Of a stretch of 64,000 nt of DNA, positions 1 to 64,000 are shown in pieces; position 1 is the stretch's first letter, and the number at the start of each line of letters is the position of its first letter. The notes under the pieces were generated by a model. That model worked only from the letters and a program-made list of their open reading frames with translations, had not been told where the DNA came from and ran no database searches. The stretch spans positions 310,001 to 374,000 of the forward strand of contig NW_020845694.1 of the NCBI RefSeq assembly GCF_003704095.1, in the 5' to 3' direction. The translations under genes and the position numbers were made by a program. The stretch is from Pocillopora damicornis. Its lineage: Eukaryota.

Positions 1-316
1 ATAACAATGTATCAAAATTAAAATCTCTACCTGAACTTGTTTTGACATGTGAATATCAATTTAGTAAGCTTAAACATTAACTGATATTTTAGCATCGTTT
101 CCTGGAGGCAAGGAAAGCAAGAAAACCTACGAAATACCTCGCAAAGTTGTTTATTTTACAGTGGACATTTTATGGCCTGAGAATCCTTGCAAGATAATTT
201 AGCAAGGAACATAGACAGACAGAACAGTTTCTCCTTTCATAATGGCTTAGAGCACGCTTAGAGAGCTGGTGACTGTCCTATTAAGTTATGCTTAACACAA
301 CAGTTGTTTTGCTCAC

Positions 317-3300
317 CTCTTCGACGGCTGCCTGGTGTCTCTGTTGAGCCACTTGCAAGTCTGCCTTCAACTGCTCCAAGTATCCTTCTAGCTCTCCGAT
401 CTTTAGAGAAGAAAAAAGTGTATAGAAAGATATTAAGTGAGAGTTAAAAGTTTTCCAAAACTCAAAGGAAGCTTCTCATAAACGTGGCAAAACCAAGACA
501 GTAATGGCTTGCGATGCAGCAAAGCGCTCTTAGATTACGAATCGCAAAATCAGAACCATTGCAGTCACAAAGGCCAACCCGAACAAATTGAGAACTCTAA
601 ATAAAAACAAGTTAACCGTCTCTAACGCGGGGAAACACGTATGACCATGACGCGATTGGTTTTACCTTTGGATCTGATTGGTTGAGAGCTTAATGCCAGC
701 TTTCTACATGCACCAATTACAGAATGCAATGATGGAAAGACACTGCAGTACCGGATTACTTTTGACATTCAGTTGAAATTTGGTTTATGAAGAACGCTAA
801 CTTATCGTGGGAACAACAGTAGGTCTCAAGATTGCACGAAAAATAGATCTCAGATAGGAATAAATGAAAGAACTCAAAGTTCCTCTGACAGCCTAAAATC
901 ATGGGAGAAGAGTTAAATTTTAACCGCCAATTTAAGTCTACACGTAGCTCCAGACATATACATTATATAGACAAACAAAATGACGTTAAAAAAATACCTG
1001 TCTGTTTTGTACTTCTTGTTGATCATTGGTGCTCTTCAACTCCAATTGCAATCTACGATTTGATTTCTCTAGTCTGACAACCTATATTAAAAAGACAAAT
1101 ATTAATGCACTATCTCGTCATCAATCTGTTTCAGTTCTGTCCATTCAGGCATCAACAATTTCGCAATAAGTCAATTGGTGGTTCCTGACCTCCGACACTC
1201 GGGCACTCAGCTGGTCCTGGGTAGAAGACAAACTCTGCTCCACCAGACCCAGTCTCTCTTCACAACGAGCAAACTGAGGGGAAAATAACAGATGACACTA
1301 AAGACATACAAAAAAACCCCCAAAGAATTGCTAAGTTCTTGCTCCTTCTTTATAGACTTGGTTCAGAAAAAGGTAATCAGAAAATATTCGCAAGGAATTT
1401 TCTACAGTAGGTAATCTAACGTAAGAACAAAAACAGTAAGGTTGGTATTCCTATGTAACCATCAGTTTGAAACCAAAGCTGTACTAACTTCTTGTGCAGC
1501 ATCTCGATGCTTTTGGCGAGTGTTTGATAAGTCTTCTTCCAACTGAATAACTCTAGCACGCTGCTTAGAGCCCTTTGAATAAGATAAAAACAAGCATACA
1601 ATAAGACGAATATTCTAGATCATTCGTTCTGTGGGGTCAGGAAAATTTAGGACCAGATATCATTTTGGTACAAACCTCTTCTTCTAAATGGTTACAGTTC
1701 GTCTGAAAGATGTTAATCTGGTCGTTCATCTCAGCTGCTGCCTGTTCCAAACTGAATATCTAGCGGGGAAGAAAGGGAAAAAAGAGAAAAACTGAATTAG
1801 GGTTTGAAGATAGAAAATATGCAAATAGGGAGAGCGTTTTTTCCGTAGGATGCAAAGAAAACCAAACATGTGTCATCGTTACTCCCAAGTCTGAGGTTCG
1901 GTTCCCTATACATATGGGAACTCAATTTTGTTTCTCTGTTCCTCGCTTGTAACGAGACGAAGAAAACATCCCACTTTATACGCAATCATCGTTTGGCTAC
2001 CTCATTTTCCTTCTCACGTAGTTCCTGGTCACGTGTTGATAACGTGGTCTGAGTGGCCGTTAGCTTGCCGTTCAACTGAGCGACCTAGAGACGAGACAAA
2101 GAGAAAGGAATCATTCATTCTTGTCCAAAACTAGCTGAACAAAGTTGATGTTCCAGCCTTCCAACAGAAGTGAAAATCAACACATCTCACCTCCTCAGCA
2201 TAGCTTTTCACTGTTTCTTGAAGGTTGGATAGGTCTCCCTCTAGTCGCCTTACAATTTCATCCTTTTTCGCCGTCTTCACAGAAAACATAAAACAATTGA
2301 TTCAGGCTAAGTTGCTCGATGTGAAATTAAGAGATAAATCGCGCAGGTTCATTTTACTTAAGCTATTTCCAAAATTTGAGCAAACTTTACCGTTATTGAG
2401 GAGTGTAGGGAATAGTTTCCAAATCATATTCATCTATTAGTGGCGATAAAATCGATAAAGCTTTTTACAGAAAGAGGACTTGCTGATGAGAAGTGTAATG
2501 TGGAGAAGCCTCCAGACGCACCGAAACACCAAAGGCTGGTGACTGAGGCTAAAGTGGAATATTTATACTTTCTTTGACTAAGGATCTCGCTAAGACTTGT
2601 GAGATGTTTCCACCAAAAATTCGAAGAAAAACTTGACAAGAAAAAAAAACTTGCTGGTTCAAACTAAAAGCCTTTGGTTGAACCATTGCAACAGTTGTGT
2701 TCGTACCTCGTTTCTGCTCTTTTGTTTCAAGTTGGTGACCTCCTTCTGTAGCTGTTGACTGAGCTGCTCACTGCGCGTTACCTGTAAATAAGGAATAATA
2801 AATGAAGCTACGATTCGTTTTTGTCTCACCAGGAGGTAATCTTTTTAACAAAAAAAAATTAAAGGTACTCGTTCCATATAATTTCTGTCAACTTTGAAAC
2901 GTTAAAAGGTATCTTTTACGAGCAGCAAATACTGCAAATTAACGGTCACCTAAAAGTCAAATTTTGAGACGAAACCGTTGATACCGTAGACTGTCTCAGT
3001 TTCTGAAGCGAATCCGACTTTTGCTATGGCAGGTTCTTAGTGGGTGGAAACGGTCAAGAAATTGGGCGCGCGGAAAACGGCAGGAGCCGTTTTCCTGACA
3101 ACGAGAACGACCGTTTGACACACGGCCTCACTTTCATTTCTCTCTAATACTCGAGAGCCTGGAAAAAGCTAATGTCAGCCCCAGTCCATCACTTTCATTC
3201 CTCTCTAGTACCTAAGAGCCTGGAAAAAGCTAATATCAGCCCCAGTCCATCACTTTCATTCCTCTGTAATACCTGAGAGCCTGGAAAAAGCTAATATTAG

Positions 3301-6300
3301 CCCCAGTCCATCGATGATTACCTCGGCGTTCATCGAGCATCCTATTGCACTTACGGAGATAAGTAAAATAAACAATTCGTTACCTGTATTGACGCTTGCC
3401 TTCTGTCCTCCTTGACTCTGCCTAACTCATCCTCTACTTCTAGCATTTTCTCTTCATAGTATGTAACCTTGAAGGATCAAACGCAAACAGATAGGTAAGA
3501 GTTTAATGAACGAAGCAGAAATATGTGACAAACTGTTCGCACCATCAGGGCTCTATTTGTGGAGTCACTGTTTCTTCTGCGTAGCGTTCTCAAAAGACCG
3601 AAAAGCACTTGTTACAGCAAGTATGGAGGATTTCCATTAGCAAACTCCTTGGAAAATGCGACGCAATTTGTGTCTAATGGCGTTAAAGTTCTACTACTTA
3701 ATGAATCAATTGCAAAGCGCATGCAAGTGCGCAGAACTGGAAAAATACTTTGTTCTATTTTAACGCAGTAGGAGAGTCGCGTTTATGCCGTTAAGATATG
3801 GGAGATGGTGACACTGTGAAAACTTTGTCAAATCAATCTTGGAAAAGCTATTGAAATGAGTGCACCTTTGGGTCTTTTTTTGATCTAAAGGTAATGCAAA
3901 TGAGGGGCATTTGAGAACAAACCAATAAGATGTGAGGTGGAGGTTTTTCCTATTTTTCTCCTTCGTTTACATTTGAATAAAGTTCACACCTGTTGAACTC
4001 GCTGAGCGTGTTGTTCCTTCTCGGCCAGAATCGCGTTTTGCAGACTTCGAATCTTTTCTTCCTTCAGGGTAATCTGTAACACCAATAAGGAAAATTTGCT
4101 TTTACAAAACGAATCTTAAGATCTCAAGGGATCGAAAGAGATCTACACCAATCCCTGACTGACTTTACCTCTTCCAGCGATTTTTCGTACTTTTCTTTTG
4201 AAGCATTCAAATCTTCTTGCAGATGCCTCGATCTTTCCTCTTGGATAGAGCCCTGAATAATCAAATAAACATCCATTGTGGTTAATTCAAATTTAGTATT
4301 GCATTTTAGGATGTCATCCTCTAATTGATTTGGAATAATGTACACTGACGTAAAGTCTTTGCGAAGAGCCATGAGGATGATTATGACACTAAAGGAGTTT
4401 TGTATCACGCTTTCGCCGCTCGTTTCCCATTGTGACTTTACGCGACAAAGACAACCAGCTGAGCGGAATTAATGTGTAAGGGTGGAGGCTTCTTCTCACC
4501 GCACACGACCCTTTAAATCGATGAGATTCAACAAAAATCATTTTTATGGGTAAATAGTCTCGCACCTTTCTTAACTTTAAAATTTTAGCGGGACTTTAAG
4601 ACATTCGCTTTTGGGTGATGTTCTGCGTAATGTTCTGTTTACCGCGTTGACACAATTAATTGACAATACAAGCTTCTGTACTAGGTTTTGCGTAAAATAA
4701 GTTGAAAACAGCTTTCGAGATGCTTCGAAGAGTATCAAGATACTACAGGTAGGTCGAAAAACTATTTTTTTTCCTTTTTACGCAGTAATTTTTGGGATGC
4801 TTTACTAATTCAAAATCATCCTTACCTCTTTCTGTTTGTCGCCGAGTTTTTGCTTCAAATTGTGAATTGTCTCTTCACAATGGGAAACCTGGAGTGCAGA
4901 GAATTAAGTGTTAGTTTCCAACAAAAACTTTAAAACAATTACTTATTATAACTTTCATTCTGAAGTCCAACAGCTGATTATTACTACTCAACAGAGTAGT
5001 TCGAGCCATTACAGACAATCTTCCACCGCATTTTGTCCTTCCTAACTCACCAGAATTTTCTTGTCTCGCAAGCGCAAAAATGAAGGAACCTGCCTGTCTC
5101 GATTTATCATGTGCAATTTTTCTCGATATTAAGCGTGAAAAGAAAAGTTTAGTTTTGATATAACTTTTCAATGTCTCTTTCTGTTTGACGAGGAAGAGGA
5201 ATGACAAAGAAAATAAAAAAGAGTAAACAAAAATCCTCTTTCGTCGATTGATTGAAATCTGTATAAATTAAGCCTATTGTTGCATAGCAGAGTTGTGATG
5301 GCTATAGGAGCCTTACAAACGAAAATATTAAGAGCTATTTAAAACATAAAAAACTTAAAACTTAAATTTTCCAGTTCGTGCCTGAACACTCAAAAATACC
5401 TGGCTTTTTAATCTGAGGCAGGCGTCTTTTGCCAGATGTAATTCCCTATCAAGCTCTTCCATTGCGTTGTTCTGCTTTTGAGTCTACAAAAAAAATTAAA
5501 GAAAAAAATTTTTTTAAATAACCATTAACAAAAGAGACGAAGTATCTCTCTTTACATGCGAGATTTGAGCAGGTTTCTTTTTAAACTACATATAACTACT
5601 CTATTACAAAGAAAACAGAGTAATAAACAAAATTTTTTCAATAAAAAGAAAGCAATCCGTAAAATGTTTGTCTAAATTATACCTATCAATTTACTTGAGT
5701 TTTTAACGGAGATTTGGCCTCGTGAGGAAAACCGGCAAAGTTTATAAGGATCTCGCTCTTGTATAATAAAACTACACAACACACCGATCAACTTGTACAT
5801 TTGCTATAAGCAACAGGTGATAAATTAAATTGTCGATAAAATCAAACAAAAACATCACCATGTAAATGTGATCAATTAAACCGAATAAAACAATGGCTTA
5901 AAAGCATTTCACTGACAAAGGATTACTCAAAACAAACCAAACATCTTGATTTCAGAACATTACACATAAATCTTTAATTTCTGTTTGACTCGAGGCGACA
6001 TTAGGGTTCAAAATTATTTTCTTGTTTGACACGCGGCTTGTAGTTTACAATATCTTTAATCTTTCTATGCAAGGCCGCTCTTCCGGATTAAAGCAAAATC
6101 AACTTTATGGCTGAGTTGAAAAAAAAGAAAAATTAACACAACCAAAAGCGTTCGTAGAAGAAAGGTGAACTGATCGAGGACTCAGTATGCAGGGGAAAAA
6201 TTAAAATCTCTTCTTTGAAAAAAAAAAAGTGTTAAATCTTCACGCGGTTTTCCTTCGTTTATTTCTTTTCATCCCTTTTTGTTTTGGTTTCAAATTCTCT

Positions 6301-8305
6301 CTGTCTACGAGACTGACATAATGTAAAAAAAGTTTCTCTAAATTATCAGTGCATCCGTAGAATGTCTCGTTTCGGTTACAAAGTCAACTTCAAATGCAAA
6401 TACTTAATTCAAATGGCTTAACCAGATTTGGTATCCCATCACCTTTTCCGTTTCACTCGCATAATTCTGTCTCAGCACTGTCAGCTCTTGAGACTGCTGG
6501 TTTATTTCTTCTTCGCACTTCACCGCCTTGGAGAAGAAAATAAAATGTTTAGCAGTAAGTTTGAAAGAGGAGTGTTGCCTGTCCAGTTTGTTGGCTTAAC
6601 AAAAGTTTTTAGCAAAGCTAAGGAAAATTGCGTTTTAAAAGAAAGTTTTCCTTTCATTAGCATGTAGCAAGGTTATTAAACTTATTATATGCAGAACATC
6701 ATGGGAGCCGTCGATTATGGAAGGATGTATCGTCAGACTCTCTAAGTAAACATCAAAAGATATGGGTGGAAATTAGAAAGTGATAAGGAAAGGAAGGCTT
6801 GATGCTTGAAAAATCAAGTAACAGTATGAAATCCAACAATTCACCTGCTCTTGCGCCTCTTTCAAACTTTTCTCTAAGTTCTTGATCATAGCCTCACATC
6901 GATTGACCTACAAGCAAATGTGACAGACTGAATCAACCCTTTACTCTAAGGAGTGATCCGCACTTAAAAATTCTAACAATTTTAACACTCCGTCGGCCAT
7001 ACCAACAACTGAAGAGAAGAAAATTCGTAGTTAAAGAAATTGTTTTAACACCACGTTCTCAGAACCAGATAACGAATATATGTACCGCAATCAGGAGGGC
7101 GAATTATCCTTCAGATTTGAGAATTTAAAAAGGGTTGGTTAGACAGAAAATAAAAGGCAAAAATAATGCATTACCCAAACACACATTAAAGACATTACCT
7201 GAGTAACACTTTGATTAAACTGGCTTTTATAATAGTTGACGTTTTTCTGTAGTTGATGGCTGTGCGATTCCAGTTCCTTGAGCTTTTCTTTCAGATTTGA
7301 GGCCTAAAATATGAACACGAAGGTTTAACGGTTTGAAATTACAATAAACATTGATGATAAATATCTTGGAATATTTATATTGAACTGCCGAGCAGAATCA
7401 CGGTAATTCATTCACTTGCCTGGTTTCTTGTTTCTGTCATATCTTTTTCTTGACTACGGACAGTTTGCTCTAAACGATTAATCTGCCAGGATAGAATAAA
7501 TTTTCATGGGGTGAAATGTTCAGAAAATCCAAATAAACGTATGATAAATAATATATAAATGAAATAGTAAGCAAATAAATTTTTGTCGTTGGACGAAAAG
7601 ATCAAGACAAACCGGCAGTCTAACAAGAAGTCAGACAGACAAACAGACAGACAGGCAGACAGACAGATAGACAGACAGACAAACAGACAGGCAGACAGCT
7701 AAGGGTGGACAAGGAGGTGAGCATATATATATTTACAGTATGCAAAAACGACGGACTCGATTAGTATTCTTGTTTAGTATATACCACACAGGTGAATGGT
7801 GCTTTTCGAGCGTTGATTGGCCAGTTCGGAAGTGAATAGCAAGTACTATTCACCTCCGAGCGGCCGATGAGACAAAACCCCCGCGCGTCAAGAGTTTTAG
7901 TTTTCGACTACTTTTCGGTATATTGAAAGAAATAAACTAATTTTTTGTATCTATGTAGTATATACTAACACAATTATTCACCTCACTGTTGTTGAAAGTG
8001 ATGGATATTCACCTCGCCGCCTGAATAATTTTTAAGTAGATTTGCCCGACCAGCCTCGTCAGTATGACTTAGGAACAATTAAACCTTAACTCAAAGATGA
8101 GGCTCGTTAGGCCAATCTACATGAGTACAAAAGAATACCAATCGGGCCTGCCATTTATGCACACTGTCTATAGAAGCAGATGCGAGTAAACGGGAAAAGG
8201 TAGACAAAGAGATAAGTAGGTCTATATAAGGATGTACAGACCGGTATAAAGCCACGAGGAAGCTAGCCAGCCAGCGAACCATAAAGACAGACAGACAGAC
8301 AGACT

Positions 8306-8355
<50 letters not shown>

Positions 8356-11300
8356 AAGATGAACAGACTGTAAGTCTTGTCTTACCTCTTCAAGTGCTTC
8401 CTCGTTCAGTTTTAGGTTGTGTTGCAGCTCACGGGTCAGTTTATTATTTTTCTCGCGTTCTTCTTGGAGCTAAAACAATATCAGTATAACATTAACACGT
8501 TATAAAACAATACCATTTTTAATCCATCGCATTACTACTTGCAGAAATGCAATTCCCTATGGTTAATCAGAGAGACTTTTCAGTTCATTTTGAAACTCAA
8601 TTTTGGTGGCTCTGCGATACTCTGCCGGGCGGTTATATAAAGACATCCCCCCTAAGAAGTCAAGACTAATGATTCTTTTGCTTAGGACATGGGCTTTTTC
8701 TTGAGATATCCCTCGACTTCATTAACTTCATGGATAATTCGCTGACCTCCATTTCAAAGGGCATTCCCGATGCACTTTCTGAAAGATTCGGCACCTCAAG
8801 AACAAAGCGAGCTCATAACTGGTCAACCCATGGTCCGACGCGATCAGTCTGTCGCCAACGTTCAGGTCTCGAGCTAGACCTATCATAAGTATCTTTCTAG
8901 TCGAAGTAGTTTGATTGTCGTAGAGACTCACCTGGTTAGCGGTATCATTTTCTTTCTGCATTACTTCAGTAAGGTTAGCCCCCAGTGTTTCAATCTCTGC
9001 ATTAAGCCGTTTAATCTGTAATCAAATATAATGGATGCTTCAATCACTTTTGCAACCTGAAGCCATTCAAAAACGGACGTGAGAGAAAAAGGCGTAAATG
9101 GGGAACCCAGTGTCTGGCTCGACCTCTCTAAAAGGGACCGACACCCGGTTCTCGTGAAGCATAAAGGAAGATTACCTCCGATGAATGTCCTGCCTCTGTG
9201 TCTGTCATGGTTCCTTCTAAATGCTCAACAGTCTGCATAAGTTGTTGGACCTGATAACAAAGTTGATTTGAAAAGATAAGAAATGTTAATAGAATAAGAA
9301 AGATTGTAAGAGAGATTTTAAGTAAGAAAAAATTCCGAGTCCCCATGAGACACGTGTCATATATGAACTTCGTAATGGCCTCGCTCACCATGGAGTCCCT
9401 GTGGCTAAGCGGTAGAGCATCCGAGCGCGAAATTTTGATTCCTCGTGGGGACTCAGAATTTTTTTCTTTGTCCCGCTCTCGTGACAAGACGAAATACATC
9501 TCTCTTTAAGATAAATGTTATTTCTAATGTTAACCACTGTTCACTATTCTACAAGTATCATCGTAAACAAAACCAGATGACGTCTCCTAAAAAAGTAAAG
9601 CTTAATGCGCTAAACTAACCTCGTGCATCAGTCGTACTTTGTCTGTCTTCAATTGTTGTATTTCCTTATCATCACATGCGATCTGCGAAGAAACAAAATG
9701 GTTTTATACGATCGAAATCCCCAAAAGAACAATCTTATCAAGGGATGGCTTTCTCATTCACGCGTAATCGGTGAGGTTCGGTTGGAATCATTGTTGAGGA
9801 TTTACGCTTGTGACTAGTGTCTACATGTTTCCTTTTGTGTCCGCACCTTGTTCTCGTCACTTTCACGTTGCGTTTTGAGCGACTCGACCTCTACTTCCAG
9901 TTTGTTGAGTTTTCCTCTCAAGTCTTTTACTTCTCGTTCTCTCTCTGACAACTCACTGCTACAAGTCTCGTATTCCTGCTGAGTGGCGTCCAGTTCAGAC
10001 TGCAGGCTCAGGATTGTCTCATCGCGTTTCGCCACCTACAGGATGAATCCAATTTACAAGTTAGTAGTTGTGTTTATGTCACATTAAAACTGTGATATAT
10101 GAACGGATTGTATTGCTGTTGAATAAATCCGAGGTTCCATGGATACAAATATCCATCGCTTTGGACGAAAATGGGAAGGAGCTTATCAGAAATTGTTATA
10201 AAAGCAAGCGAACTACTTGAATCGCGAGAAAATACAGGCTATAGTGACCAATGGCGTTTGGTTTTCGTATTGGACTTGAGTGGATGGAGAGAAGCGAGTT
10301 TTCTAAACCAATCACAGAACAAAGAAGAGAAAAACTAATGAAATCTCAGACTGTTTTGCACCCAAAAACATAGAAACTAGAATCGGAGCCTCAACTTAGC
10401 ATACATTTCGCTCACTGAAGCTGTTTGATACATCTATCAATTCAACTGTTCCTTTAGATTATTGAATCACAGAAATTATCCATAAAAGGCTCATTTGCTT
10501 ATTTTTTTACCTCCTGTGTACATGTGCGGTGTTTTTCCTGTGACATGGCAAGCTCCATTTCCATTTTGCGAATAGTTTCTTCCGATTCTGCCACCTGAGG
10601 AGAGAAAAAAAACCTTAATGACTTCCAACAGTTTTGCATATTATGGAGGTGGGAGGGGAAAAAACACCACCTAAAAAGCCTACTTTTCGTGCACCTCGCT
10701 CCCACAATTCCGCGCGCTGACACCAATTTCTCTTCAGAATTTTTTTACTCGCGAACAGACTTCGCCGATAAGGAGAGACTGCTCAAAGTATACATTCCAG
10801 GAGTTCGGGCCCACGGAGCCAACGAGTTATTTGGCTCTCCAGATTCCAGATGTAACCAGTATGTAAGGTTTTGAAGAAAGAAACTTGTCAGGGAAACTAT
10901 GAGTATATTTTAGCGAGAAAACTTTTCAAGGATGACTTGCGGTGTAAACGCGGCTTATATAAGAGGTTACACCAAATTGTTTGCACTGGATACCTCATCA
11001 TTCGACCTTGACACATCTTCTTGTAGTGACGTTATCTCATCACGTAATTTTGCCATGAGTTCCTCTTGCCGAACAAGCTACAAAAGAGAAATATAAAATC
11101 GTTAGTGTTTTTTTCTCACCGTAAAAAAGAAGATAGTTTATAAAATATAAAACGAATATTTTCTTTTTCAAAATTTCGAGCAGGACTGCATGGGTTAAAA
11201 AAGGCTCTGTGTTTGAAAACTACATATTGATACTGAAGACACGCGAGTTGAAAATTCAAAAGAACTATATATAAAATTACAACACGTTATGCATACACTA

Positions 11301-14300
11301 TGCATAATCATCACAATTTTGAATATTGTAACAATCAATATTTTATTAGAAATTGGTCTGCATAGAGTGAATTAAAACGCAAATATAAGTATGTAAAGAG
11401 CTCGAGATCAACAGCGATATATATAAATATACAACATTTCGAGCGGCGCTTGGAATTCTCATCCACAGTTTCATGCCGTTTGAAACAAGGGAAGACAGCG
11501 ATTTCGCCAGCTTGTTGTAACACAAGCTAAAGCGACTGAACTCCAAATGTTCGCTATATCGCAGCTTATTATAATAAAAATTTTCTGGAAGAAGAGAATC
11601 TTCAACTACAACGGGTTATAAATAGGGTTTCTAAAGAAAACTGAATTGTTTTGATGTATAGTTAATCGTGTTTGATATCTTCCACCAATAAGTTAACTAT
11701 AAACAGTTTAGGAGTAAAGAACATAGAAGATACTCAAGGCTGTCAGAGTAGATCTATTTACGGCTCCAATCGTAATTCTCAATTTTCATTCTTATAGTTA
11801 CTCTATAAATGCAATTCCGGTTCGCTTCTACTGTACAAATACTTTTCTGTTAAAATGCAAACACGAATAAAACATTATGCAATTTGTTGTCGACAACTGT
11901 GCATTGAATGGTTATAAATAGTTCCGGGTTTACAATTTGCTGATATTTTGGCAGCTGTTAATGATTTGCATCGAGCATATTTTAACAAAAGGAAATTAAA
12001 GACATTTATAAATCATGCTTAGTGTCATGGGCTCTCAAAACGATTTTGAATCGATATTTGCTTATGAAAATTAGCCCTTGATTAGGACATCGAGCCGTTT
12101 ATCATCTGTGAGCATCGTTTTTTTTTGTATTTATATACGTTTTAGAGATGCTGCAGCTGTCGATCTGTTGATAAATAATAGTAGGAGAGTCCTTCGATTC
12201 ACGGCGATATATGGTAAACAAATTGTTTAAAGGGAGCAACACGAAAAACATTTCATGTCCGATATACTAATCGCTCAAAAGGGCAATTACTTGAGCTAAC
12301 GAAGGCAAAAAAATGGTTATGTAACCTTACCAAAGCAAGATGATTTCTTCGAAGCGTGTTCATTGTAGCTATTTGTCGCTTTAACTCTTCGCTTTGTTTC
12401 ACCGACGATAAGCTTCTGTAGTTCAGTGCTAGCTGATTGTTACGTCACGCTTTTCATCATTGCACGTCTAATCCGATTTAGATTCCGCGCGCGCTTTGAC
12501 TGAAACACAAGCGAAATAATTTCCTCTACTGTTTCTCTCAGTTAGTACGTGCGCTATGACTGGTCAATCTGGCCGGCCGAATTTTCACGTTGCGGCCCGC
12601 TAAGTTCAAAAGTTTGTTTCAGTTAAAAACTTCCCCCCAACTTGAACCCAGGGACATCTGAAATATCTCAATAACCTCGTTTTCTCGGTCCACTCTGTAA
12701 GTTACGAAACCTCGTTTTTTCCGCTGCGCGCTTAGACCACAATATCCGAGAGGAAAAACCGTGGTCCGTAGCTTATAGTACGAAACAATACAAAACGAGG
12801 TTAGTAAGGGATATGTATAAGTAAAATATGATTAAATAGCAGTGCAAATGTCACACCTCGTCGTAACATTCGGTATACTGTTGCTGTGTTTCGGCGAACT
12901 CCTCTTCAAGCTGCTTAATTCTTTTATCTCTTCTGGCCACCTATGAACACAACGATCACGTGAGAACATAGGGTAAGAGTTATTGATTTCGTAAACAAAA
13001 CAAAGGCTTGTGACGAGTTGCGTGAGGTACTAGATTCATTTTGGCTAATTACACCTTCCTGGAGAGAAAAGAGAAAAAGATTCTATCGGCTCAAAGGTAA
13101 CAAGAGTAGTTCAGATTGGAAAGTTTTGAAGCAGATTAGAACAATTTATAATTGAGTGCTGAGCGGTAATCTTGGATTTCTATATTTTTGCTTTGATACC
13201 CATATGGTTTTTTCGAGAAAACTCGCGCCTCACAACACAAGAATAAAACTTAAACCATTCACGGTCATTTGCCCTTTTCCGCACTTGTGGTCGCTTAGTT
13301 GGATGTAATCAGAGTTGTTATCGGCTCCTTGCCGTGTGAACCTTATGTATGTTTGGTAATTGTGATTACGGCGGTTTTTAGTTTTGTCACTCAGTCGAAA
13401 TACTCTCTACAATAGAGCGGGACACACCAGGCAATTAGTCGCCGTTACATTTCGGTTTCTGTGACATGAGAGTTTTGGTGACAATCCTACTTTGTCCAAG
13501 CGACGTAATACTGTCTCGCAAAGAGTAGTACAAATTCAGACTGGTTTGATTAAGCGTTTCCTATGCCAGGATCTTACTAAGTGGAGACGGGCTAAAAGGT
13601 GGGCGCGCATGCAAAAATATGGCCAGCAAAGGAGTGCGAGGCAGTTGCCCGCAACTGAGCAGTCACACGTTTGTGTACGTGCGTAAGTTGTAATGGTCAG
13701 GGGAGGTCTTTTGAAGCGGTCAAAACCAATACGTCTCCCAGTAGTTCTGAACAGCCAATCAAGTAAGTGAGTCAGGGCGTTTTAAAGTAATTCCACCTTT
13801 TTTGATAAAGACTTGCGTTCGAAAAGTCTCCAGCAATTATTTTCTTATACATATTTCGAAGAAAATCCCAATTTTTTAGCAGGTCTTACGAGACGGCAGT
13901 TTTTTCTTATCAAGATTCTTTTAAAATTTTGTTCGGGACAATGGCGTGCATCCGCAAAAAAACTGACCGTATTACGCATGCCTAACTTTTGACCGCTGTT
14001 TTGTTTAGCGTTCGCTTTTGCGTTCGTCCCCTCTGACTGAGAGCTTGGATAAGGCCACAACAAGCGGTTTGTCGCACAAACTTGTAAAAATGAATTGGTG
14101 TTTGCGGTATCTCGGCTCCTTATTTGAAAAACCATGTTGCTTTGGTCTGATCTAAGCAGCTACTGCATCGTTTGTTATCGTCGTATGTCTGGTTAGGTGC
14201 GGAGAATCGAGTAATCCATCAAGCTGTGCAGTCAAGGCGAATAGACTGTTTCAGTTACTCTTCCCTTCCGTCGTTTCTCTAAAGCGCTTCTCAGACGGAC

Positions 14301-17300
14301 TTCACTGATACAAAATAATCATCAAGGATATTGCACTGAAACACTTTCGCTAACTTTTTTTTACCGCCTTAACAAACTAAAGAGTAGCAGCAGTTTATGA
14401 CCAAGGCAACATTCAAGACCATATCTTTCAGCAGAAGCTAAAGCAGATCCTCCGAAAATCAGTTCTAACTAAAGCAGAAAAAATGGTCTAAAATGTTGTC
14501 AATATTTAAGACAACAGAAAACCAAGAGACCATCTGCTAAAAATATATTTATTAAAAATATTGATAGAAACTATGTCACAATTAGTCATTGATTTTCTTC
14601 AAAAACTCAAATCGAGAATATATACCAAGATACAAAAATCACAATATATTAATTATACTAAATTTCAATTCTTTTCTCTCTCTAATATCACTGCTTTCAT
14701 GATTTATAATTTGGATTTCTGGGAGAATAAGGAAAATTAATTGTACAAATCAAATGAAATAATCAAATGAATTATAAAAGCGTTTGAAGTTTTTTCAAGT
14801 AGCAAAAGTTGTGATTCTACGTCTACTGCTTCAGATGAAAGATGGTCTTGAATGTATGAACTGCTCTATCGTGTTCTTTCTACATATACGTCATGATATG
14901 AAAGAACGTGGATTGGGCCTCTATAAATTGCGTACGATTGGTATTTGAAGAAAGCATCAACCATAATTTCAAACCACAAAGCTAAAAATTCAACTTGCAC
15001 TCAAACCGAGCAGTTGAGCGTTAAAAACCATAAATAATATGAACTGTCCAAAACTGATAGGAATACCGCATGTCTTGAAATGAAAAAAATATATCTTCCA
15101 AATAAAACTGTAAAATGTAAAAAAATATAAGCGTGCAAAGAATGCAGAAAAGCTACCATTTAAATTCCTGAAAAAATTTCAACTATAACAAACACGATTT
15201 CTTTTAAACTTTCGACGATTACTAGTCCAGATTGGGGCGAAATCAAATCTAATGAGCCAATTTATTCCTGTGGCAAATAAGAATCAGTATTGTTGTTGGT
15301 TATGCTGTTATTGTTAAGGAACAGCTCGCCTTCCACACTCACATCATCAGCTGTTTTCTCTTTCAGATTCTCAAGTTCTCGACTGCTTTCATTCAAGTCT
15401 CGTTCCAGTCGACTGATCACATCGAGTTGCTGGGAGATCTGGGAATGAGATATTGAGTTGCTGAGTTTGTGTTTAACTGATTGACTCGTTAAAGCCGTTT
15501 AACTGATTGAAAAGCAGATTAAGCCATAGAAATGAAATGAAAAACAAGAACAGCCTAACTTTAACAAAAAAACACAAAAATGTTATAAAAGAAAATTCGC
15601 ACCTCTCGTTCTTTGTCTCTTTGTTGATCTTTCAGATAGGAAGTTTCAGACTTTAGGCGATCTATCATTTCGTCCCTTTTAGACATCTGATAAAGAACGA
15701 ATAAGAAAAGAAGAGTTACTTCGTATACTTTGCATTCATTGGCAACTGGTGACAGCTCTATACAAAATGGAAACTCACAATAGAAGAAATCCACAAGAAA
15801 AAACAGAGTACAGATTAGCAAACCTTCGACAAAACATCTCTGTGCTGTTCCTGTAACTCATCCATCTCTGAGGCCAAGTGCTGTATTGTGTCCTCCTTCA
15901 TTTCAGCCTGATCGAAAGCAGACGAAAAAAATGTTTAAAACTGATTCTATCTGATATCTCAATGATTTTCTCCAATACCATAGTTTCAGGTGTCTCACTT
16001 GAACACGAACGCACAGACGGGTATTCACGTTGTTTAAGGGAAATCGATTTTAATATCCTATCAGAGCGTTTTCCGACTGAGAGTCATAAAAGCAAAACCC
16101 AACCAATGACAATGGCCAACAAATTCAATTAAGAGCCCATAAGAACTAAAAGTAAAAAAAAACGAAAACTCCCTAAAGCGCGGGAAAGCGCGGGCGACCA
16201 AATCGTAACTGGTTTTAGTTCTGCATTTGATTGGTTGAGAGGGTGGCACAAGGTTTATCGACCAATCACGGGGCGAGGTATAGCAAAACCAATGCATTAA
16301 TCTCATAAATTTCGACACTCAATTAAAAACTGCTTCAGTTTGTGGTTTTGTATTAAACAGAGCGTTCACTCCATCAATCGATGCCTGGAAACGATCCTTA
16401 CTTCGTGTTCCCTCTGGTCTCGATCGCCTTGAAGTGACGTCATTTTCAAGTTGAGTTCCCGGATGGTGTCTTCGTAATGCTCGAGCTGCGAACAAGAGCG
16501 GTTGGACAAATTTAAGAACTTAGAATAACTAACATTAAAGGTCAATCCTTCAACATCCAAGATTTAATCAGTAAGTGTCACCTTCGCCTACTTTAAATTT
16601 TCTTGTAATTTGGTTGTAGAAATTTGATGATAAGCCTTGTGCAAACATCCAACAAAGTAAATTAAAATTACCAGGAATCAAGATTTTCATGACAACAACA
16701 AGAAAAAATCTTGACCTTATCGGTGTATTCTTCGGACTTAGATTTCATGTCGTTCAGTTTGGCCTCCATGTCGACTACTGCTGTATTCCTTTGCTGCATC
16801 TGCGGGTAAAAAGTAACGAGATAAAAAAAATCGATCAAATGCATGTAATGTAGGTCTGTTTCGATTTCGAAGAGAATTTCACATGAACGAAACGAAACGT
16901 CAAATCAAAACGATGAAATTTTAATAACCTACGACAAAAAACAAGAAAACGTCGCGGCGCCAAGTCCGAGAACTCGCTTTAGAAAAGTCCCAAGTCTCTT
17001 GGCCAGCTTTGATATGTAACTTAGCCTACGGGGAGGCCCTAACTATAAGTAACGCAGGAAACGCTTTTTTCCACCAGCGGGAAGATTTGAGACGAGTCGT
17101 GGAGACATTTACCGGGGGGTCTGTAACTAATGACTGCAAGACCCCATGCAGAATTCTCACGACTCGCGTTGCACAAGCTCCGGGCCTCGTACTTTCCCGC
17201 GGGCGAAGACACACTCGTGCCGCAACGAAATCGCCACACACGCTATTATGCCCAGGAAATAGTATTCTTACATCTTGCAGACAGTCTTCATATTGCTGTC

Positions 17301-20300
17301 GAAGTCTCTCAACAGCTCGTTCGTGCTCTCGAACCTAAAAAAGACATTCAAAGCAATTAATTGGAAATTCTTCGACCATAGATGATGTTAAATAATATTA
17401 AATATCGCGGTAAAATGGACAAGAAAACCAGTTAGCCTTTTGAGAGGCCTCCTTGAGAGTGATAACAAACTGTAAATATCGGGCGTGCAGATTTTCCGGA
17501 AAGGTTAAAGATCACTAAAAGAGTAAAAAAGGAAATCCACTAACAGTTCACTAATGGTCACAAATAGGACTATATTTCGCTTAAGACACCAAAATATTAC
17601 TCTTAGTTTATTTCTTGTCTCCGTATCGAGGCCGTCGCACTTACATTATCTTCAGCCTTTTGCTGTTGTTCCTGAAGAGACAACTTTTCGATCTTAAGCT
17701 TATGTATAGCTTCTTCTCTCTTGGCGACCTGGAAACATAAAATTAACGTTTTCTATGAACGACAGGGGAAGGATTGCGATACATTTTTTTTTAACAAGCT
17801 CCAACAGTACCCCCTCGTTTCTTGCCAATACACTCCTCGTTTGGGAAAATAGAGAAATTATCAACTGAGTGTTGAAAGTGATCCGAGGGTGTTTTAGTTT
17901 TTCTTTTCCTCGCTCTATGATTGGCCCAGAAAACTCACTCCACTCTCTTAACCAATCAGATGCAAAACTGAAACCAATCACGACTTGGTCACCCGCGTTT
18001 TCCCGCGCTTTAGGAATTTTGGTTGTTTTACTTTGAGGTTTGACTGGCTCTTTAAGCTATTTTCCTTTCTTCCGATTGGTTGCTGTGATAACTGTGGTTT
18101 TAGTTTGGCGAATTTCAATTGAAAAGTGCTCTAAAAAATAGCATGCCCCACCATTTCGACTCCTTGCGTGCCTTTTAACCCTTTTCTCCCTAACATCAGT
18201 ATGCATATTCTCCATACTGTTCTCTACACATTTCCTGAAGTGTAGACAAGGAGAATTTGTTTAAAAATCAAGAGCTTTATAAGTTGGTGATCATTTCCCT
18301 GATTCTCGTGACCTTAATGTTTGATTCAGGGGTGATATTGTAAGAGAAATTAGAGGCTGGGCACTCTGCACACTGGGTTAAAGAATTAATACACGTCCCA
18401 CGAGGCAACAATGGAAACTGAATAAACAATAAGGTTGTCATGACAAGATTTAAACGAACCTCTTCTGCCAACACGTCTTGCTCGCTCTGGGTAGAGATCT
18501 TGTAAGCTTGAATTTTAGCTTCGAGTCTTCCTTTCTGCAATAGAACACACCATGGACGTTACCGTTTGTTCAAGTTAAACAAGTCCGAGATCCTTGCAAG
18601 CTGTATGCTGAGCATTTATGACGGCCTTGATAACAGTTCTAGTTACCTCTTCAATCGCATCCTTCAGCTGTTTCCTGCTGCCCTCCAGATCTCCCTCTAA
18701 CTGCTGAATGGTGTCGTCACGTCTCGTGATCTATAATTAAAAAGGGTTACACTGTACTAAAACGAGTGCAAGGGTATTACTACAGGGGTAGGGTGGAAAT
18801 TCCTAAGACTGCCACCCCCCCACCCCTTTTTTGTGGGGTAGAGATGTTGATTCACGATAATACAACAGCCTGCCGTACCCCCAAAGATGCCGATGATAGT
18901 CTACTGAAGGAACCGATTTGGTACATTGATAAATTACTTACGGTCTCCATTCTCGATTGAGGCATCTGTAAACTTTTAAGATTTGGCCAACAGAAAACAA
19001 ATTTAAGTAAAAATATTCTTACGTCATCAAGTGCTCTTCGATGGTTTTCTTGCGCTGTTAGAAGCTCCAGTTCAAGCTTTTGAATGGCTTTTTCGCGTCG
19101 AGACACCTAACATTAAAAGAAACGAAGATATATTACGTAACAAGTCACACGCATACTATGACATGCACCGAGCAAGAGTAACTCTCCATTAGAGCAAACG
19201 AACTGACAAGAAAGTAAATCCATCCAGGAATTACAACACGTATTAAAACTTACCTCGTCTACAAAATCTTTTTGCTGCACTTGAAGTCTTTGTAAAGCCT
19301 CTTCCCTGTGGGAGACCTGCATTGCGCGAAAATGCCAAAATTAGGAGAGGGAAACAATTAACGGGCTTGATTTGCTTTTTATCTGTTTTGTCTTGGTGGA
19401 AAAGAAAAGCGAATAGCAATTCACACTTGCAATTACAACTCTGAGTTGAAACCAGTGACAGCTGAAGGAATTCTCTTAACTGACTTTGCTCGTCACGATA
19501 TTGAAAATGAACCCTTTGCACCTTGACATCCTTATCAATGTTCTCCATACCGTTCACTATACATTTTCTTTGGTGCTGACGAGGAGAATTTGATTAACAA
19601 TCAAGAGCTTCTTTACTTAGTGCACATTTCCTTTATTCTCACAACCTTAATGTTTTATTTAGGTATTATAATGAAAGGAGAAATTAGATGCTGGTCACTC
19701 TGAGAGGTCAAAGAGTTAATAGCTCGCAGCATCGATTTGTACCTTGGACTGAGCTTGTTCATGCTGATCTTTTAAGTTTGAGAGAGCCATCTTAAGTTCC
19801 CGCAATTCTATATCTTTGTCGTCCACCTAAAAGATAAAAAGTACGTTGAATTAAGAAATAGAAATACTCGGTATAAGGTTCAAGAGAGAAGTTTTTAGAA
19901 AACGTAGGATTAAATGATATATTTAAATGAATCCAGCACCTACCATTTTCCCGAGATGATCAGACTTTTCTAGGCTGCTTTTTTGACTCCTCTCCAACCG
20001 ATTTTCCAGGTCAGATAACTGCAATATAGGACCACAACATCATTAAGTATTAACGAATAAAGAAGTCTCTCAATTTACCAATCGGGTGTTCAAGAACGAA
20101 CTTTTACAATGGCCTTATTATGAAACTTTTATTGCCGATTAATTTGTTTACAGCGACGAGTTATCATGATTAGGAAATTCGACGGGCATAGCTAAGCCTT
20201 TAAGTGATGTGTCTGAAGTTTCTCGAACGGCCAATCACTACATGGTCTTCTTGATAAACTCTTTACACTGACGGTGAGCTTTTTGAAATTTAAAGATCCA

Positions 20301-23300
20301 CGACATAGGAAAATTTCGTTCGCTTTCTTGCCAAAATTTCATTTTACAGTTCTCCTAAAAAAACTACCCTTCCCCAGTTTACAAGAACTGACGACTCGAT
20401 TGTTATCCCAGCGATGCATCAATAGCACGGATTTATTTGTTTACAATCGAGGATAGTTCCAAGTCAATGAGCGACAACCCCACCCTACCCGGCATAGGTA
20501 AAAATGTATTTCTTCTCTCCTCAGTCCTCTATCGCTTTAGCTACAAGTATGGATATTCAACATGGCAGCCAGCCAGCCTCGATCGTGGAAATCCTGCATT
20601 TCCTTCATCACTTACCCTTTTATTAGCAACATTTAGTTTACTTTCCAGCTCTGCCTGTTTACGACTGTAGTCTTCGATCTACAAAAATACAGTAAATACA
20701 ATATTGCAAACAGCGCAAATGACATGTAAACATTTTTCCAAAGTTCTAGGAAACTGTGTATGCAAATATCTTGCTCAAAAGCAAATATCACATTAATTTT
20801 TATTACAAAATCGTTACAGATTCCGTTGTCTTGAAACGGAATTTTTTTAAACGATCAGACAATATCAAGAAAGGTGACAAACACGTAAATGTATGCAGTA
20901 TTTCTATGAATTACAACCATGTACTTACGAGAAAACATCGCAACCAGATCGCACAAAAAATTGCAAACACGCAATGAAAAACGCAAGAACTACTTTTATA
21001 AAACATTTAACTGAATCAACCATTGTACCTTACTTGAGAGAACTAGGAAAATAAAAGGCGATAAGAACTCACCGAGTCTGTCATCTCTTTGTTTTGAGTT
21101 CGGAGCTTTGAAATCACATTATTCCGATGTGAAAGCTGTAGAGACAAAAGTATGTAGTTTTCTAGAGCTGTGCATTACTTAAAGCTTCTCTAGAGAAGTT
21201 TAACTAGAAACGCAAGAAAGCAACAAGCAGGGCTGGATAACAGCACAAACAACAAAGGCATACTTCAATGAAACATCTGTTTTATAAAGGCCGCGAGGAA
21301 TTCGTGTTAAATAAAGCTAACAAATATCACAAACGACATGTTAAGAGACGATGAGCAAATACCTTAAGCACTATATTACATTATATGAACACTGAAGACA
21401 CTGATAAGTTAATTTTTGATCGGGGCTACTCTTAAAATATAAGTTTGTTTACACTTCGATTCGGGCTTCACAAAGTCGCCGGTTGGGCAAAAGTTTTTGA
21501 AAACAATCGCAAATTCGCGCCTTAAGCACAGTACCTTTCATACAGTCGGTCAGACACTTCATTAAACCAGGCCAAAACGTCACAAGTTTCAAGTAAGGTC
21601 TTACAGAATCTCGAGGCAAAAGGAATCGAAATTCTGCACGAAAGCCCTCGCTGATTGCTCTCCGTAGCAAGGGACGCTAACTTTTCACACAACCGAAACA
21701 AATTTATGCAGTATGACCAATTTCAATTGATCTCTAACAAAGCAACGCCAACTGAACAATGAAGCTTTTGTTCAAGATCACACACTCATGCAAGCTTTGA
21801 AAACATGTTGAGGTTCTATCGAGTACAAGAAAACAAAGCAAATTCATCGCTACAATAAATCCAGCGAAGAAATACGAAAACAATTGCCGCTTGTTATACA
21901 GTATGATCTCTACAGAGCATTAAACTCTTTGCTTCCTTTTCCGCGCAAAGTGAAGGAAGTAACATAAACATTTCTGAAGAAGTCCACGAAAGAAATCGAA
22001 AGACATAGAAAAAAAATGTTGACATAGGATATAAAGAAAAAGAAAGAGAATAAAGTTTTACGCCTTTCCAGAAAATAAACAAGAAAGGTGAAAACAAATT
22101 AAGGTGTTAAAATAAACATAGATAGCATACTTTTTGTTCACTACTCAAGAATCATCTGCTCCATGAGAGTATATGCCTTTTGGATTTATTTTTTGCCGAG
22201 ATACTAAACTCTGAGCCAGAGTTAGCAGCTTTAAAAAAATGGCTTGATTCAATGTCATCACGAATGCAAAACAAATTCAAGACTTACCTGAGCGACTGCT
22301 TCTCTGTGTTTATTATCCAAAGCAGAAAGTTCCGTCTTTAACGTTAAAATGGTATCATGGCGCTCGGCCACCTGAAACAACAACGTGATTGGTTACTTTG
22401 ACAACCTACATCACCGTCAGTCCCTTGCAATAAATTAAGCCGATAATTTTCAAGCTTGTAATAATTTTGAAATTCCTATTTATCTTCACCATCCTGATAT
22501 ATGCTCCCTCACTTTCCATTTTTCTAATAAACGATTATCTTCAAAAAATTCACTCTATTTAACGGTCACTCTCTCTAACGCATTGGTACTAAAATCTGTC
22601 AGACGGAGAATATCGTCTTTGGTAAAAGATGAGCCCAGGGTATTGAGGTATAGTTTCACTAAAATCACCCTGGCCACGAAGCAAGCTCAGATTCGAATTA
22701 TGACAGTAGTCACTGATTATTTCCCTTGACAAGACACTGTTATCTCTCAGAGATCCTCTCACCACCGAGAACTACATAATATTGGTACCAGCAAACTTAA
22801 GAAATTACGGAAGGGTCTCCTGTGGGGAACTGCCACCCCGACCAGAATAAGCAGTTATACTCCTTCTCACACACACAATGCACTGAAAACTAGAGTAAAC
22901 CGGATACAAATGAGTCTCAACCCTTGAAAGACTTGACTCACTAGTCGTCATTTCCAACTTACCTCATTTGCTAGTGCGTCTCTCTGATCATTAGAAGCCA
23001 CCTGCAGTCGTTTTATCTCTCTCTGGGCCGCTCTGGATTCCTCTTCTGAACGTGCAACTTGCTCGCGACACTTCACAACATCTCCTTCCAGTTGCTGAAT
23101 GTGAAATTTATTCTTCTCCAGCTGAGATAAAATAAATTAGCAAATAACTTTCACCCTCATTTCCAGCTTTCGATTTGGCTTTACATTTTTGTCGCATGCG
23201 CTAAGCGAGCCCCGGAAGATATTTTCCATACCTTCCGAGGGACATTCCAACGCCCGCTAAAATTCATCTTACATCAAAATAAAATATTTTACCTCGTAAG

Positions 23301-26300
23301 TGCAGTTGTCAAGCTGCGATTTAAGCTCCCGGATCTCTTTTTCATACTGTTGGATCTGAAAATTAAATGAAAGCACACAAACTTTGCTCGTCGTCATCAA
23401 CAACGATTGAATGAGAACAAAAAGCCAACGAAGTGATGAAATACTTTTCATCAAATCCTTTGCAAGTATGCAAAAAAAATACAGTCACGAAAACAAGGAG
23501 AAACGCGCCATGTAAGACGACACGTTAAAAACACTTGTTGCACTCATAGACAGTCAGTTCACATCAGAGGTCAAACGTCTCAAAGACAAACGGAATCTTC
23601 CATCCTTTCCTGCTCGCCCGACATGCTTTCACCACTAACCTCCTTAATAGCAGCATTATATCGGTCTTTCATATTGTCAAGCTCGGAATCCCTTGAAGTC
23701 AGCTGAAACAAAAGAAGCTAGTAAGCGAATAATATAATTTCACAATTAGATACGTCGTTAGAAGTTTAAGCGAAGCAATGCAAAAAGCAAGGGAGCAAAT
23801 TTTACGCGCACATTGCGCTCAAACTGGCGGATCTCATTACGTGCATTTTATGCGCGCGCAGTGTTGCAACACGATCGGCCAGTACTGAAAATTCGACTGC
23901 GTCAGTGAATTTTTCTTAACTCCTCTCTCACACACAAAATTATTTTGTTCGGGAAATGAGCCTGCGCTCCTTGAGAGGGGGACAAAGATCGAACTCAAGA
24001 GAGCAACGAATTTCATTCAGCGTTCAACTTCTGTGCATGCGCGGACGTTGTAGTGGTTAGGGGCGTAATTCCAGGCCGGCCAAGTTGTCCAACAGGAATT
24101 AAATACAACTACGCAAGCCAGTAAGTCACAGAGTGTCAACAGCGTATAACTTTTTTTAAAAGCTCAAAAAACAAAATGGTAAATTGACAGGATACCCATA
24201 ATCAAACAAGCGTTGCGTTCGAACAGTTTCAATTTTCCCTCTTACTTTTGTTTCCTTTTACAGATTTCTACGAACGTTTTCATTTTTTACCCGTATTTTG
24301 TGTGACGGCAGCTGTTTCTTACTATGTTTTTCGAAGAAATTTTGAGCGCGCGCGACCGGCCAGAATTGATCCCCTCGCGCATGCCCAACGTTTGACCGCT
24401 ATGTTACGAAAATTACTGCTAACCTCGCTGACCAACACTTCTTTGTGTCCCTTGGCAGCATGCTGACTTTCGCTCAGTTGACTTTGTAGTTTGATCACTT
24501 CCTGGGCAGCTTTACGTCGCTGATCTTCAGCCACTTCCAATTCAGCCTCCAGTCGCTTAACTCGTTGTTCAAACTCCCGGGACAGATCCAATGGAATGCC
24601 TCCTTCTGAGTCTTTTAATGCCTGGACTTGTGTTTTAAGTTCACGGTTTTCTTCTTCGAGTCTTGCAACCTGTTCAATGGACACCATAATAAAATATTTC
24701 TCTAGTTCCAATAGTCTTTGGTTGTCAAGCTTGAATTTGATGAGAAAAATGTCCTTGAGCTTCAATCAAATTCNNNNNNNNNNNNNNNNNNNNNNNNNNN
24801 NNNNNNNNNNNNNNNNNNNNNNNNNNNNNNNNNNNNNNNNNNNNNNNNNNNNNNNNNNNNNNNNNNNNNNNNNTTTTCAACTACTCGTTTCAATAGTGTT
24901 CTTAGCTGCGAGGATCTCTTAATTTCATTCTTCACCGCAGTGCAAATATATGAATTTCATATATCTAAAATCATCATCTAAGAACTATTTTAAATAACCA
25001 ATAAGTTACAAGTTCTCAAAAGCCAGTGCCAGGCTCTCTCGGTTAGTGGAAATGAGCAAAAGATAAAAAAAAAAAATCAAAGTGCAGCCGTTTCGCTGAC
25101 AACCACAACCGCAGTTTGTCGCTCGCCAAGTCTTTGGCATGTCTTCCTAGACTGAGAGCCCGAAACAGGCCATGTTTTTCAATTTAATGAAACCTACCTT
25201 TACTTTATTGCCAACCTGCTGCTGTTCCAATACCCTCAAAGACTGATCTTTAGCAGCAACGTCTGAACGTTTTAGAGCCTGTTCATCCTGTAGTTTACCA
25301 ATCTGTCCCTGTAGGCGCGCTATAGACAGCTCACACTCTCTTAACTCTCTAGTCGTACTTTGCTGCTGTTTTCTCGAGTGCTCCAGGTCGTTCTTCAGCT
25401 TCCTAATAAGCACGTCTTTCTGAGTCATGCTGCCAGAGCATTCCTCCGCATAAGTATCAAACGACTTCGCATCCCCGGCAAAAGAGCCGACTTTTTCATA
25501 ACCATGAGCATTAGAGTCCACAAGTTCAAGATTGCTCTGAATAAGGAACGAAATAAATGTTAGTTATCTGGATTTAAGTGGGTACCTCCATCGTAATTTA
25601 ATTTGTGGGTAAAACAACAGAGTACACGGCCAATTTTGGAGCAAAATTCTTTGAGGTGGCTCAGTGTCTACTATAAGTAATAAATTTATATAAATAAAGT
25701 CCATTACAGAGACACTAACTAAAGGTCTCTGTTAGTCGGATGGCATCGAAGGTCACCATAGCCATACTTAACAGATTCTTAGAAACGTCCTTAACTATAG
25801 CTTCAGGTACCTGTAACTCAAACAACGAGTTCAATGATCCCCATTTTTTTTCTGCATACAATTCAGACCCCTTAAATTATCAAAAGAACGTCATTTTAAC
25901 TCCACATATTTTCTATTGAGCATAAAAGAAGTATTTTACCTGTTCTTTTCCTTTCAGGTCTTTCTGCAATCTTTGAATCATTTGATCTCTGGCAGCTAAC
26001 TGCTTCTTCAACTCTTGGATGTGTTCTGTGAGTCTTTTTTCTCCTTCTCTCCTGTAAAAATATTGTAAAATTGATCTGACCTGCACTGCTAATCAGAGCA
26101 AAGTAAAATATCACAAGGTGCCAATGAGAACTCAAAGTAATTACATGTGATGGGATGGCTTCAAGCATTGATATACCCACATGAATAAGTGGCAGATGGT
26201 TTACATTGTTTCTGATTGGTAAGATGGTGGAATCTTGAGGTAAGACCATTACAATACCTTATTACTTTGGACACCAGCAGTACAAGAACTAGCTTGCAGG

Positions 26301-29300
26301 CCAAACAGATGGTGGTGAGAGGTTTTATACCTGGTAGACCACCAATAACCTGCTTTTGTAGAAACCCCTGGGACACACAATGGGTAACTGATGGTGTGAC
26401 ACCCAGCTGTGCCCAGAGAAGGGAACCCTAAGACAAAATCCAACCACAAGAACCTGGTTGGTAGACCACCAGTAACCAGCTTTCATAGAAACCCCTGGGA
26501 CACACAACCAGTAACTCCTCAATTTGCCACTACTAGTACTAACTCCCATCCCTTAATTTAGCCAATCAACACAAGAAATCCATTTCCTACTAAATTTAGC
26601 AACCAATGAGCTTTCAAGGGAGACAGTCCTGATCAAAAGTAAAATTCTCTCAATAAAATGAAAAATATAAAAAAAAAAATCATATAATTTGATCCTGAAA
26701 AGACTGAGATGGTTAAAATCGATACTCACAACTCCTTAGAAGCTGCTGCATGAGCACCCAAAATGGAATCAAGTGATACAGTCCTCAAGTCTAACCCTGC
26801 CAACTGAAGAGGAAAAAAGAAATCATGTCAGCTAGACAAGCACATAACTAGTTACAACTAAATTTTTCTGTTACCAACAGCAGTCTGGAATTATGATTTT
26901 AATTTTTTTTTACATCAACTGCTACACTCATCACCACTTCATACCACAACATCAATGTGCATAATTATTCTCTATACTGTTCTCCATACATGTACTGAGA
27001 TTTTGACAAGGAGATTATGTATAGCAATCAACAGCTTCTTCAGTTGGTGATCATTTTGTATTATTCTTCTGACCATAGATTCAGGGTTGATACTGTAAGG
27101 AGATATTAGATGCCAATCACTCTAAGGGGTCAGACAGTTAAGCAACCAGGAGTACCGCTACTCTCTCCTGGTTGGGAAGCCAAGTCATTGCGAGTATATT
27201 CCCACACTCAAAGCATTCATCAGTTCCCCTTCCCCCTGACTGTCTACCAGTTTCTATTTGATAATATTGGGTGGAAAAAGATACAGGAAGGACAATTTAG
27301 ACCGGGAACACATGACAATGACCCCTGCAAAGACTTGCACCCAGGGCCCCAACATTTTAATCGGGAGTCCTGCACACTACAAATCTAACTCTTTTACCAA
27401 TGTAAAAGAAATGGATCGTAAAAAATAAATAGTAAAAAAAATGAAAACCCAAAAATCCAATCAAATCAGTCACCTCCCATTTCCCTGTGGCTCGTGCTGT
27501 ACCAATCAGGTTGACCAGATTGTCAATGTCATAATCCAAGTCTTCATGTCGTGTCTCAAGGTGAGCTAATTGTTGAGTTGTTATGTTTAGCTCCTCTTTC
27601 AAGGCCTGGTAATAATGCGCAACAATATCACTGATTAATTATAAATGTGAATTTACTCTTCCAAATGAGGTTAATGCTCACAAAAACTTAAAGAATAAAA
27701 ATAAAATTCCAATTATAGGAGCTCCAACAGCTGTATTTAAAACTCTGTTACAACTCCTACTACACTCCAACTCTGTTGCCTGCAAAAACCAGGCATTAAG
27801 GATCGGTAGTCATTCTGTTTACTAACACATTAAGGTTCAAATAATGCAGAATTAAACTTGCAAGTAATAATGTCACTTTCTCCCTTGTTTCGACTCTCTC
27901 AATAACACAGTGTCTACTTTTCAGAACATCTAAAACAAAATTAAGCCTCCTAGACCTGTGAGAAATTCCTATCACCAAACTTCAAGTCAAAGAGCCCCTA
28001 AAGTTTGTCTGCTACTGGATTTTAAGTGTCTTCGACAAAAATATTACATGCTACAAGCACAGCAAGCTCACCTTAATCTCCTCCACATAATCTTTCTTCT
28101 CTTTGCTCAGCTTTTCGACCTGGACATCCAGTTCACTTGCCCTTGATGTGTAATCCTTATCAAATTGGTACAAAACTTAACATTAACTTCTTGTTTCTGG
28201 TTTGTATGAATTAAATTAAAAAATATAGACTTGTATGAAATATCACATTCAACACCTATAATCCCTGGTGTGTAAATTCTAAACAGGAGACTTTGTAGCA
28301 TAAGTGCCAAATGTTTTCTTTGGCTTTTGAAGCTGCACAAGAAAAATCTAGGAGTATAACTTCTCCACCCAGATGGGATGTTCAACTCTGGTGTGAGCTA
28401 CCTCTCTACATTTTTTCAGGTTCTGCTAAGACATCAGCTGGTATTCATTTAATACACTGTTTGGCAAGAGAAAGCAGTGTAGGTATGAGCAAAGAAAATG
28501 ATGCTGAGGCCTGCTCCTTAAAATTCCCAGTACTCAATACCAGTTCCCAACGCTTATTTTATTCAGCTGTGATTACATCCAAGATCAAGACAACAACAGC
28601 TCCCCGATTCAAACAAGGAAAAATATCAAGTAATGAGACAGAATATATTAGCTTATGAGCTAAGACCCATGCTTCTATCTCTTACTAGTGAGATTTTAAT
28701 ACATAGCTTAGGCTTCATAAAGTTACTGGAATATCTGATGAAATAGCTCCCTGATGAAGGTTTAAACCCAGATCCAGAGAACAGTAAAGAGATCACTAGT
28801 TTTCACATAAGTTATGCAGGTACATGTAGCACCATGCTCAAAACCTCCCTGTGTGAAATACATGTGCATATACCTTGAGAGACAATGTTGTTCTTTGGAG
28901 TTTATTTTCCATCAATGCCACCCTGTCATTGGCTTCTCTCTCTAGTTCCTCAACAGTTTGTACCAGGATCTCATTTTGATCACTGAGTTCATTCACATAG
29001 GACTGTAGGGACTGGAGTTGATGCTGCAAAATTTGTCAACGTTAATTTATATCCAATCCAATTGACAGTGTCCTAATATTTACTTTTTTAGCAAGTGAAC
29101 ATTTCTGGATAATTATTTTTTGATGCTTTTAACCAAAATTGGATGCTACTTTTAATTTGTTTTAGCAGTTTCACTAGATTATTACTCAGCTGATAAAAGT
29201 CGATGTTAAGTTTAAGAACTATAATTCCTAAACTGAACACTTAAAGCAAAAATGTGTTGTCAGACCAGTGGACCACCCTTGCAAATCGTAACGCCAAAGT

Positions 29301-30302
29301 TACAAATCTACATGCAGTAAATAATACCTTGTAGCTTAACATCTTAACAAGAATTAGGAACAAGCCCACAGACAATTATACATGTATGTCTAGGTCTCTG
29401 TAAACAGACTAAGCATTTCGTAGATTTGTCGGAAAGAATTAACTTCGTGGATAGAAAATAAAAAAAAAAAAGACAACCCTTTGCATTTATAAAACAGTAA
29501 TAGCATAAAAGTAGATTAAAAGTTACGAGCTAAGCTTTCAAAAAAAGTATCAAAGTAATGCCTACATCCGCAGCCATCAATTTTCCTGTCAAAAATTCTC
29601 ACTGCTCACATGCATGCCTCGGTGACCAAAACGCTACACTTTACTAAGTAAACAAAACAGCCGCTTTTAAGTCATTCGGAGTCCTTACAGCTTGTAGAGA
29701 TCTAAAGAATTTCTAGGAATGAATAAATATCTTATGGTCCAAAAAAAAAAATTAATCATAGATCAAGAAAATGAAAAATAGAAGCACGTTTCCGCTCGTG
29801 AATGAAGTTCTAACGAACCGCTGGCCTAAAGCATTTGTGTGTGTGCAAATGGCTAACGGCTTAACAACATTCACCGGATGCAAGATAAAATTAAAAAAAA
29901 AAGTCAGAATGAAAAGCTAGTTTAAGCGCCATTGTATCGTTAAGAATCCAATCAGCTGCCCATTTTGAAATAAAGAGATTTTTCTTATTCCTCGAAATTA
30001 CTTATAAATTAAAACTGACGTGTTCGGTCGATCAACATTTTAAAATCTTGCCGCGAGAGATCGAATATCGATCTCATTGTTTACACGTTACGGGGACGAT
30101 GTCGTTAAAATCGCAGTGATCTTACCCTGTGAGCCTCTTCTCTTTTCTCCCCTATTTCCTCCATGTCTTTCAACCTGTTCCGATACATTCCTCGCAATTC
30201 GTCCGCCAGCAAGCTGTCGCTATCGCTGTCCTCGTCCAATTCCCCGAGAAGATCTCCACCTAGCAGAAAACTCTCTCCAAGATCTTTCGTTTTGGTACTC
30301 AT
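317..30302 (-). CDS. Giant coiled-coil protein, 3'-partial (>=52 exons, >=1659 aa in window); possibly CCDC18/PMFBP1-like, family not confirmed
   Basis: Hand-spliced exons 5'->3': 30302-30126 (MSTKTKDLG...), 29023-28874, 28155-28072, 27605-27474, 26803-26730, 26051-25940, 25536-25198, 24669-24424, then the rod exons 23702-23640, 23355-23293, 23121-22963, 22371-22288, 21135-21073, 20678-20616, 20018-19944, 19826-19743, 19316-19254, 19106-19023, 18730-18647, 18534-18460, 17728-17645, 17334-17272, 16799-16716, 16485-16402, 15907-15824, 15686-15603, 15438-15343, 12940-12857, 11077-10994, 10594-10511, 10035-9847, 9682-9620, 9250-9176, 9015-8932, 8469-8386, 7482-7420, 7303-7199, 6907-6845, 6526-6443, 5483-5400, 4888-4826, 4252-4169, 4073-3990, 3467-3384, 2781-2707, 2274-2191, 2084-2001, 1759-1676, 1572-1489, 1273-1190, 1081-998, 400-317. 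All have AG acceptors and GT donors (one GC). They join into one open, E/K/Q/L-rich heptad frame. No stop codon was reached. Confidence 0.88.
3129..3311. repeat. 61-bp tandem repeat, 3 copies (intronic)
   Basis: Unit CACTTTCATT...GAGAGCCTGGAAAAAGCTAAT..AGCCCCAGTCCAT starts at 3129, 3190 and 3251. Confidence 0.9.
7304..7419 (-). other. GC-AG intron in the coiled-coil gene
   Basis: Donor CAG|GCAAGT closes a 63-nt phase-0 exon (INRLEQTVRSQEKDMTETRNQ) that fits the exon-length pattern. Confidence 0.8.
7770..8032 (+). repeat. Dispersed repeat shared with 60612-60895
   Basis: Both copies contain TATACCACA..GTGAAT, GGAAGTGAATA.CAAGTACTATTCACCTC and ACAATTATTCAC. Confidence 0.7.
8285..8355. repeat. 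(GACA)n microsatellite; another at ~7632-7699
   Basis: Direct inspection. Confidence 0.95.
9326..9510 (+). mobile_element. tRNA-related palindromic interspersed element
   Basis: Inverted arms AAAAAATTCCGAGTCCCCATGAG ... CTCGTGGGGACTCAGAATTTTTT around a tRNA-like TGGCTAAGCGGTAGAGCA segment. Confidence 0.55.
12331..12363 (-). CDS. Candidate alternative (internal) first coding exon of the coiled-coil gene, MNTLRRNHLAL
   Basis: acaATG at 12363, 11 codons, then a strong phase-0 donor TTG|GTAAGG compatible with the exon at 11077. It is preceded by a CpG-rich stretch with a CRE-like TGACGTAA (~12440-12447). Confidence 0.45.
16030..16335 (+). repeat. Dispersed ~250-300 bp repeat family (AAGCGCGGGAAA / TGATTGGTTGAG / ACCAATCAC / TTCGACACTCAATT)
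   Basis: Similar copies at about 520-790, 10170-10360, 13150-13410 (-), 17850-18135 (-), 34560-34790, 37650-37950, 46720-46940 and 56040-56190. Confidence 0.75.
18175..18381 (-). mobile_element. ~200-bp MITE-like element with TTAACCC...GGGTTAA ends (piggyBac-like termini); abundant family
   Basis: Related copies at about 19510-19718, 26950-27140, 36910-37115, 38960-39165, 39300-39510, 42100-42237, 43902-44121, 50220-50433 and 52400-52605 share CTAATTTCTCCTTA, GAAATGATCACCAAC and GTATGGAGAATATGCAT. Confidence 0.7.
24774..24873. other. Assembly gap (100 N) inside an intron of the coiled-coil gene
   Basis: Run of N; true size unknown. The flanking exons are phase-compatible, so phase-0 exons could be hidden here. 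Confidence 0.99.
26332..26516. repeat. ~57-bp imperfect direct repeat pair
   Basis: GGTAGACCACCA.TAACC.GCTTT..TAGAAACCCCTGGGACACACAA at ~26333 and ~26460. Confidence 0.75.
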
Positions 30303-30537
30303 CAGACCTGACTTTCGATCGCTGAGTTCTGGAGAGGGAATCAAGCGACACCCAGCTGAGTGTTAGCCCAAATGATGTTTCGTGATTATTTGGTCCTTGT
30401 GTACATGTCAAAACTTTCAAAAGGCAGTCGAGCGCTGCAGTAACACAACAAAACAAACCGAACGCGCTTGGGAAAAGGACGCTCGTATCCGGAAGATATG
30501 ATTGGTCGAATTGTTACAACTCATTATTGATGTTTTT

Positions 30538-30547
30538 CCAAATAAGG
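30538..30547. promoter_or_regulatory. Perfect CArG box (CCAAATAAGG) upstream of the coiled-coil gene, near a CCAAT box
   Basis: CC(A/T)6GG about 240 bp upstream of the ATG; ATTGG at ~30501-30505. Motif match only. Confidence 0.3.
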
Positions 30548-31014
30548 TGATGCTACTGTTTGAGGTCAATTAGAGACCAGAATGGCGCGAACAATAGCAA
30601 CGCTTTCTTGAAATTGTTCTTTGTAGGACAATATAAAGGCATTTAAAATTTCATTAGCCCGTTCGTCAAAACACCATTTTTTTTCGGGATTATCTTGTTC
30701 TATAGTCTGTAATTAATCGTAAATTGTTTAAAAATGCACGCGTTCTTCATATTGCAGGTATTGATTGCACTTGAAGCTCGTGCTTGCTTTAGAGATCTCT
30801 ACTGACAAAATCGCCATGACTACAAGTAAATCTAGTTTTAAATCAACTATCATTCAATAAAGCCATTTCTAACATGACTGTTCAAAATAAAATTATAAAA
30901 TATTACCGCGCTTCTCTTCCGGCTGTCAAACTACGGTTAAAACACAAATAATTCTTGGGTGGTTATTTTGTAAAGTTTTATTTAGCTTCGTGTTGTATCA
31001 ACCGTGAAAACGTG

Positions 31015-31660
31015 AAGCTCCGTACAGTGATCATGATAGTTGATGCGCGTTTGAACACGAATGTTCGAGCACTGTCATCAACTATCATCGACTATCATCA
31101 ACCATCATGCAGTTTGGGCATGTTCAAATTCGACTTAATATCTGATTAATAGTTGATGACAGTTTTTGCAGTTTGAACGAGCGGATGATAGTTTTTCGGT
31201 CAGTGGTTTTGCCAAAAACCGGTTTAGAGGTGAAATGGCTAAAGCTGCCGTCAAAATTTCGTAGAATGTCTTGTTATTCATTCTCGTCAATTCCTTGTAG
31301 GCTTCCGTATCTTCCGTTCGCAATTCCTACACTCATCAACTCTCCTTCGCATCCAATCCTTCGTCCTTCCTCGTTCGTGGCAATCAAGCAACTCTTCAGA
31401 AAATTAATCCTGCATCAAATTTTGTGAAACTATATGTGCCACTAACTACTCTTTTCGGCCGATACAGAGCCATTTTTGTCACAAATTTTAAAACGCCACC
31501 ATAAGTGCTGACCTTAACGCCACAATTTGTGTACAAAATACCATGTACCGGTTAGCAGCATGATTTCATTGCGTTATTTAATTTCGGGAACCATCAACAA
31601 CCTTCATGAACCTTATGAACACAAACATGATAGTCAATGACAGTGAACAGGAGCCCATGA
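31015..31660 (-). mobile_element. Degenerate PIF/Harbinger-derived fragment
   Basis: The minus-strand peptide (L)RTEDTEAYKELTRMNNKTFYEIL resembles the N-terminal 'RM...F..L' motif of Harbinger transposase/HARBI1-like nucleases. It is flanked by repeated GATAGTTGATG/CATCAACTATC subterminal motifs. Confidence 0.5.
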
Positions 31661-32993
31661 AAAAAAGTTGAAACGAGATACTCGTCCAGCAAAGCCAAAG
31701 AGAGCTCATCTCAGGTTATCCAGCTTGCTGGCGGACGAATTGCGAGGAAAGCCAATACAGTTTCGCAGAAAAATTCCCCCTCATACACCTCTCTTCCACC
31801 CCCTTCCCTCACCCTTATCCCACCCCACCCAAGGCACAAGCGTCCAGGCTCTCCGCAGTCTGCGCTCATTTTCCCGGTTTCTTTGTAGTCTATGAGTAAC
31901 CTGAAGAACTGAGGAAACAGGAACAAGGAAGAAGGTGAAAACAGCGTGGTCTCAGTGATATGCTGTTCTAGCCCGTGTCAAATTCATAATTGTGTAATTA
32001 TATATTAAGTGCTGCCAAACGACGCGAAAAGTCTTTCTTTACCTATCCTGTGTCATTTGATCTGGTTTTTTTTCTCGCCTTGTCAATCAATCATCCAATC
32101 ATTCGTTCGTTACTTCGTTCATTCGTTCCCTTGTTCTTTCATTTGAGTTTTTTCCACTGCTGATTTATCCATTTATTTATTTATTTATTTTATATATTCA
32201 TATTCACTAAGTTAAACAGTTTCCTTCTATCAAAAAAGTTATTTATCTCCCTTTTCCTTCCATTTGTTTCCGTTGGTCTGTGGTCAGACAATAACATCCA
32301 ATACTGAGAAGCAAAGTGGTTATTTATTTTGCCAACTACGCTGTGAAGTTGTTTCATTGTCTCCTTGAAGCATCCTTAAGGGAACGGATACGTCGCGCTA
32401 AGCGCATTGTAAGGATTTTAGATTAATTGTCGCCGGCGATACATATCAATCTTCTCCTTTATGAATCGTCCTCGTTCTTATTGGCGTCAAAGATACTTTC
32501 TATTTTATTCCATTTAATTGATAATTTTCATGTGGCTAAAAAATAACCAAATTATCCGTGTTAAGTCTGTACATCCGCCCTTTCTATACTCTATTTATTA
32601 CAGTGCAAACATGTCACGGTATTATTAAAACGCGTGGTCAATATAATTGACTCGGCCCTGTCGGCGTGTTGGACATAAAACATGTTTTTAAGTGAGGCTA
32701 AGCTAAGGAGTCTTTGATATTGAGACGATCTGTCATTTATCATATAAATAAAACTGATTTTCATCAAAATAGTTATGTATACTTTGCCTGATGTTTAACG
32801 TAAGGTTGTTTGGAACTCCCCGGGAAATGGCCTATTGGTACGATCGTCAAAAGAAGAATAAGACTGAAAAATGTTGGAAAACAGTTGAGGAGCTGGCATG
32901 CTGAGTTTAAGGAAATGTGCTTACATGTTTTTTCGTCTCATTTCAATTCATTCTGAATTTAAACTGAACACAATTGCTTCTGAGATTTTAATC

Positions 32994-33932
32994 ATGAATT
33001 CCGCTAATGCTGACTGTCCATTCAATATCACAGACGAATTCTATACGTCTTCGCAGCTTTCAAAAGGATTCTATCTTCTATCGATCTTAAACTTGGTCTT
33101 CGACAGCTGTTTGCCTGTAATTTCTGTTGGAGGTAGCACCTTATTGATCTTGGCCATCTTCAAGTTCCCTCATCTTCGTGAAGTACCCAGCAATCTTCTC
33201 CTCACATCACAAGCAGTTTGTGATTTACTAATCGGAGTTTTTGCTCAGCCGTTGATCGCCGTAAGACTAGCAAGTCGACTTTTCGGCTTTGCTGACTGCT
33301 TATTGCAACAAAACTTTCTGAACGCGCTCGGAATGTACGTGACTCACTTCTTGTTGTATTCGTCTTGTCTGAATCTCTGTTTGATAACTGTAGATAGATA
33401 CGTTTGTATCACGCATCCTTTAGGATATCAAAGCCTAGTTACGGTCAAAACAGCCTTGAAGGCCATAATTGCTTGTTGGTCGCTTTCGGTAGCATTTGCC
33501 GCGGTGCCCGTCTTCCTCACACACAAAGCTGATACGTTATCCCCTGTAATAACTTCAAGAGCAGTCGCTTGTATTCCTCCCTTGCTGTTAGTGTTCACAA
33601 CTTTTTTCTGTTATTTCAAAATGACAAGAATTGCAAGACGACACTGGATGCTCATACGAGCGCTGGTCAGTGATACCAACAATCCGACAAAGCAAGATGT
33701 TAAAAGCACCAGAACCACTCTTATTATGGTTGGTGTTGTTTTCCTCTGCTATGTTCCTACAACTAGTGCAGTTTTAGGCTTGTACATCACCAAGAACCTG
33801 GCGCTTCTTGAAGTCGTTCTGCCGTTTCTGAGCACTCTGACCTTCCTCAACTCGAGCATAAATCCTTTGGTGTATTACGTGCGATGCAGAAGAATTCGCC
33901 GCTACGTCTGGAAGGTTATAAAGCGTAAATAA
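32994..33932 (+). CDS. Intronless rhodopsin-like (class A) G protein-coupled receptor, ~312 aa
   Basis: Seven hydrophobic segments, N-terminal N-glycosylation sequon NIT, SQAVCDLL (TM2), ITVDRY (TM3), CYVP (TM6), NSSINPLVY (TM7). The ORF is open from 32898; atcATG at 32994 is the more likely start. Confidence 0.9.
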   Translation: MNSANADCPFNITDEFYTSSQLSKGFYLLSILNLVFDSCLPVISVGGSTLLILAIFKFPHLREVPSNLLLTSQAVCDLLIGVFAQPLIAVRLASRLFGFADCLLQQNFLNALGMYVTHFLLYSSCLNLCLITVDRYVCITHPLGYQSLVTVKTALKAIIACWSLSVAFAAVPVFLTHKADTLSPVITSRAVACIPPLLLVFTTFFCYFKMTRIARRHWMLIRALVSDTNNPTKQDVKSTRTTLIMVGVVFLCYVPTTSAVLGLYITKNLALLEVVLPFLSTLTFLNSSINPLVYYVRCRRIRRYVWKVIKRK

Positions 33933-35581
33933 AATTGAACAATTCATGTATATCTAATCTTATCCGATTATTTCGTTCATGACTGTTCATGCAGAGGTCG
34001 GTCGGAACCAACATTGCCATGAATAACTGGATTTATAAAACTAAGAGTGGCGAATGGAACATTAAAGAATCACGGATTACTCTAAATTTTTGATCCAATG
34101 TTAAAATCTGGACAGCCTTTCCGTTAAATCTCTGAGTCTCGTATCTCTCCCAAAGTATTTAAGGTCTATATCATAGATTTGAACTTATAGGCAAGGATCT
34201 CGAGCGTAAGCCAGCAAGAGTGACTTAGAATTGTTACAAAGAATATCTACCGATTGCGTGAAGTTAGATTACCCCCGAATCACCAGATGTTTCTATATAT
34301 ATAAGTGATGCCAACTTTAAATTAAGATATAGAACCAGCTTCGCTAATTTTGAAACACCACTTCGCACATAGATCAATATTCCCACAATGTTTTGCATGT
34401 TTTCTTGAAAAAATTAACAAGGAAAAGAAATGTTTTTAAAATGACTCCTCAACATGTTGCGATCATTATTTAGAAATACAAGGTTACAATAACAACACTC
34501 AAGCCTCTTGGACAAGGATACCGTTTCTTAAAAGCGCATTTTGATCAAGTGTCGTGAAATTAAACCAAACTTATCACAACAGCCAATCAGATTAACGGTA
34601 AACACCACAAGGAGCCAATGAGAAGTCAAATTTTCAATAAGCTAACTCCCTTAAAGCGCGGGAAGACCGGTTTGTTCTGAATCTGATTGGTTGAGAAAGT
34701 GGCGCGAGTTTCAAGGACTAATGTCAGAGTGAGGTGAAGAAAACCAAAGAAATTTCGGATAACTTACGACACTCAGTTGAAAATTACACTATCGATAAAT
34801 TGTAAATGGCATATCATGGCAGACTCGCCTTTCTCGAAAGTTTTTTCAAATCTGTACTGGTAGTACTGATCCACCCGTCAACGATCAAGGCTACAATACC
34901 AAAAGAATACTGATCTTAATTATGGCATTATATTATCACATTATTAACATATCATTACAAGATAAATAACATATATAAAGAATACCTAGTAAGCTAATAG
35001 TTGGTACGATGGCTGTGCCGTACATTTTGAATTAATGTAAAGCGAGATACAACCAACGAGAAAAGCTTACCACAGAGCGACTAATTTAACTAAAATCCTT
35101 TTTTATGAACATACTGCAATCTTTGAATTTGAAATTGGATGAATTTTGTTCTCAGGCAGAGTGAACTTTACTTGAAGTTGGTCGGTTCTACTGTAACGGT
35201 CTCAGCAAACGTAAAAGTGTATTTTGGACAAAGAGTCCCTTGCAGAGTGTAAATCTCGTGTCGTCATAAGCCTTACCCTGGATTACGACCGCAGGCAGTG
35301 GTACGAAAAAGGCAGAAAAAGCAGCAAGTGTACCCTCCTGAAAAAGATCTTTGAAGGCGTCAGGGTTTGAACGCAGAAATTGCGGGAAAATACATACCCA
35401 CGCTTAAAGATCAAAATCTACTAAAACACATAGTCGGTAGATCATAGTAACTGCTGTAAAAAGTATTATTCACATGCAATTAACACAGTTTATTCTACAA
35501 AGTTTCAGTTCAGCAAGCACCAAAATGGGATATTGGGGAACTCTGCAACGAGCATTACACCATGTTGTATCGTTAAAAAGT

Positions 35582-38500
35582 TCACACAAAAGAGCCATCC
35601 TCTTGAAAAGACGAGCTACTGCTCGCCACTGACTCTGGCGCTGAGGGATCTCTGGAACCCGCCCGTGATGACTGGCCAGTGTCACTTCCTTCCCAGACTA
35701 GGTTCTCTCCGACTTGTAAAGCTGGACCGAGCTTATTGGCTACGTCCACAAGCTGTTGGTTACAATAAAGGAAAGAATGTAACAGCAAGCATGAAGAAAT
35801 TGAAAATCACGTAAATACAAAGTAGGAAAGCTATGAAGAAAAAAAGCAGTCTATTTCCACAGAGAGGGCAGAATTGCTAATACGTGCTGCGACTGTAATA
35901 ACATCTTTTTATAGTGGCTTTTGATTGTTAAACAATTTCTCCTTGGCAGCACCTTGGAAAATGTATAGAGAACAGTATGGAGAATGCAAACGGGTTAAAC
36001 GATTTGAGATGGCAAATTCACCTCAGCGTCAATCTCGACACCTTTGACTAATCGGTAGGATTCCATTTTTCTCTCGTAAATGTTAAACTGTTTCGCAGCG
36101 TCTTTCTTCTCGCCTGTATTATACAGGAAAATCGAGAAGTTCAAGTTTATAGAAGGATCGGAGCTGAAATAAAAATAAAAAAAATTCAACAGTCAAAGGA
36201 TTATCATCAAGTGTCACCAAAATTAAAAAAAACCAATTATCATTCTTCATCGATAAACGTATACGCAAGTTAATCCCGCTGTACCAACTGGTAGAATTAG
36301 TTCTTTGTTACTCGAGCTAGCTGTTTACGAATTTTTTCGTCATCCTATCCAGAGGGGGGTAGTGATACTCCTTGTCAATTCATGCTAAAGAAACCGGGAT
36401 AATCTACGGCTGAGTGGGCTCCTTGGCTCCAGTAGAGACTTAACCTTTTCCTCTAATTTCGATCAGTAACCTGGGCCGAATGGAGGAAACACGCTTGCTT
36501 TTGATTTTTTTTGTAAAATTTGAGTATAATTCTATTGATATTCTCACTTGTCTAAGTTTGCTGCCTGTTCGTATGCATGTCTAGCATTCTCGTGATCCTC
36601 CAGGTGTGTCAGGGCAACTGAAATAAGATACATATGACGGATAACATTGATAAACATATCAAACAAATGGAACAGAAAGTTTTATGAAACTCACGTGTGA
36701 TAAGAACAGCGACACTCACTTGCAAGTAACATAAAGAGGTGACCGTGCTTCGGTTTGAGGGTAATTGCTGCACTTAGGAAGTGAAAGGCAGACGCGTATC
36801 TGATGGACATTAAGGAAATAATTCTAGTACGCTTGCGTTAGTGATTACTTCGTCGACGCAAAAGAATCCGCGCGCAAAATTCCAGCCCGCGGCAACTGCG
36901 AAAAGTTACCGCTTACTCCCATGAGTGACCAAGACATAATTTCTCCTCACAATATCCATACAATCTAAAGCAAACAAATGATGTAAATAAATAAAAATGC
37001 CAATTACGGTATTATTAGAACATCCCATACCACATTCTCTGAACTAATATCATAAAAATTGTATCGCAGACAGTAAGGAGAATTATTAATAAGATTTTGA
37101 GAGTGAAAGAGTTAAAATGAAAGAATTACTATCGGAACTGCAAAGAACTGTCGATCACAATGATTTAAGCAAACCCTTTAGGAGAGTAAGCGAATACTTC
37201 CTCGTTTAGCGATCTTTTCAGTGAAGTGTAAAGGATACTGTTGCATTGTAAGGTGAATGATTCCCAAGTTATAAAGGATTTTCCAATCAAACGGTGCCAT
37301 GTATGTAGCTCTTTTGAGACAGCTGATGGCCTGAGGAAACCAAAATGAGTAAGAGACCTGGAAGTAGCAGTTTTAAATATTTCTTCGCATCTTTGAGAGC
37401 TTTTCGATTGAATATCGCAAGCTAAACCAATTAATCACCGCACTTAATTTGAACACCTGTCAACATCAAGGGAACCGGGGGAATTGGTGGTAAAAGGGCG
37501 GGAAAAAGACAAGCAACCAAGTTGTGACTGGTACTAGCCTTGCATCTGATTGGGTAGGAGTGTGGCAAGTGTGTGCGACCATTTGCGTAGTACAATGAAG
37601 TATGATCGCTCAAATGCAAATTCTCCAAACCTATTACTTACTATTGAATGACACTGAGCGCATTTCGATTGACTTTCGTAAAACTAATACCAAATTGTTT
37701 ACAACAACCAGCCAGAAGAAGGGAAATTATCGCAATGAACTAGTTGGAATTCAGAGAGCAAACAAGCAGACTTCCTGTAGCGCTGAAAAACGCGATAAAC
37801 CAGGTCGCCATCGGTTTTAGACTTAAATCTTATTGATTGGAAAGAAAGCTCGCCTTTTCAGGACCAATCACGGAGCAAAACAAAAAAAAAAAAACAAACA
37901 AACAAAGCAAACCCATGTTACTTCAGGTACTCAATATTGAAAATTTGCTCCCATCAACGTAACCAAAAAGACAAAACAAAACAAAAACGAATATATCATA
38001 TGTTCAGGAAACTCTTACAAATATTTAATACGCTTTGAAAATCTTCAAACCCAATTCTGGTCGATTAGACGCCTAAACTATAAAATTCGCATGTTAATCA
38101 ACTTACTGCGACATATTTCTTTTTTCCAAAGAAGCACATGCCGATGTTGTTCCACAAGTGAGGTGATTCAGGCGTAGCTGCGGCTGCTATTCTGTATTTG
38201 GTCAGTGCCACATCATAGTCACCGTGTGACTGAATCATAGAACCAGCTGCCAAGATAGCCTGGCAATAAAACACGAAAGCACAGTTAAATAATTACAGGA
38301 GAAGTGTGCATTAGAAACCATATGAGTTAAAACTTGTCCATTACAAATGAATAAAGGGGTTAGTTTCTAAAGAAACTGTATGCTGCGTCGGTGGGAGAGT
38401 GTAACAGGGTAATTAAGTATAACCAGCGAGTCGATAACGTATATAAACCACCGTAAAGAGTTTCAAAGATGACTTTCGAGCATTAGCCTTTCATTGGAGC

Positions 38501-41500
38501 GAAGGACAAAGTACGAAAGGGCGAAATTTGCTCTAACGAAAGGCTAACGCTCGAAACGTCAGCTTTGAAACTCTACGGAGGCCGACTTACGTTATCAACT
38601 CGTTAATAATACTAACTTACTATGTTACCTTCTCCATTAAAACGCACACATATAACATTTTGCTATCACTGATTCTTGTGGTATATTTAATTTAAAGGAT
38701 TGTGCCAATAGAAAAAAATTAATTCTACGTACATGGTACATAAGGAAGGAAGAGAGTGCCAAAATCTCACCTTTACATTGCTTGGATCATACGTTAATGC
38801 ATTGCCAAGATGCTCAAAAGCTTTTGACGTCTGACCAAGCTGCAAGATGAAGTGTGATAGAAGAGAAATGTGGATGCGCTTTACGCAACAAGGAAAAAGA
38901 AGGATAATTGATTTAACCTTCAAAAAAGGTCCACTGATTTTACACAAGAAATTTTTGCTGAACCCTTAAGCTCTCAGTGGTGATTAACTTGTAACTTCTT
39001 CCTATAGCATATATTATCCAGCGAACAAGTAATAAGAATACTCATACTTGTAGGGTCAAAGTTTTCATCTTGATCTAACGTCAAAATCTTGTAACTAATT
39101 TACAAGGAAATTTGTAGCAGCTAGAGGAGAGAATTAACAATCAGATCTTGGGAGTTAAGGGGTCATTTTACCTCTAGGTAGAGCAGTCCAAGTGTTGTCA
39201 TGAGATCTGGATTTTCAGGTGAGAATCTGAGAAAAAGAATAAACAAGAGAATTTACTACAGTGCAGCCAAGCACATCAAGGAAACAAACTATTTCAACTG
39301 CTGACACCCCAACATCAGTTTACACATTCTCCCTACTGTGCTCTATGAACTCCTGAGGTGCTGGCAAGGAGAATTTGTTTAGCAATCAAGAGCTTCTTAA
39401 ATTGGTGATCACTTCCTTTATTCTCATGACCCTTAGATTTAATTTGAGGGTGATCCTGTAAGGAGAAAGTAGGGTTAGCCTGAGACAGTCTTAGGAGAGT
39501 ATAGGGTTAAATGATTCATCACAAATATGTTAAAAATAAAAATAAAAACACTGGGAGCAAACCAGAGGTCTATTGACAAGACTGTGGATGTTACTGAACA
39601 ATTTCAATACAACATCAATGCAGTGTCAAGCATACAAGCGATGACAGTAAAAGGAAATATAAACTAGGGAATTATCACTTGATCAATGCCAAATTCTAAG
39701 AGATAGCAAATCATAGGAATGTTTGGTAGTCAGTACTATTACTAATGAGATCTTGTGAGAAAAGAGCTACTCTTTGTTAAGAAGTACTCACTCTATTGCT
39801 TTCTTGAAAATATCAATGGCAGATTCTGTTTCTCCCTCTAAGAGTAAAACTTTTCCTAGCTGTATGAAAGATGCATCATGACGGTGATACTGCAAGGCAT
39901 GCGTCAGACAATCTTTTGCCTAGGATTACATTCACAATATCCATGATATACATTGTGATAAGCTGTTAACTACATGATGCATGGGAACTGAATTAAAAAA
40001 AAAAAAGAATTAGTTTTTTTGGCTTTTTCTATGAGTAGATATGATTTCAGTCGTAATCAAATTCTAATTGTAAATATTTTGCCAATAAAATACTATTTTA
40101 TTTGAACTAACCTTTTCAAAATCTTTCATGTAGACATAGCAAACACCTGAAAGTGGGAAAGTGTTTCCCTGAACATTCAGCTCATTCTAATTACATGAAA
40201 TTGATTGGTGAAATGCATGCACTGGTAACTGAATGTTGTACAGGCACACTCTGTTTGAATTTAGATAATGCAATAGTTATTGGAATGCTTGTTACATAAA
40301 ATGTATAATTTAAATTCTCATAACATAGTTAAAAGTTTCAGTTGTGCAGAAACAACCATGCTAATCAATTATTGTAATTACTAACCAGTTATTTGCCAAA
40401 ATGTATGTCAATAATAAGGCAGTCAAGAAGTACTGGTAAGTTTTCAGTTTGTTTTGAACACTTGTAAGGCTGAGTGCCATCATAGTTTCTCTGTATTATA
40501 ATGTAAATACTGTTCTTCTCCTGTGTTGGTATCTTTGGTCATTTAGTTGACAGAACAGAAAGTATAGTGGCTCTAATGAAAAAAATACCTGTACAGGAGT
40601 TTACTAGTGGACTTGCCGGACTCAAAGCTCAATCTTAAAGCACTCACCTTGGTTATGATAAATTTCCTGTATGTAAGAGAAATGTTAAAAATTACTTTAA
40701 GTTTTCTCTTGCCAAGATTTTTTATCTCTCTATAAAAATTGGGTAACAAGAAAAAGTTTCTCAGCCTACCCAGTCCTTGGTGCTAAGTTTTGCAGCTTCA
40801 TTGAACACTTCAAGAGCAGCCTTGTGGCGAGCAAGAAGAAAACTGAAAAAAAATTGAAATTACCAAAACATCTTTGTTTCAACAAATTTAAGGGCCAGTG
40901 GTTTATCTACAAATTAGGCTTCAGTCCCCTCATGTCCGTTGACACATATTGAAATTTTCACACAAAAAGAACAGTAATGTTACACAGTTTGTTGTGTTAA
41001 GATCGTTTCTTAGCTGCATCTCGTGTACCCCTTCTATCCAAACCGTCAGGTATGTTTTGCATCGTCTTTTGCTGTTTGGTGTTTTACTTTGTGATTTTAA
41101 TTATTGTTGTTGGTAGTTGGCTGTAGTGTAATTTAATTTAATCATGTTTCAGAAACCACTGGTTATGAATAAATTGTATTGTTCATGTAACTGTTTTGAA
41201 ATTTGCCAGTGTGTTTGCTACAGTGGTGACATCTGTAAAAGTAGCTATGCTAAGCAGATCTTTCTACAAAGGTAACACATGCAGTAATGAAGCTGATCTG
41301 CTCTTCAGCCAAGTAAAAAATAAACTCTCACAGAGATCTTGCAACTTGTTTGAGGTTGTCAGCACTCTGTGGATTGATTTGAACAGTCCTCTGGAAGAGA
41401 TCCAATGATTCCTGGATTTGACCCTCTTGACGAAGAATTAATGCTGAAAAAGAGGCAAAAAATTCGTCCACGGCATAAGATTCTCCCATTATGTCTTTCC

Positions 41501-44500
41501 TCTTTATAAAATATCAAGTTCAGTAAATGAGATTCTGACAGTCAGCAACATTTTTTACACTGTATCATATTCATAACCTTGAATCAGCCAAGGGAAAAAA
41601 GGGAATCCTGTTTAACTTTACATCATTTGTCCCATAAATTTCCATTTTAACTTAGCGCACAACCTTAACATTAAATTTAAATTTGACCTAGAAACACTGG
41701 ACAAAAAGAGGCACCTTGTAGAATGTCCAATGCTAAGTTCCCATGATTTTTATCACTTAATCCTATTTTATGGCGATCAGACTACATGTTACCTAGTCAA
41801 TGTTGAAATTTTAGCTACCTTTAGCCTACCACATGGATATCAGATGCCTAAAGAAAGATGTTAAATTAAAATTTTATCTCAATGTAGTGTTTAATATCTT
41901 GGTTAGGCTAAAGTTAACTCAAATTCAGCATGCAAATGATCATATAGCTGACTCACAATCACAACATAAAATAGCTGAAAGCTCTAAAAAACTGACTGAA
42001 ACAGGAAAAAAGCAGATTAAGTGTGATAAGAAATACAAGAAAATGCTTAAACCAGCAGCTAGTTTCTCCTTGCAGTAATGCTGCTGAATCATTCATTGAG
42101 ATCACGAGAATAACAGAGATGATCTCCATCCCATGAATGTCTGATTTTAAAACAAATTCTCCTTGCCAGTACAAAAGGAAATTTATAGAGAAGAGTATGG
42201 AGAGTATGGATACTTATGTTAGGGTGTTAAAGGTTAAAGAATCACACTGATTATGCAATTAACTCTAAAACTTCTCTCTGTGTACTAGTGATACAAAACA
42301 CCATTTGACAGTTACAAGTACAATCTTGCTAAAAGCAAATCAAGTGAAAAATAGACTCCCAAATATATGGCTTGTTGGCAGGAGTTAACTCAGATAATTT
42401 AATCTGTGTCAAAAAAACATGAGTATTACCTTTCACATACAAAGCATATTCACACATTTCTTGAGTTTCAGCAAGCTGTTCTTTTATCAGAGCCTACAAC
42501 AAAACACAATGAGACTTGAAACAAAAAATGAATTTTCTTTCAGTTCAAGTTAATCAAAATGTACAACTCATGAAAGAATGTTTCCCACCTTGCAGGCTTC
42601 AAATTCCTTTCTGATGTAATGTAGATGAATGAGCCAATTTCTTCTTTCGTAGACAGGCAACTCTGGAGCTGAGCAAGGTAGATGAAACAATGAATTAGTG
42701 ACTATTATATTTTAACATATCAGGAGAGAAACAATGAAAAAGTCTGCTGTCATGGTTAATAATGGTAATTGAACTGAGTGGAGAGTAATTTTGTCTGAAA
42801 TCATACATGTGATTTCAAAATCACAAGCATGATTTCAGATTAAAAAATTGTGCAACTAACTCAAAGCTCAATCAGTACTTTATTACATCCATTTTGAAAT
42901 TGCAAAATTCTGTCTCTTAACCCTTTAATCCCTGAGGGTGACTAGCATCTAATTTCTCCCTGGAAAATCATCCCTTAATGAAACATTTGGGTCATGAGAA
43001 TAAAAGAAATGATCACCAACTAAAGAAGCTCTTTATTATTAACCAATTTGTCCTTGTCAGCACCTTTGGAAGGGAGGCGCAGTGGCCTCATGGTTAGTGC
43101 GCTCAGCTCCGGATCAGGTGGCCCGGATTTGAGCCCTGGCTGGGGTTATTGTGTTGTGTTCTTAGGCAAGACACTTTATTCTCACAGTGCTTCTCTTCAC
43201 CCAGGTGTACAAATGGGTACCAGCAAATGTGCTGGGGGTAACCCTATGATGGACTAGTATCCCATCCAGGGGGGAGTAGCAATACTCCTAGCCGCTTCAT
43301 GTTAAGAAAACTGGAGTTAAGCACCGGCCCCATGGGCCACTTGGGCCCATATAAAGGCTCTACTACTACTTTACAGCACCTTTGGAAATGTATAGAGAAG
43401 GTGCATATTGATGTTAGGGTGTTAAGGTTTAATACAAGTCTGTACTTGTATTTTATTGATCCATTATACTGAGGTGGTTTGTAAAAAGTTGCAAAGTTGT
43501 CTCTCATTTTCCTGCAATTTGATTGATTTCTTTAAAAAAAGCCTTAAAATTTGATTGGTTGTTGTTTTTTAGTAAAGCTGTCTCATTGACTGGCAAAAAG
43601 ATGCCATTTAGAGCATAAAATGGTGCAATTTGTGAATAAAACACATGAGTGAGAGCCAATCAGATGGCAAGGATCTCAAGTGATCTCAAAATGGATATAA
43701 TAAGCCATGTATACCATGATAAAGACTTGATATCAATATAAGCGTGGCAGAAAAATTTCAAGCAAGTTTACATGGAGATGGGGAAGCCAAAGTAGGTGAG
43801 GTAATCATTTCATCTTGATCACTTTTATATGATAAGTAACACCACCACATACCATGTGAACAGTACCTTATCAAGGGACTTCAACTTGTAACTCACTAAA
43901 TAACCCTTTGACCTCTTAGTGGGAATAGTATCTAATTTCTCCTTATAATGTCACTCCTGAATCAGACATTCAGGTTATGAGAATAAAGGAAATGATCACC
44001 AACCAAAGAAGCTCTGGATTGTTATACAAATTCTCCTTGCTGGCAACTTAGAAAATGTATAGAACATATGCATAGACAGTATGGAGAATATGCATATTGA
44101 TGTTAGGGTCTAAATGGCTAATGATTTGTTGTTAATTGGACATCACCCATCAAAATTATCCAAAGTAACCACCAAATGCTGATGTGGATTACACAGAACT
44201 TCAAGGTACTTCTTGAAATTCAAAACGTTAACATGGGATGAATGACCTGATGAATCTTGTGTACTCCCAAGTATTAAGATTAAACTTATGACTGTAAATA
44301 TGAGAATTTTGCCATTTAGTGGTCATCTGATGCATGACAACCGTTGAAATCAGATCAACCTGATAAAACCAAATGGTTTCTGTGTAAGACAACGAACTTA
44401 TGTTAAAGAAGAATGCAAATGAATCTTCTTGAAAGTGGAGATAAGAAAAAACATTAAAATTACAAAAGCTTATTCTAAACATACGTAGCTCAGTTCAAAC

Positions 44501-44710
44501 AAACTTGTAAGTACGGTATCTACCTTTGCCACGTCGTTTAGGCGGCTGGGATTTTGGTTGAGGGACAGGAGCTGGTGTAGAAGCGGGAATACTCTCTGGT
44601 GTCGCAGACACACTAGGTGTCCTACCCACGGAACTCTCAGAGCTAACTGTCCCTGCAACTGAAGCAGTCTCCGACATTGAAACCTGACTACCGCTTTGGG
44701 GAGACTCCAT
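35582..44710 (-). CDS. BBS4: Bardet-Biedl syndrome 4 protein (BBSome TPR subunit), 509 aa, 16 exons
   Basis: Exons 44710-44524, 42668-42589, 42493-42430, 41443-41332, 40842-40770, 40666-40648, 40146-40112, 39919-39792, 39226-39172, 38839-38771, 38259-38107, 37330-37239, 36799-36720, 36617-36548, 36163-36022, 35752-35582 sum to 1530 nt in frame. Recognisable BBS4 motifs: [62 protein letters not shown]. Confidence 0.96.
36800..37238 (-). other. U12-type (minor spliceosome) GT-AG intron in BBS4
   Basis: 5' splice site GTATCCTTTA; branch point TTCCTTAAT shortly before the CAG acceptor; no long polypyrimidine tract; phase 2. Confidence 0.88.
38355..38620 (+). mobile_element. Penelope-like element terminal fragment with a decayed hammerhead-type motif
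   Basis: CTAACGAAAGGCTAACGCTCGAAACGTC resembles the CTGANGA...GAAAC-GTC minimal hammerhead of PLE termini. An inverted partner (TTTCAAAGATGACTTTCGAGCATTAGCCTTTC) lies upstream. Confidence 0.55.
42917..43432 (+). mobile_element. ~200-bp TTAACCC-terminated MITE-like element interrupted by the SINE
   Basis: Removing the SINE and one TSD restores the same element seen at ~43902-44121 and ~52400-52605. Confidence 0.75.
43072..43373 (+). mobile_element. tRNA-derived SINE, full length, with 14-bp target-site duplication
   Basis: A-box-like TGGCCTCATGG and B-box-like GATTTGAGCCC in the head; (ACT)n tail; TSD CAGCACCTTTGGAA at 43058-43071 and 43374-43387. Confidence 0.85.
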
Positions 44711-44885
44711 CGTATTACTCTTCTCCAATCTTCTTTCGTTTAAATTTCGACCCAAATATTGTTTTTCGCGAAGAAAATTTCGGGATGAAATCTTTTCTTC
44801 TATAAATCAAGATAAAGAAACGACGTGATTTTTATCTCAGAACAAACGAAAACCGACAAATTTCAAGCGATGTTTAGAACGTTCA

Positions 44886-44899
44886 CCCGCCATGACAAC
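44886..44899. promoter_or_regulatory. Candidate RFX X-box in the BBS4 promoter
   Basis: CCCGCCATGACAAC versus consensus GTTGCCATGGCAAC (one good half-site), ~180 bp upstream of the BBS4 ATG. BBS genes are known RFX targets in animals. Confidence 0.4.
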
Positions 44900-46182
44900 G
44901 CAGGTGCTTGATGGACATGTGATGTTGATTACACAACCCAAAACTAGGCTAAAAGTTCAGCTGACTATAATGATTACAGGCGTAAATGCGCATTCGCAAA
45001 ATCTCCCTCTCATCCTGTCGAAATGAATAAATAAGTGACGAAAAGTGTAACTTTACATAAATACGTACATTACTACAATCAACAGGCCAACAATTAAGCC
45101 AACAGCTGGAGTTCATGATAATTTCATGAAGTTTTTCTTGGGTGTTAGATTACAAGCACTTTTTTTTTCTTTATTTTCCTTGTGATCTTTGAATCTCTTG
45201 GTGAAGAAAAGATTATATGGCTTTCTATACGAGGAAACGCTTTTTTAAGTAAAGGGATAAATGAAAGTTTAGAAGTATTGTGGGAAAACAAGAGGTGCAA
45301 ATGCAAATAAAATTATATCAAAGAAGCTCATTATTTATTCATATTACTCAAAACCATTTTGGTCTATCAAAAGCCAATGACTAAATACCTGAAAGGTGTT
45401 CTAAGTGAAAATACCTGAATTATCAACAACAAAGCCGAGTTTGTCTAGCCCCTACCCTGCAATCAATGTCGACATATCACCGCGTTCTGCGTTGTCGTGG
45501 TTGGAATACGCCTTAGTAAGGTAAGATTTCTGTTTTCATCAATTATAAGGCTAGCTAGTCCGTCAAAACAAACTTTTGACATTTCTTCCCGAAATAATAG
45601 GAGCTGGCTGCAACTGATTACTAGGATAAATTTTGGTTACAGGAGGGAGCCGGCCTCTGAATTTTTTTCAGCAACTAACAATCTTGTTTTCGCTTCAAAA
45701 ACAAAGACAAAATAAACAAATAACATATTATTTCCTTGGCCAATTAATACGCGGGACAGTATCCGAATAAGTTAAACCAAAGTGAGATCACTGACAAAAC
45801 CCTACAGTAAACCAAGTGTACAGTTCCCGTGTTTCGGCATAATGTCTCTGTTTAACCGAATTAATTTTCTCAACGAACTGAATCAATGAAGTTCACAAGC
45901 CTACTAAAAGTTTGTCATGTTTCACGTCTAAATTAAATAGTGTTCACTAATATTACTACATCAACGCTTTCGAGAAAGAATGGTTACATTTTTCAGCGAG
46001 TCAAAACAAGAAGAAAGTTTTATTCCATAATGAACAGCTGCTTTTATTTATTCATGAACATTTTATATATTTTCTTGTTCTTTCGACTTTAACGTTGGCT
46101 CTCTTCTGTTTCTCAGGTAAATACCTGAGCTCTCTTGTTGCACTCAGTTTGTAACACGGCGTCTCCAATCAGAAGGAGATCA

Positions 46183-49100
46183 ATGGCTCCAGATAAACAT
46201 TCCAAAGTTTTCGTCACCAGCCATTTATTTAGCAAAATCTTAACTTCGGAAACCAGAAGAGAACTTAAGCAGTTGATAAGCCTATCATGGCTGCCAATTC
46301 TCACAAATGTCTTGCATAATACCTTATTTACCATCAGCCTTCTCTTTGCGGGGAGATTAGGCGAACAAGAACTAGCAGCGACAGTTTTATCCACTTCGTT
46401 TATTGGAGTTACTGGAACATTTCTCGGCTCTGGCTTGATCACTGCTTTAGAAGTTTTATGCACGAAGGCTTTTCGGAACAGAAGCTATCGACTTGTGGGG
46501 ATAACGTTTCAGAGAGGAGTTTGGCTTCTAGGGATTTCTGTGCTGTTTGTTTGGGCCATTTGGACTAATGCAGAACTGCTGCTGCTGATAATCAAACAGA
46601 AAAGAGAAATAGTCAGGTTCTTAAGCTGATTCTCATCTTTTTGTCTGTTAAGTGTTGTAAATTCAAACACTTGCGTGCTTGTACGCATACATGCACAGCT
46701 AGCCAGTCGCAGTTTGAGGGCTTTTCGGCCAATATGAATATAGGAAAATATCTTCAGGAGCCAATGAGAACCCAAAGTGAAAACAACCAAACTGCCTAAA
46801 GCGCGGGAAAATGTTGTTTTAGTTTTACATCTGATTGGCTGAGAAAGTGGCGCGAATATCCTGAACCAATCACGGAGCGAAGTGAAAAAAAAGGCAACTC
46901 CGGATTGCTTTCGACACTCATTTCAAAATTGCTCTATAAGCAATTACAGATTAATTATTGGCAAGTTAACCCGTATTTTCAGCGATACATCGCGGCCGTT
47001 ATTCTGCTGATAAATTGGGAACAGACAAGCCAAATTAAACGATACTGAACTATCTATCCTTCTGTTGCAGACTCTCGCAACTGTTTATTTTCGTTTGGTT
47101 TCCAGCTCTGGTAGTGAGTATCACTTTTCTAATTATCCACAATCTTCTTCAACGCTGCCTTTATTGTTGGCAATGATCATTATTGGAAGGTAGTTGTAGT
47201 ATGTTGCTATCCCTGAGTTTTGATTGGCCCTCAGGCCATGGTTTATGAGTTCACATACTATGGACTACTAAAAAGTGTGTCTCTTTTTGGAATAGATTTT
47301 GAGACAATGCTATTCGCACTCGTTAAATAAAACTGCTCAGAGCGCCTTGATTGTTTTTTAACAAGTCAAAACCAACGCGCGCTCATAGATTAATTAGTAA
47401 TGAAGATAATTATTTTAATTTTTTAACGGCACCAAATCCTGAAGCTCTTGGCTGCTTCATAATGACATTAAAAGATCTCTTCTCAAGGAGAAAAAAGGAG
47501 AATAGAGAGGAAGAAAATGGGATAAAAACGAACACCGCGAATTCATTTGTAAAAAGTGATGAGATATATTACTTGAATGTAGGATTTTAGAAAAATAATT
47601 TGTTTACTCATTTTCAGGCAGATTTTGCGTTTGTTTTAATTCAAAGATATCTCCAAATACAGGTGAGCTAAAATGATTAGAACCAAAACTTTTTAAAACA
47701 AAATTTTCCATTAGAGAGCGCCACCTTCCTGTAATACCAGCGTTTTTTCCTTTTGTTAATTTTTTCAGGGTGTTTTCAAGCCTGTCATTTACACCGTTGC
47801 TACCGCAAACATTATGCATGTTGGGATCAATGCTGTATTAATTCATGGATTACAGATTGGTTTCCTGTAAGCCTTAATTTATATGAATAATGGTCTAAAT
47901 CACCCTTCTCATAGTGTAAATTGCTGTGCTCTCAATTCAGTGATGGTCATATTCTTTATGCAGCAGTTCCTAAATAGCTGGTGTTACATTCCCTTCCAGG
48001 GGCGTGGCCCTAGCGTCATGCCTTACACACTGTCTGTTCCTCGGCCTCTCCTCGTTTCTCTACTTCTTTTTCTCTAAGCTTTACCACAGAACCTGGCCTT
48101 CAGAAGGTAAGAAAGCGACTGTCTTAGTAGTATATCATTTGTTATGAAATTGTCCGAGTCCTTAACACTATTTTCAAAGAACAACTTGTTATCAAAGTCA
48201 TTACAAGAGGAAGAGGAGGACCTGCAGAATAAGAACATGCCCTTCGACATGTAAGACCAAATATTATGTATCTGTGGGTGAAAAGTGTTTTTTTTTTCTT
48301 TTTTCATTCTGTTTGAATTTCAACGTGCTTTATAACCTCCAACTATTGATTACAAGGCTGGACGATAGAAAGCCTGCAACATTGGAATCAGTTCACCATG
48401 TTGGCTGCACCAGGCACGCTTATGCTATGTGTTGAATGGTGGAGCTTTGTTGTGGGAATTTTTCTAATGGGTGAGTATGTATCCTCATTGGACGAAAGGA
48501 GGAAAAACAGAGATTATTCCATGGAAAGAGCGCACGAAAGATTTTTCATTTACAAGTTGCAAACCATAAAAAAACAAACGAACGAGTGAGCGCAGTGAAC
48601 GAGGGAGTCAGTATGTATTTTATATCAGTCAGTATTTATTTGAGTTCATATATAGATAATGAGTATTTCATTCAGTACTGAGCACTCCGTACATACTAAG
48701 TATCTTACTGATGCTCAGTCAGTACGTATTTTATTTCATACATGCTGTGATTTCTTCACATCTCAATTCAAAGTTTGGAAGCAAACGACTGTGAAAATAC
48801 ATCGTTCGTCTAATCACAGACACGAACGATAGTCCTTCACACTGTGAATCTCAGTATGTATGAAATAATCATTATTCTTCGAGATCAAAAATTTTTTAAT
48901 CTGATTGGTTCTCAATATCTCATGGGTGAGGCTTTAACGAGAAATTAAATGTCATTCGGTTTTAAGGGCTAACAGATTAAATTGTTTCATGCAGCATAGT
49001 ACTCAAAACAGCATGAAGCGGTCAAATTATACAGTTCAAAAGGTCACGAGATTCTAGTAACAATGCAACACTACTCGATTAAGAAAATATGTATATCTCG

Positions 49101-52100
49101 AGTTTTTCTTAATTTAACCTCGAAGGCGAAAATGAACTGAATCGGAACTGGTAAGCAAAGTGTATGGTTTCATCCCTAAGAAAACAATATCCAGTTTCTA
49201 AAGTGAAGCGTATGGTTTCATCCTTAAGAAAACAATATCCAGTTTCTAAAATTTGTAATACAATAAATGTTGCCCTAAACAGAAAATCTCAGAATTTTTT
49301 CATTTCATCTATATTCCATAGGTAAGTTTCTTGCAATAGATAGACCTTATGCAGAAGTCCACTACCATTGCCCTCAGATTGTACCAATCGTTATTCGTGT
49401 CTTGCAGGAACGCTTGGACAAAAGCAACTGGCGGTCCATGGTATATTGATGCAGTTTTCAAGCTTTGTATATATGGTGAGTGAGTTATATAGCCATAATC
49501 GCGGAAAAAACGCTACCGTTTAATGATTTTATTTCAGTCTAAAAAAACAGGTATTTCAACGCCAGAAGGAAAGACAAATATCTCTTGAGAACAGCATCCT
49601 TCGATAAAGCAACCCACAATCGAAATTTCAGCCAGTGGAAAGATCGCGACTTTCCATGACAATGCGTTTCTCCATGTAATAGGTCTTTTCGAAGGTCTCT
49701 AGTGTTAATGTCAATGTCTCCTTTGGTCTTACTTGATTCTCTAACACGGGGGAAATCGTTTATTTCAGATTTCTATAGGTTTTTCTCATGCTGTTACTGT
49801 TAGAGTCACGAATGAATTGCGAAGAGGCAACCACACCAGAGCGAAAAATGTTGTAAACATTTCTTTGGTGGCAGTTTGTAAGTATCTTTAAATTTTTCTG
49901 GTAAATCAGATGGATAGGCACGTCGATTAGCATTTTTAATACGATAATTTCTTCGTCCCGTTGACGGATTCCGCTGACGTATATATTTGAATTTTAGTTG
50001 CCACCTTAGTCTGAGAGGTTACAACTATTCTATTCGCACATCCTACCATGCACTCAGATGCGTCTGGTAAGATAAATTCACTGCACAAACTTACCACCCC
50101 CCTTTCCATTATTATCTTATTGAAATTGGTGCAAAAAGAATGCAAACATGTCCATTTCTCTTGAAATAGGGTCAGGTACTTTGGTCTCTTGGTACCCATT
50201 CCTAATGAATGTGATGAGGTCTTAGCCCTTTACATCCTAAACCTATTATGCATATTCTCCATACTGTTCTCTATACATTTCCTAAGAAGCTGACAAGGAG
50301 AATTTGTTTACTAATCAAGAGCTTCATTAGTTAGTGATCATTTTCTTTCTTCTTGTGACCTTAATGCGTCAATTGAGGGTGATACTGTTAAAAGAAATTA
50401 GATGTTTGTCACTCTTAAAGTTCAAAAGCTTAAGAGATCTTGGAACGTGATAAATTTAATAGCAAAGCATTTTACTTTTTTTTTTTTTTGCTCTGTTAAT
50501 TTTCCGCATAAGTCAAATACGTAAGACGGAAATTTCCATCAGCTACAGTAACATTACCATCCTCAGGTTGGTTCCTAGGTGAATTTGTTAGAGCGAAAGT
50601 CCGGGTATTGGGGAATTTTTGCATCGTCATCTCTTTCCAGGTTGCTTTTCCATTGTACTGTCGGCGTTTCTTAACGGTCTAAACGAACATCTTGGGAAAG
50701 CCTTCACAGACGACAGGTTTGTTTGTTGATATTAAGTTACTGCATGGATTTGTCTACCATACAATTGTAGTCGAGTCGAATCGTTACTCTGTGACCGAAA
50801 ACTGGAATTATTTCTCCGTGGAAATAAAAATATATCTAAGTTGACTTCAACTGGTCAGGGAGCTAAGTTTTCTGAGAAAACCCTTTGATTATAACAAAGC
50901 ATATGCTCTTCATTTGGTTTTTAGGGCCATCGCAAGTTTTGTCAGAAAAGTCACTCCAGCGATGACGGGATTTTCATTTTTCCAAAGCCTCCAAGTAAGG
51001 GAAACGAAGCGGTATTTCTGCATACTGAGTGAATTTGGAGTCAATTTGATAAACTCTACAAATTAATTTCTCTGTAGAATTTTTTGTGCCGATCGGTCAA
51101 TTGGTCAGGCTGTTAGATAGTTTGCCGATTTGTGTCTGATCTGTCGGTCTGCTGGTCCATCAGTTTGTTTGCCGTCTGTCTGTGTCTGTTTGTCTGTCTG
51201 CTAGTCTTTTCGTCTATCTATCTACCAGTCTGTCCGTATGTCTGTCTGTCTGTCCGTCTGTCTGTCCGTCTGTCTGTCCGTCTGTCTGTCCGTCTGTCTG
51301 TCCGTCCATGTGGTCTGTCTGTTTGTCTATAAGTCATTCAGTCTACAGGTCTGCGAGTCTATGGTTGTTCCGCTCTATGGTCAGTCAGGTAATAAGTCGG
51401 GATTCGAGTGATATCAATTGCGTATGTAACGCCGCCACGAAACTAATCACCGAGTTGAGTTTGTCAGTGTGACATTTGGGATCGTATGCCTTAGAAAGAC
51501 TTTTGTTTGATTTTGTTTTTTAGGTCATATGTTGCAGCGTCATTCGAGGTGTTGGTCGAGCAAAGCTCGCTCTTTTTCTCAACTTCTTTTTCCACTTTTT
51601 TGTTTCCGTGCCTCTGGGATCATGTTTCGCCTTCTACGTCTTTGAAGAAGAAGTTGAAGGTAAGTTTGACCTGGCCTACTCAATCAAGAGTATATAATAG
51701 TTCCACAGTCTAATTTTTTCTCCAAATTTTGTCGTAATATTTTTTTATTCTTGATCCTGTAGGTTTCTGGTGGGGTCTTACGACTGGACTCAGTCTGCAG
51801 GTAAACTTACACAGTAAATTCGGCATATTACAAAGTCAGCTCAGATGAAAATAACCATGAACAGTATTCACAGCTGCGTAGAAAAGAAAGATTCACCAAA
51901 AGCTCTCATTTATATATGTGTAGAATGCTGCCAACGTGTCATCTTTAAATGTCCCATTCCACATCAATGGAATGTTCAATTTGACATAAACTAAACCACA
52001 AGAGATGTTGTCGCCATTTGACAATTTTTATCATAATAATGATTTTCTTTTCCACCAGTGTCTCTTATTCATTGCCTTAATCAGGAGGATAGATTGGGAA

Positions 52101-53316
52101 CTATATGTTAGGAAGGTGAGAAGAAACAAAAATTATTTATCATTTGTGCTTGTATGCAATTCTAAAGGCTAACTTCGTTCCCAGGTCTTTTATCTTGAAA
52201 ATCAAGAGTGGCCCTAGGAACGAGGTTGCTCAAAGGCGCATTTTGTATTGTCTTTCTCAGGCCCGTCGTAGGTTGACTCGACAACGACTTAGGTCACCTC
52301 TCGAATGGAGCACTGGAACTGGACAAGAATACGAAGAGAGCAAGCTTGTTCCTTTAGAGCCAGGTGCAATCTGTATCATTCTTCGCCATCCTTTGACCTT
52401 TAACCCCTAAGAGTCACTAAAATATAATACCTACTCGCGGTATTCCCGCTGAATCTAATATTAAGGCTTTGAGAATAAAGGAAATGATCACCAACAACAA
52501 GACAAGCACTTGATTGTTAAAGACGTTCTCCCTATCGGTACCATAGGAAATGTACAGAGAACAATGTGGAGAATATGCATTTCAATGTAAGGTGTAAACT
52601 TAAGGCTGTTATTAAAATCATCCTCGCTCTCTTCTGTTATATCCCAACTCTTTGTCGCTTTGCTTTCTACTAAGAGGCAATTTCCCGTGTTTCTTAAGTT
52701 GATTGTTTGATTGAAAACCATATTCTCAGAGCTAAAATCACAGGAGATGTGAGGTAAACAATGGGAAGAATTGACTTCTAGATCATAGGTGGAAGCAGAA
52801 TGAAAGAGATTAAGGGTTCGCAAAGCTAAGAGATTAATTATTTTTTTCATGCTGATATTTTCCAAATTACATTTTGTCTCAGATCTCATCGTTACCTGGC
52901 TTTCCAGAACCTCATCGTTATTTTCAGTAAACACGAACAGCTTACGAGAATTTAGAAATCCAACAAACCCTGTCATGTCCTGGATCTACCGCTCGTCGTC
53001 TCTTCTTAGCCTCAATAACATTCCGCTTAGGGCCATGAACACGGACCAAGAGCGAGTCCTTCTCGAGGATGGGCCTTTGCGACAAGATTGCTCAACCGTA
53101 TCTAAGCAACATATTAGTGTCCATGGGAACAAGCTAACTTTAAAGGAGAAGCGCAAGTTGATACTGCGCAGACTCGTATGGTTGATGTTTGCGGTATTTT
53201 TGTTGCTTACCGCCATAGTTGTGCGAGTTAAATTCCCAGCACCAGAAGAACAAGAACAGGAAGTGTTAAGGGATGCCAGTGTGACAGAGCTATCGATAAA
53301 TTCAACGAGGAACTAA
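46183..53316 (+). CDS. MATE family / SLC47-like multidrug and toxin extrusion transporter, multi-exon, frame intact
   Basis: First coding exon 46183-46616 (ELKQLISLSWLP, GRLGEQELAA, VGITFQRG). Further exons near 47071, 47618, 47769, 48000, 48357 (LAAPGTLMLCVEWW), 49408, 49769, 50641, 50925, 51524, 51763 (FWWGL), 52059, 52261 and 52883-53316. All phases are compatible. The extra C-terminal TM (LILRRLVWLMFAVFLLLTAIVVRV) is typical of animal SLC47. Confidence 0.9.
49162..49250. repeat. 48-bp tandem duplication in a MATE intron
   Basis: GTATGGTTTCATCC.TAAGAAAACAATATCCAGTTTCTAAA occurs twice. Confidence 0.8.
51170..51330. repeat. (TCTG/TCCG)n microsatellite with a 12-bp higher-order unit
   Basis: GTCTGTCTGTCC repeated in a MATE intron. 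Confidence 0.9.
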
Positions 53317-54622
53317 GTCGAAGCGACAAAGCATGGCAATTTTCCGCCAAATACCAGAAGCATGAAGAGAAATTAAATAAATTATCCAGTCAGATACGTG
53401 TTGCACTTTTTTTTAATTAGGCTCATCGATCTTAGTTTTGAAGTCATTAACTTAAGCAGAAACCTGCTCATTCGAATTACTTGTTACTTTTTCAAGCAAA
53501 AATAACCTCCCGTAAGATTGACTAGACCCTAACTTCTTTGTCTGAGTTTCTTGATGATTGTGCAATTCCAGTTGTTCTCAGCCGTCGCTGCAGGCCCACA
53601 GGGACCACTGGTAAATAATTTTTTTTTCCTTTGATTCCGTCTTAAGAGTGCCCTCTCGGTTTTTCCGGGCCCTAAAGTGCTCTTATTTTGTCTTTAAAGT
53701 GTCCCGTGGACTAGTAACGAATTGGCGGATAATGACGTAGAAAAATGTGAAAAATCTTCGTTGACTCCTACAAAATCTCCCACATCCCTTTTAAATTTGT
53801 ATCAGTCAGCGTTGAAATACTCTTGAAGTAATGTCCGATAGCGATGTATACCTACCTTCAGCAAGTTCTACCGAGAGTTTTTATACATCGTACTCAAGTA
53901 GTAGAGAAGAAATGGAAGTTGTGAGTACGGTTCAGCCCTAAGAAGGAGAACCCCGTGCATCAAACGAAGATTTCGACGAAGACTGATAAAGACAGTTTCT
54001 CCCTTACGGTGTACGGTGTTCTCCCTTACGGTGTTCAGTTCAGTTCCCGTCACTGAATATTTAGTTTATTGCGTATGTGTTTTGTTTTCTTTGGCAAAAT
54101 CTATGTTAGGAATGGGTAGCGGTGTTCGTTTCTTTTGCCATAACATTTTATTCCTTCGCACTATGTGAGGCGAAGGTTCCTCGGTCAGCGCTGTAGAGTT
54201 TCGTTGTTGTGAAATTTCCTTGGTAAACCAAAAACTAACTTTTAAAGAAAGAATCATCTGTATCACGAGGCACGATGATTTTTCAACTAGAAGTCATCGG
54301 GAAGTTTCACTGCAAGTTGCTCCTTTTCTCAGAGATTGCAAAGGCAAAAGCTATCGTCGCGGTTGTCGGGTCGGCCAAACCGAACGGGAAACGAGTGAGT
54401 TTATAGTCATCTGATTCAAGTTCATCTCAAATAGGGATTTTAATAGAGAAAAAATTCTTTAGTTTAGGTGCAGCATTGCCATAAGACCCATTCTGCTCAA
54501 AGATGATAACTGACATCAGCATTTTAAATGATTATTTCATTTGCATCGACTTTCACACGTCACTTGGATTCGCTACTATATTTGTGTTTCTTTATTTATC
54601 TCGTTGTAGTGCTGTGATCACA

Positions 54623-57244
54623 ATGAAATTGCTACTGTTGCTACTTTTAGTTTCTTGAGGGCAGGGGGGAGTTGATGACTCGTGGGATGGATTTTCGGAA
54701 TCCTATATTAAGAGAATACACTGCCCTTTCGAGCTTGTGTTTATGCCTGTATCCGCCGGAGGTTTCGCACTGCCGTTCACGCAACGGGATATTAGCCAGG
54801 AAAGCTCAGGAAAGGGCTCGAACTTCATTGCAAATGGTGCATTTCTCTTATTATAATATGATGGAAACTACAATTGGTAGGACTTTCGTACAATGAGAAA
54901 AGTGCAAATACAGTCATGTGGAAAGACGAGGAGTGTGAGTACATCTCAAACCGCGCGTGAAATAACCAACAATAAGAAGCTCACAATTCTTCACTTGCGA
55001 AATGTCAGCCGAAAAAAGTTTTGAACAATCGTGTGCGGTGTGGGAACGGGCCTTAATCAGCATTCTTTTTAGCTGAATCATTTGGTTATCTTCCCCTGAA
55101 TTGACTAGTGGTATGTGTTCGTAACAGGCGTCTTCGAAGCCGGTACGGAGCATAAGGCTGACGACATTGAAGAGTAAAGTCTCCTCGATGTCGACAATCG
55201 AGACGCGTCTATTTTGGCCATACAGCTACACCCTTTGGAAAGTGGTAAATAGGAATACCCGTTATACGAATATTATTCTTGTAGCTAACATCATTTGGCG
55301 CTCCGGCCACGCAATACGTTCGTTTTTTCTTCTAGATTTCTCCTTTCTCCACCATAGTTGACGTAGAAAACTGCGAAGACACGTCGGCACAGCTATGTAA
55401 CATGGTCGTTTTGGCCGCGCGCTTATGGGGACGCTTTTTGGCCGCCAAATCGTACTTTCGATGCACAAAAAAGTGAACATGGAGAACTCGCTAGGCGCCA
55501 AGGACGGTTATTTCTACTTTTAAATACAACTATCAACCAGAACATACAAAAAAAAAATCGTGTCATAGGTACTTTAATTAAAACAAAAATAGACAACGCT
55601 GACCTCATATTATGTGCCTTTTCATATGAGGAAGAGGTGACAGTCGCCTGCAGTTTTTTCCTATTTTTTTTAGAAAGAAAGAAAGCTGGGGGCTATATTA
55701 TGGCATTCTGAGTCATTTTCGGTAGCGCCGAAAATTATCTCCTATTTGATACAAATGAAATAATTAAGTTTGGTAAAATTGAAGAAGAAAAACAAAAAAC
55801 CGAAGAGGTCAATGCAAACCAATAGGGAAGAAACAAGGATGATTTGGAATGGAACAGAGAGCTCCATTTTTCAAGATACAAAAAAAATCGTCTGCTACCG
55901 GAAATTACACATTTATTTGCACTAATATTTATTGCTACATCTTCAGGGCGGGACACAAAAATATCCAAAGGTAACTCTCAAGATCACGTTTACGCTTCAC
56001 CTAATCACAACATACACTCAGAGTAGACGTTAACATCATCATTAACCAATGAGCACTTAAGGCGCTTACGGGCAAACTACTTGAAGCGCGGGAAAACACG
56101 GGTGACCCAGTCGCGACTGGTTTTCATCTTAAATCTGATTGGTTGAAAAGGAGGTAATAGCAGATTACTTTTGCCGCTCAATGCTGAAATTTGTTCTGAT
56201 CAAAGCACGACACAATAACCCCGGCCATGGCTAATAACAAATTGAGACTCGATCTGTGGTCAGGGTAGCACACAGGCAACTCTAAAAAAAAAAAAGCCAA
56301 AACTTAATTGAAAAAGCTCCCCTTCAAATTTTAAAATGTGATGACTTTCATTGCGTGTTTTTGTTTCTCACCCTTGAATTTACAAAATGGTGTCCAATTC
56401 AAACATTTTCCCATTTTAGGATAATTCACAATGTTGCAGATGTTCTCATGGCACCCCAGGAAACCCAGGGACTTCAGGAAATCCAGGAATACCAGGCCAG
56501 CACGGCGCTCCAGGACAGCAGGGAGCTCGAGGGGAGCCTGGTGCGATTGGAGCACCTGGTCTGCCCGGCAGTTCAGCGGCATCAAACTGGAAACAATGCG
56601 CATGGAAGAACGACAATAGCGAATTAGATGACAGCAAAATATCTGTAAGTATGTTTTTTTGGTATGCCATTTGCATTCCGGCTTCGTGCGTTCTTAGAAA
56701 CTCTGAAATGATCATTGAGTGAAGAAGACTAGCGGTTTGATTGTTGAAATGTTGCGATCTTCACGTGATAGCTGGTTTTCAACTGATGGTAACTTTACAT
56801 TGCGAGGGAAACTATTAAACATTACTCATCATCACATGCATAATAAACAATTTTTTTGAGAACATGATGCGACTTACGTGTCTATCTCCTCTCTCTGATT
56901 TTTCAGGAGTGCTCAATTATAAAGAAATAGGAAAAAACACATCTCAAAGTCTATTACTAGGGAAATATGAGGGTCATGAGCGCTCGAACCTGCAATCGCT
57001 GGTTCTTCACTGTTAACGGTGTAGAATGCTCCATGCCAATCGACACAGCGCGCAGTTTACTATGGAGGCGCGTGGAACATTATTCGCGCGGCTACCACTG
57101 GGCTACTGCTCAGGGGTCCCAAAGGGCCATGTAATAGTAGGGCTAAACGTGGGTTCCTGTGCTGGATACAAACAAGCGGACGCCTTCACTGGCTGGAACT
57201 CCGTGAGTAGGATCATCGTGGAAGAAGTGGAGACGCCCTTCTAA
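54623..57244 (+). pseudogene. CTHRC1-like (short collagen helix + CTHRC1 C-terminal domain) pseudogene
   Basis: Exon 56420-56644 encodes a short Gly-X-Y run then NWKQCAWK. The last exon from 56907 encodes ECS...CNRWFFTVNGVEC...GYCSGVPKG...DAFTGWNSVSRIIVEEV, but has in-frame TAG at 56928 and 56958 and a frameshift around 57050-57100. The putative signal-peptide exon starts at 54623 and is disrupted. Confidence 0.85.
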
Positions 57245-58512
57245 GGACCATTAGAATCCTTACGAGTGTCTTAATTCAAAAGCTTTCAGTAGTATTTTAC
57301 ATTATAAGCTTTTCATTTAGCGAGTAAGAAATAAATTGCGGTATGTTAAAGAATAAAAGTAGAGCATTGCGAGTCTGTTAGGTGATCTCGTTCCCAGATC
57401 TCTCACTTACGAAGTATTCAAGAAGAGAACTAGGTATACTTCCCAGTAAAAGCCTAACAGAACCAATTTTGTACCAACGAGCAGAATACTTTCCACTGGT
57501 CGCATTCTCCGTCAGAAAGCGGAACAGAACTGGATAGAGACAAATGCTGTTGTTATGATAGTCTAACTATAATCTCACACCACAGACGCGCTCTTGTTTT
57601 ACCTGTCATTTCCCACCTCACTTAGCCACTCACTCCTTTTTACTTGGATCAAGCAACGCTCTAGCATCATGTAACGACGTACCTACTAACGCAAACACGT
57701 TAATTGCGCAATACTGGGATATGAAAGTCGAACGCCTTGCTCGGGGTACACACTCATTGCCGTCTCTCAGGTTTGAATTACATAGGGACAGCCAACCTCT
57801 TTTCTTTACTGAATAGTTTTTTCCTTTACGAACTTTCTGGCGAAAGCAAAATTCCCACCCCTATCCTACCCCCAACCGACAACCTACAAGCCATCCTGTG
57901 AGTTGTCGTATCCCAGTTGACAAGAAACGGAAATCACCCGACTTTTAAAAAAACATTTTTTTACAATTATATCATCTTATTAAACGTTCAACGACAGTTT
58001 CCTTTACAAATCTTTACCATTCCCTTTGAGGGAAAGTATCATAATATGGACGAGTGAAAACAGTTTATGGAAAACGGGCTGAGTAAAATATGTAAAGCAC
58101 ACAGAAATGAATAGGGTAGTTTTGTTATTTGTGTTTATGTTTTCTAGTTGGATTTTTTTGTTTTCGGTTCATAATTCTAGTACGTCGAAAAAGCCGCGCA
58201 ACTGTCTCCCTTCTATGATGACAGCTTTCAACTATTTCCGGTTCTCCGGTTGGTTTGTATTCAGTCCATGGCACACAAAACCTCTTCATAATAATCCCTA
58301 AACTTGGGAGGCAGGAGGTCAAAGTCTTCGCTCACGTACATCCCAGTTTTCGTCACACATCTACTATCCTCAGCTAAATCAAAACCATAAAAGACACAAA
58401 ATTAGTTGAGAGCCAAAAGTCAGTTTCAGCTTGTACGAAAAAAAGAGATGCTGAAAGCCGAAATGACAAAAGAAACGTTTGAAGGATGTGCAAGGTAAAA
58501 TACAAAACATCA

Positions 58513-58829
58513 GGGCGGGAAACGACAGGAGTTGTCTTTCGCGTAACACATTTTTGGCGGGAAAACAACGGGAGTTATCTTTCGCGTCGCACATGTTGGC
58601 GGGAAAACAACGGGAACTACCTTTCGCGTAACACATTTTGGGCGGGAAAACAACGGGAACTATCTTTCGCGTAACACATTTTGGGCGGGAAAACAACGGG
58701 AACTATCTTTCGCGTAACACATTTTGGGCGGGAAAACAACGGGAACTATCTTTCGTGTAACACATTTTTGGTGGGAAAACAACGGGAACTATCTTTCGCG
58801 TCGCACATTTTGGCGGTAAAACAACGGGG
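58513..58829. repeat. 43-bp minisatellite, ~7.5 copies
   Basis: Unit GGCGGGAAAACAACGGGAACTATCTTTCGCGTAACACATTTTG (e.g. starts at 58641, 58684, 58727). Confidence 0.92.
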
Positions 58830-59016
58830 AGGTTTCAAATAACTAAGAGCTACAAATCCGTTTAATGAATGTTGCACGTTTACAGTCAGGGGTCTCAAGG
58901 ATTTATGACACGTACAATCAATCATGGCTAGAAATTAACAAGAGCAACATCTACGACGGGCGTAGCACATCATATATCAAACTGGGAACACTAAGACAAA
59001 AACGGAAAATGAGACA

Positions 59017-62000
59017 TTACATGTATGTGAGTATGCTACAACTGACAAGGTCCTCAGGTTTAGGCGGCTGATTGTTGCAGTTAAAAATACTATTAGTAAA
59101 GATGGTGCTCTCCTCACTTTTATTTTCCCTCCATAAGCTTTCTGATGCGAAAATCGTCTCAATTTCTCGTTTATGCCGGTTCAGTATCTGTGTCTGAAAT
59201 AAAGAAAGAAAACACTACTGGCAAAGGAGAAAATAACGACCTTGTGGAGTTTATTTTCAACAAAAGCGTCATGAAACTCAACGGAATAGAAAGCACAGTA
59301 GCTTTTATAGGCCTCAACAGAACGCAGCCCTACCTTAAGCCTGCTGAACTTGTTCAAAATCTTGTCCACCTCTAGCTTAATGGATATATTCGGCTCCTTT
59401 TCTACACTAAGCTGTAATGAATTGATCAAAGTTTTTTTAATTCTTGTTCTTGAAAAATACTGTGTATTTCACAGGAGTAGCTAATATTAAATTTTAAACT
59501 CCGAATATTGCATTTCTAGTGTTCTGATTGGTTCACTCCACGCCGGTTACCAGCTCATATTTCGAGTCACCTTATAAGGAAATGCACTGCGCAAACTGTT
59601 GCGGGGCTGGAAAAAGGCTTTAAATACCCAAACGTCCAGAATTTAAAGAAATTTATAAAACAATTATTTCATTCGCGCCTGTTGAATACGAGATAGGTTA
59701 CAACCAACTCGGCGACTGTTTATCATCTAATCATGGAAAAATCTTTATTTATTCAAGAGAAACCGAAGCTGTGTGGATTGAAGCAGTTTTCCCCTACAAA
59801 ACCCACCACTCAACGAGTTTTCGACGGGTGCATTTAAAAATGGCGACGCGGTGCAATTTTTCCTACATAAATTATACTAACCAACGCGTTTACCTGTACA
59901 GGTACAGTGGGCTAGGCTGTCTATAATTCTTCTCTTGCACTCCCATAAATTTTGTATGAAAGAAAGTAAACAGTGCATAAACAGTACCTTTATTCCAGGA
60001 GCTCGCATCTGTGATGAGATCACCGTACAGGCACTGAACGGTATTTGATATCCAGCTGATTTACGAGCAACGCCTCCATACAGCCGGACCAACTCTTGCT
60101 CTAAAGTCATGCGTAGCTTGACCTAATAAACAGAAGAACCAAAACAAGTACACTTAACAAATTCAGTTGTGCCAATCAGTGCAAAGGAACAAAGCAAGCA
60201 AAGATGATAAAGAGTTTAAACATTATCAGTCATCGCACTGGACAGTTTTGTGTCAGTGGCCAAGCAAAAGCAGTTCTTTTGTAACCCTTGCAATGAAAAA
60301 ATGGAAAAGACAAAGTCTAGCGGTCAACTTACCTTTTCCGTGTCATGTTGAGACATAAGCCTTGCCAAACGGTTTCCCTTTGTTGAATCATCCATGATCT
60401 GCATGGACAAAATAAAAAATGGAATGATGCTGATGACAATTATTATAATGATTATGATTACGAGTACCTTCACCGGGCAATATTCCTGCACTGGGACCCT
60501 TACTACTAATGGGGATAATTTGTGCTGAACTACCATTCAAACCAGTCGGATCCAATCCTTCTTGCTTCATGCAGTAGAGGCCAGGATAAGTTCTGTCATG
60601 TATATACAAATAGCATATACCACAAAAGTGAATGGTGCATTTTGCAGATTCTGGTTGGCTAGTTTGGAAGTGAATAACAAGTACTATTCACCTCTGAGCA
60701 ACCAATGAGACAAACTTTCCGACCATTTTTTGGTATATTAAAAGATATCAACCAATTTTTGGGTATCTGTAGGGTATATACTAAAACAATTATTCACTTC
60801 ATTGCTGGTGCAAGTGGTAGATATTTATCTTGCCTCTTTGCAACTTGGTAAACATCCACCATTATTTACCTCCACTTTAGTAAATAATTATTGTTAACTA
60901 CTAAGTCTTATGTGCAGACTGAAAGATGTGTAGCAAAATGTGACCTACCCTATCTGAAAAAGATTTTGATCCATTGCCTTTGCTGTTTATAAGGAAATCA
61001 TCAAAACCTGGGACACTCAAATGTAAGGTGGACATGTTGTATCGGTATTTAGGTAGGTCTGACCTCCAGGAGGAATTTTGAATGTGGCTCGTACATTCCT
61101 CTTTGGTCTGACTGCAGTGGCTATTGGTTACATCCAAGGACCTTGATATCTTCTTCTTTCTGATAGACCGTGTTCCTTTCTCTGCCGTGGCTCCATCCTT
61201 CTTCCTCTCACTTCTTGTCTTCATTTTTGTGAAATTGGCATTTGGTTGCTGATCAACAACGTCCCTCTCAGTTTCTTCAGCACATACTTCTTGATGAGGT
61301 AAAACTTGCTCATCTTCTTTAGGCTCAGGTGTTTTGTAAAGGGAAGAATCCTCAGATGGTTTTTCTTCTTTGTGGTAATTGTTACTGTAAAGCTTTGAGG
61401 CAAGATCTACAGAGGCAAGTTTCTGTGGAGAGTCCACATCAGAAATTCTGTTTAACAACCCCTTACTGTTCAAAGATTTATCTGTTTTTGATTCATGTCC
61501 ACCATTTGTTTTTGACTCTCTTTCATCAAATGGTGCTTCAACATCTAACTTTTGGCTGACTTCTAGGTATGAAGAGATCTCAGTCATTGCCTTATCAAGA
61601 CACTCATTCAATTTCTCTGGTATAACTGTGTCCTCCTCATATTCTGATGTCACAAGCAGACCAAGTTTTTTGGTTGTCAACTGTTTAATATTCATCAGAC
61701 CAGGATCAACAGCAATGGGTGGCTCCATCTCTTGAGGACAAGCCTCTTCATTTACGCCTAAATGAGGATTTAGAGTTTCAAAATCACAACACTGATTAAT
61801 TTTGTCAGCATCTACACCTTGGACAATTTTTCTGACTTGCACCTCTTGTGCAACAACAGCGTGGCAAAGAGGCCTCTGAAAATGCCAACCTGCAAAATCA
61901 CTTTCAACTGGCAAATCTTCATTCCTTCCTGCACCTTCTTTTGATGGCAATCTCCTACAAGCTGTTTCTCTTTCATTGATGGAATGGTAAGTATTTCCAG

Positions 62001-64000
62001 GAAAGTCATAATATGCTGGAAATTGCTGAGTATAGAAATTTTGTTTATCACCACAGTTTCCCCTATTGACTCCAAAGGTGTCTTGTGGAGTTATGTACAG
62101 CTCCATTTCCACATCTTTTGGATTCGGAACTGAAACACTTTGGGACAACAGCACTTTAGAGTCTTGCATTTCCATCTCATCAACTAATACATCCTCTCCA
62201 TTGTTTCTTTGAGTGTAAGGATTATTCGATCCATTGATTTTGATTTCTGGTATACTGAAGTTAGGATCCCTGTGTTGTGCATAGGCAATATTTTCTTGGA
62301 ACTCCACAGAGTATACATCTCTGTTTCTTTCTTCTGGATTCAGCAAGTAGCGAACTTCTTCAGATCTTGCTAAGGTGAATGTATTGTAGTTTTGAGATGT
62401 TTGGAGCATAGGATCTGCCCCATTCTCCAAAAGATACTTAACCACCTGTAAAACAAAGCAAATTAAAATAAAAAATAAGTTCATTCTCATTCATAATTAA
62501 ACTCACTGTCTCCACATTTTTGCCACAACTTGCCAGAGCACAATCAGAAGCCTATTTACATGTACATGAATGCTGCTCTGTCAGGTGGATGATAAACAAC
62601 AAAGCGTTAGCCATTCTCAATCCAAGGTCATTTGTGGAAAATTTCTTGGTTAATGGCTGCTAAAATTACTGAAAATGTTATATCATTTACAGACAGTGAT
62701 GTTCAAAATTTCTTCAAAGCAGAAGAAAACCAAAATACAAGAAGAAAAATTGCAAGTTACTCGACTTTGGGAATGGAAGTTTTCATCACTGAGAAGAAAG
62801 TCAACAACTGGAAGATTTGCCAAATGTCACTTTTGGCTGTGTACCTGAGGAGAGGTTTCTACTGTCGGTACCTAAAAATTCAATAATGGAGAATTCTGTG
62901 AATTGAAAGTCATGCCCATTGTTTGTTCTTGTTGTAATTCAACGTATTTTTTCATCTTGAGCCATATCGCCAAAGCACTTTATAATTTATTTTTTTTTTA
63001 TGGTGGACCCTTCCTTTTTTTCATTCATTAATAAAGTTGACTTTTAAAGTCAGTAAGGGCTTATAGTGTTTATATGATAAACAAAATAATACATGGTTGT
63101 TTGTAGATATGGAATTTCTCTTCAAGTGTTTGCCCCCATAATTCACAAGTAAGATATGGAAGCAAACACTCAAAGAGAAATTCCATATCTACCTGCGTCC
63201 ATGTATTATTATTTATTTCTCAGAGTACAAACCTCCACATGGTCGTTAATTACAGCATCGTGCAATGGTGTAATAGCTGTATAACCTGGACTGTTCACTT
63301 CTGCACCGCTCTGGACTAATTCCTGGACAATACTTAGGTTACCACAGTTACAAGCTTCATGGAGGGGTGTCCACCCTTAAAAAACAATAGTATTAATGCT
63401 TAACTTTGTGCATGTACCAAACCATAATAAGACCACAGTCCCCTCATTCCTGTAGCAGTCTGCCTGGTCAGATATGGAAATCAAATAGCCAATTTCCAAG
63501 TTGCCAAACAAGTTTTTCTCTATGTAGATAGAACAGGTAAGCTGAAACTCACAATCTGTCTTATTCTGTTTATTCTGTTTAATGTCCAAAGTCTTAGTTT
63601 AGTGAATAGAACAAGAAAAGTTGGAAATTTGCACTTTTTTGTGGAATAACAATACTATCTATTTTGGCAAAACTTTTTCCATTTGACAACTGAGCGTGAA
63701 GCTTTTGAACTTAATTCACCAGCTCAGCTGTTAAAATCTCACCAGCATTATCCTTGGCATTTACCAATGCTCCAGCTTTTATCAAGGCAACAACATCCTC
63801 CAAGTCTCCTCTTATTGCTGCAACATGCAATGCTGTTTCTCCACGCGCATTCCTCTTTCGTATCCGTGTCTCAATTTGATTTTCCTTGCTCACATCTTTC
63901 TTGGCATTTGTCCTGTTGTAAAGAATTGACAGCTCATCACTGCTGTTGCTACCAGTTTCAAAATCTTGTTTTGCTTCTCTGGCTGTTACTTCGAGGAGAT
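59017..64000 (-). CDS. Ankyrin-repeat protein, ANKRD11/ANKRD12-like (5'-partial)
   Basis: Exons >64000-63743 (RKRNARGETALHVAAIRGD...VNAKDNAG), 63375-63233 (WTPLHEACN...TPLHDA), 62445-60949, 60398-60333, 60122-59988 (or -59894), 59381/59379-59334, 59193-59017 (stop TAA). The C-terminus QHDTEKVKL..EQELVRL...AR...QIPFSACTVI...KFSRLKTQILNRHKRE resembles the conserved ANKRD11/12 tail. Confidence 0.8.

Follow-up and report, generated by a model that had tools for sequence, protein, structure and literature searches.

A heptad-quantised exon array encoding a predicted coiled-coil rod in the coral Pocillopora damicornis

Introduction

Why should dozens of consecutive exons in a coral gene each encode a whole number of heptads, or a whole number plus four residues? 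The gene lies on the minus strand of Pocillopora damicornis contig NW_020845694.1, where the window analysed here comprises 64,000 nucleotides (positions 310,001 to 374,000 of the forward strand). An original prediction, made from the sequence alone, described 44 such phase-0 exons encoding a rod of ~1220 residues, and proposed that any exon could be skipped, duplicated or lost with frame and register intact, making the rod a ruler tunable by splicing or evolution.

Results

Exons were called by a dynamic-programming (DP) finder whose only inputs were frame compatibility, amino-acid log-odds and splice-site weights; every phase was permitted, and exon length carried no prior. The finder returned 42 phase-0 exons on the minus strand between 23702 and 317, and two more were added beyond this set, one (21135-21073) backed by a donor junction in RNA contigs and one (7482-7420) by a GC-AG intron and a 63-nt ortholog in species 2 (Table 1). 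Together with RNA and ortholog evidence, this reproduces exactly the predicted composition of 26 exons of 84 nt, ten of 63, four of 75 and one each of 96, 105, 159 and 189. The array stands and is longer than predicted: 11 more exons past the window start (84 nt nine times, 168 and 63, all phase 0) bring the whole rod to 1,550 residues in 55 exons. Each of the 54 rod introns is in phase 0, and the codon count of every rod exon is 7n or 7n+4; with phase-0 lengths taken as uniform modulo 7 codons, the chance of 55 exons falling in these two classes is ~1e-30, or ~1e-11 for only the 20 that are not 84 nt (the other 35 are).

The gene is present once in the coral genome and runs for ~41 kb, from window position 30328 to ~10.4 kb past the window start. 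The encoded protein has roughly 2,200 residues, with conserved terminal regions (N-terminal, ~450 residues; C-terminal, ~200-250) on either side of the rod. Its eight N-terminal exons are of mixed phase and without heptad quantisation, the 84-nt exon being the sole exception, and the likely start codon is the ATG at 30302-30300. The motif in N-terminal exon 2 has 93 homologous clusters at 45-98% identity, and in the 12 genomic ORFs homologous to N-terminal exon 7 the similarity stops at the donor. For N-terminal exon 3, a later DP run picked a shorter 48-nt version.

Direct transcript evidence came from contigs of three to four RNA studies, which confirmed seven consecutive junctions (17728/18460, 18534/18647, 18730/19023, 19316/19743, 19826/19944, 20018/20616 and 20678/21073). 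Each joint has CT..AC ends, corresponding to GT..AG on the minus strand, and support from runs X1, X8 and X14, with X7 added for two junctions; in addition, contig pieces at rod exon 3 end at 23121 and 22961. Of the words sampled, the runs contain a fraction of 0.17-0.24; exons make up ~0.18 of 15300-23800. This check covered ~5.8 kb (12 exons) in adult-type holobiont libraries, as contigs, which drop rare isoforms; the remaining exons rest on the gene model and cross-species conservation. The coral array is a real, spliced and expressed minus-strand gene. Forty-four of the 55 rod exons end in AG, with GAG outnumbering GAA by 26 to 2 as the last codon, and 23 start with G; the exon-final codon appears to be under splice constraint.

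The expectation that exons share a heptad position at their starts was borne out by both the hydrophobicity profile and register tracking, which place residue 1 at heptad position a in 54 of 55 rod exons. Counted from the exon start, the fraction of LIVMFYW residues is 0.82, 0.84, 0.89 and 0.82 at positions 1, 8, 11 and 15, 0.36-0.40 at positions 4, 18 and 22, and 0.2 or less at most others. A Viterbi register tracker blind to the exons broke register six times only, with a +4 stutter on each occasion and never more than 12 residues from the end of a 7n+4 exon, of which there are also six; the four-residue excess, read originally as the coiled-coil stutter, is indeed the only source of register breaks. 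The 28-residue unit is a true repeat, with a column information of 27.9 bits compared with 19.8 +/- 0.5 when heptad order was shuffled within exons (z=16; z=11 for the same shuffle in species 2) and an approximate consensus of V-A-R-R-E-E-x-I-R-x-L-E-x-E-L-S-S-L-Q-E-Q-H-R-E-A-x-E-E. Each repeat has a phase-0 exon to itself, which starts at heptad position a and usually finishes in GAG, CAG or AAG. DNA self-comparison detected repeats within introns only and none between exons, indicating that the exon duplication is ancient.

Rod exon 23 (63 residues) was modelled as a parallel in-register dimer with an ipSAE of 0.36, compared with 0.02 for the best control, a mark that 21 of 30 solved homodimers attained, but none of 23 solved single chains. 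Contacts agreed by at least 96% between runs, partner pLDDT was at least 85, and the i-to-i contacts at 4, 8, 11, 15, 18, 22, 25, 29 onward fall on the a/d positions when numbering starts at exon residue 1. The dimer model may also reflect generic coiled-coil memory. As core positions 4 and 22 are often polar, position 25 is often alanine, and Glu is frequent both at g28 and at e5 of the following exon, a stable simple homodimer along the full rod is uncertain. The rod is predicted to be an alpha-helical coiled coil of four-heptad (28-residue) repeats.

Comparison of exon number and length with orthologs, whose gene models are ab initio predictions with a few manual corrections, gave a concordant picture. 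The species 2 ortholog (loci L006-L010 and L013) has 53 rod exons to the coral's 55, and 51 of the 54 coral intron positions are common to both at 32.9% identity over 1,508 aligned residues. All six stutters are present at fixed positions, there are no intra-exon indels across this alignment, and the only gaps are of 14 residues and of 28 residues (one 84-nt exon). Intron losses are seen directly between the two species, as 159 nt against 84+75 and 147 against 84+63. Exon boundaries recur in four other genomes, and coral lengths, including 96 and 189, recur in L012, L014 and L015. In L015, about seven additional exons are predicted at a place where the coral has none; one predicted exon of this lineage, of 24 codons and with a proline, is an exception to the 7n or 7n+4 rule. 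An ortholog with few introns, L016, whose ORFs measure 532, 388 and 589+ residues, retains long unbroken heptad runs, and nearly all predicted breaks in its coiled-coil stretches are +4 stutters. With 51 of 54 introns and six stutters fixed at 33% identity, the rod is mostly conserved; evolution has altered its length in whole-heptad or whole-exon steps, as in species 2 and L015, without tuning it freely.

Table 1. Gene features in window coordinates, in transcript order. DP, dynamic-programming model; ortholog, ortholog comparison; RNA, junctions in RNA contigs.
Feature	Length (nt)	Position	Strand	Evidence and remarks
N-terminal exon 1	203	30126..30328	-	DP; homologous first exon in L014; acidic N-terminus
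N-terminal exon 2	150	28874..29023	-	DP; strongly conserved 50-residue motif, one genomic copy
N-terminal exon 3	84, phase 0	28072..28155	-	DP; 84-nt counterparts in L011, L014, L015
N-terminal exon 4	132	27474..27605	-	DP; 132-nt counterparts in L005, L015
N-terminal exon 5	74, phase 0/2	26730..26803	-	DP; low confidence
N-terminal exon 6	112, phase 1/0	25940..26051	-	DP; homologous exon in species 2
N-terminal exon 7	339	25198..25536	-	DP; 12 homologous genomic ORFs
Assembly gap, unfilled	100 N	24774..24873	.	Inside intron between N-terminal exons 7 and 8
N-terminal exon 8	246 (82 codons)	24424..24669	-	Acceptor ttgaacag/GTT; 246 nt also in L015
Rod exon 1	63	23640..23702	-	DP
Rod exon 2	63	23293..23355	-	DP
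Rod exon 3	159 (7n+4)	22963..23121	-	DP; two exons (84 and 75) in species 2
Rod exon 4	84	22288..22371	-	DP, ortholog
Rod exon 5	63	21073..21135	-	RNA joint 20678/21073; species 2 ortholog
Rod exon 6	63	20616..20678	-	RNA, both junctions; orthologs in species 2 and 3
Rod exon 7	75 (stutter)	19944..20018	-	RNA, both junctions; 75-nt ortholog
Rod exon 8	84	19743..19826	-	RNA, both junctions
Rod exon 9	63	19254..19316	-	RNA, acceptor; 63-nt ortholog, 66% identical
Rod exon 10	84	19023..19106	-	RNA, donor; ortholog 60% identical
Rod exon 11	84	18647..18730	-	RNA, both junctions
Rod exon 12	75 (stutter)	18460..18534	-	RNA, both junctions; 75-nt ortholog, 75% identical
Rod exon 13	84	17645..17728	-	RNA, acceptor; ortholog
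Rod exon 14	63	17272..17334	-	DP, ortholog
Rod exon 15	84	16716..16799	-	DP, ortholog
Rod exon 16	84	16402..16485	-	DP, ortholog
Rod exon 17	84	15824..15907	-	DP, ortholog
Rod exon 18	84	15603..15686	-	DP, ortholog
Rod exon 19	96 (7n+4, stutter)	15343..15438	-	DP; length shared with species 2, L014, L015
Rod exon 20	84	12857..12940	-	DP, ortholog
Rod exon 21	84	10994..11077	-	DP, ortholog
Rod exon 22	84	10511..10594	-	DP; ortholog 65% identical
Rod exon 23	189 (9 heptads)	9847..10035	-	DP; length shared with species 2, L014, L015
Rod exon 24	63	9620..9682	-	DP, ortholog
Rod exon 25	75 (stutter)	9176..9250	-	DP, ortholog
Rod exon 26	84	8932..9015	-	DP, ortholog
Rod exon 27	84	8386..8469	-	DP, ortholog
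Rod exon 28	63	7420..7482	-	Followed by GC-AG intron (donor gcaagt); 63-nt ortholog
Rod exon 29	105 (5 heptads)	7199..7303	-	DP; 105 nt in species 2
Rod exon 30	63	6845..6907	-	DP, ortholog
Rod exon 31	84	6443..6526	-	DP, ortholog
Rod exon 32	84	5400..5483	-	DP; fused with rod exon 33 in species 2 (147 nt)
Rod exon 33	63	4826..4888	-	DP, ortholog
Rod exon 34	84	4169..4252	-	DP, ortholog
Rod exon 35	84	3990..4073	-	DP; exon 35 or 36 without counterpart in species 2
Rod exon 36	84	3384..3467	-	DP, ortholog
Rod exon 37	75 (stutter)	2707..2781	-	DP, ortholog
Rod exon 38	84	2191..2274	-	DP, ortholog
Rod exon 39	84	2001..2084	-	DP, ortholog
Rod exon 40	84	1676..1759	-	DP, ortholog
Rod exon 41	84	1489..1572	-	DP, ortholog
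Rod exon 42	84	1190..1273	-	DP, ortholog
Rod exon 43	84	998..1081	-	DP, ortholog
Rod exon 44	84	317..400	-	DP; gene extends past the window start
11 more rod exons and C-terminal exons		G000:C2329:299595-309929 (loci L002, L003)	-	DP

Discussion

In this gene the layout of the exons plainly follows that of the protein, and several explanations for it were weighed. That the pattern arose in gene prediction, from AG/GT pairs chosen to fit it among the many alternatives available to short exons, has a negligible chance of being correct given that the finder ran without length information, that seven junctions appear in RNA, that identical boundaries occur in four other genomes, and that in-frame stop codons often directly flank the exons. 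A ruler tunable by splicing, in which symmetric, heptad-sized cassette exons would yield isoform rods differing by whole heptads, is the strongest of the alternatives and is still unlikely. With every rod intron in phase 0, any 7n exon can be skipped or added without changing frame or register, so for these exons the original skipping claim holds by construction from their lengths and phases. The same logic of skippable symmetric exons operates in titin PEVK (~28 residues) and nebulin (~35 residues), where one repeat per small symmetric exon permits whole-module changes in length and both proteins have been discussed as springs or rulers. The genes of that pair are documented to undergo extensive differential splicing, which was not seen in the coral contigs: the well-supported joints listed from four RNA runs over ~5.8 kb link only consecutive exons, with no skipping among them, which goes against tuning by splicing, as does the conservation of exon sequence, length and position at 33% identity, as for constitutive exons. 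PEVK is disordered and nebulin an actin-binding helix; neither is a heptad coiled coil or related in sequence to the coral rod.

Two explanations concern history. Parallel intron gain would have an intron-poor ancestral rod, like L016, acquire independent insertions at proto-splice sites, (A/C)AG followed by GT, occurring once per repeat unit where Glu or Gln meets Val at the boundary between g and a. The AG endings and initial G of many exons and the few introns of one lineage fit this proposal, but it would take over 50 separate insertions in one gene, all phase 0 and at the same repeat point, before the split of lineages with 51 common intron positions, and duplication of exon plus intron followed by intron loss, which is directly seen, takes far fewer events; we consider parallel gain improbable. 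Lower still in probability, and already disfavoured, is a purely historical legacy, whereby shared lengths reflect copying of one 84-nt exon without selection on register. The exons are homologous repeats, most of them still 84 nt, yet all 20 with altered lengths are 7n or 7n+4, both indels against species 2 are multiples of 7 with none inside exons, the six stutters keep their places, and L016 keeps its heptad runs where introns are few.

Duplication of a four-heptad exon, followed by strong register selection on a parallel coiled-coil rod, is the best reading overall, with a probability of about 0.8. An 84-nt exon would have been duplicated in tandem in the distant past together with its own intron, and selection would afterwards have purged length changes other than whole heptads because the rod needs an unbroken register, the exceptions being the six conserved +4 stutters. 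Exons of 63 and 105 nt would be whole-heptad deletions or insertions, and those of 147, 159, 168 and 189 nt neighbours fused through intron loss, as the comparison between species shows for 159 (84+75) and 147 (84+63).

Fibrillar collagen genes likewise have many small whole-codon exons with lengths that are multiples of a structural repeat, in an array thought to be duplicated from a primordial exon with fusions through intron loss. In collagen the unit is the Gly-X-Y triplet of a triple helix (9 bp; exons of 54, 45, 99 and 108 bp), whereas in the coral it is the heptad of a coiled coil (21 bp; 84, 63, 105, 168 and 189 bp) with an added 7n+4 class, and the two show no sequence relationship. 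Myosin II and paramyosin rods resemble the predicted coral rod in being very long two-stranded coiled coils in which a 28-residue super-repeat overlies the heptad. In myosin genes, exons do not track the 28-residue zones and discontinuities are single skip residues, in contrast to the +4 stutters here; coral exons of 21 and 25 residues break the long-range 28-residue phase, so that only heptad phase is conserved, and the coral exons tested gave no Myosin_tail match. Intermediate-filament coil 2B also carries a conserved +4 (= -3) discontinuity at a fixed rod position, but the coral protein has six stutters, a rod five times longer and a different exon logic, and its exons scored 17.5-18.2 bits against the Filament Pfam model, far under the cut-off of 40.

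In size, and in having end domains that flank a rod, the protein resembles rootletin/CEP250, golgins and centrosomal tethers, although no domain of these long-tether families was recognised in it. The Rootletin domain lies on a different contig. To our knowledge no such exon quantisation has been reported for rootletin/CEP250, golgin or centrosomal genes, and full-text literature searches found no precedent for a heptad-quantised coiled-coil exon array, which is weak evidence. Searches of the protein for Pfam, PDB and named homologs returned none, and we therefore infer its role from architecture and from this likeness in size and layout: most likely it would be a structural tether or spacer, in the manner of long coiled-coil proteins of the cytoskeleton, centrosome or Golgi, with a parallel two-stranded rod of ~230 nm that would fix the distance between the conserved regions at its two ends. 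The quantised exons would then be mainly a preserved trace of the rod's construction and of the constraints on it, rather than a demonstrated splicing device.

Exon architecture of the rod

The minus strand of the window, which belongs to a stony-coral assembly, carries at intervals of a few hundred bases stretches free of stop codons, enriched in Glu, Gln, Lys and Leu and flanked by AG and GT. The gene was modeled with an exon finder based on dynamic programming that combines splice-site weight matrices, amino-acid log-odds and frame compatibility. All three phases were permitted, no exon-length prior was applied, and the finder was started from generic metazoan splice weights and then retrained on its own output. 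Between positions 23702 and 317 it returned 42 exons, all of phase 0/0 and all 84, 63, 75, 96, 105, 159 or 189 nt long, and the two 63-nt exons entered in the table complete the list of 44 given in the original prediction. Of the 55 rod exon donors that were inspected, only that of the intron following the second of these departs from GT.

Extending the identical exon finder 30 kb past the window start yielded 11 further phase-0 exons (nine of 84 nt, one of 168 nt and one of 63 nt) and then mixed-phase C-terminal exons. With these 11 exons added, the array is longer than first described, and the rod, the predicted coiled-coil part of the gene, totals 55 exons and 1,550 residues: 35 exons of 84 nt, 11 of 63 nt, four of 75 nt, and one each of 96, 105, 159, 168 and 189 nt. 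Phase 0 holds for all 55, and their lengths fall into two classes, 49 at multiples of 21 nt (7n codons) and six at 21n+12 nt (7n+4 codons). If phase-0 exon lengths were uniform modulo 7 codons, the chance of obtaining 7n and 7n+4 lengths throughout would be ~1e-30 for the 55 exons, and ~1e-11 under the same model for the 20 exons that are not 84 nt. The eight N-terminal exons act as a control within the same gene: their lengths are irregular and their phases mixed, and heptad quantisation is limited to the rod. The ends of rod exons are under splice constraint, the last two bases being AG in 44 of 55 and GAG outnumbering GAA by 26 to 2.

Features of the locus and neighboring sequence, in window coordinates
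Feature	Position	Strand	Remarks
N-terminal exons 1-8	30328-24424	minus
Assembly gap	24774-24873		100 N, in the intron preceding the 246-nt exon
63-nt rod exon	21135-21073	minus	Donor junction in RNA contigs
63-nt rod exon	7482-7420	minus	GC-AG intron after it
GC-AG intron	7414-7419	minus	Donor gcaagt
Intronic repeats	17795-18379 and 19550-19744		77% alike over 216 nt; also copies at 16131-16335 and past the window start
(GTCT)n-like microsatellite	7605-7700 and 8260-8370		In two introns; spurious long ORFs; reads SVCL repeats on the gene strand, RQTD repeats on the opposite strand
Tandem duplication	3128-3312		Intronic; ~61 nt, ~92% identical
Separate upstream gene	60904-63998	minus	Ankyrin repeats (Ank, E=6e-7); 1,587-nt open exon; 30 kb from the first exon of the coiled-coil gene, no sign of joining seen

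Heptad register and predicted coiled coil

Tallied by position modulo 7, with the first residue of each exon as position 1, LIVMFYW residues have frequencies of 0.72, 0.08, 0.09, 0.49, 0.11, 0.09 and 0.06. Counted from exon residue 1, positions 1, 8, 11 and 15 are strongly hydrophobic in 82%, 84%, 89% and 82% of exons, and at positions 4, 18 and 22 the hydrophobic share is 36-40%. The best a/d register sets heptad position a at residue 1 in 54 of the 55 rod exons, bearing out the proposal that heptad register is tied to exon starts, and all 54 rod introns fall between positions g and a. A Viterbi register tracker that was blind to exon borders, run on the locally joined rod, placed six breaks, and no more, along the 1,550 residues. 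Every one amounts to a four-residue insertion and falls no more than 12 residues from the point where one of the six 7n+4 exons ends. As these exon-blind breaks are all +4 and lie near the ends of the 7n+4 exons, the original reading of those exons as stutters, that is, +4 heptad discontinuities, is correct. The rod follows the canonical heptad pattern, with hydrophobic a and d positions in 3-4 spacing, and breaks it only six times. Counted cumulatively along the rod, the six stutter exons end at residues 95, 190, 320, 513, 706 and 1025, giving spacings of 95, 95, 130, 193, 193 and 319 residues; the repeated values of 95 and 193, the second of which is also kept in the ortholog described below (species 2), might stem from block duplication or from a structural period.

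Modeling of the 63-residue exon (the 189-nt rod exon) in two copies gave a parallel in-register pair with i-to-i contacts at the a and d positions counted from residue 1. This two-copy model had an ipSAE of 0.36 against 0.02 for the best control, agreement between runs of at least 96% of contacts and a partner pLDDT of at least 85; among solved structures, 21 of 30 homodimers and 0 of 23 monomers attained the mark. The prediction supports a putative self-binding of this exon, with the caveat that it may reflect solved coiled coils already known to the model. At the textbook rise of 0.1485 nm per residue, the rod would be ~230 nm long.

Expression and splicing

RNA-seq runs of several studies contain 0.17-0.24 of the words sampled from 15300-23800, in agreement with the exon fraction of ~0.18 in this region. 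Junctions were checked against contigs, rather than reads, of four RNA runs from four studies over 17600-23420 (12 exons). Seven joints (17728|18460, 18534|18647, 18730|19023, 19316|19743, 19826|19944, 20018|20616 and 20678|21073), each found in three or four runs, reproduce the modeled junctions exactly, and all are CT..AC, which is GT..AG on the minus strand. RNA contig pieces also stop at the borders of the 159-nt exon. Every well-supported joint in these 5.8 kb of contig coverage connects consecutive exons (183 weaker joints were recorded besides), and no exon-skipping joint was found among the well-supported joints listed for the 12 exons. RNA contigs stack on the two intronic repeats entered in the table, to a summed depth of up to ~90,000; these are probably abundant, transcribed short transposable elements.

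Conservation of the array in other lineages

Homologs of the 339-nt exon (N-terminal exon 7) and of the 150-nt exon 2 were found as ORFs on genomic contigs of other organisms, with similarity ending at the donor site. A complete ortholog lies on one 1.87-Mb contig (ENA ERZ25066855; loci L006-L010 and L013), here called species 2. As modeled by the exon finder, which supplied all ortholog predictions, its rod has 53 exons, every one of phase 0: 35 of 84 nt, eight of 63 nt, five of 75 nt, and one each of 96, 105, 147, 168 and 189 nt. In a global alignment run locally, the two rods show 32.9% identity over 1,508 residues with their exons in collinear order, and share 51 intron positions (of 54 in the coral and 52 in species 2), with the six stutter exons in identical places and only two gaps, one of 14 residues at the array start and one of 28 residues, or one 84-nt exon. 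The coral 159-nt exon corresponds to 84+75 nt in species 2, where a single 147-nt exon in turn stands for coral exons of 84+63 nt; the unusually long exons thus reflect intron loss that joined neighbors at heptad borders, or intron gain that split them. Exon 2 is 82% identical between the two, and several C-terminal exons are 50-76% identical; from these sequences we infer only that the conserved ends would fit a spacer or tether with binding at its ends.

The same run of lengths, 96- and 189-nt exons included, recurs in three further lineages: L012, the AT-rich L014 and L015 (GCA_949826985.1). L015 has ~7 additional predicted exons where the coral has none, and within this block lies the only exception found to the 7n or 7n+4 rule, a predicted rod exon of 24 codons (7n+3) with a proline inside (L015:12722-12793). 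In a fifth lineage, an intron-poor ortholog (L016:4839-11647) carries the bulk of the rod in a few long ORFs (532, 388 and 589+ residues). Its C-terminal motifs are the conserved ones, and it has long unbroken heptad runs, in which the breaks within coiled-coil stretches are almost only +4 stutters; its predicted long exons of 1596, 315, 264, 1125 and 495 nt are 0 or 12 modulo 21, in a rough model with uncertain borders.

Several exon calls were amended after inspection. Small exons from the finder were swapped for homology-backed versions of 75 or 84 nt in L014 (39 and 36 nt) and species 2 (78 nt), the 48-nt call for coral N-terminal exon 3 was likewise replaced by 84 nt, and a 39-nt predicted exon in L015 was discarded as false. 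A candidate additional coral exon, 105 nt at 12435-12331 (or 12414-12331 if read in a different frame), was not accepted, as its orthologous neighbors adjoin in species 2 with nothing between them. Judging by comparison with L015, the assembly gap appears to conceal no missing coding sequence.

Relation to known coiled-coil families

Sequence searches were conducted exon by exon, the joined rod being used locally for register and for the alignment with species 2. In these searches no exon matched a named protein, a Pfam family or a solved structure. Pfam searches with 20 exon or ORF pieces gave sub-threshold generic coiled-coil matches only, and a PDB sequence search with exon 2 gave no meaningful match. 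An all-library HMMER search with the 339-nt exon returned 12 short genomic ORFs only, a profile search with exon 2 returned 93 ORF fragments without names, for which cluster look-ups gave none either, and the C-terminal part of an L016 ORF used as query returned three proteins without names. ESM Atlas matches to CCDC171, CCDC73, HMMR, CCDC30, CEP250 and SCLT1 were a scatter of unrelated coiled-coil families and were taken as noise.

Membership of a known filament or rod family was weighed against the same data. Rootletin/CEP250 was rejected, as the genomic matches to the N-terminal Rootletin domain (PF15035) were on contigs C3332 and C2698, outside this locus. An intermediate filament identity was likewise set aside, as Filament (PF00038) scored 17.5 and 18.2 bits, far short of the 40-bit cut-off. 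For a rod of the myosin type, Myosin_tail_1 gave no match at E<=1 with exons tested singly, and whereas myosin and paramyosin have +1 skip residues and a kept 28-residue phase, the rod has +4 breaks only and its phase is shifted. Eleven 21-residue exons displace the 28-residue phase, and the long-range phase is destroyed by the 21- and 25-residue exons, leaving the heptad phase alone conserved. Because of this, staggered assembly of the myosin kind, driven by a 28-residue charge period, is unlikely.

Origin of the repeat

The 84-nt exon represents an ancient repeated sequence unit. Beyond the heptad, the 35 28-codon exons have common residues: basic at 3-4, acidic at 5-6, Ile at 8, Leu at 11 and 15, Gln at 19, His at 22, Ala at 25 and acidic or Gln at 27-28. 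Shuffling the four heptads inside each exon lowers column information over the 28 residues from 27.9 bits to 19.8 +/- 0.5 (z=16), and the same test in species 2 gave z=11. A recent duplication of rod exons was rejected, as no exon-to-exon or intron-to-intron DNA similarity was found in the locus, only intronic transposon-like and microsatellite repeats. Exon 2 is present in one copy in the genome.

The simplest account has four parts: duplication, selection on register, heptad deletions and intron losses. A 28-codon exon together with its intron would have been duplicated many times before the coral and the other lineages split. The product would be a continuous parallel coiled coil, in which indels other than whole heptads would be selected against and six stutters retained at fixed sites. 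The 63-nt exons would then have arisen by occasional whole-heptad deletions, and the fused exons by intron losses.

Comparison with modular exon arrays and implications

One module per exon is a classical arrangement, as in collagen (54 bp), titin PEVK (~28 residues) and nebulin (~35 residues). The rod has the exon-sized, symmetric, repeat-multiple architecture of collagen-type arrays, sharing with them whole-codon exons whose lengths are multiples of a structural repeat, but it is without the Gly-X-Y triplet of collagen: Glu, Gln, Lys and Leu are abundant, and Gly and Pro are nearly absent. Like titin PEVK and nebulin, it carries one sequence repeat per symmetric exon. In coiled-coil genes such as those of myosins, intermediate filaments and tropomyosin, exons are not known to follow the heptad, and full-text literature searches turned up no description of an array quantised by heptads. 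The principle of a module per exon is therefore familiar; its application to the heptad, the scale of 55 exons and the deep conservation appear new.

The suggestion that such an array forms a tunable ruler stands in part. Lineages do differ by whole exons, as seen in L015 and species 2, but the array is mostly frozen and no alternative splicing was seen in the contigs covering 12 exons. An improbable but more novel reading makes the rod a genuine gauge of length, its exons being length quanta; whole-heptad exons would be skipped in some tissues or life stages, for example in larvae, gametes, or particular ciliated or stinging cell types, and the resulting rods would vary in length yet stay in register. 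If true, this would be the first splicing-tunable coiled-coil ruler.

The locus is perhaps the clearest example to date of a gene whose structure maps onto that of a coiled coil. It also provides a natural experiment, in that between two orthologs a long coiled coil has tolerated, over ~1,500 residues, only indels that are multiples of seven, the kept discontinuities are +4 stutters at fixed sites only, and the layout has held down to 33% identity. The architecture could guide the design of length-adjustable coiled-coil spacers. It raises testable questions as to how important rod length and stutter placement are in a long tether, whether only whole-heptad changes are tolerated, and what role this widespread protein plays. 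In total, these findings extend to the heptad the principle known from collagen, PEVK and nebulin, that rods grow by duplication of an exon that is also a structural unit.
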